A DNA stretch of 64,000 nucleotides from Escherichia phage vB_EcoM_UP17. Shown here in pieces: positions 1-64,000 of the stretch. Both the position numbers and the translations under genes were made by a program. The notes beneath the pieces are model-generated. The model was not told the origin of the DNA. It saw only the letters and a program-made list of their open reading frames with translations, and did not search any database. Where the stretch lies: sequence record LR746137. One strand, 5' to 3'. Position 1 is the first letter of the stretch. Each line of letters begins with the position of its first letter.

Positions 1-126
1 CTAGATGCGTCTTATGGAGCACTAAATGATACAGAAATAGCAACTACTGCTAACGCAGTAACAATTTTGCAATTAACGTATCCTGGTGTGGGTGATATCG
101 TGGACATGGTTGTTGTAACACGATAA
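1..126 (+). CDS. 3' end of upstream gene (partial), unknown product
   Basis: Open frame 1 ending TAA 124-126, followed by terminator hairpin and T-run. Confidence 0.3.
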   Translation, partial: LDASYGALNDTEIATTANAVTILQLTYPGVGDIVDMVVVTR

Positions 127-128
127 CA

Positions 129-155
129 GAAGCCCCGAAAGGGGCTTTCTTTTTA
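129..155 (+). terminator. Rho-independent terminator
   Basis: AGCCCC-GAAA-GGGGCT hairpin 131-146 followed by TTCTTTTT. Confidence 0.6.
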
Positions 156-167
156 TGGAGGGTTTAA

Positions 168-2843
168 ATGTTTCCAATTCCAATATTTACTATTATGACC
201 AGCACTGGTGTCGTTCCTCTGCCAGCAGGTATTGTTAAAAAAGTAATCACTTTAGATTACCCAGATAATGCTGGTAATTCTAACAGCAGTTTAGCAATTT
301 TGCTTAATGATGGTAGATTGTTTACTCAAGGCGCAAACCTTTTTGGTGAGATTGCAGATGGAACTCGTAGTGCACGATTCAATAATTTCCACTTAGCTTC
401 TACTGTAGTAGCGGATGTGTTTACCGCAGATCGTTGTTTTGTTATTAAAACTAACAGTGGGGGATGGCAATATTCAGGATTGACAGCAGGATTGGTAGGA
501 TCTATAGCAGCAGGTGGTACGGACGCATGTGTAACTACTTGGACCAGCTTTCCATCTGTAATAACAGGGACTATCTCTTTAGCCAATCTTAAAGAGGTTA
601 AGGGAGGATATAACAACACTCTCTGGTTAATGAATAGTGGTGTTCTTTACGGATCTGGTCAAAACACAGTAGGCAGTTTAGGTGCAAGTACTACTAACGA
701 AGTTTCTACTCCTCGTCAGATAACAAGTGCAGCAGTTGCTTTTGATGCAGGTTACAACCAATGCTCTTATGTCAACAATGTGGGAACCTTGCGTGTTTGT
801 GGAGCTAGTAAAGGTTTAGCAGGTAATAATAACACAACAACAGCTTTTGTCAATGCCAAGATATCCGCTACTGAAACAGTGTATGTCAAAGATTACATCA
901 ATACAGTTTCCCAGACAATAGTTGTAGGAGATACCTCCGGTGGCACGGGTGCAGTAAACTACTTATATGTTAGATCTAATACAGAAACAACCTACACTAA
1001 ACTGGATACCTTTGCAGCAGGTTTCTCAACATGGAAATTTCCACCAAGCCGCCACTCTTTTTTCGTTGGGATCAATAATTCCTTGTGGGCTATTGGTAAG
1101 AACTACACTGCAAACTTAGGTTTGGGGTATGATTCTGCGAGCGGAGATCCACTTCAAGTGGGAAAACCAGTTAAACCTGAAGGAGTGGGTTCCTGGGATA
1201 TAAACAAGCTCACAAGCGTTCATACGCTGAATATGGATGTTACTAACCAATTAGGTTATCAAGGAACCTTTTTCGTTTATAATGGAGATATGTATTATTC
1301 CGGTATTTGGAAAGATGGAAAAGCCTCGTATCTGTTCAATAGTGGTCTAAACTATAATAAATTCACACCAATAGCAAGCTCCGTGATTACGGGTGATATT
1401 CTGGCAACTGGCTTAACTACGGATTCTTTAGGAATTTGTATTGTAGGTGGAACTAAACAGTTGACACATTCTGTTAGCCCAGAAGGAGGTAAACTTTTCA
1501 ATATTAAATATACTTCTTCTGCCCCTGCAAACATGACAATATCGTCTACTGGTTTAATGACTTTCCATGCAGAAGGTGGTTTTGATGCAGGTATGACAGC
1601 CTTAAACGCTGAAGGAACAACTTTATCAGATACCTCTGGAGGATATGCTTCAACATTGAGTGTTTACACCCCTAGCTTATCTGCGATGGATGTAGGAACA
1701 ACACAAACAATGGTAGCAGAAATAACGCCAACAGGAGCAGCAAGCTTACCTGGCATGGTTGTTGAGTATTTCTCTAATGACCCTACGGTAGCAACAGTTG
1801 ACCCCGTTACAGGCGTTATTACAGCGGTTGCTGATGGAGGTTGTCGTATCGGTTGTAGAGCAACTTATCAAGGTGTGGTAACTGCCGAAGATAGTTCTTA
1901 TCTCACAGTGAATGCTGTGGTGATTGTGATGGATTATGATTTGACGCAAGAAACTATTCCGGCGGATGTAAAGGTCAACAGGAGTAACCGTTATGCCAGG
2001 GCTTCTGGAGATATCCTTGTACCTACAGAGAGTTCTGCTCCCGTAGCACCTTTAGAATATGTTGGTACAACTCCACAAGGTAGACGTGTTGTAGCAGCCA
2101 ACCGTACACATATCTTTATCAACAATAACTTGACAACAGCTTCCCCGTGGTTGAAGACGAACTTGACAGTCACAGCATCAACAATCAACTCTCCGGTTGG
2201 AACTACGGCTAACACTTACAAGTTAACACCTTCTACAACTTCAGGACAACATATTTTATCAGCAGTGAATACAGCTTCTGATATTACAGCAGGTAAGCAC
2301 TGGGCGGCATCCGTATTCTTGAAGCCAGATGGGATCACTAAAGTGAAACTCAAATTGACTTCAGGAGATGAGATTAACGAAGGGACTTATGATCTTGTAG
2401 CTGGAACATTTACAGGTGCAGATGCAAACATAATCGATATGGGGAATGGTTGGTATCGTGTAATTCTACACAAAGTGACAGTTGCCAAACAAGCATCTAT
2501 AACCTATGAGATTATAGCTTTGAATGCAAGTGGATCAGACACTTTCGCAGGAGATGGTACGGCAGGTCTTATTGCTTGGGTTCCACAGCTTGAGATGGGG
2601 GATATGACAAATCCAGTTTGGGCGGGGACACCATTTGTTTGTTCTTATGCACGAGACACTACCAGTGCTGTTACCTTCACTATTCCTAAGAATGGACATA
2701 CTGGCGTGGACATTTACCACACTGATGGTACTGTGCAACGAGAGGTCTTCACTGGTACAGCTACAACTTGGATGTTGACGTTCACCGCCGCAAGTGCGGA
2801 TTGGGGATCGAAGTTCATTACAGGTTTGAAATATTACGACTAA
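168..2843 (+). CDS. Tail fibre / receptor-binding protein with Ig-like (Big_2-type) segment
   Basis: 891 aa, Gly/Ser/Thr-rich repeats, Ig-like stretch (VTAEDSSYLTVNAV), SD GGAGGG before ATG; only rightward gene in the left arm. Confidence 0.55.
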   Translation: MFPIPIFTIMTSTGVVPLPAGIVKKVITLDYPDNAGNSNSSLAILLNDGRLFTQGANLFGEIADGTRSARFNNFHLASTVVADVFTADRCFVIKTNSGGWQYSGLTAGLVGSIAAGGTDACVTTWTSFPSVITGTISLANLKEVKGGYNNTLWLMNSGVLYGSGQNTVGSLGASTTNEVSTPRQITSAAVAFDAGYNQCSYVNNVGTLRVCGASKGLAGNNNTTTAFVNAKISATETVYVKDYINTVSQTIVVGDTSGGTGAVNYLYVRSNTETTYTKLDTFAAGFSTWKFPPSRHSFFVGINNSLWAIGKNYTANLGLGYDSASGDPLQVGKPVKPEGVGSWDINKLTSVHTLNMDVTNQLGYQGTFFVYNGDMYYSGIWKDGKASYLFNSGLNYNKFTPIASSVITGDILATGLTTDSLGICIVGGTKQLTHSVSPEGGKLFNIKYTSSAPANMTISSTGLMTFHAEGGFDAGMTALNAEGTTLSDTSGGYASTLSVYTPSLSAMDVGTTQTMVAEITPTGAASLPGMVVEYFSNDPTVATVDPVTGVITAVADGGCRIGCRATYQGVVTAEDSSYLTVNAVVIVMDYDLTQETIPADVKVNRSNRYARASGDILVPTESSAPVAPLEYVGTTPQGRRVVAANRTHIFINNNLTTASPWLKTNLTVTASTINSPVGTTANTYKLTPSTTSGQHILSAVNTASDITAGKHWAASVFLKPDGITKVKLKLTSGDEINEGTYDLVAGTFTGADANIIDMGNGWYRVILHKVTVAKQASITYEIIALNASGSDTFAGDGTAGLIAWVPQLEMGDMTNPVWAGTPFVCSYARDTTSAVTFTIPKNGHTGVDIYHTDGTVQREVFTGTATTWMLTFTAASADWGSKFITGLKYYD

Positions 2844-2850
2844 TAAAAAA

Positions 2851-2879
2851 GGGAACCCGCAAAGGTTCCCTTTTCTTTT
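2851..2879. terminator. Bidirectional terminator between convergent genes
   Basis: GGGAACC-CGCAAA-GGTTCCC hairpin flanked by A-run and T-run. Confidence 0.6.
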
Positions 2880-2906
2880 ATAAAAACTCTTTATAAATCA
2901 ATAAGA

Positions 2907-3794
2907 TTAGAATGGGATATCATCGTCGAAGTCCATTGGAGGTTCTTCTTGATTGCTTGGAGTTGGTTCTGGTTGTGGTTCAGGTTTCTTCTCTTCTTTC
3001 TTCTCTTCTTTCTTAGGTTGTTCTGCGGAACCACGAATGGCAGCAGCAACTTTATCAGACAGAGCCAGAACTTTACGAGCAGAGTCAATCAGATCTTCTA
3101 CAGATACAGTCTTAATGGTATGGTCTTTACAAGCATTGAGAATAGCGTGACCAACAGATGCCCCAAGATCATAATCATTAATATCAACGCCACGAGATTC
3201 AGCAATTTCAGATTTCAGCGTGACAGTTGCAGATTGAACAACCCCAGCGATATCGAAAGCATCGCCTTTAACACCATTACGAATCAGTTCCAGTGCACCA
3301 TTTACTGCGTGACCAGTTTCCAGACCTACAGTATCACGTTTTTTATAGGACTGCTTAGGAGCAGCATCGTTGGAACCTTTATTGCCAGAAGATTTGTTAG
3401 ACTTCTGAACACCATCGGTAGACAATACTGTAATACGAGATTTTTTAGTATTGTAGTAAGTCTTACCGCCTTTATTATCAACGCGATCAATATCAATACT
3501 TACTTCTACACCTTTTTCAATAGTGATCCAATTATCACCTTCTTTGACTTGCAGGTTTTCATAACCTTCTTTCAGTTCAATGTCACCAAGAGAAATCCAA
3601 ACACCTTTCTCATCTGGTTTAGCACCTTTCTCTTTCAGAACAAGAGAAGCTCGGTGAGTTGAAACAATCGTTTTCCCTTCCCAATGAAAAGTTTTAGGTT
3701 CAGCGAATTTATCCAGTTTAACGTAGTCTACGATACCAGTTGCATAAGTTACGGTTTTGCCTTTACGATCAGTTTCAGTATTAATTACGGACAT
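2907..3794 (-). CDS. Single-stranded DNA-binding protein-like
   Basis: 295 aa, Gly/Lys-rich linker, acidic tail ending MDFDDDIPF (identical to bacterial SSB tip). Confidence 0.55.
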   Translation of the reverse strand: MSVINTETDRKGKTVTYATGIVDYVKLDKFAEPKTFHWEGKTIVSTHRASLVLKEKGAKPDEKGVWISLGDIELKEGYENLQVKEGDNWITIEKGVEVSIDIDRVDNKGGKTYYNTKKSRITVLSTDGVQKSNKSSGNKGSNDAAPKQSYKKRDTVGLETGHAVNGALELIRNGVKGDAFDIAGVVQSATVTLKSEIAESRGVDINDYDLGASVGHAILNACKDHTIKTVSVEDLIDSARKVLALSDKVAAAIRGSAEQPKKEEKKEEKKPEPQPEPTPSNQEEPPMDFDDDIPF

Positions 3795-3810
3795 TATTAT
3801 CTCCTCTACA

Positions 3811-4203
3811 TTACATTAATTTTGCACAGAAAGAGCGGAGTCTTTCCATATCATCTTGCTCTAACAGGTATTTACCTTTACCTATTCCAACTCCAATTTC
3901 ACCATTAGGAAAATGAACTATTTGCACTGGGAAACCTCCGAGTTTAATTGTGGCAGCTTTGCCTTCTTCGTCTATAACGTTTCGGATTGTATCTTGCAGT
4001 GAAATGAATTCTTTGTTTGTAACAGTGGTTTCAATTATTTCAGATGTTTCGACACGAGCAGTTAGCTTCTTGTTTCCACCTTGAATAACCAAAATTTGAA
4101 AATAAAAAGAGTTGTCAAGACCTACAACATTTTTCTCAACTAGTGTCAAACTGGTATAGTTTCCATAAACAGTTTCAACAGCTATCTTAGAACGTTCAGT
4201 CAT
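3811..4203 (-). CDS. Hypothetical protein
   Basis: 130 aa ORF in co-directional gene string. Confidence 0.45.
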   Translation of the reverse strand: MTERSKIAVETVYGNYTSLTLVEKNVVGLDNSFYFQILVIQGGNKKLTARVETSEIIETTVTNKEFISLQDTIRNVIDEEGKAATIKLGGFPVQIVHFPNGEIGVGIGKGKYLLEQDDMERLRSFCAKLM

Positions 4204-4248
4204 TGAATGCTATCCTATCATAAAATGTTTAATATTGTCAAGCTTTAA

Positions 4249-4842
4249 TTACCAAGGAATATCATCTTCTTCCAATCTGGTATCTACTTGAGGTGGACGT
4301 GGAACCTTAACCTCTTTCACAAAACGAAGATATGGGAAACGTGTAGCAATTTTAATAACATGTTTGGCATCTTCTCTAACATCTTTGTGCAAGAAGCAGA
4401 TCCCTGTTTCCAAGGTTGTTTCAAAATCTTTAGAATAATAACAGTCCTTCCCATCAAATGCAGCCTGGCAGATGGAAAGATCAAACTCATTTAGAAAGGT
4501 TGTCATTACATTTGGGTCCATGATCATAAGGTTGCAAAGCTGACCGTCACGTTCAAACTCAAAAACGTGTTTAAGACCAGTGCCACCTTCATAACTATCA
4601 GAAGCCTCTTTGTTTCCTAGTTTACGAATATTGGTTCCCATTAAAGCAGATGCAATTAATCCTTGTATTTGTTCTTCAGTCCGATGTGCAGGAAGGGATG
4701 TATAGAAATCCAGATCACGTCCAGCAATATCAAGAATACGCCAATCACGAACAGCACCGCCAGCCAAGACAGAATTAGGATCAGCGATCTTTAATACGGT
4801 AAGAATTTCTTTGGCAATATTGATTTGTTTTGATTTAGTCAT
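4249..4842 (-). CDS. Hypothetical protein with SSB-tip-like acidic C-terminus
   Basis: 197 aa, ends LEEDDIPW. Confidence 0.5.
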   Translation of the reverse strand: MTKSKQINIAKEILTVLKIADPNSVLAGGAVRDWRILDIAGRDLDFYTSLPAHRTEEQIQGLIASALMGTNIRKLGNKEASDSYEGGTGLKHVFEFERDGQLCNLMIMDPNVMTTFLNEFDLSICQAAFDGKDCYYSKDFETTLETGICFLHKDVREDAKHVIKIATRFPYLRFVKEVKVPRPPQVDTRLEEDDIPW

Positions 4843-5053
4843 TGATACGCTCCACAGTTACTTTTACAACATCGTCCATATTAATCTCATCCCCCAAGAC
4901 CTCAATAACACCTTCCTCATAAAGTCGAGCACATTCTTCCCACACTTCAGCTTCCGTCATTCCACCTGCAATCTTATTTGCAAGACCTTTAATAACATCT
5001 TCATTTTGTTCATCAACAAGAATTGAAACATTAAAGCTCACTAATTTACGCAT
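4835..5053 (-). CDS. Hypothetical small acidic protein
   Basis: 72 aa, SD AAGGAG upstream, 8 nt overlap with next gene. Confidence 0.45.
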   Translation of the reverse strand: MRKLVSFNVSILVDEQNEDVIKGLANKIAGGMTEAEVWEECARLYEEGVIEVLGDEINMDDVVKVTVERIND

Positions 5054-5063
5054 TGTTTTCTCC

Positions 5064-5216
5064 TTATACTTCTAAACGGAAAGTTTCTTTAGATACAAAA
5101 TCGTATCCACCTTTTTCAAGCCAGTCATTATAAACCTCATCGGCTTGAGACTCTATCATAAAATACCGAGTGGTAATTTCGTCTCCGACAATACGCACAA
5201 TTTTATAGCAAATCAT
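5064..5216 (-). CDS. Small ORF (50 aa), not in ORF track
   Basis: ATG 5216, TAA 5066-5064, stop overlaps SD of next gene; hand-translated without internal stop. Confidence 0.25.
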   Translation of the reverse strand: MICYKIVRIVGDEITTRYFMIESQADEVYNDWLEKGGYDFVSKETFRLEV

Positions 5217-5230
5217 GATACCATTTCCCA

Positions 5231-5443
5231 TTAATCTTCCTCCAGATCAATTTCATTATAACAATGTATGCAGAAACCATCATTGTGCATATGTTGTTCA
5301 TAAGACATATCTTTACCACAAGACCAACAACGGATATCCCCATCGTCCCATTCACGTTCTTCTTCGCCTTCAAATTCATCTGGTAGGTAAGGCATACCAA
5401 AGTAGTCTAAATCGTAACTCATATCTTCTCCTACCGAGTCCAC
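5231..5443 (-). CDS. Small zinc-ribbon-like acidic protein
   Basis: 70 aa, CxxC...CxxC, acidic termini. Confidence 0.4.
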   Translation of the reverse strand: MDSVGEDMSYDLDYFGMPYLPDEFEGEEEREWDDGDIRCWSCGKDMSYEQHMHNDGFCIHCYNEIDLEED

Positions 5444-6009
5444 TCCTTACGTTGTTCAATATGTTCGAGCATATCGTTATACAATGTTTTAAGATGTGGA
5501 ACAACTCTTTGATCTTCTGTTTCAAAAAACTTTGTAAGCTGTTCTGCTTTAGCTTTCAACCAACAAAGATGTGCTTGGAGTTCCGTATCGAAACGACCGA
5601 GTGTTATGATACGTCCTCCGATTTTAATATGGGCCTTATACTTCTTACGATCCTTCTCATAATTACATCCTACCATTTGACCTGACTTTTTTCTGTAGGC
5701 TAAAAACTTATTAAGATTTCCAGAAATCATTAAGCAAGTATCAGGGGAGTAGACTCCCCCTCCCATAAGATCCTTATCAAGTTCCGAGTTTTCCCAGTCG
5801 TCCCAAGTTTCCAACCAAGAGTAGAAGTTGGAAAACAGCTTCCACTCTTCACAAACCGTCACTCCATGGTAAACGACATCTCTTGCCTGTTGGCAAGATG
5901 AATAACACCTTCCCAACATTGCCATCCATTTCATATAAGCAGGGTGCATAACCCCTTCAGGAGATCTTGCAGTAATGCTCCCATCAAAAACACCGTGACC
6001 ATAAACCAT
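5431..6009 (-). CDS. AP2-domain DNA-binding protein, homing-endonuclease-like
   Basis: YMKWMAMLGRCY...VTVCEEW motif plus AP2-like YKAHIKIGGRIITLGRFDTELQAH; sits next to polymerase gene. Confidence 0.45.
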   Translation of the reverse strand: MVYGHGVFDGSITARSPEGVMHPAYMKWMAMLGRCYSSCQQARDVVYHGVTVCEEWKLFSNFYSWLETWDDWENSELDKDLMGGGVYSPDTCLMISGNLNKFLAYRKKSGQMVGCNYEKDRKKYKAHIKIGGRIITLGRFDTELQAHLCWLKAKAEQLTKFFETEDQRVVPHLKTLYNDMLEHIEQRKEWTR

Positions 6010-6038
6010 AAAAACTCCTTAATAAGTAATAGGTTAGA

Positions 6039-8636
6039 CTAATGGCAACTCGCCCAGGAATTACCCACATCATATCCAGCAGTAAGCTGAACATTAAGAT
6101 TGTAAAATTCTCCAGCCTTAGTAACAGCTAAGGCAGCAAGTTCACCTGCCCGACTATAGGCTGTAAACCATCCACCTTTGGGAGATTCATGAATGTTAGC
6201 CCAAATTTGTCCCGTCTCTTTTTCCTTATTATGCTTCCATTCTTCAACTTTAGCAAGGCATTCTTTATCAATTTTCTTTTGTTCTTCAGGATCGTCTACT
6301 TTCTTCCAACCTAATGATTCAGGTGAAAACCATTTGAATTCTACAAGGTTACGAGAAACTTCAAGCTGGGCTTCATCGTGATATGCAATCATTTGTTGCA
6401 CGAAGTCTTTATTCTTCCAGTCATCTTTAAAGAAGTCAACACTTAGCCCTTCTTCTTCGATCATGTCATCATAAATAACCATTGCACGTTTAGCACAGAT
6501 AACCCCACCACTTTGGAACAGAGAGTTAAGAATCGCGTGAGCAGAACGAGTAGGAACCTTACGACCGTCAATACCCAAAACATATTGTTTACCAGTCTTA
6601 ACCCAAAAATCGTTTAAACGTTCTTTAAGACGCGCCAATGGGAATGCAGCTTCCCAGAAAGCATCGAACACCAATTGACCTGTAAACTTGTCGCTACCAA
6701 TTGTTTTAGCAACCTTGTCGGCTTGTGCACCATAGGTAATACCATACTTAACAGATTTAGCAGGACTACGTTCAAATTTACGTCCAATAGTTTCAGTGAT
6801 ACGTTTTGCCATCATTGTGTGAACATCGTTAGGTTTCTCTAACAACAGAGCGTTACAATATTCGTGTGGCTCCGGCTCGTACCGCCAACAGTAGTGTGAT
6901 TCAATTTTTGCTTCCAAAGAGTCGAAGTCGTAGCCGATCTGGAAGTATTTAGGAACCTCTACACCAAACAAGTTACGCATCTCCCACCCAAACAAAGATG
7001 TGACACGAGGAATATTAGCTACAGATCTATGCTTCATACGAGAGGTTGCAGCATCACATGTAGCGGCTGGGGTAGGAATACGCCCATCCGCCCTTACTGC
7101 GGCTAAGAAACCTTTATCGTATTCTTGATCTTCTTCATCTTCTTCCCAATCAGCACCGCCACCTAAAATAGAGTTCCTACGATGCTTATACGTTAAGTAT
7201 TCTACAATCTGTGTAGCATAAGGGAATTTCTCACCTAAAGCTTGCAGGTTAGGACAGATTTCTTTTTCCTGACCTTTGGTAAAACATGGGTTAGTCAATA
7301 CTTTAAGACCGCGACCTTTACCTTTTGCTATACGCTCTTGAATCTTCCTTTCCAGGGTTTCCGGTGTGCACTCCAGATGATCACAACGATCCTGACAAAA
7401 ATTAGAAGATAGGGTTTGCTCAACGTAAGCTCGAATACCTTTCTGAAGTTCTTCCTCGCTCTTTTTAATCTTGGTGCCAGATTTAAGAGTCAAGTCTTTA
7501 TCTTTATATTCAGACGGTACCCAACCTAATCCTACAAGCCAGTTTTTAATATGGGTTGTATCGTTCAATGTTGCAGGAATGTTAGGATCACATAGAGGCT
7601 CATCTGCTGCAACTGGCAGTTTCCACTCTTTCCCCAACATAACTAACCACCAATCGCCATCCCTCTCTTCCAAATGACCATCATGTTTCTTAGCAAAATT
7701 GATCATATGGTTAGTTGGCTCTAAGTTCTTTTTAATTTGCAACTTAGGTGGAATAAAAGCCTTAAGATAACCTTTTGTTGCTGGTTTAGGTGGCAAAATA
7801 GGCTCAACAAGTAAACGAAGACGCTCCATTTCTGCATCCAAAAAAGCAAGGTTCTCTTCTGCTTGTTTCATGTTAAAAGCAAACCCACGGTGTTCCTGGC
7901 GTGTAATAATGTCTGCTACACGTTGTTCAAGTTCAAATGGACCTTCCCATTTATCATAATCACCCCATTCTTCCATAAGGTAATTATATACGCTCGTATT
8001 GGCTTTGTTGTCATAGATACAGTAATAAAGCATATCCGCAGCAAAAGTCTTAAATCGATCTTCTTCTGGAATCTCTTTACGGAAATCTATTTTTACATCA
8101 CCACCTGCTTTTCGAGAAAGTGCTGCCAAGCTATGTCCTGATTTGCCCTCAATCTTTCGATCTGGGTTTAACACTTTACTCAAAATCAAGGAGTCAATAA
8201 GTTTTACCTTATTTTTGCCCCACGTATTATATTTAACACTGTAATCTAATCCATAAAACAGTTTTGTAGCCAACCAGTCGTAGTTGATACCGTTGTGAGC
8301 CACAGCCATTTCAACCAGATATTCAGGCTTGTCTTTAAAATAACCTTCATGATTAATAAAATCTGGGAAATCTTTTAGTTGAAAATGTGTGTAATCTTGC
8401 GCCACATACTCTTTAAGAACATATGTGTATTTACCATCTGACTCTTCATAAGGACGCCCATCAAAGATGTATTTAGGGCCATCGTGGAAAGCTACTATTT
8501 CTCCTGTTTCATGGTTCTCTAAGACAATACAGTGCATTTGAAATGTGTCTTTGAGACGATAAGGACTAGCTAAATAATCAATAGTGTCATTATTCAACAA
8601 TCCGTTTGCTTCAATATCCCATGTAAACTTACTCAC
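6039..8636 (-). CDS. DNA polymerase, family A, with 3'-5' exonuclease domain
   Basis: 865 aa, Exo I-like WDIEANGL, motif B-like KYGITYGAQ, motif C-like YHDEAQLEV. Confidence 0.85.
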   Translation of the reverse strand: MSKFTWDIEANGLLNNDTIDYLASPYRLKDTFQMHCIVLENHETGEIVAFHDGPKYIFDGRPYEESDGKYTYVLKEYVAQDYTHFQLKDFPDFINHEGYFKDKPEYLVEMAVAHNGINYDWLATKLFYGLDYSVKYNTWGKNKVKLIDSLILSKVLNPDRKIEGKSGHSLAALSRKAGGDVKIDFRKEIPEEDRFKTFAADMLYYCIYDNKANTSVYNYLMEEWGDYDKWEGPFELEQRVADIITRQEHRGFAFNMKQAEENLAFLDAEMERLRLLVEPILPPKPATKGYLKAFIPPKLQIKKNLEPTNHMINFAKKHDGHLEERDGDWWLVMLGKEWKLPVAADEPLCDPNIPATLNDTTHIKNWLVGLGWVPSEYKDKDLTLKSGTKIKKSEEELQKGIRAYVEQTLSSNFCQDRCDHLECTPETLERKIQERIAKGKGRGLKVLTNPCFTKGQEKEICPNLQALGEKFPYATQIVEYLTYKHRRNSILGGGADWEEDEEDQEYDKGFLAAVRADGRIPTPAATCDAATSRMKHRSVANIPRVTSLFGWEMRNLFGVEVPKYFQIGYDFDSLEAKIESHYCWRYEPEPHEYCNALLLEKPNDVHTMMAKRITETIGRKFERSPAKSVKYGITYGAQADKVAKTIGSDKFTGQLVFDAFWEAAFPLARLKERLNDFWVKTGKQYVLGIDGRKVPTRSAHAILNSLFQSGGVICAKRAMVIYDDMIEEEGLSVDFFKDDWKNKDFVQQMIAYHDEAQLEVSRNLVEFKWFSPESLGWKKVDDPEEQKKIDKECLAKVEEWKHNKEKETGQIWANIHESPKGGWFTAYSRAGELAALAVTKAGEFYNLNVQLTAGYDVGNSWASCH

Positions 8637-9430
8637 TATTCCTCCTTTCTAATGTTCTCCAGAACCCACTGAAGTTCTTTTAAACTTAAACTTCTTACTC
8701 CCGCAGTTTTACTAGCTTCAGCTTTAAGTAACGGGTAAGCCTCAATGATACGCGTTTTAAGATCAGAAGTCAAGGCTTTTAAAAAATAGGTAGATGCTTC
8801 AGATAAAGAATCTTCTTCTGATAACACTTTACCTGCACTTGCCCCCGCTCTCCTAACGGCTATATCGTAGTCTTTACTGTTACCTAATACGAATAGTCGA
8901 TTCTCTCCTAAAACAACGGGAGAACGCTTCTCGTTGCGTTTAATCCATATCTGGAATACACAAGGAACATCCCAAGGTTCTCCATGAAGAATAAAAGACC
9001 CTTTTGGACATTCTTCTTCGTAAAGAAGATGCATATGGGGATTTAGTTTGTGTGCAAAAAAGATTTTTTGAAATGTGCGAGGCAAGATAAAACAAATACC
9101 ACCTTCGTTATCCAGCATTTCAGCACAATGGTTAAAGAACTTAATGGCAAGACTAGCATTTTTTCCAAATGGAGGATTACCGACAAAAGCAGTTACACTA
9201 CCAACAGACTCAACAGATTGAGCTAAAAAATCTGCCTCAATACAATCTTCAAACTTAGGGTCAATATCAAAAGAAGTTATGTTTTTAAAACAAGAAGAGA
9301 AAGCTCCTTCTCCCGCAGATGGTTCTACGTAGTTAGCTTCCTCTCCAAAAATTTCTTTGATCTTATCACATAAGAACCCCGCATAAGCGGGGTTAGTGTA
9401 ATATTGATCAAGTGTGTTCAACTTGCTCAA
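8636..9430 (-). CDS. DNA N6-adenine methyltransferase (M.TaqI-like)
   Basis: SAM motif EPSAGEGAF, catalytic NPPF (VGNPPFGKN). Confidence 0.65.
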   Translation of the reverse strand: MSKLNTLDQYYTNPAYAGFLCDKIKEIFGEEANYVEPSAGEGAFSSCFKNITSFDIDPKFEDCIEADFLAQSVESVGSVTAFVGNPPFGKNASLAIKFFNHCAEMLDNEGGICFILPRTFQKIFFAHKLNPHMHLLYEEECPKGSFILHGEPWDVPCVFQIWIKRNEKRSPVVLGENRLFVLGNSKDYDIAVRRAGASAGKVLSEEDSLSEASTYFLKALTSDLKTRIIEAYPLLKAEASKTAGVRSLSLKELQWVLENIRKEE

Positions 9431-9439
9431 TAGTCCTCC

Positions 9440-9871
9440 TTAGTTGTTAGCGAACTCAATAGTGAGGTCAACTTTACCATCGTCAGAAATAACCATGTTT
9501 TTGGTATTTTTAAAGATGATATCTACTTTACCTTCACTTACACGACAGAATGCAACACCATCTGCAACTTTATCAATATAATATTTGTAAGAAAGAATAC
9601 CCACTTTACTACGACCAGCACCTTTTGTGAAAGAAGGGCTTACATCGAAACGGAAACCTTTAGAAGAAACAACACGGTAAGAACGTCCAGTTGGAAGATG
9701 TTCAATAACAGAGACATTGTTCTCAACAACTTTTACAGCAAACTCTTCAGGATGATCCTCAACAATCATATGTGGGATGGCAAATGCCAACGCTTGTTTG
9801 TGTTTAATAACACCAGCACCCAGAGCACCAGCAGCTTTAACTTTTGCATTCAGATTGATTGTCATACGCAT
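9440..9871 (-). CDS. Hypothetical protein
   Basis: 143 aa, SD GAGGAG, own promoter upstream. Confidence 0.5.
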   Translation of the reverse strand: MRMTINLNAKVKAAGALGAGVIKHKQALAFAIPHMIVEDHPEEFAVKVVENNVSVIEHLPTGRSYRVVSSKGFRFDVSPSFTKGAGRSKVGILSYKYYIDKVADGVAFCRVSEGKVDIIFKNTKNMVISDDGKVDLTIEFANN

Positions 9872-9904
9872 TTTTACTTCTCCTCTTGTTTGGTTGATGA
9901 GACA

Positions 9905-9933
9905 AGTATAAGTCCCTTCCGTAAAGTTGTCAA
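9905..9933 (-). promoter_or_regulatory. Sigma70-like promoter
   Basis: Minus strand TTGACA (9933-9928), 17 nt spacer, TATACT (9910-9905). Confidence 0.5.
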
Positions 9934-9949
9934 CAGGTATTTTTAATAA

Positions 9950-9965
9950 AAGGGCCGAAGCCCTT
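9950..9965 (-). terminator. Stem-loop at 3' end of primase-helicase gene, possible weak terminator
   Basis: AAGGGC-CGAA-GCCCTT overlapping stop codon, short T-stretch. Confidence 0.3.
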
Positions 9966-11742
9966 AATAGTTGCTATCCGTAGGCAAATTAGCAGGATTG
10001 TTGAAATACTGCTCTTTGTCATGCAGAGTTGCAGTTCTAATGTCATAGTAAAACTGCCCTGCCGGACCAGTTTCCGAGAACTCACGGTTTTTTAGGATAA
10101 AGCAATGAGTCGTATTGCGTTCTACAGGGTCTTCAGCGGCTTTATCTCGTTCCAGAGCCAAGGTAATACCAGCACCTTTAGCCAAGAAACTACTACCCAT
10201 TGCATCGTCCTCTGTTAAGTGTTCATTGCCACCATTAGCCGATTTCTTAACGTGTGAGATGACGATAATAGTTATAGCATACTCTTTCATGATGCGCTTC
10301 AACCATGTTGCTAACTCTTCCTGGGCTTGAACATCCATACCAGAAAGCAAATCAGAATAAGGGTCGATAACAAGAATTGTTACTCCAAAATAGATGATCA
10401 TCTCCAAAACTTTTTCTTTGATAGACTCCACATCTGCTCCACGATCATCACACACATAAAAACGTGGTGATCCATCTTCTCTTTCGTAAAAATCTAGGAT
10501 TTTTTCTTTATTCTCTTCCAAGATTTGAAATTTCTCTTCCGGTGTTTTCCTGTGTAGAGGAATATGCAGGAACGAGGACAACAGGTTACGAGAATATTTC
10601 TTATAAGTTGCTTCCAAGGACAGAATACCTAGGGTATGTTCTGGGTGCGCAACAATAATATGTTTGGTGATCTCGTTCACCATCAAAGTTTTACCGATAC
10701 TGGTCTTTGCCAGGATAACTGTAATCTCTTCCTCTACTAAACCACCACCCAGCATGTTTGCAGCTACACGCATAAAAGGAGGCAAGGTAATCATCTTGGA
10801 TTCCAAGCATTCTAATGCGGCTTCATACAAGACATTAGAAGCATAAACACCTGCTGGGGTGTATAGACGAGCACTCCAAAAAGCTTTTACGAAATCTTTT
10901 GCACGACCTTCTTCCAGATACTGATTGGCATCCTTAAGATCCATCTGCATACGGTAGACTTTGTTACGAGGCAGCACCTTAACAATATTTTCAAATGCCT
11001 CATTACCTGCTTTGTCATTATCCATGCAAACAATAATCTTCTTAAATTTTTCAAAGAAAGGGTATTGTGCCTGAACTTGTTTATACATACTGGTTTCACC
11101 AGTTGTGCCACTAACTACTGCTGGGAGTTCATATTTGTTGTCCAAGTTTTCAGACAGCATTTGATAAGCTGCCAGAGCATCGTGTTCACCACCTGTAATT
11201 ACCACAGTGTGAGAACGGTCTGCAAAACGAATTTGTCCAAAAAGATCTACATCTTTACCTACTTGACCAATAGGTTTACTGAAATCTTTAGGATGAATAC
11301 GACGCTTAAAACCAACCAATTCTTTACCGATGGTAGTTGGATATAAACAACTTTCTACTACCATCTGGTCCCCTTCCTGACGGTATTCATAACGAACACC
11401 ATAGAAAGATGAAACTTTTTCTTTAATGCCTCGATAACCACGTGGGTTGGTTGATGTTTCTTGAACAATTTTACGATGAATCTGTTTATTAAATTCCGAA
11501 CCCACAATCTCCTCCTCTTCTTCTAAAACTTCACCATTTTCTCGTAACCATTCTACGCTAGGAATAGTGTATTCACACGCAAAGCACTTAGCACCTTTAT
11601 GCTCTCCATTAGAATCTAATCCATAAACCATCAGGTTATTACGAGAGCGATCCTTGCCATTTTTCATGCAGCGCGGACAACCTGTATGCCCTTCCTTGCT
11701 AAGATCAACATCAAATCCATATTTAGTTATAATGTGCGACAC
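9964..11742 (-). CDS. Primase-helicase (T7 gp4-like)
   Basis: N-terminal Zn ribbon CPRC...CFAC, TOPRIM (GGEHD...MDNDKAGN), Walker A AKTSIGKT. Confidence 0.85.
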   Translation of the reverse strand: MSHIITKYGFDVDLSKEGHTGCPRCMKNGKDRSRNNLMVYGLDSNGEHKGAKCFACEYTIPSVEWLRENGEVLEEEEEIVGSEFNKQIHRKIVQETSTNPRGYRGIKEKVSSFYGVRYEYRQEGDQMVVESCLYPTTIGKELVGFKRRIHPKDFSKPIGQVGKDVDLFGQIRFADRSHTVVITGGEHDALAAYQMLSENLDNKYELPAVVSGTTGETSMYKQVQAQYPFFEKFKKIIVCMDNDKAGNEAFENIVKVLPRNKVYRMQMDLKDANQYLEEGRAKDFVKAFWSARLYTPAGVYASNVLYEAALECLESKMITLPPFMRVAANMLGGGLVEEEITVILAKTSIGKTLMVNEITKHIIVAHPEHTLGILSLEATYKKYSRNLLSSFLHIPLHRKTPEEKFQILEENKEKILDFYEREDGSPRFYVCDDRGADVESIKEKVLEMIIYFGVTILVIDPYSDLLSGMDVQAQEELATWLKRIMKEYAITIIVISHVKKSANGGNEHLTEDDAMGSSFLAKGAGITLALERDKAAEDPVERNTTHCFILKNREFSETGPAGQFYYDIRTATLHDKEQYFNNPANLPTDSNY

Positions 11743-11754
11743 TTTGTTCTCCTG

Positions 11755-12033
11755 TTAAAATGGTTCGTTAGTCTCCATCATATATTCTGCTTCTAGTTCT
11801 TCCATGTGCTTTCTAAATTGGAAAGCAATTTCTGCTACAGTTACATTTAAATCTTTTTCAAAAACTTCTGTAGAGCCTTCGTAAAAACGAATACCGTCAA
11901 TTAAAAGCCCTCCGTGGTAATCCCAATCACTTTCACGAGAAAGCGGGTTAGGCTCTTCATAATAGTAATCCACCTCCACGACTAAGGCTTTCCCGTTACG
12001 AGTGGTGTATTCAAAATCAAAAGTGTTAATCAT
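11755..12033 (-). CDS. Hypothetical protein
   Basis: 92 aa acidic ORF. Confidence 0.45.
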   Translation of the reverse strand: MINTFDFEYTTRNGKALVVEVDYYYEEPNPLSRESDWDYHGGLLIDGIRFYEGSTEVFEKDLNVTVAEIAFQFRKHMEELEAEYMMETNEPF

Positions 12034-12977
12034 TATAGCTCCTCAAATAAAAGTCTACGACGCTCATTCAACACATCAATGTGATAATGAGTCCTGACAT
12101 ACTTAGCTAATGCTAATCCTTTCTCCATGCAAACATCGGGAGCACTTAATAAGTATTCCGTAATATCTTTCCACTCGGAAGGTGTTTCAGCAAAGAATAG
12201 CAGATCTTTAAACTCTTGTGTATGATAATTCTCACGAGGAGAACAGATCAAAGGTAAACCCTTAGCACCTGCCTCAAGAATTTTAAGATTGCTTTTTGCA
12301 TTGTTAAACACGTTATCAATCAATGGCGCAAGACTGATTTGATGACCATCGTAAGATTCCATGTAGTTGGCATATGGTCTTACACCTTCATAAACACAAG
12401 TTGGTGCTACATTTTCTCTGATCACAGACCATTCACGACTACTTAAAACTTCAGAATCCCTACGAAAACCACATATTGTAAGATCTTTACCAAAATCGGG
12501 CAAGATAGCCAAATCTTGTTTATGTGTTTCACTTCCAGCCCAGACTAATGGAGTTTTGGAGTAGCGATCACGGGTCAACACAAATTGGCCTTCATCGTAA
12601 GGAAGTCCATTAGGGATTATGTGCACATTATCATTGTATTGTGAAAGTTCAACTTGCAAAGCAGGTGTCGTAGTTGTAACAAGATCGCTGTGCTCTAAAA
12701 ACCATTTTAAATGTTCACGAATACCTGATTCAAAAATACCTTCTAACATGTGTCCTTTTGGAATAACTAAAGAGTCATCCAAATCCATAACCATTTTAAA
12801 GCCTAGGTTTTTAAGGGCTAAAAAGCCCTCTTTACCTTTTGTTGGCACCCCGTTAAAAACGAAAACGTTGTGTTTAGGTTGTGAAGAGAACTGCCTTGAG
12901 TAAGGCAGCACTACCCTATGGAAATCGCAGACACTATAATTGATTCCGTTACGATTGTCAAGAATTATTTGTCCCAT
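12033..12977 (-). CDS. Glycosyltransferase, GT-B fold (paralog A)
   Basis: IIPNGLPYDEGQF and KILEAGAKGLPLICS motifs; paralog of 12985-13932. Confidence 0.5.
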   Translation of the reverse strand: MGQIILDNRNGINYSVCDFHRVVLPYSRQFSSQPKHNVFVFNGVPTKGKEGFLALKNLGFKMVMDLDDSLVIPKGHMLEGIFESGIREHLKWFLEHSDLVTTTTPALQVELSQYNDNVHIIPNGLPYDEGQFVLTRDRYSKTPLVWAGSETHKQDLAILPDFGKDLTICGFRRDSEVLSSREWSVIRENVAPTCVYEGVRPYANYMESYDGHQISLAPLIDNVFNNAKSNLKILEAGAKGLPLICSPRENYHTQEFKDLLFFAETPSEWKDITEYLLSAPDVCMEKGLALAKYVRTHYHIDVLNERRRLLFEEL

Positions 12978-12984
12978 ACTTCAC

Positions 12985-13932
12985 CTACAAACTTTCAATA
13001 ACCTGGCGTCGCAACTCGTTTGCATCTGCCAGATTATAATGTGTTCGAACATGTTCAGCCAAGAACAAGCCACGATCTTCCCGATAGTTTGGATTGCGAA
13101 GAAGCTTAACAATTTCGTAATGCCATTCTGCTTTATTCTCTGCGTAAGCAACAGCGCGAGCATCTACAGGGTTAAAATAAGGTAATACCTTAGAACAAAC
13201 AATTGGAATACCTTTTGCTCCAGCTTCCAGGATTTTGAGATTACTTTTACAATTATTAAAATCATTATCTACCAAAGGAGCTATAGCAATAGCATGACTT
13301 TCGTAAACACTCATGTAATTATCTAAATCTTTTACAGCGGCTTTATATTTGGCATTTGGTAAATTTCTGCGAATCTTAATCCACTCTTGTCCTGTGATGC
13401 TTTGTGATGCTTCATATCCCGCAATAGTAAGAAGTTCATCATCGAAAGTATTAGAGACTAGTCGTAAGTCTGGTTCGTGACTAGCACCGCCAGCCCATAC
13501 AACAGGGGTACCGGATGAACGATCATTTGACAAAGTGAATTGTCCACTATCAAAAGGAAGTGCATTTCGGATCACAACAACATTCCTATTTAAGTGACGG
13601 ATCTTATATGCCAAATATTCCGTGGTTACAATAACCACATCCGCAAGCTTAACCATAGCTACAATAGCATGAGTGTTTGACTCGTATAGACTTGCTAAAT
13701 AATGTTCTGGATTGAGTTGGTAGAAATCATCTAAATCTACAACAATCTTAACACCTTGACGTTTCAAAGATAAAACGTATTCTGCACCTTTAGAGTGGAT
13801 ACGGTTAAACACAACAACATCTTTCTTAGGTTGAATATTATTGTTGTTAAAGGGCATAACAATACGATGATAGTCACAACCGCTATGAGGTTTTGCATCA
13901 ATTTTTAGTTTAGACCATTTTTTATTTGACAT
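12985..13932 (-). CDS. Glycosyltransferase, GT-B fold (paralog B)
   Basis: VIRNALPFDSGQF and KILEAGAKGIPIVCS motifs. Confidence 0.5.
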   Translation of the reverse strand: MSNKKWSKLKIDAKPHSGCDYHRIVMPFNNNNIQPKKDVVVFNRIHSKGAEYVLSLKRQGVKIVVDLDDFYQLNPEHYLASLYESNTHAIVAMVKLADVVIVTTEYLAYKIRHLNRNVVVIRNALPFDSGQFTLSNDRSSGTPVVWAGGASHEPDLRLVSNTFDDELLTIAGYEASQSITGQEWIKIRRNLPNAKYKAAVKDLDNYMSVYESHAIAIAPLVDNDFNNCKSNLKILEAGAKGIPIVCSKVLPYFNPVDARAVAYAENKAEWHYEIVKLLRNPNYREDRGLFLAEHVRTHYNLADANELRRQVIESL

Positions 13933-14605
13933 GTGCTAGTGCCTCCTCATAGGAAATTCGGATTTTCCCATTTTTAATATCCTCTAAAGATGCTTTATAT
14001 TCTTCCCAGTTAATCCCAATAGCAGCTTCTTTCTCTTCTTTTGTCAGATTAGCAAAAGGCATAGGATTGTTTCCAAAAACATCGTCTGGGTGGATATAAG
14101 CCATGATACGAAGTGGACAAGGTGTTGCCTGAATACCATGATTCAAACCAGCAGCTTGCAAACGGTGTCCCCATTCAGCATCTTCAAAACCATAACCGTG
14201 AGTGTAAGGACGGAAATAACCCATCTTCTCAACAACGGCACGAGAATACATTGCAAATTGACACATTGCAAGTTCCCAGAGAATAACTTCTCCTTTGCTT
14301 CCAACAACTTTATCTTTGAAATACTCCGGCATACCAAAGAAATCCCATCCTCCAGAGACAGCTTGATCTACAAAGTATGTTTCCCATCCCTCCATGACTG
14401 GGTAGCAATCGTCGTCAAAAATAAACCAATAATCATAACCTTCTTCATAAAACTGGTGCATAAGTTCATTCCTGGCATAAGCTACACCTTTACGATCTGG
14501 ATCGTTGAATACTCGAAAATCTGCACGTGGATCTGTTACAAGGTAGTCTTTAAGTGGACGGACACCTACAGTGATAACACCCACTCCGATTTTAATATTT
14601 TCCAT
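13922..14605 (-). CDS. Glycosyltransferase-like, GT-A fold
   Basis: DxD-type FIFDDDCYP, GYGFEDAEWGHR. Confidence 0.4.
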   Translation of the reverse strand: MENIKIGVGVITVGVRPLKDYLVTDPRADFRVFNDPDRKGVAYARNELMHQFYEEGYDYWFIFDDDCYPVMEGWETYFVDQAVSGGWDFFGMPEYFKDKVVGSKGEVILWELAMCQFAMYSRAVVEKMGYFRPYTHGYGFEDAEWGHRLQAAGLNHGIQATPCPLRIMAYIHPDDVFGNNPMPFANLTKEEKEAAIGINWEEYKASLEDIKNGKIRISYEEALAHVK

Positions 14606-14613
14606 TTTCTCTC

Positions 14614-15177
14614 CTAAATAGTTTTACTGTGATCATGACAGTGTAATAAATGATGTATAGACCGTTGAGGATTTGTTTGACCTAATCTGTAAATGTGAAA
14701 CAGATACATTCCCCGCATCAATCCTAACCTCTTTCCTTTTTCATGTAAAGTGCGAGAGAAAATTAAGTCGAATTGGATAGATTTTTCTTCGAAAGGAATT
14801 TCATTCCACAATGATTTTCTAAAAAGCAAAAAGAAACCTGCCAGAGGTGTTCCGAAAGGAACTTCTTCAACATTTACTTTATGATATTCTCTTGCAATCT
14901 TAGCATATTCTATATGGTTTAGAATATCGGGATCATCGTTAATTTGGTTAGAGAAAAGCTGATAACCACTACCTAACCTGTTACAAGTTGCACCTATTAC
15001 ATCAAAAGGCGGGTTTGACATAACAAGCTCTTCAAGCAAAGATGGTTGATCAGGTAGGAGGAACATCGTATCGGTATCTCTTAAACACACCCAACTATCA
15101 TCTGGAAGAACGGCAATGGCTTCATTGATAGCCTTGCCGATATTTCCTGTCAGATAGGGAGTAATATAATAAATCAT
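14614..15177 (-). CDS. Glycosyltransferase-like, GT-A fold (tentative)
   Basis: LRDTDTMF DxD-like motif. Confidence 0.3.
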   Translation of the reverse strand: MIYYITPYLTGNIGKAINEAIAVLPDDSWVCLRDTDTMFLLPDQPSLLEELVMSNPPFDVIGATCNRLGSGYQLFSNQINDDPDILNHIEYAKIAREYHKVNVEEVPFGTPLAGFFLLFRKSLWNEIPFEEKSIQFDLIFSRTLHEKGKRLGLMRGMYLFHIYRLGQTNPQRSIHHLLHCHDHSKTI

Positions 15178-15193
15178 TCTCCCCTCCGTTATA

Positions 15194-15385
15194 TTAACTG
15201 TCGGCTACAATCCCACGTTTAATCATTTCCTGTTGGATCTGGATCACACGATCTCGTGCTTCCATGTATTCTTTAAAAGATTCTTGGAGATGATCACGAG
15301 CTACATCCCGTAGTTTAATCAGTTTGTCGTTTGTCACTTCTTGAAGAGAGATCTCGCCAGTTTCATTGGTCCCAAGCGTTTTCAT
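15194..15385 (-). CDS. Hypothetical small protein
   Basis: 63 aa ORF. Confidence 0.4.
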   Translation of the reverse strand: MKTLGTNETGEISLQEVTNDKLIKLRDVARDHLQESFKEYMEARDRVIQIQQEMIKRGIVADS

Positions 15386-15641
15386 TTACAACCTCCTTAA
15401 TAGCTACTGCACAGTTCTTACAAATACATTGACCTTTGTTCTTAGAAATTTCAATGTAAGGTTCATTTTCGTTTTCTCCGCGTCGTGAGTCGTATATTAC
15501 TGTATTGAAGCAGACAACGCAAATGTTTTTAATAACGACATATTTTTGCACTTTTTGTTTAGTGCGAAAATTGACTTCAATGACTTCTCCCATCAGTGAA
15601 TCTCCCCTAAAATGTTGTTTTGAGACATTACTGCGGAGCAT
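15363..15641 (-). CDS. Small Cys-rich zinc-finger-like protein
   Basis: CVVCF...CICKNC. Confidence 0.4.
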   Translation of the reverse strand: MLRSNVSKQHFRGDSLMGEVIEVNFRTKQKVQKYVVIKNICVVCFNTVIYDSRRGENENEPYIEISKNKGQCICKNCAVAIKEVVNENAWDQ

Positions 15642-15940
15642 TCTACAGCATCATGAGTCCTTGCAAAACGCTCCCACAACACAGCATCTACTTTAAGGAC
15701 CATACAAGGATAAATACTGTCGTTAATCATGTCAATGCTATATTTATCTACATCCTTTTCATCTTCCATAAACAGAGTAGCATATGCTTCCAAATGTTTA
15801 CGGGTGTAGTATACATCCTCTTCGGTAAGACCAACAACCAGGTAACTTGCTACAACAACAGTATTATCTTCTTGCATTTTAACTCCCCTTTGGTAGATAG
15901 AAACCATGCACTTTATCTCGATAAACAAGACGCATATCAC
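15593..15940 (-). CDS. Hypothetical protein
   Basis: 115 aa ORF; start may lie downstream of the overlap. Confidence 0.4.
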   Translation of the reverse strand: MICVLFIEIKCMVSIYQRGVKMQEDNTVVVASYLVVGLTEEDVYYTRKHLEAYATLFMEDEKDVDKYSIDMINDSIYPCMVLKVDAVLWERFARTHDAVECSAVMSQNNILGEIH

Positions 15941-16400
15941 GTTCCCAGTGTGTCCTTATATTCCGTTTCTTGAAGTATAGCGCACCTTTAGTAACATCTA
16001 AAACAGATCGCAATTCAGGAAAATGTTTCTCTAAATAAAGTAAACGCTCCGCTATTGCTTTTGCTTCCTGCCACTTATCTTTCTCTGTTACGTTAAAAGT
16101 TTTCGCATATGAGAATTGCCCTTTCTGGAACAAGACTCCTCTGACTGTGTTAGGGAAATAAGCATCATTTCTTCTGTTGATCACTACATTCCCAACGGCA
16201 TTCATTCCTTTTTTACCCAGACCGCGACCTTCTGCGTAAATTGCACAAGCTAATAGAATTTTATCATTATATTGCTTTGTACATTTGTGAACTACTTTAG
16301 CGGTTTTTACGTTTGCAGCTTCGGCTTTCGCCATAACAGGTGTAAATGTAAAAGCAGTTAAGGATAGTAACGCAACTGTTACAAAGTTTTTTATCAGCAA
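15879..16400 (-). CDS. Secreted cell wall hydrolase (SleB-like)
   Basis: N-terminal signal peptide, CAIYAEGRG...VGNVVINR motif. Confidence 0.55.
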   Translation of the reverse strand: MLIKNFVTVALLSLTAFTFTPVMAKAEAANVKTAKVVHKCTKQYNDKILLACAIYAEGRGLGKKGMNAVGNVVINRRNDAYFPNTVRGVLFQKGQFSYAKTFNVTEKDKWQEAKAIAERLLYLEKHFPELRSVLDVTKGALYFKKRNIRTHWERDMRLVYRDKVHGFYLPKGS

Positions 16401-16500
16401 ATTTTGCCTCCTTTTTAAGTTAACGAACTTCTAGTATAACACGATAGAGGCTTTATTGCAAGAGGGGGATTTCTCCCCCCTCAAAATCATTTGTTAATTA

Positions 16501-17103
16501 TTATGGACATTCATACCATTCTTTTTTACCACCGAAGGCCATCACCACATCGCAAATATCCAGACCAGCTTTACCTACACCATATGCTTTCAGCTTCCAT
16601 TCCCCATCTTCACGAACCAGCGAAGCCACGTGGCAGATTGTGTTGCCAGCTACTTCAGGAGCCAGGAAGTCAAAATCCAGAATTTCCACATTGCGCTCGG
16701 AGTCGAAGATTTTAAGCATACCTTCAGAAGCATGACCAAAACGTTTCAGACCTGTATCATCATCAATGGTCAGAACAAAGGCAATCTCTTGTGCATCAGG
16801 AGAGATTTTAGCCAGAGTAATATCAATCTGCTCCATGCTGCCAGTTCCATCACGAACATCGTCACCAGCGAAGGTAGAACGTTCAGGATCAAACTTGTTA
16901 GCATAGCAAACCAGATGACGTGCAGACAGCATTTCAGGATTGCCAGCGGCATTATGACGACAAACCAGTGCACTTACATCCAGATCCAGTTTAGAATCAG
17001 ATTTCCAAGAGAATTCCAGGCGCAGTTCTTTCAGAGCCGGAGCAACTTTCTTCAGGGAAATTTTTTCGCTAGAACCTTTTTTCAGGGAAATTTTATCAGT
17101 CAT
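16501..17103 (-). CDS. terD: TerD-family protein
   Basis: 200 aa, ISLKK N-terminus, LDLDVSA, Ca-binding-like GDDVRDGTGSMEQI. Confidence 0.7.
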   Translation of the reverse strand: MTDKISLKKGSSEKISLKKVAPALKELRLEFSWKSDSKLDLDVSALVCRHNAAGNPEMLSARHLVCYANKFDPERSTFAGDDVRDGTGSMEQIDITLAKISPDAQEIAFVLTIDDDTGLKRFGHASEGMLKIFDSERNVEILDFDFLAPEVAGNTICHVASLVREDGEWKLKAYGVGKAGLDICDVVMAFGGKKEWYECP

Positions 17104-17118
17104 CTTTTGTCTCCTCTA

Positions 17119-17388
17119 TTATTTAAGTGTAATACCAGTTACAGTCAATTCTACTTCCAAAAGCTTAGATGTGTTTTGGATTGATACTAATTGTGCATGA
17201 TGGTTTAGTTCTACAGCAGAATAATCATTTTCCCCATCATCTACTTTTAAATAAACAATGATTTCACTAAGGTCTAAACCATTTTCGTCAAATGCATTTT
17301 CATAGACGAAAGTATCTCCTACATCCAAATCTTTAATGGTAAGGCATCGTTTATTTACTTTTTGCTCATCAATTTCGAAGTTTAACAC
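17119..17388 (-). CDS. Hypothetical protein, paralog of 18410-18688
   Basis: Shared DLDVGxTF...GLD...TxITLK with 18410 ORF. Confidence 0.45.
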   Translation of the reverse strand: MLNFEIDEQKVNKRCLTIKDLDVGDTFVYENAFDENGLDLSEIIVYLKVDDGENDYSAVELNHHAQLVSIQNTSKLLEVELTVTGITLK

Positions 17389-17617
17389 TTCTTCCTCCTA
17401 ATGTTATCTCCGGTTTGTATATACGAAGAATTATAGCATTTTCATTTTCTTTGTCAACCCATTCTTCATAATCGGGCCATACATGAATCTCTACTCTACT
17501 TACAATATCTTCCATTCGCACAGTCCCAATGAAATACTCTTTGAGACTGCGCATAATGAAAGCTTCTCTCTCGCGCCAATAATTTTCTACGACTTGAGAG
17601 GCAAGCTCGTCGATCAT
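17369..17617 (-). CDS. Hypothetical protein
   Basis: 82 aa ORF. Confidence 0.4.
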   Translation of the reverse strand: MIDELASQVVENYWREREAFIMRSLKEYFIGTVRMEDIVSRVEIHVWPDYEEWVDKENENAIILRIYKPEITLGGRSVKLRN

Positions 17618-18408
17618 TTTTTAGCACCTACTTTAACAACCCACTCTCCGAACTCTTCAGATAAGAGTTTGTCATAAAGCTCTGAATCTGTCAAGTCTAA
17701 ATCTTTAATGCCAATAAAACCAACATTATCATAAGCATTTGCCAGTTCTTTCAGGAAGCCAAACTTCTCATTACCAACGCCAACCATGAACCAATAAATA
17801 GGTTTATTCTTATTCTCTTCAATAAGACGACGAACAGCACTAGGATCACCATTCTCACCATCCGTTTGGAAGAATACAACACCAGGGGTAACGTCAGCAC
17901 CTGGTTCAGATACAGCTACAACCTTTTCACGCTCTACAGATACTGTTTCAGTTTTACCAAGCAGACGATTAAAGAAGCCTTTCTTTGGAGCCTCCTCTTG
18001 TACCACTTGTTTAGTGGTAATATATTTGGTAACAGTGCCAAAATACTCGTCGTAGATATCTGCCATTACAGGGGCGTAGTTTGTTCCACCTCCGATACGA
18101 ACATTACGCATACATTTACCAACATAATCATCGTAAACGTCTGCTGTTGCTGGGGTAAGCTCTTGAGAACTCGTATTGAAGGCCCACATATCAATTTGTT
18201 CATTATCGTCGAACAGCATACCAAAAGGAAGCAGTTTACCTACAAAATCACTCACTACCCCACTAGAATATAGACCATGCATACTACCAGAAATATCTAG
18301 AGCACATGCTACACGAAGAACAATCTTACCTTCATTCAGGTTCTTATTCTTTTTCAGAGAGAAAGCAAGGTTTTCTTGACGTTTTTTCAGGCTGATTTTC
18401 TCGGACAT
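17614..18408 (-). CDS. vWA-domain protein (TerY-like)
   Basis: MIDAS motif DISGSM, ISLKK N-terminus like TerD. Confidence 0.55.
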   Translation of the reverse strand: MSEKISLKKRQENLAFSLKKNKNLNEGKIVLRVACALDISGSMHGLYSSGVVSDFVGKLLPFGMLFDDNEQIDMWAFNTSSQELTPATADVYDDYVGKCMRNVRIGGGTNYAPVMADIYDEYFGTVTKYITTKQVVQEEAPKKGFFNRLLGKTETVSVEREKVVAVSEPGADVTPGVVFFQTDGENGDPSAVRRLIEENKNKPIYWFMVGVGNEKFGFLKELANAYDNVGFIGIKDLDLTDSELYDKLLSEEFGEWVVKVGAKK

Positions 18409-18409
18409 A

Positions 18410-18688
18410 TTATTTCTCCTTCTTAAGTGTAATATTGGTAACTTCTAAATCTACTTCCACCATATTTGTATCTGGTGGGATGCAATGAGTATAGCCTCGT
18501 TGTGCTAGTGATCCATTAATACAGATCGCACTGTTTGTGGAATTTTTAATGAACACCAAGTTACGGTAGGTATCCAACCCTGCGTCTTCATAGGCATCAT
18601 AATACATGAATGTGGCCCCTACGTCAAGATCTTCGAAAGCAATAGGTAAATCCTGACCTTTTTCTTCTTGAATATTGAATCTAAACAC
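18410..18688 (-). CDS. Hypothetical protein, paralog of 17119-17388 (start revised to GTG)
   Basis: GTG at 18688 sits 5 nt after GAGGAGG and removes the 74 nt overlap with upstream gene. Confidence 0.4.
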   Translation of the reverse strand: MFRFNIQEEKGQDLPIAFEDLDVGATFMYYDAYEDAGLDTYRNLVFIKNSTNSAICINGSLAQRGYTHCIPPDTNMVEVDLEVTNITLKKEK

Positions 18689-19244
18689 GCATACCTCCTC
18701 TACCAATTTTGAAGCCCAAATCGTAAGCTTCCTTAGTGATCTTTTGTAACTCACTTATAGGAAGTGTTACAAGAGGATCATCTTCTTCAATTTCCATCTT
18801 GTCATCTTCTGTTTCAATGAGAGTATTATGCACTTTGTGATAAGGGTTGTCAACACGTTTAAACTTATTCTTTTCTGTGCTGAAAAAACAATCTGGATCT
18901 TCTTCACCATCACCCCAACCTTGATTAGGATCTCCGTCAGATTGTTCTGTAGGGATTTCACCTGTAAAGTACTCTTCCAGCACCATAGCAATACCGTCCC
19001 TTGGATTTGAGGAATGCATTAAATCACAAACCTTACCCCAATCCATAGCCCATTCGAACCGTTCACGAACGCCATTTTCATCCTCTTTTCCAGAGAAAAC
19101 ACAACCATAACTATCATAGTTGCCATACATCTCTTCAATAACAACACCGTCTTTCAAAAGAAAGAGGTAGCAAGGTGATCCGTCGAAAGAAGTAGAAAGG
19201 GCAGCTTTGCCCGATTCTTTGCACAAAAAACTAAAACAACCCAT
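18681..19244 (-). CDS. Hypothetical protein
   Basis: 187 aa, acidic C-terminal half. Confidence 0.45.
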   Translation of the reverse strand: MGCFSFLCKESGKAALSTSFDGSPCYLFLLKDGVVIEEMYGNYDSYGCVFSGKEDENGVRERFEWAMDWGKVCDLMHSSNPRDGIAMVLEEYFTGEIPTEQSDGDPNQGWGDGEEDPDCFFSTEKNKFKRVDNPYHKVHNTLIETEDDKMEIEEDDPLVTLPISELQKITKEAYDLGFKIGRGGMRV

Positions 19245-19441
19245 TACAAACCCTCCTTCAGATTATCAAGAGCTACAGTGGTTTCACAAAATTCTCCATA
19301 AGCTTTATGATGTTCCAGAAAAGCTTCGGGTCCACCCCAGTCATTATCTTGTGTATTCCAGCCATCAATAAAAGCATCTTCAATGATTGTGATCAGTTCC
19401 TGTCGAGTCAACGTAATGGTATCAGGCTTTGGATTATGCAT
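19244..19441 (-). CDS. Hypothetical small protein
   Basis: 65 aa ORF. Confidence 0.4.
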   Translation of the reverse strand: MHNPKPDTITLTRQELITIIEDAFIDGWNTQDNDWGGPEAFLEHHKAYGEFCETTVALDNLKEGL

Positions 19442-19607
19442 CTTCTTCCTCCTCTAAAATATGAAACCCATAGCTACAATAGTCCTGAAAGGTTTCGTGT
19501 GCAAGATCTTCTATATCCTCTTGAGACATATCATCTTCAATTTCGATATCCACAACCTCATTGCATCCACACCAAGCAGTTTCAATATTCACCCGTAATA
19601 TTTTCAT
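19434..19607 (-). CDS. Small acidic ORF (57 aa), not in ORF track
   Basis: ATG 19607 overlaps upstream stop (TAATG), GGAGGAG SD, hand-translated codon by codon. Confidence 0.35.
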   Translation of the reverse strand: MKILRVNIETAWCGCNEVVDIEIEDDMSQEDIEDLAHETFQDYCSYGFHILEEEEDA

Positions 19608-19804
19608 TACTCCTCCTCCTCATTGAAGTCAATATCTGCAAGGAGTTGGAATTTACGGAAGTTACGACAACCTTCATAAATATAACAATCACGACAAACT
19701 GCTAGAACACTTGGGGGATATATGCCTCCCATCGGTGCGAATCGTTTTTCGTCATCATAACGGACACCAATGTCTTCATCAATTATATAGATACGGATTC
19801 TCAT
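19607..19804 (-). CDS. Small Cys-rich protein
   Basis: 65 aa ORF. Confidence 0.4.
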   Translation of the reverse strand: MRIRIYIIDEDIGVRYDDEKRFAPMGGIYPPSVLAVCRDCYIYEGCRNFRKFQLLADIDFNEEEE

Positions 19805-20913
19805 TTACCAAGCCCTCGTTTCACAGCAGCTACCATCCCGTCTTCCAGAGATTGAACTTCATTAATATAATCAACACGAGCAGCACGGGCTTCCGTATTG
19901 ATGCGGTTAGTTTCTTCCAACATCTTAACCAAGTTTTCCTGATCGTGACGCAGAGTTTCAATATCCAACACTTGACGGTTAGCCAGTGCTGCTGCTTCGA
20001 TCTGATTCTGTGTAGCAAGATCGCTACCCAGTTTAATTGCCAGGTTAAATTCATCAAGAACGTTATTCTGCGTCTCTGCTGCTTTCATTTGACGTAAGCT
20101 CTCGATATACATTGAGAAGTTAGCAGAGTAAGCAGGAATAACATTATTTACTATGTTACGCGCAGATCGCATTAAGCTTGCAGAAACTTTTTGCATACCT
20201 TGTACACGCGGTCCCATTTGGACACACAGTAGGCGCAATGCCTTTAAATCTGCAATACGAATCTCCAGAAGATCCAAAGTGTCTCGGATCACTTGTCGCT
20301 GTTCTACTGCATCTTCTGGAAGAGCAGCCAAAGCTTGTTCTTCTTTTTCATAGGTTGCTGTTAGAAGCTGCATATCTCGGTTCAAACTTGCAGCATATTG
20401 TCCAATAGCTTGATGCAGTTTTTCAAGATATACCAAGGAATCTTCTTCTTTGCGAATATCCATTTGAAGGTTCTTTACCAACTCTTCAATACGGTTATTA
20501 ACATTATCAAACTCCCCAAACAGGTCTTCTTTCATACCCATAACTTTTTTAATGAGTTTAGTAATACCTTTGCTTTGTTTAATAGAGTTTGGATCAAGTT
20601 GTTTTGCCTGTTTAATCAAAGCTGTGAGTCGTTCACTCATCTGATCGCCTTGATTACTACGTTGATGTTTTAATACCTCGGCATTCAAGGAACGCAAGGT
20701 TGTTCCTGCCTCTGCCCCAATCTCTTCGATCTCTTGTCGGGTCATAGAAGGCAAAACTGGAACGTCTTGTGGTGCCGCTGGTGCATAAACAGGACTGGCA
20801 TCTAACACGCTTGGAGCGAATACAGATTTACTTGCATCTGTTGTTGCAGCAAATACGCTCATTTCAGGCTTCTTCTGACCACCAGTAGCTGCTTTTAAAA
20901 ATGGACTTGTCAT
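19801..20913 (-). CDS. TelA-like coiled-coil protein (tentative)
   Basis: 370 aa, size and coiled-coil character fit TelA; sits with TerD/TerC. Confidence 0.4.
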   Translation of the reverse strand: MTSPFLKAATGGQKKPEMSVFAATTDASKSVFAPSVLDASPVYAPAAPQDVPVLPSMTRQEIEEIGAEAGTTLRSLNAEVLKHQRSNQGDQMSERLTALIKQAKQLDPNSIKQSKGITKLIKKVMGMKEDLFGEFDNVNNRIEELVKNLQMDIRKEEDSLVYLEKLHQAIGQYAASLNRDMQLLTATYEKEEQALAALPEDAVEQRQVIRDTLDLLEIRIADLKALRLLCVQMGPRVQGMQKVSASLMRSARNIVNNVIPAYSANFSMYIESLRQMKAAETQNNVLDEFNLAIKLGSDLATQNQIEAAALANRQVLDIETLRHDQENLVKMLEETNRINTEARAARVDYINEVQSLEDGMVAAVKRGLGK

Positions 20914-21500
20914 TCTTCATTCTCCTCTTCTGCATCTCTTATATATGGTGAAACACCGTACTCTTTAGCTACTTTAACCCAATCGTCCCATTTATACAAC
21001 CATAATTTTCCTTCGGTCCCTTCTTTATCTGATTTCAACCACATATTCGGTTGCTTACCTGGGTACATGCGATTAGGTTTACGATTATAACCTCTAACAC
21101 ATCTTGTCGCAAACCTATCTACCAGAACAAGAACATATTTATATTCGTGGTTCAACGGCTCTTTGGAAGTGGCTTTAGGATTAGCCCCTAATTCTGCTGC
21201 CAGTTTTTGCCAATGAGCACCGTGCCTACTAAACTTACCCATACAACCATCAATAGCATGAGCAATTTCGTGCTTCATTGTATCCACGATCATATCTCTT
21301 GTGGAGTTCTTATGCAAGTGCCAATTTACAACAACAATTTTATCTCGGTAGTTGCACCAACCGAAAGAGTTATTCACTTTGTTTCTAACACAAGCTTTAT
21401 ATCCTGCTTCACGTAACATGTTGTAGTAAACAGGAAAATCTTCTTTTATTTCCTGCATCACTTCCCACCACAAGAGTTGCAAGTCTCTCTCGGTATGCAT
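20910..21500 (-). CDS. SprT-like zinc metallopeptidase
   Basis: HExxH (MKHEIAHAIDG). Confidence 0.5.
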   Translation of the reverse strand: MHTERDLQLLWWEVMQEIKEDFPVYYNMLREAGYKACVRNKVNNSFGWCNYRDKIVVVNWHLHKNSTRDMIVDTMKHEIAHAIDGCMGKFSRHGAHWQKLAAELGANPKATSKEPLNHEYKYVLVLVDRFATRCVRGYNRKPNRMYPGKQPNMWLKSDKEGTEGKLWLYKWDDWVKVAKEYGVSPYIRDAEEENEE

Positions 21501-21503
21501 AAC

Positions 21504-22097
21504 TTACACCTTAAAAGCGAAATGCGTGGTCGTGGCTTCAAAATCAGGGCCAGATAAACTTGCACTGAAATCTGAAATATTTGTAATTAAAAAGCTTTTA
21601 TGCATACCTAACACAGCCACGCTTTCAATATCTTCTACTAACATTTCAATCATGTTAGAAACATGGCTGAACGTAGAGTTTTGTTTTTTGATGGTGTAGA
21701 AAGAAAGATTCCCACCTGCTATATAAGATACCTCTTCAAAATCTTTAATCGTATATTGTGTGCCATCAGTAAAGAAAATGGTAGCTTTATTAGTAGCACG
21801 TTTCTTGTTTTTTGGTCCTTTTTTACGTTTACTGCGAGTAGGCAAACCGTTTGGAAATACCGTAGCTACAAATTCTTCAGGAGAAACCTCCTTACCGAAA
21901 TCATAACCGTAAGAAACAGCGTCTATAAACTCGTCGTCTTCATTTTTAAAATAATGAAAATAGGGCCAATTTGAGAGATTATCAAGCATCTTATGCTCAT
22001 CCACAGCAGAGAACGTATCCCTCAAAGCCCGTGTGATTTGCAAAGCATTAGGCAAACTTTTAACACCTGTAATGGAAGTACGAATAGAAATTGTCAT
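21504..22097 (-). CDS. Hypothetical protein
   Basis: 197 aa ORF. Confidence 0.45.
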   Translation of the reverse strand: MTISIRTSITGVKSLPNALQITRALRDTFSAVDEHKMLDNLSNWPYFHYFKNEDDEFIDAVSYGYDFGKEVSPEEFVATVFPNGLPTRSKRKKGPKNKKRATNKATIFFTDGTQYTIKDFEEVSYIAGGNLSFYTIKKQNSTFSHVSNMIEMLVEDIESVAVLGMHKSFLITNISDFSASLSGPDFEATTTHFAFKV

Positions 22098-22111
22098 TGT
22101 TTTTCTCCTTA

Positions 22112-22549
22112 TTAACGTCGCTTGCTACGAGATGAACTCTTTTTACTTAAAGGGCTATTGTAAGATTTACGAGTTGTATAGCTACTATTTGTTTTAAAAG
22201 TTTGTCTCGGCTTTTCATAAGTTTTTATCTCTTGTTTAGGCTTACTATAAAAATTAGTTTTCGGTTTAGGTGTATTATAATGCTTATTAATAATCGTTCT
22301 GTTATCGTTATAATCCCCACTGCTACGATTACTACCGCCACTCATCATATGCCCTAACAACATACCTGTAGCAAACTCACCAACACCGCTACTACTAGAA
22401 CCGCCACCATTGTTGATAATAGTTGTATCTCCGTCAGATCCTTGTTGAGCGTATTGTTGAGGAGGTTGTTGGTATTGTGCAGGATTTGTTTCATCCTCGC
22501 AAGCTGTTAAAAAGATACAACCAATTAAAATCAGGGCTAGTTTTTTCAT
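22112..22549 (-). CDS. Lipoprotein, Gly/Ser-rich (start revised)
   Basis: MKKLALILIGCIFLTAC signal peptide with lipobox; ATG 22549. Confidence 0.5.
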   Translation of the reverse strand: MKKLALILIGCIFLTACEDETNPAQYQQPPQQYAQQGSDGDTTIINNGGGSSSSGVGEFATGMLLGHMMSGGSNRSSGDYNDNRTIINKHYNTPKPKTNFYSKPKQEIKTYEKPRQTFKTNSSYTTRKSYNSPLSKKSSSRSKRR

Positions 22550-22736
22550 ATTTGCTTTCCTCGTTTTGGCTATTAATACATCTGTGTTTGAAATCTCCAG
22601 AGAAGCAATAAAGTTGCTCTCCATCTCGGTATAAACTCACTTTACTGCCGTTGATTACGCTTGTCAATACAAAAATTACAACAAACAACCCTATTGCAAA
22701 ACAAATATTTTCAAACACAATCAACAAGTATTTCAT
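22491..22736 (-). CDS. Small membrane protein (tentative)
   Basis: 81 aa with hydrophobic helix; overlaps lipoprotein start. Confidence 0.3.
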   Translation of the reverse strand: MKYLLIVFENICFAIGLFVVIFVLTSVINGSKVSLYRDGEQLYCFSGDFKHRCINSQNEESKYEKTSPDFNWLYLFNSLRG

Positions 22737-23083
22737 TTTAAAAATACCTCATCATCAGTTTCATTATCCCAGAAGAACAAATCCCAACCATTAGGATCAT
22801 TCCACTTGGCTGCTGGAGAAGTCCAGAGTTGTTCGATATCAATATTCAAAACTTCACCGTTTCGTTTTGAAACAGCTTTAGTTAATTCCCAACGAGATAC
22901 AGGTTCTACCTCTCCTGAACCACTTCCACAACAAGCTACTACGTTAGGAGGAAGGTTAATTGGATCTTTGGTCACAATCATAACGCTTACCCCAGGGTAA
23001 ACTTTTGAAAGATAATCTGAAACGTAATCCACATCACCACATAAGTCCCAAACAAGTTCTTGAATTTCATCAAAATTGCTCAT
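22733..23083 (-). CDS. Hypothetical protein
   Basis: 116 aa ORF. Confidence 0.45.
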   Translation of the reverse strand: MSNFDEIQELVWDLCGDVDYVSDYLSKVYPGVSVMIVTKDPINLPPNVVACCGSGSGEVEPVSRWELTKAVSKRNGEVLNIDIEQLWTSPAAKWNDPNGWDLFFWDNETDDEVFLK

Positions 23084-23125
23084 AAGTCTCTCCTATAAAA
23101 TAGCCTCCCGAAGGAGGCTCATCTA

Positions 23126-24100
23126 TTAAACAGCAGCTTCTTCTTTTTCAGGGAAGATAAAGCTTGCAATAACACCAAGAGCTAATGTGCCTAGAACAAT
23201 CATCAAACTTACGTTAGGGGAAATATCATGCGGGAGGAATGACCACTTGGCATGAAGTGTTTCACCGAACGGGTGATACATAAGTTTAGCACCAACAAAC
23301 ACCAGAACCACAGCAACAGCTTTCTCTAAGTGAACCAAATATTTCACAGCAACACTTAACACAAAGAAAAGTGCACGTAAACCAAGAACAGCCATCAGCA
23401 TTGCAGAATAAACTAGCAGAGGTTCTTGTGTCACACCGATCACAGCCGGAACTGAATCAAAAGAGAAGACAATATCTGTAAGCTCAATAACAAACACACA
23501 AAGAAGAGCAGGAGTTGCATATTTAATACCATTCTTAATGGTAATGAACTTTTCACCATCCAGCGCATTGTGCACAGGCAGAACTTTACCTACTAAACGA
23601 ACAGCCCAATGCTTAGAGTAATCAATATCCTCTTCTTCGTCACCACCTTTGATGATAGCCACGGCAGACCAAGCTACAATCAAACCGAACAACACTTGGA
23701 CCGACCAATGAAGGTTAAACAAAGCGGTCCCTGCTGCAACAAAAATACCTCGGAAGACAATGGCTCCTGCAATCCCCCAAAGTAGAATTTTATGTTGGAG
23801 ATGTGTGCTCTTAATTCCAAAGCTTGCAAAAATTGCCATGAACACCATCAGGTTATCTACAGAAAGACTCTTTTCCAACACATAACCACTTAGGAAAAGC
23901 GCGGCAAACTCTTTACCATGTTCTACCCAAATGAATGCGTAATATCCTAAAGCTAAAGCAATCCAAAAAACAGACCAAAGCAAAGCAGATTTAATTCCAA
24001 TTTCTTTATTCTCTTTATGACCAAAGAAATCGATACCAATAGACAATGCCAAAATACTAATTAAAACAACTACATCAATAATTGGGAAACCGAGTTGCAT
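23126..24100 (-). CDS. terC: TerC-family integral membrane protein
   Basis: Multiple TM helices, duplicated motifs SVDNLMVF and FSFDSVPAVIGV. Confidence 0.8.
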   Translation of the reverse strand: MQLGFPIIDVVVLISILALSIGIDFFGHKENKEIGIKSALLWSVFWIALALGYYAFIWVEHGKEFAALFLSGYVLEKSLSVDNLMVFMAIFASFGIKSTHLQHKILLWGIAGAIVFRGIFVAAGTALFNLHWSVQVLFGLIVAWSAVAIIKGGDEEEDIDYSKHWAVRLVGKVLPVHNALDGEKFITIKNGIKYATPALLCVFVIELTDIVFSFDSVPAVIGVTQEPLLVYSAMLMAVLGLRALFFVLSVAVKYLVHLEKAVAVVLVFVGAKLMYHPFGETLHAKWSFLPHDISPNVSLMIVLGTLALGVIASFIFPEKEEAAV

Positions 24101-24179
24101 TCTTTTCTCCTCTCTTTGCGGGGAACTATTCCCCGCTTCATGTGATATATCTTACTCTTTTTAAGAATTATGTCAACAC

Positions 24180-24407
24180 TTATTTTGTTGAATGAGAGGA
24201 AAAGATTCCTCGTAATACCGCCAGAATAAACGAAACACAAACCACGGTCCAGAAGGTTACTGGGACAGTGATATCTGCATGACCCATAACTTCAGCAACA
24301 TAGTTGTAAGCCAGCAACAGTAACCAAGCTGGAATCAAACTAAGCATAAAAGCAATAACAAAAAAGCTTACCACTGCAACAATACCTGCAAAAACACCCA
24401 TACTCAT
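24180..24407 (-). CDS. Small membrane protein
   Basis: 75 aa, two hydrophobic helices. Confidence 0.45.
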   Translation of the reverse strand: MSMGVFAGIVAVVSFFVIAFMLSLIPAWLLLLAYNYVAEVMGHADITVPVTFWTVVCVSFILAVLRGIFSSHSTK

Positions 24408-24413
24408 CTCCTC

Positions 24414-24887
24414 TTAAAGTTTATAAATAGTCACATCGTGACCTGTTTTTACTAAAGTTTCTTCAATCATCACTTGGATGATAGCCCAATTGCCTCCAGC
24501 ATATCCAGCGCCAATCATAGGTAAGCCGATCTTACATTTTTGGTCACGGAGAAGCAAATCATTAGCCATAGCTATTAGTGCATCGTAAAGTGCATCATAG
24601 TCCAACTGACGACCTTTAGCATTGTATCCGTAACGGTATTGCCCGTATAGATTATATACCAAAGGGTCTGATTGTTCGTCTGGCACCCCTAAACTAAAAC
24701 AACCTAGTTTACTTTGATCACCAGCCATTGTGTCTAAGTCTGCTGCATATGCGTAAGGAAATGCTTGTTTGATTTGTGGGGCAATACCTGCCCCCATATT
24801 ACACATACAGTTGCAACAATGAGCAATAACAGTTACTTCACCTGCTTTAGCGGCATCAATAAGATTACCTGTTTTCATTTTAAGCAT
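24414..24887 (-). CDS. Macro-domain protein
   Basis: VIAHCCNCMCNMGAGIA matches macro-domain signature. Confidence 0.55.
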   Translation of the reverse strand: MLKMKTGNLIDAAKAGEVTVIAHCCNCMCNMGAGIAPQIKQAFPYAYAADLDTMAGDQSKLGCFSLGVPDEQSDPLVYNLYGQYRYGYNAKGRQLDYDALYDALIAMANDLLLRDQKCKIGLPMIGAGYAGGNWAIIQVMIEETLVKTGHDVTIYKL

Positions 24888-24899
24888 TTTAGCTCCTTA

Positions 24900-25727
24900 T
24901 TACAGAATGTGTTGTTTTGTGTAACGATCCAAGAATTCAAAGTTTTCAGCATACTTTGAAATTCGGTTGTAACCTTCTCCCAAACATCCGAAGAAAAGTT
25001 GCTCTACATAGTAGTGTGGCAATTGGCTAAGAATGATTTTGAAGTCTTCGTGATTTTGGCCCATAAGATACTTAATAGGACGAACAAGGCACTGTGCATC
25101 ACGTTCTTCATTAATCATTTTAACAAACGCTTCTGGTGTATTAATGTAGTTAAAATTCAGTTTAGCTTCGGTATCTGCTTGATTACCTTCATATTTTGCA
25201 AAATACAAGAAGTAAACATCATTTTTAACTTGATTTTCATCAAGGATCTCAATCAGTTTGTCTTCATGCGTTCCAGTGATATTTACATCATCAATGAATA
25301 CAAGCTTCTTATCACCCCAGAATTCTTTGTTGCAGTAGAATGTATCCCCATCAATAAGTTTCTTACGACTAGCTTTATCCAAGAAACCATAATCGTTGAT
25401 ATAGCTAACTTTACGATGAATAATGTCCAGTTCTGCTGAACGACCTTGATCATATTGTGATTGCAACATGTTAAAGTAATTAATAAAATGATCTGTCATC
25501 ATTGTTGCAGCATTATGCACATGGTTGTAAGGAGAAGGAATGATAACAAATTGTTCCCCAATATGTTTCATTGCCACTTGAGCAAAAAACTGAAGTGCCA
25601 ATTCTTTACCCATACGACGCGCGGCTTGGTTACTACCAAATTTCAATTTTGAATAATCTTGGATATCAAAAGTAGCAGTTTCCAGGTCATCAAATTTATT
25701 TGCAAAAATTTGAGTTTGATTACGCAT
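24900..25727 (-). CDS. Phosphoribosyltransferase-like protein
   Basis: PRPP-binding-like KKLVFIDDVNITGTHE. Confidence 0.45.
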   Translation of the reverse strand: MRNQTQIFANKFDDLETATFDIQDYSKLKFGSNQAARRMGKELALQFFAQVAMKHIGEQFVIIPSPYNHVHNAATMMTDHFINYFNMLQSQYDQGRSAELDIIHRKVSYINDYGFLDKASRKKLIDGDTFYCNKEFWGDKKLVFIDDVNITGTHEDKLIEILDENQVKNDVYFLYFAKYEGNQADTEAKLNFNYINTPEAFVKMINEERDAQCLVRPIKYLMGQNHEDFKIILSQLPHYYVEQLFFGCLGEGYNRISKYAENFEFLDRYTKQHIL

Positions 25728-26376
25728 TTACAATTTCTCCTCTTTTAAGTTTCTCTAGTAAGTCATTAGGGTTCTTAATATGACAGAAGTTAAATCCTAA
25801 GTCAACACATTTTCCATCATATTCTTCACTATCGCCTACGTGCAATACTTCGTGCCCTAACAGAGGGATCGGAGAATACGTGAGCGTGCGAGCAAAGAAT
25901 CGCGGATCTGGTTTACAAAGTAAAGCTTCATCCGAGAAATGGGTGAACTCAAAACAATTCCAACTATCAAACTTACAAGCACGACGCAGGATATCCCCTG
26001 ATATGAAGTTGGTATTGCTCTTAATACTCAAATCATAACGTCCCGAAAGATACAGCAAGTACATCGGCAGATCCACGGCTACGTGTGGTGGAAACTTAAG
26101 GAACCACTGTTCACACTCGAAACGAAGCTTTGCAGACTTCCAAGGTGTTATCCCAAGTTCAGAACCAAGTCTTTCCCAGGCGTATGCTGCACACTCGGCT
26201 TTGCCTTGAAGTGCTGCATTATCCAGTTCCTTTTTGATCTTCTTATAAGCTGCTCTTGCTTCCACTTCCGTAATATCTCCATATTTTGCGATAGTCCAGG
26301 CTCGCATGTCTGCGTAATTGGAGTTTGCTGTGATCAGTGTGTTCCATACATCAAAAGAGATATGTTTAATAGTCAT
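25720..26376 (-). CDS. HAD-superfamily hydrolase-like
   Basis: N-terminal FDVWNTL, C-terminal HVGDSEEYD. Confidence 0.4.
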   Translation of the reverse strand: MTIKHISFDVWNTLITANSNYADMRAWTIAKYGDITEVEARAAYKKIKKELDNAALQGKAECAAYAWERLGSELGITPWKSAKLRFECEQWFLKFPPHVAVDLPMYLLYLSGRYDLSIKSNTNFISGDILRRACKFDSWNCFEFTHFSDEALLCKPDPRFFARTLTYSPIPLLGHEVLHVGDSEEYDGKCVDLGFNFCHIKNPNDLLEKLKRGEIVNA

Positions 26377-26377
26377 A

Positions 26378-26983
26378 TTAAGCCCACCATGCGTCTAAGT
26401 TAAGATTACTGTCCACTACCACTTGTTCTATGTGGTAGCCTTTTATCTGTATCCCACTGTTCAAGAGCATATCATACGCTTCATTGAAACGCAACTTATC
26501 TTCTGCGGAATATAAGCGAGCATTATAAAATCGGTAATCAACTTCTTCAGCATTAGAAGAAATACGGAAGAAGTTTGTTTCTACTTCGGGATCACTTGCT
26601 GAAGTCTTAATGTGAACTTCTCCGTAATTTTCTTTACTTAGATCCATGAAAAGAACACAGGCAACATGTTTAAACATTCGTTCCAGTTTGTAACGAACAA
26701 CATTGAAACCTGCATTCTCAAGTTTTTCTACACACTGCAACATTAAAGTAGTGTCGAGATCGCTTTGATACTTTGTTAACATACGATCACGTTGAGACTT
26801 TGTATCCCGATGTAAATCAATTGTTGTGCATTTGGCACCAATAATCTTAGCTGCTTTCATCAACTCTTCAGAACTAACGTTAGATAAAGTAAGATGAAAA
26901 TGGGCTTTCCACACTTTTTTAGCAGGGACACCAAAAGATTTATCCCCACTATTCGGCATGTTGACTACTACACTATGTTGCAT
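26378..26983 (-). CDS. Hypothetical protein
   Basis: 201 aa, one HxTx motif. Confidence 0.45.
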   Translation of the reverse strand: MQHSVVVNMPNSGDKSFGVPAKKVWKAHFHLTLSNVSSEELMKAAKIIGAKCTTIDLHRDTKSQRDRMLTKYQSDLDTTLMLQCVEKLENAGFNVVRYKLERMFKHVACVLFMDLSKENYGEVHIKTSASDPEVETNFFRISSNAEEVDYRFYNARLYSAEDKLRFNEAYDMLLNSGIQIKGYHIEQVVVDSNLNLDAWWA

Positions 26984-26998
26984 TACTTATCTCCTCAC

Positions 26999-27190
26999 TT
27001 AAAATGGAAGTCTTTGAAGTTCATCTCCTCCGATATCAAGTAATTTAGCAACATCTCGATCAGAAAGCAACTCTTTTCTTTGTAAAATATCCACAAGGGT
27101 TGCAAGAATGTCCTTAACGTCCCGATCACTGTTCTTCAAAAGTTCTCCTGCCGTCCCTACTCTATCTCCTACAGCAAAATATGTAACCAT
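26999..27190 (-). CDS. Hypothetical small protein (start revised)
   Basis: Internal ATG 27190 preceded by GGAGG; removes overlap with nrdG. Confidence 0.35.
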   Translation of the reverse strand: MVTYFAVGDRVGTAGELLKNSDRDVKDILATLVDILQRKELLSDRDVAKLLDIGGDELQRLPF

Positions 27191-27203
27191 GAAACCTCCT
27201 AAG

Positions 27204-27674
27204 TTAATCTGATTGCCAACCACTTGCCGTTTTGGTCCATAATCTTTGATTATCTGACCCTCTGAAAGGTTTTGTAGTTGGATTGTTTATTTCATACTTT
27301 CCGTCTACAATAATGTCAACAAGATTTTTAATATACAAAGGCACTTCCTCAAAAGTATATCCTGTATACACCATTATATCTTTGCTTGACCCATAAACGT
27401 CTCTAACCTTTTCTATAAGGTTTTTAACATTGTAAATATTCTGCGGATCTAATGGCTCCCCTCCTAAAATTGTTAAACCTTTTACAAACGGTCTTGACAA
27501 ATCTTTTAAAACTTGCTCTACATTTTCGTGAGTGAACGGTTTCCCATAAGAATAAGACCAGGCTTTTTGGTTAAAACAGCCACGACAACCGTGGCTACAA
27601 CCACTAACCCAGAGGGAGCACCTAACTCCCTCACCATTAATAAGATCTACAGGTTCATATCCTGCAAAATTCAA
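27204..27674 (-). CDS. nrdG: Anaerobic ribonucleotide reductase activating protein (radical SAM)
   Basis: CSHGCRGC (Cx3Cx2C) cluster, directly downstream of nrdD. Confidence 0.8.
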   Translation of the reverse strand: MNFAGYEPVDLINGEGVRCSLWVSGCSHGCRGCFNQKAWSYSYGKPFTHENVEQVLKDLSRPFVKGLTILGGEPLDPQNIYNVKNLIEKVRDVYGSSKDIMVYTGYTFEEVPLYIKNLVDIIVDGKYEINNPTTKPFRGSDNQRLWTKTASGWQSD

Positions 27675-29485
27675 AGATGTTTCTCCCTTTGCAAAACTTC
27701 CTGCATTTTACCTTTGTTGTAAGGCCGTGAATTAGGGGCAGAAAGATACCCTGATACACGTCTAACTACAGAAATAGTTTCTTCTTCATGGTTGCCACAA
27801 TCAGGACACTCAAACCCTTTAGCCGTTGCCTTAAATTCTCCATGAAAACCACACTTAAAGCATTGATCCACGGGCTGATTAATACCAAAATAGTGAATAT
27901 GTTCATAAGCGTAGTCTACTAAAGTCTCCAAAGCTTCTAAGTTATTCTTTAAGTTTGGTGTTTCGACATAACTTATGTTACCACCATTACTAATCTGTGC
28001 AAAACCTGCTTCATAATCCCATTTTTCAAAAGGATTTGTTACCAACCACACAGGTTGATGAAAAGAGTTAGTAAGATAGTCTCTTTCTACCAAACCTGGG
28101 TATTTTTCATTTAAAGCTGTTGCAAACTTATAGCACAAAGATTCTGCTGGAGTTCCATAGAGACTAAACGCCAGCTTAGATCGTTCTTTAAACACAGCAC
28201 ACACATCTTTCATATGTTGCAGAATGCTTTTACCAAGTTCCTTTTTATCTTTTTCTTCTGGATAAAGGATTTCCAAAGCTTCGGCAAGACCTACATAACC
28301 AATACTAATAGAAGCATAACCACCTTCAAACAAAACACCAATTTCATCATTGGCATTTAAACGCGCTAAAGCCCCTTCCATGAAAAGAATAGGGTTTTCA
28401 GATGCTTTGGTATGTCTGATACGGTTTACACGTAGCATGTGAGCATCGTAGGCTATCTCCATATGTTTATTAAGAAGATCGGTGAAAGATTCTCCTTTAC
28501 TTCTCGCTTCCGCAGCGATCAGAGGTAAGTTGATAGAAACTACTCCAAGGTTGAATCGTCCATCGTATTTTTCTCCTTGTTCGGTGGCATAGTACGACAA
28601 AAAGGAACGACAACCCATACTCGTAACAGTACCATCTGCTGATCCCGTAACTTCTTTGTTCAAAGGAACAGAAATAAAATCTGGATAAATACGATCAGCA
28701 CAACATGCCAAAGCTTGTTGCTTAAGGTCATAGTTAGGATCACTAGGTTTCATGTTAACACCTTCTTGTAAAAAGAAAATAACTTTAGGGAATACAGGCG
28801 TTACATGATCTTTGCCTAGACCGTTACTATGCACTTTAAGATAGTTAGCTGTAATCATTCTGCCAAAAACAGAGGTATCCAGACCCATACTGATTGTAAT
28901 AAAAGGAGATTGTCCATTAACACTCATTAAAGTATTAACCTGATACAAGAGAGTTTGCATAGCATCATATACATCTTGTTCGGTCATTTCTAGGGCTTCT
29001 TTCCTTGCATAACAACCGTAGCGACGTTTGGTTATCTCCATGTTTTTAAGGAAACTAGCTTCAACATAAGGACTAAGACCTTTATCAATGTGCGCACACG
29101 TCTGACCTCCATACTGACTGGAGGCAACAGCTTGGATAATTTGAGTTAGCACTGTGGTAGCTACCCCAATAGATTTTGGTTTTTCTATCTGTGCGGCTCC
29201 GATCTTAAAACCATTCTCTAACATATCTTGATAATTAACAAGACAACAGTTTGTAAGAGGAGAGAGTAGATAATCCAAGTCGTGAATATGTCCAAAACCT
29301 TCTGTATGCCACTCTGACAAGTTTTTTGGCAGTATCTGTGTCATTGCCATATGTTTGCTTAAAATCCCCGCCAAGAGATCCCTATGCGTGTTAACGAGGT
29401 GGGAAGGTTTGTTTGCATTCTCTCTAGTGTATGTTTCTGAAGTGCGATCTAAAAAAGAAAAAACATCTTGGTACAAATCTTTCAT
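27671..29485 (-). CDS. nrdD: Anaerobic ribonucleoside-triphosphate reductase
   Basis: 604 aa, C-terminal Zn ribbon CFKC...CPDC, glycyl-radical RVSGY. Confidence 0.85.
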   Translation of the reverse strand: MKDLYQDVFSFLDRTSETYTRENANKPSHLVNTHRDLLAGILSKHMAMTQILPKNLSEWHTEGFGHIHDLDYLLSPLTNCCLVNYQDMLENGFKIGAAQIEKPKSIGVATTVLTQIIQAVASSQYGGQTCAHIDKGLSPYVEASFLKNMEITKRRYGCYARKEALEMTEQDVYDAMQTLLYQVNTLMSVNGQSPFITISMGLDTSVFGRMITANYLKVHSNGLGKDHVTPVFPKVIFFLQEGVNMKPSDPNYDLKQQALACCADRIYPDFISVPLNKEVTGSADGTVTSMGCRSFLSYYATEQGEKYDGRFNLGVVSINLPLIAAEARSKGESFTDLLNKHMEIAYDAHMLRVNRIRHTKASENPILFMEGALARLNANDEIGVLFEGGYASISIGYVGLAEALEILYPEEKDKKELGKSILQHMKDVCAVFKERSKLAFSLYGTPAESLCYKFATALNEKYPGLVERDYLTNSFHQPVWLVTNPFEKWDYEAGFAQISNGGNISYVETPNLKNNLEALETLVDYAYEHIHYFGINQPVDQCFKCGFHGEFKATAKGFECPDCGNHEEETISVVRRVSGYLSAPNSRPYNKGKMQEVLQREKHL

Positions 29486-29585
29486 TATTAATCCTTATTT
29501 TGTGAGTAGAACTATTATTCTACCTCTTCCAACCGAAAAAAGCTTTGAGGAAAATCAAAAAAGGCGCAAAGTGCGCCTTTAAGTT

Positions 29586-30932
29586 TTATCGTTTGGAGAG
29601 GAATTGTCTTCCCATGATCTTACCGTTCTTTACAGCGGTCCCATCGTGTCCATTATAATCCCAAGTTCCATCAATGTTACGCAAGAAGCTATCACGAACA
29701 GTGTAGGCTTTACCGTTCTCTACTTTACTTTCTTCCACAATGATTGCCATAACAAGCTTATTTTCAATTTCGGTAGTAACCGATTCTTTAATACCTTCTG
29801 TAACTTCACGATCATATTGGATATAAACTCGCTCCTCGGTCACTTGCACGTCTACCACATTTTTAAATGTGTATGTCTGCTGTGTAGTGTAAAGGACACG
29901 AACAACACTCTTCTTACCTACTGGCGGCTTCTGACGACGCTTGCGGTAACGTGGAGACGGGTTAAGTTCAATATAACCTACAATATCTGATCCATCTCCA
30001 GAGTGGCTCCAATAAAACGTCTCTGCCAAACCTTTTCCTTGGTCCCCATTTCGAAAAAGAACATTAACAGGACCATCACAAGGGCGTCTACCTCCAATGT
30101 GGGCTTGGTATTTTGCTGTTCTTGGGAGAACAAAATATTCTTCAATCTGCCATTCACTATCGTATTTCTCCCATTCAAAGTGGTTGGCTTTGCATACTTC
30201 TAAAACACCATTTTTGTAACGGACTTGAACAAAGTCCTCACAAGGTTGAATACCTGTATTAGGAATATAGGTAGGCTCTGTGTCTTCTGGTTCAAAAGTC
30301 TCTTTTTGTTGTTCCACATCTTCCACTTTTCTTACATGCTTAGTATAAAACATATCTTTAAACTCCTGTGCTTCAACCTCAACTGCAAATTCATGTTCTC
30401 TGATAGCCGGAGGCACAAGGCTTCCACACTCAAGATGTAGAGCATCCAGACCTGCCATTTTATCGTAAAAGATAACTTTTCGATACTTCTTACCGTCTTC
30501 TGGAATAGCAGGGTCTACTCGTTTAAGACGGGAAGCATCGCTTTTAGTCCAAAAACTCTTCCCTGTCGTATTATTGAAAGTAGTAATCATTTCTCCAATT
30601 TCTTCTTCAGAAAGGTTACTAGTGTCTGTGTAAACATCTTCAATTTTTAGCATTTTAGTTTTCTTAAGAATTAAATCTAGCATTGCATCTCCTGTAAAAC
30701 GTAGCTCATTATCTCCTACTGTCGGCTCTCCAGAAAATTCATTGGTCCCGACTGTGTGACAGACGTATGGAAAATTTGTGCAACCGTGTAAAAGAGCATA
30801 TTGTCCTGTAAGTTGAGGATCTGTCTCTTTAGTCCAACCATATGCAATTTCAATAGCTTTGCAAAGCCTATCGAACAAGCCCCGATTGTTTGCCGCTGTT
30901 ACCAAATCTTGCTTATGTGTATATACATTCAT
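29586..30932 (-). CDS. Hypothetical protein
   Basis: 448 aa ORF. Confidence 0.5.
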   Translation of the reverse strand: MNVYTHKQDLVTAANNRGLFDRLCKAIEIAYGWTKETDPQLTGQYALLHGCTNFPYVCHTVGTNEFSGEPTVGDNELRFTGDAMLDLILKKTKMLKIEDVYTDTSNLSEEEIGEMITTFNNTTGKSFWTKSDASRLKRVDPAIPEDGKKYRKVIFYDKMAGLDALHLECGSLVPPAIREHEFAVEVEAQEFKDMFYTKHVRKVEDVEQQKETFEPEDTEPTYIPNTGIQPCEDFVQVRYKNGVLEVCKANHFEWEKYDSEWQIEEYFVLPRTAKYQAHIGGRRPCDGPVNVLFRNGDQGKGLAETFYWSHSGDGSDIVGYIELNPSPRYRKRRQKPPVGKKSVVRVLYTTQQTYTFKNVVDVQVTEERVYIQYDREVTEGIKESVTTEIENKLVMAIIVEESKVENGKAYTVRDSFLRNIDGTWDYNGHDGTAVKNGKIMGRQFLSKR

Positions 30933-31483
30933 AATAACCCTCCTCGTTTTATTGCAATAGATGCCCTAGGCTCTGCGATACCAGTGGCGTATAAATACGG
31001 ATGACCTTGTGGAGAAGTTCTCATCCCAAACGAACCTAATTCTAACCCATACATATCTTCCACGTCAAGACCAATATCTGTCTCTATGATTTGAGTTTGA
31101 ACTTTGTAATACGTCCAAAAGAAATAGCGCATAGTTTCGGCATATTCTTTGATGGATGCTCCTGGATAAAACTCAATAATCTCTAACTTCAAGAAAATGT
31201 TAAAATGAACATCATCTAACTCTTCCTCTGTTCGGTAGCAAGGTGTTAGAGCCATGTAAGGATGGTCTGTTGAAAATTCAAACCCATCCTTCTCCATCTG
31301 GAGGAAAGATTGTTCCGCACTTGCGACATAATATTTACCATTAGGATGCCCCAAGGGGCGATCCTCTTTACCTTCTGGTAATGTGTATGCAAGGATATCC
31401 GCATCTACAAGATAAGGGACTTCCAACATCTCTGCAAATCGCCCGTAGTAATCAATAGCTTGAGCAATAACAGCTACGTTCAT
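30929..31483 (-). CDS. Hypothetical protein
   Basis: 184 aa ORF. Confidence 0.5.
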   Translation of the reverse strand: MNVAVIAQAIDYYGRFAEMLEVPYLVDADILAYTLPEGKEDRPLGHPNGKYYVASAEQSFLQMEKDGFEFSTDHPYMALTPCYRTEEELDDVHFNIFLKLEIIEFYPGASIKEYAETMRYFFWTYYKVQTQIIETDIGLDVEDMYGLELGSFGMRTSPQGHPYLYATGIAEPRASIAIKRGGLL

Positions 31484-31731
31484 GATCTTCCTCCTGTGCG
31501 GAAAGCGCGTTTAGTAATGTTGGACATAATGATCAAATCTTGTAAAGTCATGTCTGGGAACTGTTGTTCTAAAACTCCTTCGACAGCACCTACAATATCT
31601 GATAATTCCACAAGTTGCATTATTTTGCAATCCTGTTCAACAGCATCAAAAAGTTCTTCTACTTCCTCTTTAATCTTTTCTATGCTGCCATAAGGTTGTT
31701 TCTTAATGTCTGTTATGTGATACCCTGCCAT
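31480..31731 (-). CDS. MazG-like nucleotide pyrophosphohydrolase (tentative)
   Basis: EEVEELFDAVEQ ... ELSDIVGAVEGV. Confidence 0.35.
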   Translation of the reverse strand: MAGYHITDIKKQPYGSIEKIKEEVEELFDAVEQDCKIMQLVELSDIVGAVEGVLEQQFPDMTLQDLIIMSNITKRAFRTGGRS

Positions 31732-33324
31732 TTAACGATCCTCTCTGATTTGATTAATCTTACGAGCAAGGGCAGCTATAAGCTTATCTTCTTCGGATAC
31801 AGGAGCCGTGCTCTTACCTAAACGATGCATGTCTAAAATCTCTTGAACAGTCCGGTTCCATTGAAGACATTTAATACAACGGGTATGTGCAACATACAGA
31901 AGATTTCGTTCTGATTCTTCAAGACCTACCCACTCACCCTTCTTATCATAGTTGGAAGGGAAGTCATTTGCAACAATAACCTGATCCCACTCCAAACCTT
32001 TTGATTTGTGGGCTGTAGTTAAAGTAACTTTAGCCGTTGGAGAGTTACGGTGCATACGTAAAGTGTATGCAATGTTATTAGCTTTACCAGAAACAACAAT
32101 GTTTAAAAGTCGTTTTGCATCAGGATCTGATTCTGCACACTCTACAAACTCTTCCCAAGAAGTGTAAGGTAGAACTGTCTCATGTTTAACTTTGTCCAAA
32201 TCACCTCTACGTAAAGCATTAACACTGTCAACCATAGAAATGAAATCTTTGGTATCTACGTTAATAATAATCTCTTCTCCGTTAGCGATTCGGTCCATAG
32301 CTTCGAGCAACAAAGTCAAATTCTTACGGAAAATAATGGTATAAGGTTTACTATAATCTACCACATCAGAATGAAAACTTCCAGTGACAGTATCATAACC
32401 TTTGCCTACCAACGGATGCTTCAGAGGTGAGCGATCAGAAAGGATCGCATTAGCAATATCCGCAACTTTAGGACCGAAACGGAAACAAGCTGTCAGAGGC
32501 AACTCAATACCATATGTAGCCGTTTGTTTCATCATATTCTGACTTCCACGGAACTGATAAATACTCTGAAATTCATCACCCACAACAACAATACGTTTAG
32601 CAGATTTAGCATTTCGAAGAATAGACAGAAATGCAGGGTTAACATCCTGGAATTCATCTCCGAAAATAATATCATACCCTAAATCTTCTTTACTTAACTC
32701 AAAGAGTTTCACATAAGTGTCATGAGTCATAATGGTTTCTGATTTAGGATCAATGCGCTCACGCCAAAGTTGCTTCGCATATTTAACAACTTCGTTAATA
32801 AGTTTTTGTTCGTTGATGTTTTTACGTTTAAGATCTGACATGTGCACTTTAGGAAAATGTTTATGTCCAATATGTTCATCGTCAGAAAACTCATATTTAG
32901 CTAAAGTTTGTTTTACCATTAACCCGATCATCGCACGAGTCAGTAGCACTTTACCATTTTTATCAATCAAGTTCTGAATTTTGAATTTCTTGGCAATCTC
33001 ACTGCCAGTTCCAGCTACGTTAACATATTGCCCTTCTGGTCGAGACAATTTGTGTCGAAGGTTTTGTGGAAGACGCTGGTAACAAATCGAATGTAGTGTT
33101 CGGCACATAACGTTAGGAGGCATTTTACGTCGAGCTTCCTCTGCCATACTTTTGTTAAATGCCAAGTATAGAATACTATCGTTTGTGCCATTAGCCAACA
33201 TATACAGTGTTGACGTTTTACCTGATCCAGATTTAGCTTGAATTGTAACGAAACGATTTTCTTTATACCCGCTTTCAATAGCATATTGTTCATCGGTAGG
33301 TGTAAAACTCAATTGTGTAGACAC
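31732..33324 (-). CDS. SF1 DNA helicase (UvrD/Dda-like)
   Basis: Walker A AKSGSGKTS, Walker B-like IIFGDEFQD, motif VI-like TAHKSKGLEWD. Confidence 0.6.
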   Translation of the reverse strand: MSTQLSFTPTDEQYAIESGYKENRFVTIQAKSGSGKTSTLYMLANGTNDSILYLAFNKSMAEEARRKMPPNVMCRTLHSICYQRLPQNLRHKLSRPEGQYVNVAGTGSEIAKKFKIQNLIDKNGKVLLTRAMIGLMVKQTLAKYEFSDDEHIGHKHFPKVHMSDLKRKNINEQKLINEVVKYAKQLWRERIDPKSETIMTHDTYVKLFELSKEDLGYDIIFGDEFQDVNPAFLSILRNAKSAKRIVVVGDEFQSIYQFRGSQNMMKQTATYGIELPLTACFRFGPKVADIANAILSDRSPLKHPLVGKGYDTVTGSFHSDVVDYSKPYTIIFRKNLTLLLEAMDRIANGEEIIINVDTKDFISMVDSVNALRRGDLDKVKHETVLPYTSWEEFVECAESDPDAKRLLNIVVSGKANNIAYTLRMHRNSPTAKVTLTTAHKSKGLEWDQVIVANDFPSNYDKKGEWVGLEESERNLLYVAHTRCIKCLQWNRTVQEILDMHRLGKSTAPVSEEDKLIAALARKINQIREDR

Positions 33325-33338
33325 GTATTTCTCCTCTC

Positions 33339-33854
33339 TTAATAAAAACTCTTGACAATCCTCATCATTTCCTTAGCTCTGCTGGCGTAAGGTTCTTTTA
33401 GATTAGGTGGCAAATGTGCATTAATGTATCCCATTTGTTTTTCCCATGTCCATTTATCTTTAAATCTTGGCATGGTGTCTCCTGCTAAACTGTTTTCTTT
33501 TCGTGTTTGAATAATCCAATTACATGGAAAATGCACACCACCTTTACGGAAGGGAATATAATGTCCCAATGTGAATGCCTTATTGTTCTTTAAACGTCCA
33601 GCTAAATTAAGATTAACAATAAGACTACGAAACACGTAGTATTGATAAAGATTGTCAACAGTATATACAGAGTAGTATGCTCTAAGTGCATTATCTCTAC
33701 TAAGATTACCAACATCCAAACTGCACCAGTTTAAATTACTTGGATCGTAGTTGTGATTATCAATCCATTCTTCTCTTTCCTCAAATTCTGCATTAACAGC
33801 AGATTGCCCTGCTGTAGATACAAAAAGAGAATTTGCATCAAAGAACATACTCAC
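33339..33854 (-). CDS. Hypothetical protein
   Basis: 171 aa ORF. Confidence 0.45.
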   Translation of the reverse strand: MSMFFDANSLFVSTAGQSAVNAEFEEREEWIDNHNYDPSNLNWCSLDVGNLSRDNALRAYYSVYTVDNLYQYYVFRSLIVNLNLAGRLKNNKAFTLGHYIPFRKGGVHFPCNWIIQTRKENSLAGDTMPRFKDKWTWEKQMGYINAHLPPNLKEPYASRAKEMMRIVKSFY

Positions 33855-33861
33855 TCCCCCT

Positions 33862-34272
33862 TTAGTTTACATCATTTAGAGCATTACCAATCTTTAAGAT
33901 AATAACATCGTTAAGAGCTTCTTCTCCATTAAGGCCAGAGAAAGCAGGAGTAACGAAAGTTACCATATAATAATGGTCTTCTTGTAGGATTGCGATAACG
34001 CCGTCTAGTTTAACATCTCCTGTGAAACGAAAAACTTTCAACTTTTGTTCTAAAGGAAGATCTCCTTCAACATTTAAAACCATATCTCCGACACCAAACT
34101 TTTCTGCCCCGATGTAGATGTAAGCTTGGTCCTCTTTTTTATGATAATACAATGTTGCTTGTTTGTCTTGTAGTGTTGTGATACCAAACACATCTACATC
34201 AATAATATTTTTCAAAAATTCTCCTCCCAAATCCAATAATTGTCTACATAAGTAGGATGCCTTTTGTCCCAC
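33862..34272 (-). CDS. Hypothetical protein
   Basis: 136 aa ORF; true start may be downstream. Confidence 0.4.
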   Translation of the reverse strand: MGQKASYLCRQLLDLGGEFLKNIIDVDVFGITTLQDKQATLYYHKKEDQAYIYIGAEKFGVGDMVLNVEGDLPLEQKLKVFRFTGDVKLDGVIAILQEDHYYMVTFVTPAFSGLNGEEALNDVIILKIGNALNDVN

Positions 34273-34580
34273 TCTTTTCTAGCCCAAGCCACGGCTGCTA
34301 CCAATACATCTCCATGACAAGGTTGAGGGGAGCAGAAGCAAACTAAATCTTTCCCTTCTAACTCTAATAAATCTTCAAGAGTGATCTTACCACAACGAAT
34401 TTGCTCCCACAACCACTCTTTATACCTTTGTATGGTTGATCCTCGTGGTTCATCATCTTTTAACTTAAAAGGGTTTGCAAACTTAGAGGCTTTTAGTCCC
34501 ATGTGTGGCATTGCTCTACCAATATAAACAGCACCTTCTGGAATTGTTTTGCCTAAATGGTAAAAGTTTAATACCTTCAT
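34212..34580 (-). CDS. Hypothetical protein with Cys/His motif
   Basis: CFCSPQPCHGDVL. Confidence 0.4.
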   Translation of the reverse strand: MKVLNFYHLGKTIPEGAVYIGRAMPHMGLKASKFANPFKLKDDEPRGSTIQRYKEWLWEQIRCGKITLEDLLELEGKDLVCFCSPQPCHGDVLVAAVAWARKEWDKRHPTYVDNYWIWEENF

Positions 34581-34581
34581 A

Positions 34582-34944
34582 TTAACCTAAACACATACGT
34601 GCGATCAGACCCTGGATGAGTTTATCTGCTTCTTCACGATCATAGTCGGTATCTTCTATACCACCATCTTCGTCACGATAAACTTTACCTTCCAAGTAGC
34701 CAGCATCGATCAAACCAATAATCAAATCGAACTGCCAGCAAGAGTTACCGAAAGGGCGTTTTCCACTGAAACTATCTTCTTCTTCCCAAAGTGTAGAGAG
34801 CAGTCGTCTGAAATATTCACGCACAGTAACAGTTCCAAGATCATCGTCTTCAAAAACAACATCTAAAGCATCTGGTTCAGCTTTCTCTACAACAGGCACA
34901 TAACGTTGACCATTAATAACAACATCTACAATCGTTTCTCTCAT
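34582..34944 (-). CDS. Hypothetical acidic protein
   Basis: 120 aa ORF. Confidence 0.45.
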   Translation of the reverse strand: MRETIVDVVINGQRYVPVVEKAEPDALDVVFEDDDLGTVTVREYFRRLLSTLWEEEDSFSGKRPFGNSCWQFDLIIGLIDAGYLEGKVYRDEDGGIEDTDYDREEADKLIQGLIARMCLG

Positions 34945-35303
34945 TTTTCCTCCTTCTTGTATTCTAAGAACATGTCAACTTCATAAGCTGTCCGTTCATC
35001 AAATTTACTAGGATCTACTAAAATAAAAAGTTGTTTGTTTATATCTTGAAACTCTTTTACTACAATGTAAAGGTGTTTCTTACACGAGAAGCCTGTTGCT
35101 TGATAAGCATCACCCCAATCATCCACACCTTTTAATGTTTCTACATACTTACATTTTATTTTATCTTTACCGTCTTGGTAAAGTGCTTCACCTCCGAACC
35201 ATGTGAAGAATTTAGTGCGATCTGCCCCAACCTTAAAGCCGTCACGAGCAAAAACACCAGTAGAGGCTAATAACAGCAAGGCAAACAGCACTTTTCTCAT
35301 CAC
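34941..35303 (-). CDS. Secreted protein
   Basis: Signal peptide MMRKVLFALLLLASTGVFA. Confidence 0.45.
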   Translation of the reverse strand: MMRKVLFALLLLASTGVFARDGFKVGADRTKFFTWFGGEALYQDGKDKIKCKYVETLKGVDDWGDAYQATGFSCKKHLYIVVKEFQDINKQLFILVDPSKFDERTAYEVDMFLEYKKEEK

Positions 35304-35608
35304 ATCTCCTCGTCGGACTTCAAGGCTTTAGAGAATACCACATTAAACATTTCACCGCAACCATTATTAACGTAATACATGATATAATTATCATCTTCGT
35401 CTACAGGCGCACGGTACTCAAGTTCATAACTGTATAGGTTAGAATTACTTGTGCAACCTTGTGGATACCAAAAATAAAGTTCATCACCGGATTCTACCCA
35501 TTTAAGACCCGTCCGATCTTCAAACACCAATGTAGAAGGATTTTCTGAATCTTTCACAGCTTCTTCGTAATACTGATGAACCGTAACTGCTAATGATAAT
35601 GTACTCAT
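35300..35608 (-). CDS. Hypothetical protein
   Basis: 102 aa ORF. Confidence 0.45.
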   Translation of the reverse strand: MSTLSLAVTVHQYYEEAVKDSENPSTLVFEDRTGLKWVESGDELYFWYPQGCTSNSNLYSYELEYRAPVDEDDNYIMYYVNNGCGEMFNVVFSKALKSDEEM

Positions 35609-35778
35609 ATAACCTCCTCATAGCCTTTGCAGACAACTAAACGCCAAGTCTTTTTATAGTGCTCTCGGATCTCAAGAGCAGCGTGATAAGATGGAATGTG
35701 TTGTGCTAAAAGCATCCATTCACAGTCCACACCCATACGTCCGTAAAGTGCATACTTGATTACTTTGTTTTTAGTCAC
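35605..35778 (-). CDS. Small ORF (57 aa, GTG start), not in ORF track
   Basis: GTG 35778 six nt after AGGAGA, TGA overlaps next ATG; hand-translated without stops. Confidence 0.3.
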   Translation of the reverse strand: MTKNKVIKYALYGRMGVDCEWMLLAQHIPSYHAALEIREHYKKTWRLVVCKGYEEVI

Positions 35779-35797
35779 AACACTTCTCCTTAGTTAA

Positions 35798-35995
35798 TTA
35801 AACTTTTTCCCAAGTACCAAAAGCACAGGAAGGATAGATCCCAACTTGAGGGTTTCCGTTATCATCTTTGAAAGTAAAACTGTTGTTGTCTTTATCAAGA
35901 ACTGTAGAATAAATCTTACCAACAGTAACGCAGTTGGAAGCTTGACCTAGTTCGGTAAGGGTAAGACATTTCATTTTCTGTTTCTTTGTAGCCAT
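35798..35995 (-). CDS. Hypothetical small protein
   Basis: 65 aa, SD AGGAGAT, promoter upstream. Confidence 0.45.
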   Translation of the reverse strand: MATKKQKMKCLTLTELGQASNCVTVGKIYSTVLDKDNNSFTFKDDNGNPQVGIYPSCAFGTWEKV

Positions 35996-36025
35996 TTATA
36001 AAATCTCCTTAGTAAGTGAATCTTT

Positions 36026-36055
36026 ATTCTACACAAAGAACTCTGCACATGTCAA
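36026..36055 (-). promoter_or_regulatory. Sigma70-like promoter
   Basis: Minus strand TTGACA, 18 nt spacer, TAGAAT. Confidence 0.45.
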
Positions 36056-36077
36056 GTAACTCTTTGTCAGATTAGTC

Positions 36078-36347
36078 TTAATGATTGGTGATGTTGATGA
36101 CAATCTTAGTTTCAACCTTAGCCCAACAGGAGTCTGCTTCATTAAAACGACTATTCACAATATATTCTCCTGCACGAGAACCTGTTAAGCACACTGCACC
36201 TGTATCTGTAGCCAAATAGTATTCCCGTTCTTGTTCATCTACTTCTGCAATGTAATAGTAGAAAACAGACATAGGTTCAATTTCAGCTAAACGGTATAAC
36301 TTTGGAACAGGGGATTTCTCGATAAACTCAACAGAAGTTTTACTCAT
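36078..36347 (-). CDS. Hypothetical protein
   Basis: 89 aa ORF. Confidence 0.45.
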   Translation of the reverse strand: MSKTSVEFIEKSPVPKLYRLAEIEPMSVFYYYIAEVDEQEREYYLATDTGAVCLTGSRAGEYIVNSRFNEADSCWAKVETKIVINITNH

Positions 36348-36580
36348 TTGTTTTCTCCTAGATCTAAACTAATTAAGAAGTCACGAAGGATGATCATTTG
36401 TTCTGTAGACAATGATAATACACCTTCTCCATAAATATCACCAGACCATTCAGCAGTTAGATCTAGTGTACCAGTACCAGGAAACCAATCAATAGTGATC
36501 TGATTACCATTAGAGTCAGGTAGTATTTCACTGACTAACATAACACACTCTCCTATTATTGTTCTTGATCTTACGATCAT
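36344..36580 (-). CDS. Hypothetical protein
   Basis: 78 aa ORF with long structured leader. Confidence 0.45.
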   Translation of the reverse strand: MIVRSRTIIGECVMLVSEILPDSNGNQITIDWFPGTGTLDLTAEWSGDIYGEGVLSLSTEQMIILRDFLISLDLGENK

Positions 36581-36710
36581 CTACCGATAAGAACAAGTAC
36601 TTAAATCTCTGTTCTTCGAACATCTAACGATAGAGATTAATCTATTACATAATCTATACTCGCTATCGCTCGACCCTTCGGGGTTAGGGTAGCATATTTT
36701 TTGAAAAAAG

Positions 36711-37067
36711 TCAACACTTATTTTTGGTAAGTAGATAAATCAATTGTTCACCTGCTTCTGGTGCATATAGTGCTTTAGTATCGAAGTCAAAGAAGTGAGT
36801 GACCCCTGTTACTTTGGATGCCTGAATAGATAATCGTGCAAGCTTAAGCAGATTATCCATTTCCGCAATCTTTGCACGAAACACCGCACGTGTAGCGTCA
36901 AAAGCTGCATGTGGCATGTATTTACGATTTAGACTACTACGTTTAAATTTACGATAATCTGCAATGATCCTGTTACGTTCTTTGTTCAAGTGCTTTACCA
37001 GTGCAGTATATACATGTGGTTCTTTGTTAGCCATTGTTAATCTCCTCTTCATATGTTGGTAGTGCAT
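36711..37067 (-). CDS. Hypothetical basic protein
   Basis: 118 aa ORF. Confidence 0.45.
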   Translation of the reverse strand: MHYQHMKRRLTMANKEPHVYTALVKHLNKERNRIIADYRKFKRSSLNRKYMPHAAFDATRAVFRAKIAEMDNLLKLARLSIQASKVTGVTHFFDFDTKALYAPEAGEQLIYLLTKNKC

Positions 37068-37239
37068 GGTATGCGATCACAGGTGCCAAGTCAAAATAAA
37101 AATGACCATTGATAACAGCTATCGTGCCATTGCGTGTTTTGTTAACTTCACAGAATCCCTTCTTGCCATTTGCCATGATTACAAGCCACTCTCCGATAGG
37201 AACATCCTCGGTACCAGATACTTTAATCCATCCACTCAC
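37027..37239 (-). CDS. Hypothetical protein
   Basis: 70 aa ORF. Confidence 0.4.
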   Translation of the reverse strand: MSGWIKVSGTEDVPIGEWLVIMANGKKGFCEVNKTRNGTIAVINGHFYFDLAPVIAYHALPTYEEEINNG

Positions 37240-37496
37240 TTTACCTCCCCTTTGTAATCGGACACTATACCAGGTCTTACTTTTGCCTTAAGATGTTTCA
37301 ACTCTGCCATAGGAGTTGCCACTTGTATAAGGTTAATAATTTCAACCTCGTAGATAGTATACTCATAACCCGCATACTTCCCGATGGAATGCAGGTACTT
37401 GATAGCATGTTCAGGTGAATCTGCTTCAACATACCCCAAATCTTTTGTAGTGCGGCCTTCACAGTCGCCTTCTGTAGTTACGTGATAAAGTGTCAT
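37236..37496 (-). CDS. Hypothetical protein
   Basis: 86 aa, SD GAGGAGG. Confidence 0.45.
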   Translation of the reverse strand: MTLYHVTTEGDCEGRTTKDLGYVEADSPEHAIKYLHSIGKYAGYEYTIYEVEIINLIQVATPMAELKHLKAKVRPGIVSDYKGEVK

Positions 37497-37642
37497 AAAA
37501 CCTCCTCATAGTAAGGTAAAGCCTTGATCAGTTGTTCTGAAGTGCCATTTTGCACCCACGTAACACCCTTGTCAAGAGAAACATACCCTTTCTTATTGAT
37601 AAATTTACGGAGACAACCAGTGAACTTGTTTTTGTAGATCAT
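37493..37642 (-). CDS. Small ORF (49 aa), not in ORF track
   Basis: ATGA overlaps at both ends; hand-translated without stops. Confidence 0.3.
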   Translation of the reverse strand: MIYKNKFTGCLRKFINKKGYVSLDKGVTWVQNGTSEQLIKALPYYEEVL

Positions 37643-38073
37643 TTCTTCTTTCCTTTCTTTAATTTGTTGTGACCTTTACCCTTATAAAGCTTGTGATTAC
37701 GAGCAGACGGGTTATTTTGGTTCTCCAGTCGGCTAACAGGTGTATTCCAAAGGTTTCCTGCTACAAAAGATGCTGCCACAAGTTCTTCCAGGTATACAAA
37801 ATCCAAAGCAGGTATCTTTGTTCCCCTCATCTCGCGTTCTACATTAGACAACACTCCTTCTTCCTTACTGTCTTCTTTTTCAATTACAGACCAACCCTCT
37901 TCCTGCCAAGCTTCCCCTCTGAACCAAGTTTCCATGTTACAACCTTGTTCGTCGAGAATAACACCATCTCGCATCTCAAACCATTCACCACCGCAAAAAT
38001 AGCTGTGTTCAACACGCCTACCTTCCTTCATTGCTTCTTTAGCTTCGGTCCAAGTCAGTTTGATGTTTTGCAT
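37639..38073 (-). CDS. Hypothetical protein, first gene of leftward arm
   Basis: 144 aa, SD GAGGAG. Confidence 0.5.
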   Translation of the reverse strand: MQNIKLTWTEAKEAMKEGRRVEHSYFCGGEWFEMRDGVILDEQGCNMETWFRGEAWQEEGWSVIEKEDSKEEGVLSNVEREMRGTKIPALDFVYLEELVAASFVAGNLWNTPVSRLENQNNPSARNHKLYKGKGHNKLKKGKKK

Positions 38074-38103
38074 TTATTTTCTCCTCTCGTTTTGTATGAG
38101 TTG

Positions 38104-38131
38104 ATCTTAACAGGACTAAAAAGCATGTCAA
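38104..38131 (-). promoter_or_regulatory. Leftward promoter of divergent pair
   Basis: Minus strand TTGACA (38131-38126), 16 nt spacer, TAAGAT. Confidence 0.45.
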
Positions 38132-38134
38132 TAC

Positions 38135-38163
38135 TTGATCTGAAATTATTTTCAGGTATCATA
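38135..38163 (+). promoter_or_regulatory. Rightward promoter of divergent pair with palindromic spacer
   Basis: TTGATC, spacer containing CTGAAATTATTTTCAG palindrome, then TATCAT/ATCATA. Confidence 0.45.
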
Positions 38164-38187
38164 TATGAATATTAACAAGAGAGGTAG

Positions 38188-38481
38188 ATGATGAACATTA
38201 CTTTAGCAACTAAGAATATTTCTGAAACAATTAACGGTTTTGGTGTTATTGTAGCCTTGCACGGTAACAACGAGAAATGGTTGGCTTCTTTTGAAGAGGA
38301 TCGTCAACACAACATCATTTTAGACGCTCCTATAAAAGTTATGCATATCCTTGGTGAAAACAAAGTGCTCACTTCCTCCCGTTCAAAGGAACAAATTACA
38401 AACGAACTAGTAAAACTGCTTGACAATGTTCTTAATATGTTTGATAATGCCCCCATCGACACAAAACGTGTCTTAATGTGA
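38188..38481 (+). CDS. Hypothetical protein
   Basis: 97 aa, SD GAGAGG. Confidence 0.5.
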   Translation: MMNITLATKNISETINGFGVIVALHGNNEKWLASFEEDRQHNIILDAPIKVMHILGENKVLTSSRSKEQITNELVKLLDNVLNMFDNAPIDTKRVLM

Positions 38482-38493
38482 GAGGAGAACCAA

Positions 38494-38781
38494 ATGTATT
38501 ATTCACAAAATGAAGTAGCAAACATTAAACTGGCAGTGGGCGATCTTATTGTGTCACCTAACTACTATTGGGATAACACAGATTTGGTTGAAGTAGTAAC
38601 CCATGTTGGAGTTGAAGGTATTGTGCTCTACACACTAGGTGGAGGTGTTGTTGGGGAAATGGAACGTTATACGACAACGAAGAAACTGGTAAGCTCTTAT
38701 CACATGTTTTTACACCAAGGTTCGGAAGAGTATACAGCTTTCTTGTTGAAATTAGATGCAGATCGGGAGAAGGCACGATGA
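38494..38781 (+). CDS. Hypothetical protein
   Basis: 95 aa, SD GAGGAG. Confidence 0.5.
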   Translation: MYYSQNEVANIKLAVGDLIVSPNYYWDNTDLVEVVTHVGVEGIVLYTLGGGVVGEMERYTTTKKLVSSYHMFLHQGSEEYTAFLLKLDADREKAR

Positions 38782-39134
38782 AAATTGTACACGATGAAAT
38801 TCAAATAGAAGAAAGTGACCTGATGGATTTGGATGCAGCTTTGGGGAAGGTAATCTATGCAGGAATTAAAGCCTTCCGTGAGAAGGCAAACAATAGCACG
38901 TTTGTCATGATCCCCACTAAACTGATGCGTGTTTTGTATCCAAATAGAAGTGCGCCGTATACAGATGAAGAAGAGGATACAGGTAGAAGAGAGTGGTTAA
39001 ATATTTTAGAAAAGATGGAGAATGCTTTTATTGATAGCGGTAATCCAGAAATCGTGTATGCTGAAGATCAAAGGAAGGCACGGTTAGAGGGCCGTCTTTT
39101 ATTCGCTAGTTATTTTGATAATCTTTGGAGCTAA
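38778..39134 (+). CDS. Hypothetical protein
   Basis: 118 aa, ATGA overlap with upstream gene. Confidence 0.5.
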   Translation: MKIVHDEIQIEESDLMDLDAALGKVIYAGIKAFREKANNSTFVMIPTKLMRVLYPNRSAPYTDEEEDTGRREWLNILEKMENAFIDSGNPEIVYAEDQRKARLEGRLLFASYFDNLWS

Positions 39135-39136
39135 AT

Positions 39137-39313
39137 ATGTCTGAATTCTTCACAATGGCTTTCTTAGGGATCTATCTGATTATTAGTGCTGTTGGCTTAA
39201 TCATGTCTCTAATAGAGGAAATGGGAATTAAGTGGAATTGTGCATTCGGTATAGCTCTTATGCTCACTCCAGTTTGGATTTACATTTGCAAATCGGTTGA
39301 ACTAATTGGTTAA
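39137..39313 (+). CDS. Small membrane protein
   Basis: 58 aa, two hydrophobic helices; ATG 39137 preferred over track TTG. Confidence 0.45.
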   Translation: MSEFFTMAFLGIYLIISAVGLIMSLIEEMGIKWNCAFGIALMLTPVWIYICKSVELIG

Positions 39314-39323
39314 TGGAGGTAAT

Positions 39324-39662
39324 ATGTTTAGTAAAGAAATGAGAGAGGTAATCGCTACTCTGGTAGTTGATCATGGTGTTGAAGTTGAGCGTCACGTTTG
39401 GAAAGATGAGCCTCCTTTCTTTGATTTGGCATCACGGGCTAAAAGTCACATGTATCTCCTTGAAGATGATAAGGATTTTATTCTGCGTATGCGTTATGAT
39501 CGAGAGTTTAGAATTCCTCTTGACACAGATCCTGGTGATGTAGTATTGTGGTTGGCAGAGCATTTCGCATTTAACGCTCTACATGGAAGAAGTTTTGGTA
39601 ATGAACGTTGGGATACCATTTGTCGTAAACATAATATTGAACCAGAATACGGGAGTATGTAA
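39324..39662 (+). CDS. Hypothetical protein
   Basis: ATG 39324 after GGAGG. Confidence 0.5.
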   Translation: MFSKEMREVIATLVVDHGVEVERHVWKDEPPFFDLASRAKSHMYLLEDDKDFILRMRYDREFRIPLDTDPGDVVLWLAEHFAFNALHGRSFGNERWDTICRKHNIEPEYGSM

Positions 39663-39913
39663 TGTTAAGCGTTAAGCCTAAGATGATCAGTGAAGACCAG
39701 AAAGATTTCATTTACAAGTGTGGACGAATCTGGAGAGAGTATACCAAGGGTAACGAGGTCGTGGTGGTTACTGAACACCAGATTGAAATCTCTGATCTTT
39801 TCGGTGATTATTTGCAAGTGATCAAATTAGGCATTGACAGAGGTTTGGTGCAGGTGTTAACATTATCCCAAGTTGAAGCAGAACACTTAGACAAAATCAT
39901 TGTCGAGTTCTAA
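39662..39913 (+). CDS. Hypothetical protein
   Basis: 83 aa, TAATG overlap. Confidence 0.5.
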   Translation: MLSVKPKMISEDQKDFIYKCGRIWREYTKGNEVVVVTEHQIEISDLFGDYLQVIKLGIDRGLVQVLTLSQVEAEHLDKIIVEF

Positions 39914-39926
39914 GAGGAGAAAGAAT

Positions 39927-40091
39927 ATGATCTCTTTAGAATCAATAGCTTTTAAGAAAGGGTATACCGCAGGGTTCAAGTTTGGTATGTTTAATAAAGT
40001 AAATCCATATTGTCCAAAGACACACAAAAAGGAATTCGAAGAATGGGAAGATGGATTTTCTAAAGGCTACCAGGCAAAGGGTTGGTTGTAA
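39927..40091 (+). CDS. Hypothetical small protein
   Basis: ATG 39927 after AGAGGAG. Confidence 0.45.
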   Translation: MISLESIAFKKGYTAGFKFGMFNKVNPYCPKTHKKEFEEWEDGFSKGYQAKGWL

Positions 40092-40100
40092 GGAGAGAAT

Positions 40101-40265
40101 ATGATTTTAAACTTCATCATCAATTTGTGTTTGACATTGGGACTACTTTGTGCAATAGTATCCCCTCTGGTTGGTGAATATTGTTCAGAACTGGCGATGT
40201 TTATAGTTCTTGGTGCGGCTATTGCTAATATGTTTGTCGCTGCGATTTGTATGTTGTGGGAATAG
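40101..40265 (+). CDS. Small membrane peptide (54 aa), not in ORF track
   Basis: ATG 40101 after AGGAGAG, hydrophobic throughout. Confidence 0.4.
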   Translation: MILNFIINLCLTLGLLCAIVSPLVGEYCSELAMFIVLGAAIANMFVAAICMLWE

Positions 40266-40276
40266 GAGGGAAGTTT

Positions 40277-40633
40277 ATGAAAAAATTAATCTTAGCCACA
40301 TTGCTGGCTACCGTAAGCTTCACCACTTACGCTCAAAAATTTGTAGCAGTTAAAACGGATATTGGTAAAGATGTTGTGATCACAGGCAACAAATTTTACT
40401 ATACACCTGGAAATGGTGTTCTGGAAGAGTGCCAAGATGTTGAGGCATATACAGGAAAAGAAGATAACACGGAACGTCCTTTTTATTCGATTATAGCTAC
40501 TTGCAAAAATGAAATAGTAGCTATTAAACAATACAAAGATGCTCCTGGAGGAGAGTACTTATTAGTCAAGAATATTAAGAGTGAAAAAACTGCAAAGTTT
40601 ACAGTAATTATTTTAAAAGGAGAAACGTTCTAA
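40277..40633 (+). CDS. Secreted protein
   Basis: ATG 40277 after GGAGGG, signal peptide MKKLILATLLATVSFTTYA. Confidence 0.5.
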   Translation: MKKLILATLLATVSFTTYAQKFVAVKTDIGKDVVITGNKFYYTPGNGVLEECQDVEAYTGKEDNTERPFYSIIATCKNEIVAIKQYKDAPGGEYLLVKNIKSEKTAKFTVIILKGETF

Positions 40634-41772
40634 TGAAATACACTATTTTTGGAGATGTAGCTGTTGTAAATAAGGAATATGGCGTTGAAGCTAATAAACT
40701 TCCTGCTGGAGTTTGGGTTGTCAACTGCGATCCGCACGGTAACTACTCTTTAGTGCGTGGCGAAAGTTTCTCTCTTCCGAACACTCTTTATGGGGAAACT
40801 AAAGACCGCGCCGCACATGTTATTAAAACATTTGCTCGTCGTAGTAAAGAAGGTAAAAATACCGGGGTGTTACTGACAGGGACAAAGGGCAGTGGTAAGA
40901 CGATGTTAGCTAAACTGATTAGCATGTCCCTAATGTCCACAGAAGGTTTAGGTATTCCAACCATTTTGGTGACACAGCCTTACACAGATGCTGGATTCTT
41001 AGAATTTATGAGTAAAATTACAGATCGTGCTGTTGTTTTATTTGACGAGTTTGATAAAGTGTACGCTAAGAAAGAAGATCAGGAAGCACTGTTGACCTTG
41101 TTGGATGGAACAGGAAGTGGAAATAAACTTTACATCCTCACTAAAAATAGTGGCTATATCTCGGAATATTTTGTAAACCGTCCTAGTCGTATCTACTACA
41201 GTTTCAATTACGATAAACTGTCTAGTGAAACTATGTTAGATTACTTGGATAAGAACTTGGTAAATAAAAAGCACGTAGATAACTTCCAACGTTTATGGGA
41301 TGTTAGCACAGAGTTGTCTTTCGATGTTATTCAAGGCATTGTAGAAGAATTGAATTTCTATCCAAAAATGACTTTTAAAGAATGTCTTGAAATGATGGGT
41401 ATTTCTTTAGGGAACGATGCTAAATGGAATGTGGCTTCTATCGTAGCTAATGGCAAAACCTTGAAGGTGAATTGGATCAATAACTGGCACGACTTCACCC
41501 CTACTAAGTTTTTGTCGGGTGCTTGTTCCCTGAACATCTATCTACAAAGTTTGAAAGATGATGAAGTGGAAGCAATGGAAACCAACAGTTATGTTATCCT
41601 GGATGAAGATGGTGATCCACATATTGATCTATGTGCAACGGCTGATGGTCTAACTTGTGATCTGATTGAAGGTGGTAAGATTCTGGTTATGAGCACTACA
41701 CCAGGAAACACTCTGCGAGTGGTGCTGGAGCCTGTAACACAACGTTCCACCACACTGGGTAGCGTGTTCTAA
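40633..41772 (+). CDS. P-loop ATPase (AAA+-like)
   Basis: Walker A GTKGSGKT, Walker B VVLFDEFD. Confidence 0.5.
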   Translation: MKYTIFGDVAVVNKEYGVEANKLPAGVWVVNCDPHGNYSLVRGESFSLPNTLYGETKDRAAHVIKTFARRSKEGKNTGVLLTGTKGSGKTMLAKLISMSLMSTEGLGIPTILVTQPYTDAGFLEFMSKITDRAVVLFDEFDKVYAKKEDQEALLTLLDGTGSGNKLYILTKNSGYISEYFVNRPSRIYYSFNYDKLSSETMLDYLDKNLVNKKHVDNFQRLWDVSTELSFDVIQGIVEELNFYPKMTFKECLEMMGISLGNDAKWNVASIVANGKTLKVNWINNWHDFTPTKFLSGACSLNIYLQSLKDDEVEAMETNSYVILDEDGDPHIDLCATADGLTCDLIEGGKILVMSTTPGNTLRVVLEPVTQRSTTLGSVF

Positions 41773-41788
41773 TAAGGCTCCCTTATTA

Positions 41789-41811
41789 AACCCGCTTCGG
41801 CGGGTTTTGTT
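41789..41811 (+). terminator. Rho-independent terminator
   Basis: AACCCGC-TTCG-GCGGGTT then TTTGTT. Confidence 0.55.
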
Positions 41812-41851
41812 ATATTGACTTCAGACTTATAGGGAGAGAGGATAGATATAG

Positions 41852-43054
41852 ATGGCGAAGACGTTAGAACAGTATATAGGAGAATGTAAACCAATAGCGG
41901 AAGCTAAAGGATATGAGATTATAGGGATTGTAGAGCCATTTAAAGGTGTGCACACGAAGATGATCAACTTCTGCCCTAATCATGGGGAGTGGAGAACATC
42001 CACATTTGCCAATTTTAAACGTGGTAAGTCTGGTTGCCCTAGGTGCAAAAATGAGAAAGCAAGACAAGACAACAGTAAAAACCTAGATTATTACCTTTCG
42101 GAATGTAAGCCTATTGCTGAAGCTAAGGGAATCGAGATTTTAGGCATTAATGGAGAGTTTATAGGTGTACATACAAAGATGATCAACCTTTGTCCTGAGC
42201 ACGGGGAATGGCGAACATTAACATTTCATAATCTTAAGGGTGGTAGTGGTTGTCCTAAATGCGGTAACAAAAGATCTAGGAATTCTAAAATACTTCCAGA
42301 CGATCAGCACATACAAGACTTCATTAATACAGGAAAGTTTAAAGAGGGTACAATCTTCACTAAAACAGATAAAAAACGAGGCCGCGATTCTTTATGGTGT
42401 GTAGAGTGTCCTGCCTGCTCTCACGATGAGTATGTGCAAGCTGGGGTGTGTGATGGTAAGTTTTATGTCGCAGGGAATGACCTTAAACAAGGGAAGATTC
42501 CTTGCCGTTGTGCAACTAACTGTCATTACACAGAAGCACAGATTACCTATAGGGTAAAAAAGGCAGTAGAAAGGAAAGGGTATATCTGGGTAGGTTGGAT
42601 CGGGAAACCGTCTGTAAGATTAGGTAAGTTTAAATATGGATGTAAGAAACATGGGGTACAAATAGGACGTGCCAGTGGTTTGTTAAATCATGGCACTGGT
42701 TGTCCGCAATGTGCTAACCAGACACAACAACAATGTTACATTAACCACATTCATGATGAACAAGGTATTCTCTGTGCTTTGAAATTTGGAATTGCCAATA
42801 ATAGTGATCGCCGTATCAAAAAACAAAATAGTCGTAATGTGTTTACTATGAAACAGGTCCAAGTGTGGCACTTCCCTACTGTGAAGCAATGCAAAGATGC
42901 AGAAAAGCGTTGTAAGCGTGTCCTTCACACGGAAGCAGTGAGCAAATATTCTATGCCAGATGGCTACACAGAGACAGTGGAGTTATCTTGCATGGCATCA
43001 ATACAAAATATTTATAAACTTTATGGTGGAACATTACAGGAGGAAACATGTTAG
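41852..43054 (+). CDS. Zn-ribbon repeat protein, possible nuclease-like C-terminal domain
   Basis: Duplicated HTKMINxCPxHGEWRTxTF...GCPxC module; C-terminal ALKFGIANNSDRR. Confidence 0.4.
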   Translation: MAKTLEQYIGECKPIAEAKGYEIIGIVEPFKGVHTKMINFCPNHGEWRTSTFANFKRGKSGCPRCKNEKARQDNSKNLDYYLSECKPIAEAKGIEILGINGEFIGVHTKMINLCPEHGEWRTLTFHNLKGGSGCPKCGNKRSRNSKILPDDQHIQDFINTGKFKEGTIFTKTDKKRGRDSLWCVECPACSHDEYVQAGVCDGKFYVAGNDLKQGKIPCRCATNCHYTEAQITYRVKKAVERKGYIWVGWIGKPSVRLGKFKYGCKKHGVQIGRASGLLNHGTGCPQCANQTQQQCYINHIHDEQGILCALKFGIANNSDRRIKKQNSRNVFTMKQVQVWHFPTVKQCKDAEKRCKRVLHTEAVSKYSMPDGYTETVELSCMASIQNIYKLYGGTLQEETC

Positions 43055-43413
43055 TTGACGTTCAAATTATGCGCAACGAAAGAATGGACTTCTTTGAAGC
43101 AGTAGAGAAACATCTGATCCGATGGGACTATGAATTTGTTCCTGCTGGATGTGGACCAGTAGAGCATTTAGCGGAAGACGACGATGTATACATGATCATT
43201 CGTCAAGTGTACCAGACAGACCAGTGTGAAGAAACTCCCGAACTGATTTTGTTTGAGTGTAAAGATCTTGCAAAATATTTTGACTATGGCGGAAAAGAGG
43301 GTCATAATCTCTCCAGATACAATAAACGTCTACTTATCTTAGACTACATGCGGAACAACAAACACAAACTCATCGACGCAGACGCAGTTTATGGCTACTG
43401 GTGGATGGACTAA
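43048..43413 (+). CDS. Hypothetical protein
   Basis: 121 aa ORF. Confidence 0.5.
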   Translation: MLVDVQIMRNERMDFFEAVEKHLIRWDYEFVPAGCGPVEHLAEDDDVYMIIRQVYQTDQCEETPELILFECKDLAKYFDYGGKEGHNLSRYNKRLLILDYMRNNKHKLIDADAVYGYWWMD

Positions 43414-43426
43414 CAAAGGAGAAACT

Positions 43427-43606
43427 ATGGCACGTTTAGCAGATCATGAAATCTTTAAACCTATTCTGAACCACTATGATGAACTTAAAGCAGTGTTGGA
43501 TTGTTATAGAGAGGATGAAGAACGTTTGGAAGTCAATCTTAAGATAGTTCTGATGAAAGCTTTTCAAGACGGGCAAGCTAAAGTTTTAGAAGGCATGAAA
43601 AAATGA
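43427..43606 (+). CDS. Hypothetical small protein
   Basis: ATG 43427 after AAGGAG. Confidence 0.45.
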   Translation: MARLADHEIFKPILNHYDELKAVLDCYREDEERLEVNLKIVLMKAFQDGQAKVLEGMKK

Positions 43607-44145
43607 GAATAACTGATGAATATGTATTCTTCTTTTCACATAAAGATGTGTTTAGTAATTGGTATATTGCACCCTTTACAGAAACTGAACCAGGTTACAA
43701 TGAGACTTTCTGTTGTGTTGAGCAATATATGATGTGGCGTAAGGCTTTGCTGTTCAAGGATCATGCGATTGCAGCAGCTATCCTTGATCACTCAACTATA
43801 CGTGACAACGAGAGGAAACAAGCATACTACAAACGTATGGGTCGAGCGGTATCTGGTTTTAATAATGATATGTGGGAAGAGAACCGTGAGCGTATTGTTA
43901 TGCGAGGCTTATGCTTGAAATATGTACAGAATCCAGATTTGTATGCAGACTTACACCTTTACCAATACAAAACGTTTGTTGAAGCAAGCCCCTACGATAA
44001 GGTTTACGGAATTGGAATGGGGATGTATGAACCAGGGGTGCTAAACCCTGCTACCTGGAAAGGGCAGAATCTTTTAGGCAAATATCATAATAAACTGATC
44101 GAAATACTTTTCCCAGACAAAATACCGCAAAGACGATATTTGTGA
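43603..44145 (+). CDS. NADAR / YbiA-like domain protein
   Basis: VFFFSHKDVFSNWY...CCVEQYMMWRKALLF. Confidence 0.5.
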   Translation: MRITDEYVFFFSHKDVFSNWYIAPFTETEPGYNETFCCVEQYMMWRKALLFKDHAIAAAILDHSTIRDNERKQAYYKRMGRAVSGFNNDMWEENRERIVMRGLCLKYVQNPDLYADLHLYQYKTFVEASPYDKVYGIGMGMYEPGVLNPATWKGQNLLGKYHNKLIEILFPDKIPQRRYL

Positions 44146-44200
44146 TATTTTAACTTTTTTCATTTTTAGAACAAAGGTGTCACTTTGTAGCACAGAAATA

Positions 44201-44235
44201 AGGCTCCTACAGCACCGTAGAGAGCCTGTTATTTT
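44201..44235 (+). terminator. Rho-independent terminator after NADAR gene
   Basis: AGGCTCCTAC...GTAGAGAGCCT stem-loop then GTTATTTT. Confidence 0.45.
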
Positions 44236-44390
44236 GTCCTATACAAACCCTTGTCTTTTTCAGTTTGCATCACTAGGATTCGATCTGAGTGGGTTCCTGA
44301 AGGTCTGCCAATAAGATTAAAGGTTATCTCAAATTCCCACTACCTATTATCTCAAAAATCCCTCAAATTATTTAAACTTTTTAAGAATTT

Positions 44391-44565
44391 ACAAAAGTGA
44401 AAGTTGAAAACCAAAATTTAAAGTTTAGGAAAATTATCTTAAAATGTTAGATACAAAACAAAACTCAAAAGTCAAGGAAAATTTTAAAAATTTTGCGCGC
44501 CCACAGTATTTAAAGTTTTTTTGCTTTTACAAAAATGAAAGTACAAAAGCAAAATTTAAAGTTTA
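44391..44565. repeat. Two AT-rich ~37 bp direct repeats 138 bp apart
   Basis: ACAAAAGTGAAAGTTGAAAACCAAAATTTAAAGTTTA vs ACAAAAATGAAAGTACAAAAGCAAAATTTAAAGTTTA. Confidence 0.5.
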
Positions 44566-44613
44566 CAAAAATTTTTATGCAGGTGAAAATGAGAAGAGTT
44601 CTCATATGGAAAT

Positions 44614-44635
44614 GCAAATGATAATGATTCGCATT
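44614..44635. promoter_or_regulatory. Fur-box-like motif 1
   Basis: GCAAATGATAATGATTCGCAT, 14/19 to GATAATGATAATCATTATC. Confidence 0.35.
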
Positions 44636-44670
44636 TAAGTTTATAAATGAGATTGATTCTTATTTAATAA

Positions 44671-44693
44671 GGTAAATGATAATCATTCTCATT
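44671..44693. promoter_or_regulatory. Fur-box-like motif 2
   Basis: GGTAAATGATAATCATTCTCATT, 16/19 to Fur consensus; 14-mer identical to motif 3. Confidence 0.4.
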
Positions 44694-44923
44694 TAGAGAA
44701 TGACGCGCAGGGGCGGTGTTTGTCTCGCGCTCCCGTGTCCCCTCGCCATGTAATAAGAATAACAGATCCAGCCAGGAAAGCAAGCGATTATTTTATCTTT
44801 ACATTTCTTTACAAATATATAGCGCCCAGCCTACCGGCGATCAACCTTCCAACCAGTGCCCCCCTGGTATGTTAGCCCCGCCTTTACGCCGTGGGGTGGC
44901 GCTTCCTCTTCTGTATGTAAAAC

Positions 44924-44952
44924 AGTATAAGCCCGATCCCTGGGCTTGTCAA
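44924..44952 (-). promoter_or_regulatory. Near-consensus promoter abutting stop of 88-aa gene
   Basis: Minus strand TTGACA, 17 nt spacer, TATACT; no ORF with SD in the downstream ~250 nt. Confidence 0.4.
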
Positions 44953-44954
44953 GA

Positions 44955-45221
44955 TTATTTTTTGTTTTCTTGCCAGGATAGGACACCTAACCAAAAATAC
45001 ATATCGCCCCGCGCCCCTGGTGGTATCTTGCTTTCCCCGCCGCCACTGCAAGCCCATAGATAACCATTTGCGAACGTATCAAAATGATCTATCTCTTCCA
45101 CCTTATGATCGCCCAGGTTGAGAACGGTTTCAACCTTTAAGCCCGTTGCGCTTGCTACCTGGTGCACCGTGCCGCCTTGCCAGCCCAATGAGTGCATAAG
45201 GTGTAATGTAGTATTTGTCAT
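44955..45221 (-). CDS. Hypothetical protein in GC-rich island
   Basis: 88 aa non-repetitive ORF, own promoter, opposite strand to surrounding genes. Confidence 0.35.
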   Translation of the reverse strand: MTNTTLHLMHSLGWQGGTVHQVASATGLKVETVLNLGDHKVEEIDHFDTFANGYLWACSGGGESKIPPGARGDMYFWLGVLSWQENKK

Positions 45222-45268
45222 GGTATCGCCCTTTCTTTGATGTGCGCCCTGGTTGGCGCGGTAGAAAG

Positions 45269-45297
45269 ATGATAGCCCTTTCTTTTATATATAGCAA
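45269..45297 (-). promoter_or_regulatory. Promoter for 88-aa island gene
   Basis: Minus strand TTGCTA, 17 nt spacer, TATCAT. Confidence 0.4.
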
Positions 45298-45330
45298 GTA
45301 AAAAGAAAATAAAAAAGATTGAAAAAGTGA

Positions 45331-45389
45331 TTGACGTTCGCCAGGTGGCGGCATAATATTTACCACGTAGGGCGGCAATGGTGCCGCTC
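45331..45389 (+). promoter_or_regulatory. Promoter-hairpin unit
   Basis: TTGACG-17-TAATAT, then 10 nt, then hairpin GGGCGGCA-ATGG-TGCCGCTC (45370-45389). Confidence 0.55.
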
Positions 45390-45408
45390 ATTATTTGGAG
45401 TTAAAATC

Positions 45409-45606
45409 ATGGCAACATTGCACATTGTGGCGAAAGCTGGACAAATAAACGTGGTAGTAAACGGTTTTACTGAGTTCAGTCATCCCCAGGATGATCATGA
45501 AACGGTTTTATCTTTCATTGATTCACTGTTAGAAATGGGAGTAATTACAGAAGACCAGCACGCTACAAAATGCAAACGCGTTAATCAGATTGCAGGAATA
45601 GAATAA
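45409..45606 (+). CDS. Early small protein
   Basis: ATG 45409 after GGAG; track start 45331 is TTG inside -35. Confidence 0.5.
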   Translation: MATLHIVAKAGQINVVVNGFTEFSHPQDDHETVLSFIDSLLEMGVITEDQHATKCKRVNQIAGIE

Positions 45607-45612
45607 AAAGTA

Positions 45613-45675
45613 TTGACAACAACCAACAACCTGATAAGATGTATCACATAGGGCGGCGGAATGGTCCAGCCGCTC
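45613..45675 (+). promoter_or_regulatory. Promoter-hairpin unit
   Basis: TTGACA-16-TAAGAT, hairpin 45651-45675 with AATGGT loop. Confidence 0.5.
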
Positions 45676-45698
45676 ACAACAGAAGAGAGATTATAATC

Positions 45699-45971
45699 AT
45701 GGCATCATATAGCGCAACAATGATCGTAGCTGGCACCACTGGTAAACCTATGAGCGGTGGCGGATCTTTCGCAAATATCAACATCGACGGGCGTTTATCC
45801 CTGGACGCAGCGATCACCGTGGCGCGGGAAACATTTAAGAAAGAATGTAAATTCAATAAACAAGATTATCTCGGTTTTGCTATTGAAAAAACCGCGCGCT
45901 TTGTTGATTATAAAAGCCCGAAAATGGTTGATACTACACTAAAAGCGCAAGATGTAGCATTTTTGCTTTAA
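45699..45971 (+). CDS. Early small protein
   Basis: ATG 45699 downstream of hairpin. Confidence 0.5.
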   Translation: MASYSATMIVAGTTGKPMSGGGSFANINIDGRLSLDAAITVARETFKKECKFNKQDYLGFAIEKTARFVDYKSPKMVDTTLKAQDVAFLL

Positions 45972-45974
45972 GGT

Positions 45975-46030
45975 TTGACATTAGCGAATAATTTACTAAT
46001 ATGTTGCATAAGGCGGGAATAGTTCCCGCT
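45975..46030 (+). promoter_or_regulatory. Promoter-hairpin unit
   Basis: TTGACA-16-TAATAT, hairpin GCGGGAA-TAG-TTCCCGC. Confidence 0.5.
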
Positions 46031-46047
46031 ATTTGTAAGGTGGTAGA

Positions 46048-46305
46048 ATGTTTTACATCAAATTAAAAGGTCACGTGATCGCGTTCAAAGATAACGCTTT
46101 TTACAGATTAGCAAAATATGCGTTAATACATCCCCACTATGTTTATATAAGGGGGCGTGATGAAATAAATATCTTTGATCAAACAACATGCGAGAACATC
46201 GAGATCCGCAAGGTTGGCGTACGTGATTATCGTACATCTTTCTACCCTTGCAAAGATTCCGCAAGTCTTTTTAAAGTATGCCAATTGTTGAAAAAAGGTG
46301 GTTAA
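46048..46305 (+). CDS. Early small protein
   Basis: 85 aa, SD AAGGTGG. Confidence 0.5.
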   Translation: MFYIKLKGHVIAFKDNAFYRLAKYALIHPHYVYIRGRDEINIFDQTTCENIEIRKVGVRDYRTSFYPCKDSASLFKVCQLLKKGG

Positions 46306-46306
46306 T

Positions 46307-46864
46307 ATGGGCCGCGAATATGTGATCCAGTCTTGGGTAAAACATGAAGCAGATGATCCGCGCATCATTCCCGATCATCTTATCGATGAATCCACGGGGT
46401 ATAGCGGTGAGCAAATAGGTAACAGATTAGCACGTAGTAACGGCAACGTAAAAGCGCGTTATTTGCGCCCTGGCTGGCTGGCAAATGGTAACGCTGATTT
46501 ATCCAGTGCGGAAGATGCGAGCGACGGCGCGAAAGATAATCCTTTGTACAAAGTTGATCCGGCTTTTCGTGTCCTGGATGAATACCCCAGCAAGATAGCG
46601 GCGCTTGATGAAGCACTGGAAAGTAAGCGCATCACCTGGACCGCTTACAACATGGCAAAAAACGTACTTGATGGTAAATTGATTCAAGCCGAAAGAAAAT
46701 TAGCCAAAATTGCAGCCATAGCCCAGGAGGAAGACGAGGAGACAACGGAAGAGGAAGAGTACGAAGAGATCCCGCCGTTGTTGTGTGTTGATGCTTTTCC
46801 TGATTATCAGCCGACAGAGGAAGAAAAAAGGATCGCACTAGAAAACTTTGAAAATAGTCTTTGA
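46307..46864 (+). CDS. Early protein with acidic C-terminal region
   Basis: ATG 46307 after AGGTGG; EDEETTEEEEYEE. Confidence 0.5.
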   Translation: MGREYVIQSWVKHEADDPRIIPDHLIDESTGYSGEQIGNRLARSNGNVKARYLRPGWLANGNADLSSAEDASDGAKDNPLYKVDPAFRVLDEYPSKIAALDEALESKRITWTAYNMAKNVLDGKLIQAERKLAKIAAIAQEEDEETTEEEEYEEIPPLLCVDAFPDYQPTEEEKRIALENFENSL

Positions 46865-46919
46865 CATATCGCCGCCACTAGCATAATATTTACCACGTAG
46901 GGCGGCAATGGTGCCGCTC
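46861..46919 (+). promoter_or_regulatory. Promoter-hairpin unit
   Basis: TTGACA overlapping upstream stop, 17 nt, TAATAT, hairpin 46900-46919. Confidence 0.5.
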
Positions 46920-46946
46920 ATAGTGAAATTATACAAGAGGCTTACA

Positions 46947-47042
46947 ATGATTAATAAAGAAAATAGCTTGACGGTTGGAACGATTAACGCTATCATTCTA
47001 GCCGTTCCATTTTGGATTGTAGTGGCGGTTATTATTTTCTAA
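46947..47042 (+). CDS. Hydrophobic micro-peptide (31 aa), not in ORF track
   Basis: ATG after AAGAGG; MINKENSLTVGTINAIILAVPFWIVVAVIIF. Confidence 0.3.
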   Translation: MINKENSLTVGTINAIILAVPFWIVVAVIIF

Positions 47043-47051
47043 AAAATATTC

Positions 47052-47112
47052 TTGACAACGTTTTTTAATCTGATAAGATGTGTCACATAGGGCGGCGGAA
47101 TACTTCCCCGCC
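47052..47112 (+). promoter_or_regulatory. Promoter-hairpin unit
   Basis: TTGACA-16-TAAGAT, imperfect hairpin 47090-47112. Confidence 0.5.
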
Positions 47113-47133
47113 AAAACAAAAAAGGGTAACACA

Positions 47134-47496
47134 ATGAGCAAGCAAATCAATACTATCATGTTTAATCTGGTATCTTTCCGCGATGATATGAAAAATTTAC
47201 CACGTGAAACGGTTGATATTCATGTTTCAGCTTATCGCGCCCTTATTGATATGTTACCGCTAAAACGTGATCAACATGCCGCTAATATGATGCTTAATGC
47301 TATGCTTAAAAAGATGATTCAAACGGATCTTACTCTGGCGTATGAGTATCAAGGGCGCTTATATGCTACTTACAACAAAGCGGTACCTGGTCTGGGAAGT
47401 ACCGAAGAGTTGCACGGCTTAAACCTGGATCAAAACAATTGGGATAGTATGCGCCGCGTTATGGTATGGGCCGAAAGCGGTAAAATTTACGAATAA
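47134..47496 (+). CDS. Early small protein
   Basis: ATG 47134 after AAGGG; track GTG start lies in hairpin. Confidence 0.5.
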   Translation: MSKQINTIMFNLVSFRDDMKNLPRETVDIHVSAYRALIDMLPLKRDQHAANMMLNAMLKKMIQTDLTLAYEYQGRLYATYNKAVPGLGSTEELHGLNLDQNNWDSMRRVMVWAESGKIYE

Positions 47497-47502
47497 AAAC
47501 GG

Positions 47503-47559
47503 TTGACACTGTTTAAAATTCTGGTATAGTTTATCACGTAGGGCGGCAATGGTGCCGCC
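47503..47559 (+). promoter_or_regulatory. Promoter-hairpin unit
   Basis: TTGACA-16-TATAGT, hairpin 47541-47559. Confidence 0.5.
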
Positions 47560-47579
47560 AACAATAAAAGGTTAACATC

Positions 47580-47759
47580 ATGGCTATCATTGCAAAAACT
47601 GAGATTATAGGTTTAGATTCGATCCTCCTGGCTTATGAGGAAACTTTAAAAATGTATGTAGTGACCTATGGTGATTATGTGCGTGAATACGAATACATTG
47701 ATCTTGCTTTCGAATGTTACATTAGCCAGGTCAATAAAGCCTATAACGATTATCGTTAA
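47580..47759 (+). CDS. Early small protein (59 aa), not in ORF track
   Basis: ATG after AAAAGG; frame anchored to flanking track genes. Confidence 0.4.
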   Translation: MAIIAKTEIIGLDSILLAYEETLKMYVVTYGDYVREYEYIDLAFECYISQVNKAYNDYR

Positions 47760-47778
47760 AAGTTTTAGTCTTATACTA

Positions 47779-47830
47779 TTGACAATGAGTGATAGTATAA
47801 GCATAATAACTTTTATCGGGAATACTTCCC
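47779..47830 (+). promoter_or_regulatory. Promoter-hairpin unit
   Basis: TTGACA-17-CATAAT, hairpin GGGAA-TAC-TTCCC. Confidence 0.5.
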
Positions 47831-47856
47831 ACTAACCAAAAAGAGAGAGTGACACC

Positions 47857-48222
47857 ATGGCTATTAATATCAATGTTTCCGCTTATGCTACCCTGGCTGA
47901 CACGGCTAAAATTGAATTATCCAGCATTGAGGCGGTGCATATTAGCGCCCGTCGCTGGTTTCAACAGTCCTACGGTAACACATATTTTTCTTTAAGCGTG
48001 GACGTTGAGATCGGCGGTAAACTGATCGAAGTGGTTAACGTGCCGTTTCAATATGGTTATGGTGATCATTTTGATACCGTCGCTATGGAAGAATTTAGCA
48101 AGGTTGTTGACCTGGAAGGCAAGGAATTTTCACGCGGCGCGTATCTTTCCCGTTTTTGCCGTGACAATGGGATCACTGTATACAGTCATGCAAGCGATGT
48201 TAAACGTAAAAAAGATTTATAA
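47857..48222 (+). CDS. Early small protein
   Basis: 121 aa, SD AGAGAGAG. Confidence 0.5.
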   Translation: MAININVSAYATLADTAKIELSSIEAVHISARRWFQQSYGNTYFSLSVDVEIGGKLIEVVNVPFQYGYGDHFDTVAMEEFSKVVDLEGKEFSRGAYLSRFCRDNGITVYSHASDVKRKKDL

Positions 48223-48228
48223 AAGTAG

Positions 48229-48287
48229 TTGACAGCACGAATAAAAAGCGTAAAATGTTTTATATCGAGAGCGGGAATAGTTCCCGC
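48229..48287 (+). promoter_or_regulatory. Promoter-hairpin unit
   Basis: TTGACA-16-TAAAAT, hairpin GCGGGAA-TAG-TTCCCGC. Confidence 0.5.
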
Positions 48288-48312
48288 CTCACTGAAAAAA
48301 GAGATTAACATC

Positions 48313-48552
48313 ATGGCTAAATCTAAAATGTATAACGGTCACAAAAACAAAACTCATTGGAATGTAAGCCTTTGGATTAATAACGATGAGTCATTATACC
48401 GCACCGCGAAAGAATTTATTAGTTATAATTCTAACCGTAATGATGCGGCGTGTGATATGATGCTATTCCTGGAACAGATTGGACAAGATAAAACACCGGA
48501 CGGATTCAAGTATAGTAAAACTGCAATCCGCGCCGCGATGGTTGGAATGTAA
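48313..48552 (+). CDS. Early small protein
   Basis: ATG 48313 after AAGAGA. Confidence 0.5.
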   Translation: MAKSKMYNGHKNKTHWNVSLWINNDESLYRTAKEFISYNSNRNDAACDMMLFLEQIGQDKTPDGFKYSKTAIRAAMVGM

Positions 48553-48561
48553 TAAAAACAG

Positions 48562-48616
48562 TTGACAACGTTTAAAATTAGTGTAAGATGTATCACATAG
48601 GGGCGACAAGCGCCCC
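48562..48616 (+). promoter_or_regulatory. Promoter-hairpin unit
   Basis: TTGACA-16-TAAGAT, hairpin GGGGCG-ACAAG-CGCCCC. Confidence 0.5.
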
Positions 48617-48638
48617 TCCTAACGAAGAGAGAAAAATC

Positions 48639-48866
48639 ATGGCTATCAATATTGTTCGCGTATCCGGCACCGTTGGCACTTCCCAGGTTATTGCAGTTGT
48701 AACAAACAAAAAGATTAATGATGTATGTGAGATCTTGAATAAGTGGGCTGTTGCTAATTTTGGGGAATATGCAAGCGTCGAGTACATCGAATCCTACCAG
48801 GTGCCAACCATCAGCCTGACCGATCTCAACGTTGATCGCCTGTTATGCCTGGATGAATTAATCTGA
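48639..48866 (+). CDS. Early small protein
   Basis: ATG 48639 after GAAGAGAGA. Confidence 0.5.
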   Translation: MAINIVRVSGTVGTSQVIAVVTNKKINDVCEILNKWAVANFGEYASVEYIESYQVPTISLTDLNVDRLLCLDELI

Positions 48867-48875
48867 AAAAGATTG

Positions 48876-48933
48876 TTGACACCGGAAAGAAAAAGAGTAA
48901 ACTGTATTACGTAGGGCGGCAATGGTGCCGCTC
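48876..48933 (+). promoter_or_regulatory. Promoter-hairpin unit
   Basis: TTGACA-16-TAAACT, hairpin GGGCGGCA-ATGG-TGCCGCTC. Confidence 0.5.
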
Positions 48934-48956
48934 ACAACAGAAGAGAGATTATCACG

Positions 48957-49169
48957 ATGGCTAATATCCGCACACTGTTAAAAAATGCAAGTCAAGTTTT
49001 ATTTTCAGATGACGAGTATTTCAATAAAGACATTACAGGCGTGAAGAATATCAAAGATGTAAAAAGTGTTATGGGTATATATTGCAATGTTAAACGTGTT
49101 GGAACGTTCGGTGATAAAGTATTGTACCAATCAGGTGATTACAATTTTACTTTGACGATTATTTCATAA
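48957..49169 (+). CDS. Early small protein
   Basis: 70 aa, SD AGAAGAGAG. Confidence 0.5.
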   Translation: MANIRTLLKNASQVLFSDDEYFNKDITGVKNIKDVKSVMGIYCNVKRVGTFGDKVLYQSGDYNFTLTIIS

Positions 49170-49174
49170 AACGC

Positions 49175-49235
49175 TTGCAATACTGCAAAATAAAGTAAAC
49201 TGTATTACATCAAGGCGGCGGAATGGTCCACCGCC
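49175..49235 (+). promoter_or_regulatory. Promoter-hairpin unit (weaker promoter)
   Basis: TTGCAA then TAAACT-like, hairpin 49212-49235 with AATGGT loop. Confidence 0.4.
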
Positions 49236-49259
49236 TAACAAAGAGAAGAGGAAAATATC

Positions 49260-49427
49260 ATGATCACTTTCGCTACCCGTGAAGCCGCTCGCAACGTTGC
49301 ACGTAAAGTTAACGCCGCCAACCTGGGCGCTACTTTTAAAGCCCCGGTGAAAGATGAATCAGGCAAATGGATCTTCCCTGGTCTGCGTCACGCTGATAAG
49401 CTAGGCACTTTAAGCCTTAAAAAATAA
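49260..49427 (+). CDS. Early small basic protein (55 aa), not in ORF track
   Basis: ATG after AGAGAAGAGG; begins MITFA like the next gene. Confidence 0.4.
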   Translation: MITFATREAARNVARKVNAANLGATFKAPVKDESGKWIFPGLRHADKLGTLSLKK

Positions 49428-49430
49428 TCG

Positions 49431-49468
49431 TTGACTTTTCGTTATAGCGCCTTATAATGGGCGCTATA
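49431..49468 (+). promoter_or_regulatory. Promoter with -10 hexamer inside a 9-bp hairpin loop
   Basis: TTGACT-16-TATAAT; TATAGCGCC and GGCGCTATA pair around loop TTATAATG. Confidence 0.45.
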
Positions 49469-49501
49469 GAGAAGAGAAACCACTACTGACAAGGAAACAC
49501 C

Positions 49502-49723
49502 ATGATCACTTTCGCTATTGTCGCCGTTGTTGCTGGTCAAGTTTACGTAAACGATACATTCACCACAGAAGACAAGGCCGCAGGAGACATAACCGCCGTT
49601 TACAATGAGTGCAAGGCAGTAGAAAGGATGTTAGCGCCTTGTATGTTAATGAGTGAACGCCAGGACGGGATAACAGTGTTTACTAACATTGAGACAGGGT
49701 ACCAAATGGTAGTAACAAAATAA
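49502..49723 (+). CDS. Early small protein
   Basis: 73 aa, N-terminus MITFA shared with 49260 ORF. Confidence 0.5.
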   Translation: MITFAIVAVVAGQVYVNDTFTTEDKAAGDITAVYNECKAVERMLAPCMLMSERQDGITVFTNIETGYQMVVTK

Positions 49724-49726
49724 AGC

Positions 49727-49784
49727 TTGACACGGATTTAATTTTCAGTAAACTGTTACACGTAGGGCGGGAATAGTTCCCGCT
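49727..49784 (+). promoter_or_regulatory. Promoter-hairpin unit
   Basis: TTGACA-16-TAAACT, hairpin GCGGGAA-TAG-TTCCCGC. Confidence 0.5.
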
Positions 49785-49801
49785 AAAAAGAGAGAAAGAC
49801 C

Positions 49802-50155
49802 ATGAAAGCACAAAATGCAATTAAAGAGTACATCCTTGCCGCTATCGATTTTAATGATTACGGTATTACAACCGAAAAAGAGAAGATCGCGGAATTGATG
49901 CGCCGTTTTAATTCCGAGTACTGGTACCCTGATAACCAATCACGTTTTAATTATAGTATTGTTAAAGCACTTGCATCATGGTTACAAGGTTTGCCATCAG
50001 ATATTAATATCGCTTTCGAATATTGGGAAATTGATCGCTTGTTAACATCCTGGGGATACATTAAAGAGAATAGCAGCGATGATAAAATCCAACGAGAAAG
50101 GGAAAATTATTGGCTTTATATTGCAGGCGTGATCCTTGCTTGCTCTTATGAATGA
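49802..50155 (+). CDS. Early small protein
   Basis: 117 aa, SD AGAGAGAAAG. Confidence 0.5.
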   Translation: MKAQNAIKEYILAAIDFNDYGITTEKEKIAELMRRFNSEYWYPDNQSRFNYSIVKALASWLQGLPSDINIAFEYWEIDRLLTSWGYIKENSSDDKIQRERENYWLYIAGVILACSYE

Positions 50156-50161
50156 TAAACC

Positions 50162-50215
50162 TTGACAATTTTACAAAACAGTTTAAATTAATAATATAGC
50201 GGCAATGGTGCCGCT
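50162..50215 (+). promoter_or_regulatory. Promoter-hairpin unit
   Basis: TTGACA-16-TAAATT, hairpin AGCGGCA-ATGG-TGCCGCT. Confidence 0.5.
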
Positions 50216-50234
50216 CATATAAAGAGGAAACAAA

Positions 50235-50381
50235 ATGAATACATCTAATCGCGCAGAAAAAATTCAATCTTCCAAGATCCGTAAGGCCTGGAATGAGGAA
50301 GTGATCCGCAAAGGCGACAAGCGCAATAAAACAAAGCGCGGGAAGAGTGACAAATATAATTGGATGGATTTAGAGGATTAA
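50235..50381 (+). CDS. Small basic protein (48 aa), not in ORF track
   Basis: ATG after AAGAGG; Lys/Arg-rich. Confidence 0.35.
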   Translation: MNTSNRAEKIQSSKIRKAWNEEVIRKGDKRNKTKRGKSDKYNWMDLED

Positions 50382-50389
50382 CATAACAA

Positions 50390-50415
50390 GGGCGCACCAA
50401 GCGCCCTTTCTTTTT
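50390..50415 (+). terminator. Rho-independent terminator
   Basis: GGGCGC-ACCAA-GCGCCC then TTTCTTTTT. Confidence 0.6.
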
Positions 50416-50436
50416 ACATGTAGAGGATAAACAAAA

Positions 50437-50622
50437 ATGATTTTAAACGAGCTTAAAACAGCCTACAGCGCAACATTAAAAATAGCCGTGCGTTACCGTG
50501 ACGAATACGGTTTTATCGCGCAGGGCGTGATCCTGGGCTTTTCTGACGATGGTTTGATCTATGTTGATGCACATCACAACAAGGTTAAACCTGAAAACGT
50601 CATTAGCATAAAATATCTTTAA
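50437..50622 (+). CDS. Early small protein
   Basis: 61 aa, SD GAGGATAA. Confidence 0.45.
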   Translation: MILNELKTAYSATLKIAVRYRDEYGFIAQGVILGFSDDGLIYVDAHHNKVKPENVISIKYL

Positions 50623-50628
50623 AAGTGG

Positions 50629-50688
50629 TTGACACCATAACCGGACCTGTTAAACTGTATTACATCAGGCGGGGAATAGTTCCCCACC
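50629..50688 (+). promoter_or_regulatory. Promoter-hairpin unit
   Basis: TTGACA-16-TAAACT, hairpin GGGGAA-TAG-TTCCCC. Confidence 0.5.
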
Positions 50689-50707
50689 ATACAAAAAGGT
50701 AAATATT

Positions 50708-50914
50708 ATGATCACCGCAAAACAAGAAAAAATCATTATCGACGTTGCAGCCGTTGCCGCTATTGCTATTATTGGATCTTATTATGATACCCGTTTCCCG
50801 TCGGCTATGCATGAGGTCGCCGCCGTTGCATCAGTTGGCGTGCTGTTTTACGTTGGTAAACGCTATTTATCACCAATGATTAACAAGCTGACACCGTGGA
50901 AAAATAAAGGTTGA
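50708..50914 (+). CDS. Early small membrane protein
   Basis: 68 aa, hydrophobic core. Confidence 0.5.
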   Translation: MITAKQEKIIIDVAAVAAIAIIGSYYDTRFPSAMHEVAAVASVGVLFYVGKRYLSPMINKLTPWKNKG

Positions 50915-50965
50915 TCCTGTTTTACATTGTGTTATAGTTATCGTGTAGGGCGGCAATGGTGCCGC
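50911..50965 (+). promoter_or_regulatory. Promoter-hairpin unit
   Basis: TTGATC-16-TATAGT, hairpin GGCGGCA-ATGG-TGCCGC. Confidence 0.45.
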
Positions 50966-50985
50966 GCCCCTTTGAGGATGCAATC

Positions 50986-51270
50986 ATGAGTAAAGCTAAC
51001 ACCGTGCTAATGTTTTCCCTGGTTAATGATCCCGCTTACTTGTCCAACATGACGCAGGAGGGTGACACATTAACGGCAACATTCACCAATAAGCTTGACC
51101 GAGTGATCATCATCTCACTGAAAACAGTTAGTAAAGGCTTTTACTCGTTAGCTTATCATTGGATCACCGATACCGATGAGACAAGCCAGGACTATAGCGC
51201 CCCTTTCCCTGAATCAATGGCACGGGAGATCATCGCCGCCGTTGTAAATGATGGTTTGTTTACTGCATAA
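50986..51270 (+). CDS. Early small protein
   Basis: ATG 50986 after GAGGATG. Confidence 0.5.
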   Translation: MSKANTVLMFSLVNDPAYLSNMTQEGDTLTATFTNKLDRVIIISLKTVSKGFYSLAYHWITDTDETSQDYSAPFPESMAREIIAAVVNDGLFTA

Positions 51271-51288
51271 AATAATTCAGAAAAAGGC

Positions 51289-51345
51289 TTGCAATCATTT
51301 TGGGATAATGTATATTTAATGCATAGGGCGGCGGGAATAGTTCCC
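51289..51345 (+). promoter_or_regulatory. Promoter-hairpin unit
   Basis: TTGCAA-17-TATATT, hairpin GGGAA-TAG-TTCCC. Confidence 0.45.
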
Positions 51346-51368
51346 AAAGCAAACGAGAGGATTACACG

Positions 51369-51488
51369 ATGAGCAAGTACACAGTAGAATACACGGTAGA
51401 AAATCCGGCAGTATCCGAAGGTAAAAAGATGACATTTGCCATCAGTATAATCGCTTTCGTTGTCACTATCTTATCAATCATCTTATAA
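51369..51488 (+). CDS. Hydrophobic micro-peptide (39 aa), not in ORF track
   Basis: ATG after GAGAGG; C-terminal TM segment. Confidence 0.3.
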   Translation: MSKYTVEYTVENPAVSEGKKMTFAISIIAFVVTILSIIL

Positions 51489-51498
51489 GGTGCACACC

Positions 51499-51678
51499 AT
51501 GAAAACATCAGACGTTATCAAATCATCCAAGATTATTAAAGAGATCGCCCTTGCCACTGGCATTGAGATCGAGGAAGTGATCGCGCTCAATCTTACAGAA
51601 GACAACTTGCGCAGCTATGAAACGGAAAGCGTGAAAGCAAGTGGCGCGATCCTGGCATATAATCCGGCTAACAAATAA
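51499..51678 (+). CDS. Early small protein
   Basis: ATG 51499, 10 nt after previous stop. Confidence 0.45.
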   Translation: MKTSDVIKSSKIIKEIALATGIEIEEVIALNLTEDNLRSYETESVKASGAILAYNPANK

Positions 51679-51679
51679 C

Positions 51680-51734
51680 TTGACAAGCTGAATCAACCTG
51701 ATAAGATGTATCACATAGGGGCGACAAGCGCCCC
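51680..51734 (+). promoter_or_regulatory. Promoter-hairpin unit
   Basis: TTGACA-16-TAAGAT, hairpin GGGGCG-ACAAG-CGCCCC. Confidence 0.5.
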
Positions 51735-51755
51735 GCCTAACAGAGAGATAGAATC

Positions 51756-52034
51756 ATGACCATCACCAAATTATCCACCGAAGAAATCGAACAAGTGCTG
51801 ACTACTAATCTGCAAGATTGGAAGCGTGAAGCAGATTTGCAAGCGGTTTGCAAGCTGAATGCAGAATTAACGGAAAATGATATTGACACTATTGTTAGCC
51901 CCGATTTTTATGATGCTATTCATGATGATTCGATTATCCTTGAAACACTGTTAGATAACACTTGGATCAATCCTGATTTGGCAGCTTATGACCGTAGCGC
52001 CTTTATCACTATCCACAATATTTACAACCGTTAA
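51756..52034 (+). CDS. Early small acidic protein
   Basis: 92 aa, SD AGAGAGATAG. Confidence 0.5.
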   Translation: MTITKLSTEEIEQVLTTNLQDWKREADLQAVCKLNAELTENDIDTIVSPDFYDAIHDDSIILETLLDNTWINPDLAAYDRSAFITIHNIYNR

Positions 52035-52043
52035 GGGGATAAC

Positions 52044-52154
52044 ATGAATCCGAAAGACATGCAAGCCTGGAAAGGGTATGATGATCTAAGCGCCTTGCGC
52101 AATAAGTCAAGCCGTAACCTTAGACGATTGGAAGCAAAGAAAAAGAAAAAATAG
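52044..52154 (+). CDS. Small basic ORF (36 aa), not in ORF track
   Basis: ATG after AAGGGGA; Lys-rich tail. Confidence 0.3.
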   Translation: MNPKDMQAWKGYDDLSALRNKSSRNLRRLEAKKKKK

Positions 52155-52155
52155 T

Positions 52156-52213
52156 TTGACAAGTCCGCGTAGTCTGGTAATATGTATCTTGTAGGGCGGC
52201 AATGGTGCCGCTC
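52156..52213 (+). promoter_or_regulatory. Promoter-hairpin unit
   Basis: TTGACA-16-TAATAT, hairpin GGGCGGCA-ATGG-TGCCGCTC. Confidence 0.5.
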
Positions 52214-52232
52214 ACAAGAAGAGAGAAAAATC

Positions 52233-52517
52233 ATGAAAATCACAAAAAGCCTGACTAATTATGCAGCACGTCGCGGATTATGTTTAACCGTTGAAAACTT
52301 AGGGAAAGAAGACTTTTTGTGTTTTTGGGAGCTTGAGAATGATTGCGAGTGGATGTTTTCTTATTCTATCTGCGAAGATCAAAACGGTTGTTTGTTAACC
52401 TGGCGCGGTAATATCTATTTACCGGAAGAAATTAAAGAAGAGCTACCAGGTACGATCATGACAGAGAGACAGCTTAAGGAAGTGATCAATTTTGTAGGGC
52501 AAAACATTAAAAAATAA
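52233..52517 (+). CDS. Early small protein
   Basis: ATG 52233 after AAGAAGAGAGA. Confidence 0.5.
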   Translation: MKITKSLTNYAARRGLCLTVENLGKEDFLCFWELENDCEWMFSYSICEDQNGCLLTWRGNIYLPEEIKEELPGTIMTERQLKEVINFVGQNIKK

Positions 52518-52518
52518 T

Positions 52519-52581
52519 TTGACAGCAGGCAAACAACGTAGTAAAGTTTATTACATAGAGCGGCGGAATGGTCCACCGCTC
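52519..52581 (+). promoter_or_regulatory. Promoter-hairpin unit
   Basis: TTGACA-17-TAAAGT, hairpin 52558-52581 with AATGGT loop. Confidence 0.5.
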
Positions 52582-52602
52582 ACAACAGAAGAGAAACAAA
52601 TC

Positions 52603-52773
52603 ATGATCCCGACTATGTTTTATGTATCGCGCAAAGGTCACAATATTTTTTGGTCTGAAGATTTAAATGAAGCTATGACGTTTGCCCGTGATCGTGTTGC
52701 TATCGGTGGCGTTAACATCACCGTAACCGATGAAAATGGTATTGAATACTATAACGGCGACGATGAAGAATAA
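52603..52773 (+). CDS. Early small protein
   Basis: ATG 52603 after AGAAGAGAAA. Confidence 0.5.
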   Translation: MIPTMFYVSRKGHNIFWSEDLNEAMTFARDRVAIGGVNITVTDENGIEYYNGDDEE

Positions 52774-52810
52774 TTGACAACCTGAAAGCTGTATTTTTAA
52801 AATACAGCTT
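52774..52810 (+). promoter_or_regulatory. TTGACA followed by perfect 8-bp hairpin
   Basis: AAGCTGTA-TTTTTAAAA-TACAGCTT directly after a -35-like hexamer. Confidence 0.35.
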
Positions 52811-52831
52811 AGAAAATGTAGTAAATAAACC

Positions 52832-52893
52832 TTGACAATGGTTTGTTATCTGGTAAAGTGTACTACGTAGGGCGGGGCAATGGTGCAACGCCC
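52832..52893 (+). promoter_or_regulatory. Promoter-hairpin unit (variant hairpin)
   Basis: TTGACA-16-TAAAGT, hairpin GGGCGGGGCAATGGTGCAACGCCC. Confidence 0.45.
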
Positions 52894-52911
52894 ATTAATG
52901 AGGGTAGAATC

Positions 52912-53016
52912 ATGTTAGAGAAAATTTTCACGGTTGCAGTGGTTGGCCTGGCGTTATCGGTTGGAGTAGTTGCAACTATGGCTAACATGATCCTATCTTC
53001 CCACGGTATCGGTTAA
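52912..53016 (+). CDS. Hydrophobic micro-peptide (34 aa), not in ORF track
   Basis: ATG after GAGGG; single TM-like segment. Confidence 0.3.
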   Translation: MLEKIFTVAVVGLALSVGVVATMANMILSSHGIG

Positions 53017-53026
53017 GGTGAAACAA

Positions 53027-53242
53027 ATGATCACGAACAAAACAGGCAAAACGGAATTTTTACGCGGCTTACAAGTTGGTAAGCCTGAGATCTGGCATTG
53101 CACGAAGTCCGCGCATAATGAAATGAAAGATTTCACCGCTACTTTACAACGTGTTAAAATATCTATTACGCAGAAAAAAGCCTTATTAGTAGTAGAAAAC
53201 GAGATCCCGCAAACTATTATTATTGTCGAGCGTACAGCATGA
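53027..53242 (+). CDS. Early small protein
   Basis: ATG 53027 after AAGGTG. Confidence 0.45.
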   Translation: MITNKTGKTEFLRGLQVGKPEIWHCTKSAHNEMKDFTATLQRVKISITQKKALLVVENEIPQTIIIVERTA

Positions 53243-53625
53243 AAACAGAAATCATTATTGAAATCATCAACGGCTATAAAGAAGCCTTTATTTTTGCTGA
53301 ATCAGCAAGGGATCATGAAGGTAATTTTATTGATAACTTAGACGATTATGATTTTTCTCCTAGTGCGGATCAACGGATCGCCCAGGATGTAACAGTCTTT
53401 ATTAATGCTAATCTTGCCGCTATCTCTGAGGCAATGAGCGACGGCGCAACAGCCAACCAGATCGGGAATGATTTACATTTTACCCGTAACAGTCACGGCG
53501 TAGGCTTTTGGGATCGCCCTGAAATATACACCACTAACACGGCGAACCGCCTAACCAATGCAGCTAAGTTTATGCCGAACGTGTCGGCTTACATTGGTGA
53601 AGATAATTTGATTTATATTGAATAA
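53239..53625 (+). CDS. Early protein
   Basis: 128 aa, ATGA overlap with upstream gene. Confidence 0.5.
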   Translation: MKTEIIIEIINGYKEAFIFAESARDHEGNFIDNLDDYDFSPSADQRIAQDVTVFINANLAAISEAMSDGATANQIGNDLHFTRNSHGVGFWDRPEIYTTNTANRLTNAAKFMPNVSAYIGEDNLIYIE

Positions 53626-53631
53626 AAAGTA

Positions 53632-53689
53632 TTGACACAGATCGCCAGTGTGCTAATATTTACCACGTAGGGCGGCAATGGTGCCGCTC
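53632..53689 (+). promoter_or_regulatory. Promoter-hairpin unit
   Basis: TTGACA-16-TAATAT, hairpin GGGCGGCA-ATGG-TGCCGCTC. Confidence 0.5.
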
Positions 53690-53708
53690 CCCGAAAAAGG
53701 TAAACATT

Positions 53709-53900
53709 ATGAAAACCATCTCCTACCTGGAATCGAATAACATGTTTTTTGCGCCCGTTGATGAAATCATCGAAGCATTAAACAACGAGGAAGGGATCAA
53801 AGGTTTATCTTATAGCCAACTTTTAGGAATGGTTGCAGCAAATGAAGAGCTTGCTTACTATGTTGAAAATTTTGATGAAGCTGTAATCTTTACAAAATAA
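53709..53900 (+). CDS. Early small acidic protein
   Basis: 63 aa, SD AAAAAGG. Confidence 0.5.
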   Translation: MKTISYLESNNMFFAPVDEIIEALNNEEGIKGLSYSQLLGMVAANEELAYYVENFDEAVIFTK

Positions 53901-53903
53901 TCC

Positions 53904-53960
53904 TTGATCTAATCTCTTAGATAACTTATATTTAATGTGTAGGGCGGCAATGGTGCCGCC
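53904..53960 (+). promoter_or_regulatory. Promoter-hairpin unit
   Basis: TTGATC-17-TATATT, hairpin GGGCGGCA-ATGG-TGCCGCC. Confidence 0.5.
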
Positions 53961-53978
53961 GATAACGAGGAAAGTAAA

Positions 53979-54278
53979 ATGGAAACTATCGCTATTGTTA
54001 CCGTAGAAAAGCTGGTTGTTGGTGATGTATTCGCGTTAATGGTGCCTAACAGCAGCAAGCTGGGCGCTTATGAAGTAATGGATCATAAAAATGAATCATT
54101 TGGCGACGGTTGCACAATGGCGGTAAAATCTTTAAAGGATGGAATCATCCGCCAGGCTAACTGGCACAAAGGGAATCAAGTCGGTTTAATATCAGCTAAT
54201 TTCTTGCCAGAAGAGCAAACGTTAGACCAACTATCAGGCGGTAAGACGTTAGCCGAACTACTGGAAACAGCGATCTAA
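53979..54278 (+). CDS. Early small protein
   Basis: 99 aa, SD GAGGAAAG. Confidence 0.5.
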   Translation: METIAIVTVEKLVVGDVFALMVPNSSKLGAYEVMDHKNESFGDGCTMAVKSLKDGIIRQANWHKGNQVGLISANFLPEEQTLDQLSGGKTLAELLETAI

Positions 54279-54286
54279 TCAACAAA

Positions 54287-54302
54287 GGGGCGGCAACGCC
54301 CC
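54287..54302 (+). promoter_or_regulatory. Leader hairpin with GCAA tetraloop, no obvious promoter
   Basis: GGGGCG-GCAA-CGCCCC, 20 nt before ATG 54323. Confidence 0.4.
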
Positions 54303-54322
54303 ACATCAGAAAGGAAAAGATT

Positions 54323-54559
54323 ATGAGTATTGCAACAGTATTAACCGCCGTTAAAACCGCTGAATCATCCGGCTTGCATGTTGAGCTTATAGATCAACCA
54401 GGTGGCGATCTCCTTGTCCAGGTTTACCCGCCGAAAGTAGGGGATGATCATTATTGGTGTTATTCTGATACGTTCGAACAAGTAGACACGAAAGCGATCA
54501 CAACCTTTATTTTAAAAGCCGTTGAAGAAAATAACTTTCATTATAACATCAATCAATAA
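54323..54559 (+). CDS. Early small protein
   Basis: 78 aa, SD AAAGGAAAAG. Confidence 0.5.
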   Translation: MSIATVLTAVKTAESSGLHVELIDQPGGDLLVQVYPPKVGDDHYWCYSDTFEQVDTKAITTFILKAVEENNFHYNINQ

Positions 54560-54569
54560 ACCATAAGCA

Positions 54570-54584
54570 GGGCGGTAACGCCCC
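54570..54584 (+). promoter_or_regulatory. Leader hairpin with GTAA tetraloop
   Basis: GGGCG-GTAA-CGCCC upstream of ATG 54614. Confidence 0.4.
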
Positions 54585-54613
54585 ATTAAACGCAATAGGA
54601 AGAGGATAGACGT

Positions 54614-54898
54614 ATGAAAAAGATGATCGCAGTAGTTGCCCTGGTTGTTGGTATTAACGCGCCTACACTGGCTAATGAGTTGCCAGAATCCATCACGCTA
54701 ACCGACATCAACGCAGTGAATCGGATCGGTGTTAATTATCGCCTATGCCTTGCCGCTAAAACTTTCCAGGACGGCACGACAGAGTACTACGGATTCGAGG
54801 GTATCCGCTGCGGTGAGCTTGCACGCGACCTTAAGGAAGATCCAGACCTTGAGGCCATACCGATGACCGTAAACGGTAAAGCCCACGTAAACCGCTAA
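54614..54898 (+). CDS. Secreted small protein
   Basis: Signal peptide MKKMIAVVALVVGINAPTLA. Confidence 0.5.
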   Translation: MKKMIAVVALVVGINAPTLANELPESITLTDINAVNRIGVNYRLCLAAKTFQDGTTEYYGFEGIRCGELARDLKEDPDLEAIPMTVNGKAHVNR

Positions 54899-54900
54899 CC

Positions 54901-55035
54901 ATGAGAAAGGTAATCATCACAATGGGGATCGTAGTAGCAACGCTGGCGCTTATCCCTTTCATGGTTGAACATGTGCTGATCAGTGTTGTCCTTATAGTCA
55001 GTGACCTATTGGAAACGGTTGGCACCTGGTTTTAA
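54901..55035 (+). CDS. Hydrophobic micro-peptide (44 aa, or 37 aa from internal ATG 54922), not in ORF track
   Basis: Two hydrophobic segments; weak SD; terminator follows. Confidence 0.3.
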   Translation: MRKVIITMGIVVATLALIPFMVEHVLISVVLIVSDLLETVGTWF

Positions 55036-55043
55036 GATAATAA

Positions 55044-55070
55044 ATAGGGCTTGCAATAGTCCTATTTTTT
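55044..55070 (+). terminator. Rho-independent terminator
   Basis: ATAGGGC...GTCCTAT stem then TTTTTT. Confidence 0.5.
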
Positions 55071-55209
55071 GTTATACTTGTTGAACGGGCGGCACCTGGG
55101 AGCAGGGGAAGATAATCACCGGAAGACTCCGCTATATATTGATAACTAACGCCTATCAAACAACAAAACATCAAAGGAACAAACTATCAAATCTTTACAA
55201 TTCCACCTA

Positions 55210-55270
55210 TTGACACCGGATCACGCTTACACTATTATTTATCACGTAGGGCGAGCAATACAGCAAGCCC
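55210..55270 (+). promoter_or_regulatory. Promoter with degenerate hairpin
   Basis: TTGACA-17-TATTAT; GGGC...GCCC short stem at 55249-55270. Confidence 0.45.
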
Positions 55271-55287
55271 ACAAAGAGGAAAATAAA

Positions 55288-55656
55288 ATGAGCAAATCAG
55301 CAATTAAAGCACTTGAAAAAGCACAAAAAGTGATCGCCACTTCCACCACTGGCACAAGTATTAATCTGGTCGCTTACTTGGAAGATGAAACTATCCGTAA
55401 AAATTGGCGTAATGCTGATTTACTGGCTTGCTTATTGATTAATAGTGTCGCTAATGCTTTCCAGTGTGAAACAGCCGAGAGCCTAGAGGAAAACTTGTTT
55501 GATAATATGGATCAAGCCATTGAAACCTATATACAATCAAACCTGGATAACTGGAACAGTAAAACATGGCCCGACAATTTACGCGATACAACTGATCAAC
55601 TGATCCGCCTTGCCCTGATGGTTGAACGCGATAACATTCACAACCGCACAAAGTAA
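55288..55656 (+). CDS. Early protein
   Basis: ATG 55288 after AAGAGGAAAA. Confidence 0.5.
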   Translation: MSKSAIKALEKAQKVIATSTTGTSINLVAYLEDETIRKNWRNADLLACLLINSVANAFQCETAESLEENLFDNMDQAIETYIQSNLDNWNSKTWPDNLRDTTDQLIRLALMVERDNIHNRTK

Positions 55657-55713
55657 GATTATACAAGGGCGCACTAAGCGCCCTTTAACGTAAAGAAATG
55701 TAAATAATGCGCT

Positions 55714-55750
55714 ATCCCCTATTGACAGGGGATCGGCGTTATATTATATT
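55714..55750 (+). promoter_or_regulatory. Promoter whose -35 sits in the loop of a 7-bp inverted repeat
   Basis: ATCCCCT-ATTGAC-AGGGGAT; TTGACA 55722-55727, TATAT-rich -10 about 17 nt on. Confidence 0.4.
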
Positions 55751-55795
55751 TAACTCACTGGCAGCAAACAACGAAACGAAACAAAGGACAACACC

Positions 55796-56215
55796 ATGAA
55801 CATTAAATCAAATAATCCAGCTTACTCCTTCGACAACGCTTTTTGTCACGGTAGCGCCGCTAAAGGATTCGAAATCGATGGTAAATTGGTTATCGTGAAC
55901 GTTGACGGGGAAGAGGTTGCAGTATATCCGGTAAACGATGTTAAAAGCCGTTTACAATGCCGCATGGATGTTACCGCATATCAGCTTGATCCGATCCGTG
56001 TAGTTGCCCTGGTATTAGAGGAAGAGATCAAAGCAATGCATCACAGCAATAAGTTTATTGGTGACGCGCAGGATAATATGAACGTTTGCCGCCATAAAGT
56101 TAATGAAGCCTTGAAAGAGTATGGTTTTAAGGATCTGATGATTAAACGTGATGAAAAATTCCGCTTTCGTAATGACCTGGCAAACCGGATCTACTCAATC
56201 TATGAAGCGTTATAA
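55796..56215 (+). CDS. Early protein
   Basis: 139 aa, SD AAAGGACAA. Confidence 0.5.
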   Translation: MNIKSNNPAYSFDNAFCHGSAAKGFEIDGKLVIVNVDGEEVAVYPVNDVKSRLQCRMDVTAYQLDPIRVVALVLEEEIKAMHHSNKFIGDAQDNMNVCRHKVNEALKEYGFKDLMIKRDEKFRFRNDLANRIYSIYEAL

Positions 56216-56230
56216 TTGACAACAAAACAA

Positions 56231-56257
56231 GGGGCGCACCAAGCGCCCTTTCTTTTT
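56231..56257 (+). terminator. Rho-independent terminator closing the early array
   Basis: GGGGCGC-ACCAA-GCGCCC then TTTCTTTTT. Confidence 0.6.
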
Positions 56258-57028
56258 GCCCGAACAATGTTGATAGCTTTCGCCTATGAAAAACCGACAC
56301 AGAACAAAATTGAATAAATCGCGGTATCGAGCTAATCAACCATTAAACGAATAACCATACCTCCCAGGGTAACAGGCTGTTAGAGAGCCATTTAAAGCGG
56401 TTAAAATCGATCAACAACCAACAACAAACCATCAAAAACACCCTTTTACCTCCTTTCTAGTGCAATGATAACCATTATCATCTATCCATGTTTATCTATG
56501 CAATATAAGTGCATAACTATAATGTTGATAATAGTTCGCAACAACTAACTAACCAACAACCTAAAACAATAAGCAAACTAATCATAATCAAAGGAATAAT
56601 AGCAAGATGATTGATAACGACAAACAATCAAACCATGATGAATACTAAGCAAGATAACGATAACACGACAAAACAACCAACTAACGAACAATAACAAACG
56701 AAACCATTAAAATAACAACTATTAGCAAAATAGTGCCTGAATGAAATCATTACAAAACGAATCATTCACAGAGTCATCATTAGCACGCTATGCCGGACAC
56801 ATAGCGAGCTAATAATAAGCCAACTACACCCCAACAATCATAACCATCGGTGATGGTTATTTCTTGTTACTGCGTAGCTTGCAATAATTGCAAGCGTAAT
56901 TACGCTTACACTTATTGCGCTGGCTTATTATTAGCATTATATGTAATTACTGAGATCATAACATTAGCGCAATAACAATAATCATTGTGGTAATTACGTA
57001 AGGAAACAATTAGCATGGCAATAATTAT

Positions 57029-57176
57029 GGGGGCAATGGGAGGATGATTATCATCATTCCGATACATTGCACACTATGCACATAATGAGATAAAAAGCAA
57101 TACTTTTGGGGGCGAAATGTTACCGCCACAGGCGGGAATGTTGAGCACTAAGAAAAGAGCAAATATTACGGGGGCG
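57029..57176. repeat. Three iteron-like GGGGGC(G/A)A direct repeats
   Basis: GGGGGCA at 57029, GGGGGCG at 57108 and 57170, each in TNNGGGGGCNAAT context. Confidence 0.45.
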
Positions 57177-57275
57177 AATACTATCGCTACGCGATATGTT
57201 AAGCACCTTCTCTTAAACGTAAATAAAATCAGAAAATTCTTGATTTATTTTGGCTTTTATGTTAATAAACGTTTA

Positions 57276-57296
57276 AATAATAATCATTCTCATATA
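57276..57296. promoter_or_regulatory. Fur-box-like motif 3
   Basis: AATAATAATCATTCTCATATA; ATAATCATTCTCAT identical to motif 2. Confidence 0.35.
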
Positions 57297-57453
57297 AATA
57301 ATAGTCTGCTTGTCATGAGCGGGATCAGTTGACAGTGTTCCGTCATATGATGAAGTTGCCAACCCCTTGATAAATAAGTGTTTGTGTGATTTATAATCAA
57401 GTGGCCCACCTTGTCGCTACGTTGGCATGAAGCTTGCATAAGTCATTGAATAC

Positions 57454-57478
57454 GAATGATAATTATTCTCATTCGCAT
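57454..57478. promoter_or_regulatory. Fur-box-like motif 4
   Basis: GAATGATAATTATTCTCATTCGCAT. Confidence 0.35.
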
Positions 57479-57589
57479 GATATTTGGGAATTGTCGCTGC
57501 GTGGACCTGACGGCCCGAAAATTCGCGTTAAGCACTTCTTACGTATACGCCATGATTATTGCCATATCATATTGATTCTATTAGATATT

Positions 57590-57787
57590 CTTGCCATGAT
57601 TGCCATGAAACAGGGTGTGTCGAAATAATCTCTCCCCGTAGATATTTTGGGTTACTTTTTATACAAGAGTAGGGTGTCAAAAATAATCGGTATATATGGG
57701 ATAATTGATAGGAATCCCCTATGATAATTCGATTGTAATTCCCTAAGATTGATCGTATGATGTTGGTGATTGATGATTGCCATGAAA
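57590..57787. repeat. TTGCCATGA-type short repeats
   Basis: CTTGCCATG/ATTGCCATGAAA tandem at 57590-57610, GATTGCCATGAAA again at 57775-57787. Confidence 0.4.
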
Positions 57788-57814
57788 GATGGCTAACGAT
57801 GAGAGGGGATTATC

Positions 57815-58159
57815 ATGCAAGAGAGTAAAAATGTTCCGTTGAGTAGTTTACGTCTAATGAAGTTTTACAAAGCTTGGCTTGCTGGTGAGGTAGAAGGTCA
57901 CACAACGAGTGGTTTGTGCATATGTTTGATTAAGTATGTAGAGGGAACATATCCTGATGAACTGTTACCTCGTCTACAACAGGAGATGAGATCACAATTT
58001 ATTAGTGCAGGGTTGGATTACAATTTCCCGTTTAATGAGGGTGGCTATGAGGAATACACGTTTGAACATAGAGCATGTATTTGCCATAAAAACAAACATC
58101 GTATACAATGGGTGCTAGATAGAATTCAAGATTACGAAGGAGAGAAAAATGACAAATAA
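57815..58159 (+). CDS. Small protein, paralog family A (copy 1)
   Basis: Shared FYKAW...TTSGLCxCL...AGLDYNxPFN...RxQWVxDRI. Confidence 0.5.
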   Translation: MQESKNVPLSSLRLMKFYKAWLAGEVEGHTTSGLCICLIKYVEGTYPDELLPRLQQEMRSQFISAGLDYNFPFNEGGYEEYTFEHRACICHKNKHRIQWVLDRIQDYEGEKNDK

Positions 58160-58517
58160 TATTCCGTTGAGCAGTGCAGAATTGCTTCGCTTCTATAAAG
58201 CATGGATTGCCAACTATCCTGCAATGAATCGCACAACGAGTGGCTTATGTGGTTGTCTGGTAGATTATGTAGATGATTTTGTTGGTGAGACAACTAGAGA
58301 AGAAGATAGAAGATGGCGGGATAGTTTGTTGGACCGCTTGAAATATGAAATGAGGAAACAATTTACATGTGCAGGGCTGGACTACAATCTTCCGTTCAAT
58401 GCAGATTGCATGGATTACCTTTCAGAGTGTATAAACTTGGCGTGTCATACCAACACGTTACGTCTTCAATGGGTAAAAGACAGAATTGAAGATGCAAATA
58501 ATGCTTGCATTGAATAA
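58149..58517 (+). CDS. Small protein, paralog family A (copy 2)
   Basis: Same conserved blocks as 57815 ORF. Confidence 0.5.
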   Translation: MTNNIPLSSAELLRFYKAWIANYPAMNRTTSGLCGCLVDYVDDFVGETTREEDRRWRDSLLDRLKYEMRKQFTCAGLDYNLPFNADCMDYLSECINLACHTNTLRLQWVKDRIEDANNACIE

Positions 58518-58566
58518 AGATGTTTGTATAATGGATGACATAACAGATAGCCAATGAGGAGATGAA

Positions 58567-58788
58567 ATGAAAAAGTTGAAAACTGTCGCAATGTTCCTGA
58601 CTGATCCTACACGTGTGCAAGCACTGGCTAAAGCCAGTCGTGTAGCTGTAGAATTCCAAAACTTTAAGCCGTCCGTTGTGACAGGCAGTGAAACGTGTGT
58701 TATCGATTTCATTAACGAATACTTCCGAGGGAATCCGGTTGGTCGTTACTTCATTAAAAACTTGAAGGATGCGGAGCAGGTACAATGA
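58567..58788 (+). CDS. Hypothetical small protein
   Basis: 73 aa, SD GAGGAG. Confidence 0.5.
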   Translation: MKKLKTVAMFLTDPTRVQALAKASRVAVEFQNFKPSVVTGSETCVIDFINEYFRGNPVGRYFIKNLKDAEQVQ

Positions 58789-59024
58789 TCCTTCCAGTAG
58801 ATAATGAGATAGCTATGAATGTTCTGGATACAGAATACTTCTACAATCACTACTCTGAGACAGAGTGGATGAACACGCAAACTCTAAAAGAGAAGACGCA
58901 AGCTTTGATTAAGTGTGATCGCTACTTGCAACGTGCCGAGGAAGATAATATAACATTAGCATCTCGCGCACGACGCGTTTCTATTTTCAATAAAATGTTA
59001 GCATTATGGGGAGGTAGAAAATGA
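58785..59024 (+). CDS. Hypothetical small protein
   Basis: 79 aa, ATGA overlap. Confidence 0.5.
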   Translation: MILPVDNEIAMNVLDTEYFYNHYSETEWMNTQTLKEKTQALIKCDRYLQRAEEDNITLASRARRVSIFNKMLALWGGRK

Positions 59025-59482
59025 GACAACCATCTATACTGGAAGCGCATGTGCAATGTGTTGTAGATTATGTCAAAGAACACTCAAGTTTGTTGAATGT
59101 AACCTGTGCAGTGCAAAACGATGTAGGTATTGTCTGTGTGCAACATATCTTATCTGAAACTCGTTATGAAGTATTTCGTGCCACGTTGTTTGGATGTGAT
59201 CGAGTGCATGTAAACTTCCTGGACTCCAATTATCGTTATGCTTTAGAAAATATTGATGATTATCTTCCTTGCTCTCCGACCGGATATGTGATGATAGCAG
59301 CAAATGAAATAACACCAAGCAACAGTGAGCGGGAAGCTTTGTTACGGAAGAAAATACGCCAACTGCAAGTGTTGAATGAACTGAAAGAAGAGATCGAAAA
59401 AGAACTAAAAGAAGATTTTGGTATGCTTCCAAAAGATGCTTTGAAATGGTATGATGAGTTAGGAGGAGAAAGTTATGAATAA
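59021..59482 (+). CDS. Hypothetical protein
   Basis: 153 aa, ATGA overlap. Confidence 0.5.
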   Translation: MRQPSILEAHVQCVVDYVKEHSSLLNVTCAVQNDVGIVCVQHILSETRYEVFRATLFGCDRVHVNFLDSNYRYALENIDDYLPCSPTGYVMIAANEITPSNSEREALLRKKIRQLQVLNELKEEIEKELKEDFGMLPKDALKWYDELGGESYE

Positions 59483-59669
59483 AGGAACTACTGTATATTT
59501 AGTGACTAAGAACACCCCAGGTTGGAGTCAGTGCACAACAACTCCATATAAAATCTGTGCAACACTGGAATTAGCACAACGTGCAGAAGCAGAAGTTGAT
59601 GCTATGCGATACAGTTACGGTGAAATCATTCCTTTTACTCTTGAACAAGAAGGAGCACATCATGTTTAA
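59475..59669 (+). CDS. Hypothetical small protein
   Basis: 64 aa, SD GGAGGAG. Confidence 0.45.
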   Translation: MNKGTTVYLVTKNTPGWSQCTTTPYKICATLELAQRAEAEVDAMRYSYGEIIPFTLEQEGAHHV

Positions 59670-60117
59670 AGTAGGGTTTACTTATAAATTCAAAAGCGTT
59701 GCTGACCAAGGAGATATGGCAACACATGACAAAGCAAATATTGCTGTTTGCCAAGTGATTGGAAACGAAGTTTTCAAAGTTATGAATACAGATGATAAGT
59801 ATGGTCATGTTCTTGAGTTTTATATCAATGGTACCCTCTATACAGCAGGTGTTACCCCAGGGTTTAATTCGTATACTTATTTGATTGATAACGAAGAATT
59901 TAAATATTTTGAAGAAGTAAAGGAGGAAACAATGGGTAAAGCAGAACCACAATGGCATGTTGTGATCGTAGGATCAGAGTGTGTAGATGTTTGTTCTAGT
60001 TTTGAAAAAGCTTCTGAAGTCGCTACAAAAGCTAAGAAGGATTATCCGTCGAAGACGGTTGAGATTTACACTCGTGTTGCAGTAGCAAACGCCACAATCA
60101 CTATTGATAAGGAGTAA
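59662..60117 (+). CDS. Protein, paralog family B (copy 1)
   Basis: ATG 59662 after AAGGAG; MFKVGxxYKF start and VEIYTRVAVAN tail shared with 60123 ORF. Confidence 0.5.
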   Translation: MFKVGFTYKFKSVADQGDMATHDKANIAVCQVIGNEVFKVMNTDDKYGHVLEFYINGTLYTAGVTPGFNSYTYLIDNEEFKYFEEVKEETMGKAEPQWHVVIVGSECVDVCSSFEKASEVATKAKKDYPSKTVEIYTRVAVANATITIDKE

Positions 60118-60122
60118 AGCCA

Positions 60123-60581
60123 ATGTTCAAAGAAGGTCATGTCTACCGTTTCCAGGATGAAGATTATATGCGACTATATTCTACCTTTGATAGCAGTATT
60201 GCTGCTATCATTGGAGAGAATTTTTTCGAGGTGTTGAGCACTGATGCAAATGGTAATATCTTGTCAATGGTTGTAATAGGTATGAGAGACGGTATTATCA
60301 CTGCTGGTGATGGGGATCGTTACATAATCAATTCTGCTCATATAGATTATTTTGTTGACGGTGGTGTTCGTGGTGGTCGTGGAAAACCCCAAGAAGAACC
60401 TGTTGATACAACAAAAGAAGAGTGGTATGTTGTAATGACTGATGACACCTGTATTTCTGGATTTGAAAGTTATGAAGAAGCTTTGAAAGAAGCAGCAGAG
60501 CATAAAATGGCTAATCCTACAGAAGAGGTTGAAGTTTATAAACGTTTGGTTGTTGCTACCATCGGCGTATCTTTTGTTTAA
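60123..60581 (+). CDS. Protein, paralog family B (copy 2)
   Basis: MFKEGHVYRF ... VEVYKRLVVAT. Confidence 0.5.
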   Translation: MFKEGHVYRFQDEDYMRLYSTFDSSIAAIIGENFFEVLSTDANGNILSMVVIGMRDGIITAGDGDRYIINSAHIDYFVDGGVRGGRGKPQEEPVDTTKEEWYVVMTDDTCISGFESYEEALKEAAEHKMANPTEEVEVYKRLVVATIGVSFV

Positions 60582-60593
60582 AAGGGGAATGTT

Positions 60594-61031
60594 ATGTTTA
60601 AAGTTAATGCTGTTTACTGTTTCAAAAGCAAAGCTGCATGTGAAGCTTTCTCTATGATCTCTGATGAAAATTTCAAAATGGCAGCTTTGATTGAAGGGTC
60701 TTGTTTCCGCGTCGAAGATGTTAGTGAATCAGGCTCTGTTTGCTCATTGACTTTATTGGACAGCGGAGATATTATTAAAGCTGGACAGTATCCGTTCAGG
60801 AGTTGGGAGATATTGTTAGCTCGCGGAGAGCGTAACTTTTTTATGTGCGTGTCTGCGGGGGAAGTTGTGAAAGAAACTAAGGATGTTTCTGTTTACAATT
60901 CTGAATTTATAAGTTATAGTGAGTATCAACATCTGGAAGGCATTGTTGGTCACTTGTTATCTCTGATTGACGTTGAATGTGACCTGCCTGAATCATTGAA
61001 AGAAGAGTTGAAAGCATTAGATCTGTTATAA
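60594..61031 (+). CDS. Protein, family B-related N-terminus (copy 3)
   Basis: MFKVNAVYCF start. Confidence 0.45.
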   Translation: MFKVNAVYCFKSKAACEAFSMISDENFKMAALIEGSCFRVEDVSESGSVCSLTLLDSGDIIKAGQYPFRSWEILLARGERNFFMCVSAGEVVKETKDVSVYNSEFISYSEYQHLEGIVGHLLSLIDVECDLPESLKEELKALDLL

Positions 61032-61058
61032 TGTTTCGCACAACGAAAGGAGAATAAG

Positions 61059-61358
61059 ATGAATCTGACCGAACAGTTACGCCGTATTGCAAAAGAAGCT
61101 TCCTTCAACTTCCCTGTTGAAGAAGTGATCGAGACATGTTTTGCTGAAGCACGAGCGGGAAACTCTTCAAGAAATTTCACGCCATCTGATTTTGGTCTGG
61201 ATAATTCACCTACCCACCCAGGGGAGATCTACAATCAGGTGAAGTGGATGGATGAAGCAGTAGCAATTCTTCGTGAGCGTGGGCTTATTGTTTATAAAGA
61301 AATGGATCTGAACGGGGCATACGAGTGGATCACTATTGATTGGTCCGAGGTGAAATGA
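61059..61358 (+). CDS. Hypothetical protein
   Basis: 99 aa, SD AAGGAG. Confidence 0.5.
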   Translation: MNLTEQLRRIAKEASFNFPVEEVIETCFAEARAGNSSRNFTPSDFGLDNSPTHPGEIYNQVKWMDEAVAILRERGLIVYKEMDLNGAYEWITIDWSEVK

Positions 61359-61591
61359 TGAAAGGTAATAAGATGAAAGTTAATCAGGCACCGAGCGCAT
61401 ACACTTTGTGGCTTGCGCGAGCGTTACACCAGACGATCAAAAACCCTAAGAAGCCAATGAAGAGCGGGAAGAAGTTTATGTCTAAGGGCAAAACAACCTT
61501 TGGCTTCACTCGTATGTCTGTTAAGATGAAAAGACTGGGGTATAAGCCAAACTACGCTCGTTACCCTTCTGAATACAACTGGTTCGACTAA
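61355..61591 (+). CDS. Hypothetical basic small protein
   Basis: ATG 61355 after GAGGTG, ATGA overlap; alternative starts 61358 or 61373. Confidence 0.4.
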   Translation: MMKGNKMKVNQAPSAYTLWLARALHQTIKNPKKPMKSGKKFMSKGKTTFGFTRMSVKMKRLGYKPNYARYPSEYNWFD

Positions 61592-61606
61592 AAAGGAGAA
61601 CAAAAC

Positions 61607-61825
61607 ATGAAAACATCTATTCGCGTAAAACATGATCCAAACAGCAGTTACCCATACGCATATGTTGAACGTCATGAAGGGGACTATTACACCATAAAAC
61701 GTAAAGTCCCAACTGATACAGGGTTTAACTTTGATGTTATTGCACTGGATGATCAAGGTGTTGATAATCTGGTGAATGCATTACTCGCATTGAAGGAAGT
61801 ACGATATGAAAATCCGACTAATTGA
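61607..61825 (+). CDS. Hypothetical small protein
   Basis: 72 aa, SD AAGGAG. Confidence 0.5.
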   Translation: MKTSIRVKHDPNSSYPYAYVERHEGDYYTIKRKVPTDTGFNFDVIALDDQGVDNLVNALLALKEVRYENPTN

Positions 61826-61997
61826 AAAGGGTGATACCATCTTCGAAACCCGTAAAGGTGAAATCACAGAGATTCCAGAAGAAAGATCAACAATCCTTGT
61901 TGATGGTGTTTTGAAATATTGCTGTAGTGTCTATAAATCTTACGAGAAGGATCAGTATGGCGATCCAGAAATCTGGTTTGTAGGAGATGTGTATTAA
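61806..61997 (+). CDS. Hypothetical small protein
   Basis: 63 aa ORF. Confidence 0.45.
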   Translation: MKIRLIEKGDTIFETRKGEITEIPEERSTILVDGVLKYCCSVYKSYEKDQYGDPEIWFVGDVY

Positions 61998-62006
61998 GGG
62001 GGTAAA

Positions 62007-62366
62007 ATGAGCGGAGAATTTCGTAAAGTAAAAGATATCTCCTTGTTTGAAGGAGATGTTGTTAGGATCAACGGAAGATTGTTAAAATTTCACCAATTGA
62101 TGTATCCAAGCACAACACGCAATGTGATGGTGATCTTCCAGGACGCTTTTGCTGCCAGCGATTACACTCCGTATTCAGCAGAAACTGAAGTATATTTTGA
62201 AGGATATGTTGATCGACCACTTGCAAAAGAGATGTGGGACAAGTATCATATAAACATTACAGATTCACGGGGTGTCTTCTGGAACTACCCTAGCGAAGGT
62301 AAAGTGGCTTTCGATTCTTGTGATCGTTTAGCCGAAGAGATTGCCGAATGGCGTGATGCTAACTAA
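62007..62366 (+). CDS. Hypothetical protein
   Basis: 119 aa, SD AGGGGG. Confidence 0.5.
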   Translation: MSGEFRKVKDISLFEGDVVRINGRLLKFHQLMYPSTTRNVMVIFQDAFAASDYTPYSAETEVYFEGYVDRPLAKEMWDKYHINITDSRGVFWNYPSEGKVAFDSCDRLAEEIAEWRDAN

Positions 62367-62381
62367 AACAGGAGAAAGATT

Positions 62382-62558
62382 ATGGCTACTTTTCAACAAC
62401 TAAAAGACGTTTCACGTCTAGTAAGAAAAATCCGAGAGGCAGACGCTGCTGTGCGGAATGCACTAACGCCAGCAGAGCGTGAAGATCTTGAAGATGAGGT
62501 GAAAACAGCCGAGAATGCTTTTGCTGCGTATCTTTCAACACTGTATACAGGAGGTTAA
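62382..62558 (+). CDS. Small protein (58 aa), not in ORF track
   Basis: ATG after CAGGAG, stop overlaps next ATG (TAAATG). Confidence 0.45.
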   Translation: MATFQQLKDVSRLVRKIREADAAVRNALTPAEREDLEDEVKTAENAFAAYLSTLYTGG

Positions 62559-62873
62559 ATGTCAGAGGAACTTAAAGAATTTTATCAGGCATATCATAAC
62601 TGGCTATTAGCTGGTGCTCCAGATAATAATCCTTTCTGGCATGATAAAGGTTTGTGCAGTTGCCTCTATCTTTGGTCTGGTGGCTATGATGATCTAAATT
62701 ATGAAATGCAAATGCAATTTCGAGAAGCAGGGTTGTCTGAAGAATACCCGTTTGATGACGGAGACTGGTTTAAATATGATTTTGCACAAAGAAACGGGCT
62801 ATTGCATTTGAATGCCGCCCGTATAAAATGGGTAAAAGACCATGCTACACAGGAGGATGTGCAATGCCAATAG
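62559..62873 (+). CDS. Small protein, paralog family A (copy 3)
   Basis: FYQAY...KGLCSCL...AGLSEEYPFD...RIKWVKD. Confidence 0.5.
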   Translation: MSEELKEFYQAYHNWLLAGAPDNNPFWHDKGLCSCLYLWSGGYDDLNYEMQMQFREAGLSEEYPFDDGDWFKYDFAQRNGLLHLNAARIKWVKDHATQEDVQCQ

Positions 62874-63064
62874 TGTTTAGTTTCTTAGTAATTGTTATGG
62901 TTGTTCTTTTCGCGGCATGGCTTTGGGATTTTGACCCAGGAGCAGCGCAGCAAAGAGCTACAGACTGGAAAGAACAATGTATTGTGCTCAAACATGAACG
63001 AAATGCGGAGAAATTTCTTGACCTGGAGTGTGATCGCCTTGTAAGATACAAGCAAGATAAATAA
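62864..63064 (+). CDS. Small membrane protein
   Basis: ATG 62864 after GGAGG; TM helix. Confidence 0.45.
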   Translation: MPIVFSFLVIVMVVLFAAWLWDFDPGAAQQRATDWKEQCIVLKHERNAEKFLDLECDRLVRYKQDK

Positions 63065-63078
63065 CCTTGAGGTGCAAA

Positions 63079-63267
63079 ATGGTAATTGAGATTAAACTTG
63101 AATATGCTGGGGCTGTTGCTCTGATCGCACAAATGCTTGGAGCAAAGATTGAAGAAGTGTATATCAATGCCTGGAGCGTAGAGATTGATGTTCCTATGGA
63201 CAACATTGCTAATCGCTTGCTGGTGGCAGAGTGTGAACGCACCAACATAATCTACAAAGGAGCATAA
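63079..63267 (+). CDS. Hypothetical small protein
   Basis: ATG 63079 after GAGGTG. Confidence 0.45.
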   Translation: MVIEIKLEYAGAVALIAQMLGAKIEEVYINAWSVEIDVPMDNIANRLLVAECERTNIIYKGA

Positions 63268-63268
63268 T

Positions 63269-63490
63269 ATGAAAATTAGAGTTTGTGATGTATTGGGTTA
63301 TGTTGGTTTTGAGAATGTTCAGATTCCTTTTGTTGTTGAAGCGCATCTTGTTAGCGATGATATGACAACATTCTTTGTTACGATAGAAGAAATGTCCAAA
63401 GTTGAGGGATGGGAGTGGTTTGAAGAAGATGTTTGGGAAGGTTGTGATTACGTATTTTTCTCTGACGAAGTGAATGTTCTTTCGGAGTAG
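63269..63490 (+). CDS. Hypothetical small acidic protein
   Basis: 73 aa, SD AAGGAG. Confidence 0.5.
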   Translation: MKIRVCDVLGYVGFENVQIPFVVEAHLVSDDMTTFFVTIEEMSKVEGWEWFEEDVWEGCDYVFFSDEVNVLSE

Positions 63491-63492
63491 GT

Positions 63493-63699
63493 ATGTCTTG
63501 TTTTACAAAAGCAGTGTCCATATGTAAGAAACAGTATGAAAGTGATTACGGAATATTTAATATTCCAGCAGATCATACAGAGTATTGTTCATGTGGTGGC
63601 AGAATGAAGAAAACAGTGATTTATGCGGATAATGGAGATGAACTTGTTCCAGTTATGGTTTGCAAAGCTTGTCATTCTGTTAAAACATTAAAAGCGTAA
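63493..63699 (+). CDS. Small zinc-ribbon protein
   Basis: CSCGG ... CKAC. Confidence 0.45.
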   Translation: MSCFTKAVSICKKQYESDYGIFNIPADHTEYCSCGGRMKKTVIYADNGDELVPVMVCKACHSVKTLKA

Positions 63700-63702
63700 G
63701 GA

Positions 63703-63775
63703 GTCGGGACACCCGACGATTGGAGCTAAAAATTTTGCGTACAACCCTTTCCGCCCAACAGGGGCGCGTCGGGTA
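63703..63775 (+). promoter_or_regulatory. GC-rich structured intergenic element
   Basis: GTCGGG-ACA-CCCGAC hairpin; ACCCGACG pairs with CGTCGGGT about 50 nt on. Confidence 0.3.
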
Positions 63776-63794
63776 AATAAAGAGGAGAGTTTAT

Positions 63795-64000
63795 ATGAAA
63801 AAGATCATCGTAGGTTTATTGTTACTCATTGCATCACTCGGAACAGCAAATGCGTCTCAAGTTTATGAGTGTGTGTCAGATGTGGTTGTTAAAAATCTGA
63901 AAGGTGAAGTGATTTCTGGTCCTAAGAAAATGGCTTCTGTTGTCATTAATAAAGATAACTCCTTTATCCTTAAAAATTCAGGTGGTGCTTTGATGAGTGG
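63795..64000 (+). CDS. Secreted protein (5' partial, runs off window)
   Basis: ATG after AGAGGAGAG; signal peptide MKKIIVGLLLLIASLGTANA. Confidence 0.45.
   Translation, partial: MKKIIVGLLLLIASLGTANASQVYECVSDVVVKNLKGEVISGPKKMASVVINKDNSFILKNSGGALMS

Follow-up and report, generated by a model that had tools for sequence, protein, structure and literature searches.

Chromosomal Fur operators of E. coli (fhuA, entC, fhuF, fecI, sodA) are 19-bp inverted repeats at iron-uptake promoters. They are clustered, usually as a polymer of units overlapping by 6 bp, and 6-bp-offset secondary sites have been described for such clusters (PMC2189734). Host Fur sites also occur on the DNA of temperate phages. 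The Fur box of the stx1 promoter is carried on such a phage, and in temperate lambdoid phages host Fur sites are located at sitABCD morons (PMC6969025). These boxes lie at cargo promoters and control genes that help the lysogen. Phage T5 possesses Repeat Region 3 with the injection-stop signal (palE-palJ, DRC repeats), together with paired DnaA boxes, DRD repeats, a nick site and A1/A2; Fur is not mentioned in the text consulted on this region. Plasmid and phage iterons and phased operator arrays are tandem, evenly spaced protein-binding repeats.

The DNA analysed here, a 64-kb stretch referred to as the window, is from a virulent phAPEC8-like E. coli myovirus (Phapecoctavirus). It contains sites with the same inverted repeat and score range as the chromosomal operators, including clustering and 6-bp-offset overlapping sites. 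In contrast to the chromosomal operators, the phage sites adjoin non-coding modules or are inside a terminal repeat, and four units show a regular 29-bp phasing. Unlike the temperate carriers, this phage has no iron-related gene adjoining the sites, which are part of its own core architecture. Arrays of the same palindrome as in T5, with up to 28 nt identical, are present where the terminal block of small early genes has its inner boundary, and also within the terminal repeat, but the DnaA box pairs, DRD repeats, nick site and A1/A2 of T5 were not found in this phage. As with iterons, AT-rich repeats lie beside the array, but no initiator gene or DnaA box adjoins it, and its palindromic units match those of a host repressor. 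No published description of such phage Fur boxes was found in the literature.

Predicted Fur-box sites in the window

A 19-bp Fur matrix was made de novo by EM from 12 DNase-footprinted Fur regions of E. coli K-12, using the footprint coordinates of PMC2189734 (Table 3), and scored with both a phage and a uniform background. Its consensus was ATTGATAATCATTATCAAT (16.8 bits). With uniform background the phage sites scored 14.1-25.9 bits and the footprinted host training sites 12.6-26.2 bits (most 17-26), while the held-out fhuA promoter reached 19.5 bits. E. coli DNA (30.5 kb) gave no false positives of at least 15 bits.

The four sites of the original prediction were present at their coordinates: S1 (44616-44636, AAATGATAATGATTCGCATTT), S2 (44674-44694, AAATGATAATCATTCTCATTT), S3 (57275-57295, AAATAATAATCATTCTCATAT) and S4 (57454-57474, GAATGATAATTATTCTCATTC). 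The common core that had been quoted for them, GATAAT(C/G)ATTCTCAT, was exact in S2, while S1, S3 and S4 deviated at one or two positions. The 14-mer ATAATCATTCTCAT, said to be common to two sites, had exactly two copies, at 44679 and 57280, and the reported best match to the 19-bp Fur consensus (16 of 19 positions) was found at 44672-44690. The sites were located, as had been stated, in non-coding zones (44146-45330 and 56252-57814) flanking the plus-strand array of small early genes. The family was larger than first listed, with a fifth strong site at 56464-56482 and weaker units at 44588-44606 and 44646-44664. The early-gene block had a cluster of four units at its inner edge and one of three at its outer edge. 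Each unit was a 9-1-9 inverted repeat, AATGAnAAT-N-ATTnTCATT, which is predicted to correspond to one Fur-dimer site. Secondary overlapping sites with a 6-bp offset were detected at 44611, 44669 and 57449.

The five top matches in the window (17.8-23.1 bits) were these four sites and 56464-56482, and the same five also ranked highest in the 150-kb tuntematon genome. This ranking by a matrix built from footprinted host sites alone strongly supports the assignment of the sequences as Fur boxes. Parts of the phage sites were identical to host operators: S3 and the fhuA box had AATAATCATTCTC in common, S2 and the entC box AAATGATAATCATT, and S1 and the fhuF box AAATGATAATGATT.

The number of matches was far above expectation. 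Five matches reached 16 bits or more, whereas 200 Markov simulations of the window averaged 0.10 and never exceeded 2. With up to two mismatches the 14-mer had 7 matches where 1.38 were expected, and none of 100 shuffles reached 7. The two non-coding zones account for 4.3% of the window and contained all seven of its matches of at least 14 bits (binomial P = 3e-10); 0.04 such matches were expected in simulations with the zones' own composition. Unrelated viral contigs (1.0 Mb) contained no match of at least 18 bits and one of at least 14 bits.

The two clusters and the early-gene array

The left cluster consisted of units a to d, a tandem array with an exact 29-bp period. Unit a (44588-44606, AATGAGAAGAGTTCTCATA), which belongs to the direct-repeat family D1 with 29-bp spacing, was the first and weakest, with 12.6 bits against phage and 14.1 bits against uniform background. 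Unit b, corresponding to S1 (44617-44635, AATGATAATGATTCGCATT), scored 20.8 bits and had its overlapping secondary site (13.0 bits) 6 bp upstream at 44611. Unit c (44646-44664, AATGAGATTGATTCTTATT) scored 14.7 bits. Unit d, corresponding to S2 (44675-44693, AATGATAATCATTCTCATT), was the best site of the genome with 23.1 bits. It also provides the 3' arm and U-tract of a minus-strand hairpin (44704-44682), so its conservation could be partly at the RNA level. In the near-identical phage tuntematon a 50-bp segment with units c and d was inverted, a change that is tolerable for symmetric protein sites and not for directional elements. AT-rich direct repeats (44364-44575, no strand assigned; 72 nt twice and 34 nt three times) on the far side of the array were conserved in close relatives only.

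Unit d adjoins module A (44695-44760, minus strand), a conserved GC-rich non-coding element with the near-invariant core GGTGnTTGTCTC and always with a proximal Fur box next to it. The fusion of a phased array with a conserved module had not been part of the original prediction; neither had the two sites in the terminal repeat nor the motif in T5. Module A showed 70-76% identity in distant phages. Its reading frame was not conserved across alignments of the homologues, in which no RNA covariation was detected, and the module had no Rfam match. A consensus RNA fold of 14 homologues recovered the box palindrome alone, without compensatory changes. The distance from the centre of unit d to the module-A core was 31 bp. 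Conservation in related phages was one of the checks proposed for the motif. In the 14 loci compared from Stephanstirmvirinae and Vequintavirinae (phages of Escherichia, Salmonella, Klebsiella and Cronobacter), the proximal box was without exception 29-31 bp from the core. The number of boxes varied from 1 to 6 per locus, and the 29-bp phasing was preserved across subfamilies. The module also holds other host-type sites, including GTAAA-N5-GTAAA, and therefore has the appearance of a region responding to host regulators.

Two candidate promoters on the minus strand face the array. P1 (44924-44965), a candidate strong promoter with TTGACA-17-TATACT, an upstream A-tract and 11 of 12 consensus matches, is directed via module B and then module A to the Fur array; an equivalent (TTGACA/TTGCAA-17/18-TAnAnT) was found in all related loci. 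P2 (44756-44783; TTGCTT-16-TATTCT), a candidate sigma-70 promoter by consensus reading, heads through module A toward the array, and the position of its hexamers was conserved in tuntematon, PVP-SE1, FBKp34 and rV5. Judged by these putative promoters, the left-cluster boxes lie downstream of P1 and P2, the two with the best support, and not over them, unlike the classical geometry of Fur repression.

In the right cluster, S5 (56464-56482, AATGATAACCATTATCATC, 17.8 bits), the site absent from the earlier list, was located about 210 bp beyond the terminator of the last array gene. It was kept in phiWec186, and two boxes were present at the equivalent place in the Justusliebigvirus JohannJBalmer. 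S3 (57276-57294, AATAATAATCATTCTCATA, 18.3 bits) is situated just downstream of a weak promoter-like site, TTGATT-17-TAATAA, and has a 13-mer in common with the Fur box of the fhuA promoter. S4 (57455-57473, AATGATAATTATTCTCATT, 21.1 bits) had an overlapping secondary site of 14.3 bits at 57449. It overlaps the -10 region of a putative promoter whose hexamers were read from the sequence, TTGCAT (57434-39)-18-GATAAT (57458-63); relatives kept S4 with one extra GATAAT hexamer inserted there. Phylogenetic footprinting showed that S5, S3 and S4 were retained in relatives although the flanks dropped to 78% and 58% identity.

S3 and S4 are within the direct terminal repeat of the virion DNA (57202-57530, 329 bp), as deduced by homology with a relative. 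In the Schickermooser record both ends carry an exact 329-bp repeat, which maps to window positions 57202-57530, and a terminal repeat of 328 bp has been reported (PMC6563267). Both repeat boundaries read GTTA|AGCAC, several phage records begin or finish at window position ~57529, and S4 is 57 bp from the right boundary. The packaged linear genome would therefore bear the pair S3 and S4 at both ends.

The array between the clusters (45331-56215, plus strand) comprises about 32 small genes and contained no Fur boxes. Most of the genes come with a separate near-consensus sigma-70 promoter and with a 5' stem-loop that is conserved, and in most intergenic regions the promoter (TTGACA-17-TAnAnT) was free of a Fur-like motif. 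The top match within the array, 13.0 bits at 53461, was in coding sequence. The boxes are thus beside the array and not at its promoters. The iron-responsive control of early transcription suggested originally was not supported in that form, nor was global control of the array by Fur, since the array's own promoters lack the motif.

The motif in other phages

The motif was common to Demerecviridae, Vequintavirinae and Stephanstirmvirinae. Unit b and its flank formed a 28-nt stretch identical to a T5-like terminal-repeat unit. In T5 itself the annotated injection-stop signal (9140-10149) contained matches of 18.7, 23.1, 16.8 and 17.5 bits at 9552-9715, which straddle the calculated first-step shear point at 9618. 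The T5 array was conserved in 551 phage records, and T5-like phages have it in both long terminal repeats. The homologous T5 boxes are located in a region without a known promoter, which points to a non-transcriptional role. The record of the rV5-like phage phiWec189 begins at a Fur box.

No Fur homologue was detected in the phage by tblastn (best E = 5). It shared no T5 pre-early protein, and the motif-bearing lineages had no detectable pre-early proteins in common. The host protein is therefore the common factor among the motif-bearing phage families. As the phage lacks a Fur homologue, binding of host Fur is the best reading of the sites. Promoter occlusion or roadblock, Fur titration and a boundary complex are candidates for their function.

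Probable host Fur operators and alternative explanations

That multicopy Fur boxes titrate Fur is well established (FURTA assay), and it is possible, if rather unlikely, that the selected function is a decoy for host Fur and not cis-regulation. Each replicating genome would add at least nine high-affinity sites and de-repress the host iron-uptake regulon, and the iron gained would serve phage enzymes, among them the aerobic and anaerobic ribonucleotide reductases that the phage encodes. The many strong, clustered sites, doubled via the terminal repeat, the free variation in box number among relatives, as expected if dosage and not geometry counts, and the duplicated array of T5-like phages are consistent with a decoy. 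A decoy, however, requires neither the fixed distance of the proximal box to module A nor the phasing, the sites are confined to two borders without scatter, and de-repression late in the lytic cycle may miss the time for useful iron import. By analogy with T5, the arrays, with Fur or some other protein attached to them, might instead delimit the terminal segment that enters or acts first, in the manner of the injection-stop region or in end recognition. The boxes flank about 12.9 kb of terminal DNA (~8.6% of ~150 kb) with small early genes, two are within the terminal repeat, and the 28-nt identity, the T5 matches on either side of the shear point and the start of the phiWec189 record fit such an element. 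It is nevertheless improbable, as none of the proteins from the first 12 kb of T5 (terminal repeat and T5.018), A1 and A2 included, was found to have a homologue here, a search of both non-coding zones yielded no DnaA boxes, two-step injection is not known from phages other than T5-like ones, the terminal repeat has 329 bp compared with about 10 kb, and its boundaries carry a distinct motif of their own.

Operators for a phage-encoded DNA-binding protein with Fur-like specificity, the other function initially proposed, would also be palindromic and clustered in early-gene control regions, like phage repressor operators, and most small proteins of the phage have no known function. This origin is very unlikely given that the motif is spread over three lineages, that the phage encodes no Fur-family protein and shares no T5 pre-early protein, and that the sites cannot be told from host operators; their matrix scores equal those of the best host sites, so that abundant host Fur would bind them anyway. 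In AT-rich spacers (37% GC), chance, composition or hairpins acting solely at the RNA level (terminators) might have been considered, as unit d doubles as a hairpin with U-tract. This was effectively refuted by the simulations, the unrelated viral DNA and the conservation in relatives: zone-composition simulations yielded 0.0045 matches of at least 17 bits compared with 5 observed, the consensus fold gave the palindrome without compensatory changes, most boxes are not followed by a U-tract, and conservation is at the level of sequence, not just of pairing potential.

The most likely reading (probability roughly 0.6) is that the motif family represents host Fur operators, not a phage-specific signal, and that these make a few boundary and non-coding transcripts iron-responsive. 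In the iron-replete cell Fe2+-Fur would sit on the phage sites and could occlude weak promoters, since S4 and unit a each overlap a putative -10 element and S3 lies just past a putative start. At the left array bound Fur may block or terminate P1/P2 transcripts running into it. In the iron-starved cell the sites would be unoccupied. Bulk early transcription would not be controlled by Fur but driven from promoters of its own that lack Fur boxes. During replication each genome copy, with some nine or more strong sites, would necessarily also draw on the Fur pool.

Probable Fur boxes in the zones flanking the early-gene array

The region 44000-58000 of the window was about 95% identical to Escherichia phage tuntematon and to other Phapecoctavirus genomes in megablast searches. 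Phapecoctavirus comprises phAPEC8-like myoviruses of the Stephanstirmvirinae with genomes of about 150 kb. According to the annotation of this relative and the ORF list, an early-gene array of about 32 small genes occupies 45331-56215 on the plus strand. It is flanked on the left by a non-coding zone (44146-45330), in which a small minus-strand ORF (44955-45221) was the only ORF, and on the right by a gene-free zone of 1.6 kb (56252-57814). Among the BLAST matches to DNA of this coliphage type were, besides rV5-like and phAPEC8-like Escherichia phages, some 20 records under the name 'Campylobacter phage' (host C. jejuni), probably through mislabelling or contamination.

The four sites of the original prediction were present as described, and each of them forms a 9-1-9 inverted repeat. 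In one such unit, AAATGATAAT-C-ATTCTCATTT, 18 of 21 positions are self-complementary, and the sequence differs at a single position from a unit of the '7-1-7' motif of Fur, TGATAATnATTATCA. With up to two mismatches the 14-mer common to two of the sites occurred seven times, compared to 1.38 occurrences expected, and none of 100 shuffles reached seven. A repeat finder resolved the left border into four palindromic units, a to d, with an exact period of 29 bp (starts 44587, 44616, 44645 and 44674), and added a fifth strong site at 56464.

A 19-bp Fur matrix was constructed from 12 E. coli K-12 regions with DNase footprints of Fur, using the coordinates of Chen et al. 2007 (PMC2189734, Table 3). 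The training sequences were taken from NC_000913.3 after version offsets had been corrected against gene starts, and an EM search for a symmetric 19-mer was run from 150 random starts, with phage sequence excluded. The search converged on ATTGATAATCATTATCAAT (16.8 bits), the motif described as the single-dimer 'M9' model (PMC2189734). The training sites scored 12.6-26.2 bits. The held-out, gel-shift-verified fhuA promoter reached 19.5 bits at TATAATAATCATTCTCGTT, which has 13 consecutive bases in common with the phage site S3 (57276-57294). In 30.5 kb of E. coli DNA all matches of at least 15 bits were located within known Fur-regulated promoter regions.

Although derived from host footprints only, this matrix ranked the phage sites at the top of the window, in agreement with the predicted Fur-like nature of the motif. 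The best matches started at 44675 (unit d, 23.1 bits), 57455 (S4, 21.1 bits), 44617 (unit b, 20.8 bits), 57276 (S3, 18.3 bits) and 56464 (S5, 17.8 bits). The scores of these five were thus 17.8-23.1 bits with the phage background and 20.0-25.9 bits with a uniform background. The next tier, also in the zones, consisted of matches at 44646 (14.7 bits), 57449 (14.3 bits), 44611 (13.0 bits), 44588 (12.6 bits) and 44669 (12.1 bits). The pairs 44611/44617, 44669/44675 and 57449/57455 are offset by exactly 6 bp, and overlapping sites with this offset are the signature of E. coli Fur clusters (PMC2189734).

Scoring against background, which had been suggested as a check, gave five matches of at least 16 bits in the window versus 0.10 in Markov simulations. 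Simulations with the composition of the zones yielded 0.0045 matches of at least 17 bits. All seven matches of at least 14 bits were confined to the zones, which make up 4.3% of the window (P = 3e-10). The top five sites of the 150-kb tuntematon genome were the same five, and 1.0 Mb of unrelated viral contigs contained no match of at least 18 bits. A Zur operator was rejected, as every site had 9-11 mismatches in 22 positions to GAAATGTTATAnTATAACATTTC, the consensus of this zinc operator. With 19-bp inverted repeats at the scores of footprinted sites, and with clusters of 6-bp offset, the phage boxes are Fur operators at the level of sequence.

Most intergenic spacers of the array contained a conserved stem-loop (GTAGGGCGGCAATGGTGCCGC and variants) behind a near-consensus TTGACA-17-TAnAnT promoter, and such cassettes stand ahead of most array genes between 45607 and 55795. 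They resemble mobile cassettes of promoter and stem-loop that have been described in T4-type phages. The Fur-like motif was absent from the promoter/stem-loop spacers inspected within the array. The proposed iron-responsive control of early transcription was therefore too broad, while the motif and its likeness to Fur boxes had been recognized correctly.

The right border and the terminal repeat

Many Phapecoctavirus records start or stop at about window position 57529. The terminal repeat of phage Schickermooser has a length of 328 bp (Korf et al., PMC6563267), and an exact 329-bp repeat common to both ends of the Schickermooser record mapped to 57202-57530 of the window. We infer that this segment is the terminal repeat of the present phage and that the early array forms the right-terminal 13 kb, approximately, of the virion DNA. 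As the repeat holds both S3 and S4 (57455-57473), packaged DNA should carry this pair at both ends. Both repeat boundaries lie within the identical sequence GTTA/AGCAC (57198-57206 and 57527-57535; the slash marks the boundary), which is probably a cutting or nicking motif of the terminase. Relatives with 78% and 58% identity have kept the copy at the right boundary, and about 60 bp upstream, at approximately 57139-57150, the window has a third copy in degenerate form (GTTGAGCAC).

Boxes of 15-21 bits were kept at the positions of S5 (56464-56482), S3 and S4 in phiWec186 (78%) and in the Justusliebigvirus JohannJBalmer (58%), with diverged flanks. S4 of the relatives has one additional GATAAT hexamer. 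In the window S4 overlaps the -10 element of TTGCAT-18-GATAAT, and S3 begins right after TTGATT-17-TAATAA; these two promoter-like sequences are weak matches at the level of the consensus, in a region that is AT-rich.

The composite element at the left border

Sensitive BLAST searches with 44150-45330 revealed 68-76% identity outside the genus for the sequence that runs from the Fur array up to about 44920, a level unusually high for these phages. Matches were obtained with phi92-like phages, Klebsiella and Serratia Stephanstirmvirinae, and Vequintavirinae including rV5, PVP-SE1, CR3 and 4MG; the first 55 bp also matched T5-like phages. Representatives had a common layout of one to six Fur boxes, the GC-rich module A (44695-44760, minus strand), an AT-rich linker, module B, and the candidate promoters P1 and P2 on the opposite strand. 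The core of module A, GGTGnTTGTCTC, was near-invariant. P1 (44952 to 44924, minus strand) is a strong TTGACA-17/18-TAnAnT sequence with an upstream A-tract and 11 of 12 consensus matches, and P2 (44783 to 44756, minus strand), just upstream of module A, is conserved in related loci. Both point at the boxes, which are thus located downstream of these best-supported candidate promoters. Modules A and B together with P1 and P2 form a composite element (44695-44965) found in Stephanstirmvirinae and Vequintavirinae.

A scan of IMG/VR with the module-A core pattern yielded 120 loci, only 8 of which were true homologues; the remainder was reused as background. The centre of the proximal box was 29-31 bp from the module A core in all 14 loci compared. 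More boxes followed at -60, -89 and -118, corresponding to a 29-bp phase, in this phage, tuntematon, Cronobacter phage CR3, Klebsiella phage FBKp34 and an IMG/VR contig, and almost nothing else in the 14 loci scored at least 14 bits. Conservation in related phages, proposed earlier as a further check, was thus observed at both borders. In rV5 the Fur box and module A are duplicated in tandem. The record of the rV5-like Vequintavirus phiWec189 opens 1 bp before a Fur box (boxes at 2-26, with 19.9 bits, and at 138-156), and the element may be located at or near a genome end in rV5-like phages.

Unit a (44588-44606) overlaps TTTACA-17-GAAAAT, a consensus-level match in AT-rich DNA. One half of unit d (44675-44693) contributes the 3' arm and the U-tract to a minus-strand hairpin of 9 bp, which could also serve as a weak terminator of P2 or P1 transcripts. 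The 50-bp segment with units c (44646-44664) and d, at 44645-44694, was exactly inverted relative to tuntematon 3645-3694, the two phages being about 95% identical. Such an inversion is tolerable for protein sites that are symmetric; directional signals would not allow it. The palindromic units themselves delimit the inverted segment, which suggests that it arose when inverted repeats recombined or the template was switched between them.

Two other readings of this region were rejected. An ORF annotated across module A in rV5 is broken by a stop in the window and by a 1-nt indel compared to FBKp34, and module A was regarded as non-coding because stops and frame shifts vary among the phages. 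A structured non-coding RNA at modules A and B was discarded as well: no Rfam family matched at E <= 1 in 44000-58500, and RNAalifold found essentially no covariation in the minus-strand region of P1/P2 (n=8) or in module A (n=14).

Beyond the Fur array, on the side away from module A, AT-rich direct repeats (72 nt, two copies; 34 nt, three copies) were observed at 44364-44575. They are rich in TTTACAAAA / AAAGTTTA, contain several weak promoter-like matches, and are kept only in close relatives. Iterons of a replication origin would combine direct repeats with DnaA boxes, an AT-rich unwinding element and a neighbouring initiator gene; the zones contained AT-rich repeats and no DnaA boxes, no initiator is annotated nearby, and GC skew gave no shift or origin signal at either border. 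An identical 15-mer, GTAAAGAAATGTAAA, occurred at 44798-44812 (minus strand) and 55690-55704 (plus strand). It fits the CpxR-type direct repeat GTAAA-N5-GTAAA (2 matches, 0.32 expected). Its left copy, just upstream of P2, is kept in PVP-SE1, FBKp34, phi92 and CR3, and the right copy precedes the promoter that serves the last gene in the array. By eye, TCTGTATGTAAAACAGTAT at 44908-44926 resembles a LexA-type CTGT-N8-ACAG box; it overlaps the -10 element of P1 and was seen only in Phapecoctavirus sequences.

T5-like phages and the possible role of host Fur

In the first 12 kb of T5 (NC_005859) the Fur matrix gave matches of 18.7, 23.1, 16.8 and 17.5 bits at 9552-9715. These are located inside the annotated injection-stop signal, flank the calculated first-step shear point at 9618, and come within about 35 bp of the major nick (9748). 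The T5 array was kept in 551 phage records, usually in 2-4 places per record. T5-like phage pork29 had at least six matches (16.5-22 bits) inside its left terminal repeat, at 1041-1561, and 28 nt of this repeat were identical to the window.

As in the injection-stop signal of T5, where the palindromes are the same, the window has a palindrome/direct-repeat array (44588-44693) in the place where a terminal segment of early genes has its inner boundary, some 12.9 kb away from the inferred end of the genome. The injection-stop region of T5 has paired DnaA boxes in inverted repeats, whereas no DnaA box (TTWTNCACA) was found in 44000-45400 or 56200-57850; Fur is not mentioned in the same analysis of the T5 repeat region (Davison, bioRxiv 10.1101/866236). 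Also unlike T5, the window and tuntematon had no homologue of the DNA-transfer proteins A1/A2, which T5 encodes in its first-entering segment, as tblastn with 17 T5 left-end proteins (16 terminal-repeat proteins and T5.018) gave no match at E <= 0.01. With DnaA boxes and A1/A2 absent, membership in the T5 injection-stop system as currently defined was rejected.

The sites are real and not a product of chance, their scores are as high as those of host Fur operators, and their positions at the two borders and in the terminal repeat are conserved. As no T5 pre-early protein is shared, the factor common to these lineages is the enterobacterial host. No Fur homologue is encoded by the phage, and the motif is common to three phage families or subfamilies rather than specific to one lineage; binding by an unrelated phage-encoded protein is therefore unlikely, and the alternative of operators for a phage regulator was not borne out. 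Host Fur is abundant and its best operators are matched by these sites, so that binding of Fe2+-Fur is the most parsimonious expectation from the sequence data. Bound Fur would occlude the weak candidate promoters overlapping S4, S3 and unit a, and would block or terminate P1/P2 transcripts entering the phased array. Iron-responsiveness would then be restricted to a few boundary or non-coding transcripts, and the bulk of early transcription would be independent of Fur.

Further models may apply, alone or together. Replicating phage genomes would titrate Fur, which to some degree is physically unavoidable. The T5 parallel points to a structural boundary role of the Fur-box arrays. A wider reading, covering T5-like, rV5-like and phAPEC8/phi92-like phages, is that large virulent phages of enterobacteria have a boundary element in common, in which a Fur nucleoprotein block would delimit the first-expressed terminal segment. 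We consider this rather improbable. If it were true, Fur would be part of the long-unidentified injection-stop signal of T5, and entry or expression of the right-terminal 13 kb or so would be staged in the present phage.

As regulatory elements, Fur boxes belong to textbook knowledge. Searches of the literature turned up no relevant account of them in virulent phages, T5 or Phapecoctavirus, and the only phage Fur boxes in the searchable literature were those of the sit operon of lambdoid prophages. To our knowledge, phage-borne Fur boxes have been known only as cargo-gene switches of temperate phages. Unlike these, the boxes described here are of top strength and belong to the core architecture of virulent phages, namely the terminal repeat, the early-region borders and a non-coding module kept across subfamilies, and also the T5 injection-stop region. 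Their interest lies in the conservation across phage families, the position in the terminal repeat, and the handle on the T5 injection-stop question. Iron status is of central importance both in the gut and during infection. If Fur binds the boxes, host iron status would feed directly into the programme of phages used in therapy, titration of Fur may rewire the iron regulon of infected hosts, and Fur would be a concrete candidate for a host factor recognizing the T5 injection-stop region.

Follow-up and report, generated by a model that had tools for sequence, protein, structure and literature searches.

A candidate structured RNA conserved together with its promoter in a GC-rich island of phAPEC8/phi92-like and related phages

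The window, which is the whole 64,000-nucleotide stretch of DNA that we analyzed, is from a Phapecoctavirus (phAPEC8/phi92-like) genome and shows 99.5% identity to Escherichia phage ukendt. The preliminary description of this DNA singled out a GC-rich island at positions 44700-45300, and a windowed profile bears this out: its GC content is 0.494, compared with a window mean of 0.394 (sd of 600-bp windows, 0.024), it is the richest 600 bp of the 64 kb, and no other 300- or 600-bp window reaches that value. The GC content is 0.48 in the 88-aa ORF of the island, 0.52 in the stretch downstream of the ORF that contains the RNA elements described below, and 0.59 in the first of these elements, RNA1; thus, the structured RNA elements add at least as much as the gene to the GC richness. 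Plus-strand GC skew over the island is about -0.06 to -0.26, and a leftward transcript would be G-rich there. The AT-rich repeats and Fur-like boxes that were reported beyond the island are present as well. In public records, the corresponding 1.26-kb gap is either blank or has spurious ORFs placed in it. No tRNA or tmRNA was found by ARAGORN in the window or in related loci, and a tRNA-Ile annotated under one BLAST match proved to be a neighbor gene on the other strand. The features of the locus, in the order in which a leftward transcript would meet them, are as follows.

45269..45297, minus strand: promoter of the 88-aa gene, TTGCTA-17-TATCAT (9/12 in the consensus scan), with an AT-rich tract before it
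45244..45259, minus strand: 5'-UTR hairpin GCGCC-AACCAG-GGCGC of the 88-aa gene, downstream of its promoter and ahead of its ribosome-binding site, found by reading the sequence
44955..45221, minus strand: gene for the 88-aa protein (Phi92_gp224 equivalent; phrog_19316), from the ORF list and homology
44924..44952, minus strand: promoter P1, TTGACA-17-TATACT (11/12 sigma-70 match)
44929..44947, minus strand: GC hairpin AAGCCCAGGGATCGGGCTT followed by ATACTGTTTT, terminator-like for the 88-aa gene (terminator scan)
44829..44921, minus strand: RNA1, a conserved, putatively structured non-coding element of about 90 nt (covariance model and covariation)
5' part of RNA1, minus strand: purine-rich leader (structure model)
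44901-44898 with 44890-44887, minus strand: predicted RNA1 pseudoknot stem S1 (covariation model)
44896-44893 with 44879-44876, minus strand: predicted RNA1 pseudoknot stem S2 (covariation model)
44886-44880, minus strand: A-rich loop of RNA1 (covariation model)
44872-44849, minus strand: predicted RNA1 hairpin P3, whose loop, 44863-44857, is a length-variable G-tract
44831..44848, minus strand: invariant RNA1 tail, AAGGUUGAUCGCCGGUAG, 18 nt and apparently unpaired
44796..44815, minus strand: direct repeat TTTGTAAAGAAATGTAAAGA between RNA1 and the second promoter
44814..44787, minus strand: promoter-like TTGTAA-16-AATAAT, which overlaps the direct repeat in this genus
44756..44783, minus strand: P2, TTGCTT-16-TATTCT, a weak match (7/12) and the positional equivalent of the second conserved promoter
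44696..44751, minus strand: RNA2, a second conserved GC-rich element, ACAUGGCGAGGGGACACGGGAGCGCGAGACAAACACCGCCCCUGCGCGUCAUUCUC, kept in most enterobacterial members
44682..44704, minus strand: terminator-like AU-rich hairpin followed by UAUCAUUU (terminator scan; 9 pairs, 3 of them G-C)
44588..44693, no strand: four Fur-box-like 19-bp palindromes starting at 44588, 44617, 44646, and 44675, with exact 29-bp spacing
44364..44573, no strand: AT-rich region (GC content 0.24-0.25) with two 72-nt direct repeats 138 bp apart

The 88-aa minus-strand ORF, which was initially noted together with a promoter of its own, is a real conserved gene, as seen from its homologs and from third-position substitutions. 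The homology search that had been suggested for its product returned an end-to-end match to phrog_19316 (E = 2e-59). Homologs in related phages are down to approximately 41% identical, and substitutions between close relatives fall mostly at the third codon position (e.g., 6/7 and 9/14). The N-terminal motif LMxxLGWQGGTVHQVAxxTGL is nearly invariant. The AlphaFold2 model of the protein has five helices (pLDDT 93.4); comparisons by fold, with Pfam, and with PDB sequences gave no significant match. A helix-turn-helix DNA-binding protein would be one candidate identity. We identified homologs in 151 phage records from several genera, at a constant position in the locus; the gene is missing from some RNA1-bearing lineages, namely PVP-SE1-like, Mydovirus, and Aeromonas phages. 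Relatives have promoter-like hexamers at the equivalent site upstream of the homologous gene, and the 5'-UTR hairpin is near-identical in phi92, UPEC06, and W70. The terminator-like hairpin sits within the P1 spacer, where most relatives also have a GC hairpin. The gene has a GC3 of 0.49 versus 0.33-0.44 in its neighbors, and the C-terminal half of the protein is mosaic: in one phage with 99.3% identity in the RNA region, the protein is only 71.6% identical. The proposal that this gene is a horizontally acquired moron holds only in part. On the one hand, it has its own promoter and terminator-like hairpin, both kept in relatives, and a GC3 above that of its neighbors. On the other hand, its occurrence at the same position in 151 records from several genera makes it a long-standing member of the locus rather than a recent import, and horizontal acquisition is at most a possibility.

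Directly after the stop codon of this gene, a near-consensus minus-strand promoter was said to lie. We find P1 at exactly 44952..44924, and no other site in the 3 kb scanned matches sigma-70 as well. Related phages contributed 57 distinct upstream regions, and 56 of these contain a sigma-70 site that scores 9/12 or better and whose distance from the RNA core is conserved; these sites are 21-27 nt from the reference point, or 69-70 nt in three insertion-bearing variants, and the spacer sequence varies among relatives while the promoter stays. P1 is therefore a predicted sigma-70 promoter by both the distance between its hexamers (within 16-18 bp) and its fixed position in relatives. The absence of an SD-led ORF downstream of P1 was also correctly noted: no ORF with a ribosome-binding site follows. 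The stretch behind P1 is non-coding on either strand, since G-tract indels of 1-4 nt among phages that are >97% identical break any frame; RNA1 thus has no coding potential. The same indels shift the frame of a 115-aa plus-strand ORF (44716-45063), ruling it out as a coding sequence; this ORF is possibly among the "hypothetical protein" calls made here in some records. The suggestion that the transcript is antisense to the rightward genes is not supported, as leftward transcripts would enter only non-coding DNA. A hairpin at approximately 44201-44237, which is annotated in the record of a relative as the terminator of the upstream plus-strand operon, also reads as T-flanked on the minus strand, and it would therefore stop leftward transcripts before the next gene.

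We infer that RNA1 is made, with a start at about 44917, and we deduce its end point and mode of action in the same manner. Covariation supports a predicted fold in which an H-type pseudoknot at the 5' end precedes a variable hairpin and a tail of 18 nt stays unpaired. In the alignment of 41 distinct sequences, 83% of cells are paired, both sides change in 10 of the 16 pairs, and the covariation score is 0.190 versus 0.069 in shuffles (0 of 500 reach 0.190) and 0.018-0.042 in slid controls; a model-based alignment of 51 distinct sequences gave the same result. Such compensatory base changes are what is expected of a structured RNA, and RNA1 appears to be one. Pairs of S2 alternate between CCCC:GGGG, CCAA:UUGG, CCAG:CUGG, and CCAU:AUGG: at position 31:46, there are 31 sequences with C-G and 9 with A-U, and four pair types occur at position 32:45, with just two to three S2 pairs retained in a few sequences (e.g., L078). 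S1 is 94-97.5% paired; it covaries in one diverged lineage only and is invariant elsewhere, and in Aeromonas phages CGCC:GGCG is changed to GGAC:GUCU. G-U pairs in RNA1 fit the minus strand. When folded alone, the RNA1 sequence of the window is as stable as shuffled sequence (z = 0.10), and its minimum-energy fold differs from the covariation model. We rejected two pairings that would involve the tail. The GGCGGGG:tail pairing of the single-sequence minimum-energy fold fails because Erwinia-type sequences do not have GGCG and their tail is unchanged; pairing of the tail with the pseudoknot loop (CGGCG with CGCCG) fails because the loop is CGUCU in Aeromonas phages and the tail is constant.

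The covariance model built for RNA1, R1, scored 97.8 bits at RNA1 and found no second convincing copy in the window (its other match, at 6152-6234, had 11.7 bits and an E-value of 0.21). Rfam 15 had no match anywhere in the window at gathering thresholds. With the E-value relaxed to 10 over 44100-45450, the sole Rfam match overlapping RNA1 or RNA2 was Bp1_684 (12.8 bits versus a gathering threshold of 44; E = 9.5); six further matches, equally weak, were elsewhere in the gap. In the window, the stretch from RNA1 to P2 also has no clear intrinsic terminator. Our literature search turned up no account of RNA1 and, for these phages, none of Fur boxes or a replication origin.

RNA1 is present in Stephanstirmvirinae, Vequintavirinae, and the Aeromonas genus Plateaulakevirus. 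We identified it in 272 GenBank phage records and in further viral and metagenome contigs, mostly of phage size (115-153 kb); within related loci, R1 gave 54 matches. Among 185,579 bacterial species genomes there were only three matches, two of which we read as chance and the third as a phage contig identical to the RNA1 of the window. RNA1 is essentially absent from bacterial genomes. Its core is 90-98% identical to that of the window where the 88-aa protein is only 41-77% identical. The tail (consensus AAGGUnrAUCGCCGGkAG) matches the window at 15-18 of 18 positions in all groups compared, and at all 18 in Aeromonas phage 2L372D, where the remaining core is 68% identical. In Plateaulakevirus, a compact unit made up of the promoter, RNA1, and a GC hairpin with a T-run lies between opposite-strand ORFs, without RNA2, boxes, repeats, or an AT-rich tract. 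In one Mydovirus-like contig (L033), the first RNA1 copy has a mutated tail and is followed, precisely where this tail ends, by an insertion that comprises an ORF and another, diverged copy of RNA1 with a promoter of its own; the inserted ORF had no Pfam match, and from its behavior only it might be a homing endonuclease. No antisense partner for the tail was found in the window. We did not find one in E. coli genomes either, by a search that is insensitive, since short matches go undetected when 33 nt are queried against 28 Gb. The small RNA that the preliminary description offered as a candidate is thus strongly supported by comparative evidence: the predicted promoter and the sequence behind it are kept as a unit in three phage taxa, and the proposed base pairs covary.

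Further to the left, the second promoter is weak in the window, and in other genera it reads TTGCAA-17-TATATT or TTGATC-17-TATTAT (9/12); a site of at least 9/12 lies upstream of RNA2 in 39 of 46 sequences. A 28-nt string nearly identical to the direct repeat between RNA1 and this promoter occurs in the left terminal repeat of T5-like phages. The closing stem of RNA2 is 90% paired, and most changes in it exchange G-C for G-U or the reverse; the internal stems of RNA2 are not significant (self versus cross complementarity, 3.68 versus 3.30 contiguous pairs). The AU-rich hairpin, a weak one, is composed of the 3' end of RNA2 and the first palindromic box. The boxes (consensus AATGAGAATnATTmTCATT) lie downstream of P2, do not overlap its -35 and -10 hexamers, and are conserved downstream of RNA2 in enterobacterial relatives; a related lineage (L058/L065) has a different palindrome at this position. 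The best match to the E. coli Fur consensus in the window is 16/19, at 44672-44690. The other three boxes score 13-14/19, and such scores are common in this AT-rich genome: the window has 95 sites that score 13/19 or more, and shuffles have 35. Boxes of this type also occur in a second ORF-poor region, at 56.2-57.8 kb, and therefore the boxes are not unique to the island locus. Beyond the boxes, Seunavirus and Mydovirus have a third promoter-like site, which is directed into AT-rich non-coding DNA.

Our interpretation, which we consider probable, is that the island is a leftward block of autonomous units within a rightward early-gene region and that the second unit is a non-coding RNA gene whose product, RNA1, acts in trans. 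The first unit would be the 88-aa protein gene with its promoter and terminator-like hairpin. In the second, host sigma-70 RNA polymerase would start at P1 and produce RNA1, whose 5' part would form a compact H-type pseudoknot, with two stems of 4 bp and a third loop rich in A, ahead of a variable hairpin; this scaffold would present the invariant 18-nt single-stranded tail. The tail may serve as the contact surface for a conserved partner, either RNA or protein, and this partner would be conserved across gamma-proteobacterial hosts or across these phages. The weaker P2 and RNA2 would follow, and the probable end of the transcripts is the AU-rich hairpin that involves the first palindromic box. 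A bolder version, which we put forward tentatively, is that RNA1 represents an undescribed class of phage small RNAs, that its tail engages a component common to Enterobacterales and Aeromonas (e.g., of translation, RNA decay, or defense), and that RNA1, RNA2, and the Fur-like operators together make up a hub of early control through which phage development, and possibly replication, is linked to the state of the host, such as its iron status.

Few large lytic coliphages are isolated as often as those of the rV5, phi92, and phAPEC8 groups, which are widely proposed for therapy. About 270 sequenced phages of E. coli, Salmonella, Klebsiella, Cronobacter, Erwinia, Pectobacterium, and Aeromonas share RNA1, which suggests an overlooked common function, and its tail stayed invariant while surrounding proteins fell to about 40% identity. 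RNA1 is unannotated and outside Rfam, and it would be a new RNA family for databases and phage annotation as well as a candidate for an RNA-based phage-host interaction. The locus is also a plausible site of a still-unmapped origin or early control region in these phages, with a possible link from phage development to Fur, the host iron regulator.

The region might instead be a replication origin or control region, where G-rich transcripts from P1 and P2 form an R-loop or primer, or open the DNA, and where the folds serve hybrid formation and there is no role in trans. The order of elements suits this explanation: promoters, a G-rich transcript, four evenly spaced palindromes, and then AT-rich DNA with long direct repeats. 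Also in its favor are the third promoter-like site of Seunavirus and Mydovirus and the equivalent stretch of PhiTE, in which we read at least eight iteron-like CGAGACC(C) repeats. However, RNA1 in Aeromonas phages is a compact unit with a terminator and none of these surroundings, there are no DnaA boxes in the region, and the box type recurs at 56.2-57.8 kb. Furthermore, we know of no origin primer that features an invariant single-stranded tail, which also counts against an origin, and we regard this explanation as unlikely. On the side of an origin, none has been defined in rV5-like phages, and the rV5 paper marks a non-coding box without interpretation; skew analysis is confounded by transcription direction and gives no information for these phages (PMC3606486).

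The tail could also owe its extreme conservation to a site that acts as DNA, such as a target for a regulator, a nuclease or homing endonuclease, or recombination, rather than to an RNA function; the promoters would then simply belong to a dense early regulatory region. The mobile-looking cassette described above is inserted exactly at the tail edge, next to a mutated copy. The 18-bp tail is nearly invariant and has no detectable pairing partner, and palindromes of a protein-binding type are nearby. Yet three helices have compensatory changes, and the G-U pairs fit one strand only, which together indicate selection on a folded single strand; the promoter is at a fixed upstream distance in 56 of 57 lineages, and the Aeromonas version has a terminator. 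We therefore consider an exclusive role as DNA improbable; an RNA gene and a DNA site can coexist, and conserved genes are common targets of homing endonucleases. It is hardly credible that the island is simply an acquired moron, with the promoter behind it giving a fortuitous or antisense transcript that modulates rightward genes: the 88-aa gene is indeed self-contained on the opposite strand, high in GC3, and mosaic in its C-terminal half, but it keeps one locus across genera, the RNA module is more widespread (272 versus 151 records), better conserved than the gene, and found without it, and no coding sequence is met leftward before the hairpin at approximately 44201-44237.

The locus and the predicted fold of RNA1 can be compared with several known systems. 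The Fur box of Enterobacteriaceae has the consensus GATAATGATAATCATTATC and is also read as the 7-1-7 motif TGATAATnATTATCA. The hosts of the box-bearing phages share this consensus. The phage box at 44672-44690, a candidate Fur site, resembles it at 16 of 19 positions, and TGAGAATgATTATCA fits the 7-1-7 motif at 14 of 15; in contrast, the consensus of the phage boxes, TGAGAAT-n-ATTCTCA, is a palindrome of its own kind. The T7 primary origin, T4 oriF and oriG, and ColE1 RNA II are transcription-activated origins. Similarly, the phage locus appears, from sequence alone, to have promoters directed into an AT-rich, repeat-bearing non-coding stretch and a G-rich structured transcript, although in Aeromonas phages RNA1 occurs without an AT-rich or iteron context.

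Small H-type pseudoknots with an A-rich third loop are found in preQ1-I, SAM-II, and guanidine-III aptamers and in viral frameshift pseudoknots. RNA1 has the same predicted order (S1a-S2a-S1b-loop-S2b), with 4-bp stems, connecting loops of 1-2 nt, and an A-rich third loop of 6-7 nt. Unlike these riboswitches and frameshift elements, it has no relevant match to an Rfam model at E-values up to 10, no regulated ORF or ribosome-binding site downstream, and no apparent ligand or frameshift context, and it has an additional hairpin and the invariant 18-nt tail.

Stable small RNAs are known from T4, and pseudo-ToxI of the rV5-like phage PhiTE is a phage small non-coding RNA with its own host-type promoter (Blower et al. 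2012, PMC3475682). PhiTE also carries RNA1 (locus L018/L030), and a search of that locus for pseudo-ToxI, allowing up to 12 mismatches, gave no match. A type III antitoxin of the ToxI kind was rejected as an identity for RNA1, which is in a single copy without tandem repeats and next to an 88-aa protein that has no ToxN match. Like pseudo-ToxI and the T4 RNAs, RNA1 would be a short non-coding unit of a large lytic phage, pseudoknotted and read by host RNA polymerase. In contrast to ToxI, it has no sequence similarity to that RNA, no tandem 36-nt repeats, and no toxin link. Pseudo-ToxI acts as a lineage-specific decoy, and RNA1 differs in being a single-copy element that is common to three phage taxa.

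The genome is that of a Phapecoctavirus (Stephanstirmvirinae; phAPEC8/phi92-like) of ~150 kb, and over 44100-45700 it shares 99.5% identity with Escherichia phage ukendt and has high-identity matches in 146 phage records. The locus is a gap of 1.26 kb, bordered by two early genes that run rightward:

43603-44145, rightward: NADAR-domain gene (Pfam E 3e-35)
45409-45606, rightward: 65-aa gene, the right border of the gap

The gap is without any annotation in the ukendt record and holds the 88-aa ORF alone, or scattered short ORFs, in other records. The GC content of 44700-45300 is 0.494 compared with a mean of 0.394 (sd 0.024 at 600 bp); no other 300- or 600-bp window in the 64 kb is as high, and in the adjoining 44300-44700 it drops to 0.24-0.25. 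The GC-rich island of the preliminary description is thus borne out, and its 88-aa minus-strand ORF (44955-45221) and minus-strand promoter TTGACA-17-TATACT (44952..44924) are both present; the promoter, at 11/12, is the highest-scoring sigma-70-type site of the 3 kb scanned, and no ORF led by a ribosome-binding site was found after it, which confirms the original observation in every detail. Besides the gene for a small protein, the island probably holds one or more promoter-driven genes for a structured non-coding RNA that would act through an invariant tail.

In relatives where the protein is only 41-77% identical, the non-coding block right behind the promoter is almost unchanged. We refer to the predicted structured element in this block (44921..44829, minus strand) as RNA1. 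Sensitive BLAST with 44690-44960 as the query matched the RNA1 region in 272 phage records, spanning Phapecoctavirus, Justusliebigvirus, and other Stephanstirmvirinae, as well as the Vequintavirinae genera Seunavirus (PVP-SE1), Certrevirus (PBES02, KaOmega), Mydovirus, and Henunavirus. The contig of the rV5-like phage PhiTE (142,349 bp) carries RNA1, pattern scans revealed more viral and metagenomic contigs, mostly of 115-153 kb and phage-like, and more distant copies are found in Aeromonas phages of the genus Plateaulakevirus, e.g., 2L372D. RNA1 appears to be phage specific, because pattern scans of 185,579 bacterial and archaeal species (one genome each) gave only three matches, which we read as two chance occurrences and one phage contig identical to RNA1 of the window. 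A sigma-70-type promoter scoring at least 9/12 is present at a conserved distance in 56 of the 57 distinct upstream regions, and its spacer sequence varies between lineages. This promoter would drive a structured non-coding RNA, whose transcription and ends we infer. Rfam has no match to RNA1 at gathering thresholds and none relevant at E up to 10, and full-text searching found no description of it in the literature; in the rV5 genome paper, only a "non-coding" box is marked (PMC3606486).

The RNA1 model was derived from an alignment of 41 distinct sequences and is given here on the minus strand of the window:

First part of the model, minus strand: purine-rich leader
44901-44898 with 44890-44887, minus strand: stem S1 (CGCC:GGCG) of an H-type pseudoknot
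44896-44893 with 44879-44876, minus strand: stem S2 (CCCC:GGGG) of the H-type pseudoknot
Third loop of the pseudoknot, minus strand: UAAAGGC, A-rich
Between pseudoknot and P3, minus strand: linker CUA
44872-44849, minus strand: P3 hairpin with a variable apex
44848-44831, minus strand: tail AAGGUUGAUCGCCGGUAG, 18 nt

Across the 41 sequences, 83% of the cells are paired, and 10 of the 16 pairs show two-sided change. The covariation score is 0.190 versus 0.069 ± 0.009 in shuffles, none of which reached this value (0/500), and 0.018-0.042 in slid controls, where partners were moved by 1-3 columns. Within P3, 29 sequences have A-U and 12 have G-C at position 54:76, and four different pair types occur at 59:72. 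S2 occurs as CCCC:GGGG, CCAA:UUGG, CCAG:CUGG, and CCAU:AUGG, keeping only 2-3 pairs in a few sequences; S1 is almost invariant, with GGAC:GUCU instead in Aeromonas phages, so its support comes from one lineage. The G-U pairs fit the minus strand. A covariance model, built on the nested pairs, gave a single convincing match in the window, at 44921..44829 (97.8 bits), besides which there was just one of 11.7 bits (E 0.21) at 6152-6234; in related loci it found 54 copies. Pair counts on the model-based alignment agree, bearing in mind that such an alignment leans towards the model structure. When folded alone, RNA1 of the window shows no gain in stability over shuffles (z = 0.10), and the fold of minimum energy differs from the covariation model. 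Taken together, conservation and covariation support the candidate small RNA that the preliminary description had suggested.

The G-tract in the P3 loop (44857-44863, minus strand) differs in length by 1-4 nt among phages that are >97% identical, with loop variants AGGCA, GGCG, GGGCA, GGGGCA, GGGGGCA, and GGGGGGCA, which suggests slippage-prone, tolerated variation. Because of these length changes among near-identical phages, coding across RNA1 is ruled out on either strand. G-tract indels in close relatives also show that the plus-strand, GTG-initiated 115-aa ORF at 44716-45063 is no gene; it overlaps RNA1, the 88-aa gene, and a second conserved element, all on the opposite strand, and is possibly among the "hypothetical protein" calls of some public records over this stretch.

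The tail is the most conserved part of RNA1: in all groups compared, 15-18 of its 18 positions agree with the window; in the Aeromonas phage it is identical (18/18), and the rest of the core is 68% identical. The simplest reading is that it is an exposed site of interaction, because two candidate intramolecular partners both fail the comparative test. We infer that RNA1 would act in trans, through this tail. No complementary site was found in the window or in E. coli genomes, the latter search being too insensitive for short matches.

Further elements follow RNA1 in the leftward direction:

44815..44796, minus strand: direct repeat TTTGTAAAGAAATGTAAAGA, after RNA1
44751..44696, minus strand: GC-rich conserved element (RNA2), after a second promoter

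The second promoter scores 9/12 in most genera; the window has a weak positional equivalent, TTGCTT-16-TATTCT (7/12), as well as a TTGTAA-16-AATAAT site overlapping the direct repeat. A 28-nt string TTGTAAAGAAATGTAAAGATAAAATAAT (44787-44814, minus strand) is 96% identical in several T5-like phages (E 6e-3), where it lies in the first-step-transfer region (Salmonella phage Spc35, 601-628, left terminal repeat); in Spc35 it is followed by CAAACGCCACC..., which bears a faint likeness to the start of RNA1. This likeness of the 28-nt string may be due to chance. The closing stem of RNA2 is 90% paired, with changes mainly between G-C and G-U, and its proposed internal stems show no excess over controls. 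An AU-rich, terminator-like hairpin is possible from the 3' end of RNA2 and the first of four 19-bp palindromes (AATGAGAATnATTmTCATT, 44588-44693, exact 29-bp spacing). Against the E. coli Fur consensus, the best of these boxes scores 16/19, the highest value in the window; the other three reach 13-14/19, a level that is common given the AT richness of this genome. The boxes are kept downstream of RNA2 in phages of E. coli, Salmonella, Klebsiella, Cronobacter, Erwinia, and Pectobacterium, and one related lineage has a different palindrome, TGATAAC-n5-GTATCA, at their position. Beyond them, 44364-44573 (GC 0.24-0.25) contains two 72-nt direct repeats (82% identical, 138 bp apart) with recurring motifs AAACTTTAAAT and TTTTGTAAA. 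In PhiTE (contig positions 3600-4200), the place of these AT-rich repeats is occupied by at least eight copies of CGAGACC(C), by count, in ~550 bp of non-coding DNA; these copies look like iterons. In the ASO2A record, a hairpin at ~44201-44237 is annotated as terminating the upstream plus-strand operon; we read it as flanked by T residues on the minus strand too, so that leftward transcripts would end ahead of the NADAR gene.

This layout of promoters, palindromes, and AT-rich repeats would fit an origin or priming region, and skew analysis did not define the origin of rV5 (PMC3606486). However, the Aeromonas arrangement does not fit. In 2L372D, TTGCTT-17-TATAAT is followed by RNA1, an AU-rich stretch, and a GC hairpin with a T-run, and this unit is flanked by opposite-strand ORFs, without further elements; such an arrangement is the anatomy of a self-standing small-RNA gene. 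Mainly because of this compact unit, we rank a trans-acting RNA above an origin, which we consider unlikely. It is still less probable that the conserved block serves as a site at the DNA level only, an explanation that the compensatory changes in RNA1 contradict.

The 88-aa ORF is a real gene. A homology search, which the preliminary description had proposed, gave a full-length match to phrog_19316 (E 2e-59), 21 cluster representatives in a large protein collection (down to ~41% identity), and 151 phage records (tblastn), including phi92 (gp224), phAPEC8, and phages of Klebsiella, Serratia, and Pectobacterium. In the five annotated relatives compared for gene context (phi92, UPEC06, iGC_PHA_EC001, W70, and Klebsiella 05F01), the gene is opposite to its immediate neighbours and has a gene-poor stretch after it. 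Differences from close relatives fall at third codon positions in 6/7 and 9/14 cases, the gene's own promoter is kept in relatives, and a GC hairpin past the stop codon, together with ATACTGTTTT, is terminator-like. The N-terminal motif LMxxLGWQGGTVHQVAxxTGL is nearly invariant and is also found at the head of other, longer phage proteins. The AlphaFold2 model (pLDDT 93.4) has five helices; there is only a hint of a helix-turn-helix at the N-terminus, because Foldseek gave no PDB match below E 2, BFVD matches were uncharacterised homologues only, and there was no Pfam or PDB match by sequence. The C-terminal half of the gene is mosaic: in iGC_PHA_EC001 the RNA region is 99.3% identical and the protein only 71.6%. 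GC3 is indeed raised (0.49 versus 0.33-0.44 in neighbouring genes), but the broad occurrence of the gene, in synteny, speaks against its being a recent acquisition. A horizontally acquired moron with a fortuitous transcript, or one antisense to the rightward genes, is highly improbable, neither acquisition nor antisense transcription being supported.

Elsewhere in the window, a second stretch of ~1.6 kb (56216-57814) is poor in ORFs, none of which exceeds 71 aa. It contains three additional Fur-like boxes (56464, 57276, and 57455), AACAA-rich low-complexity DNA (56400-56720), an inverted repeat near 56880-56910, and "gggggcgaa.." units repeated at 57109 and 57172; this stretch may represent a further regulatory, non-coding-RNA, or origin region. 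The rightward early genes are each preceded by the same cassette (45331-45400, 45613-45690, 45975-46040, and further rightward): TTGAC(A/G)-16/17-TAnnAT, a GGGCGGC...GCCGCTC stem-loop, and a ribosome-binding site. Repeated promoter-stem-loop modules of this kind have been described for T4-type early regions.

In a Mydovirus-like contig (IMG/VR 2974574029, 6300-7133, minus strand), a cassette is inserted exactly after the RNA1 tail. It contains a 197-aa ORF (MKKVYGVGVND...) that has no match in Pfam, and another, diverged copy of RNA1 preceded by its own promoter (TTGACA/CATAAT); the resident copy carries a mutated tail (CGCC to CGCT and TAG to TAC). The cassette looks like a free-standing homing-endonuclease-type insertion targeting an RNA gene, and its apparent likeness to free-standing homing endonuclease genes lies in having settled beside a conserved target gene. 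RNA1 itself is widespread in much-studied phages, the comparative evidence for it is strong, and it would be a new RNA family within a known kind, the phage-encoded small structured RNA.
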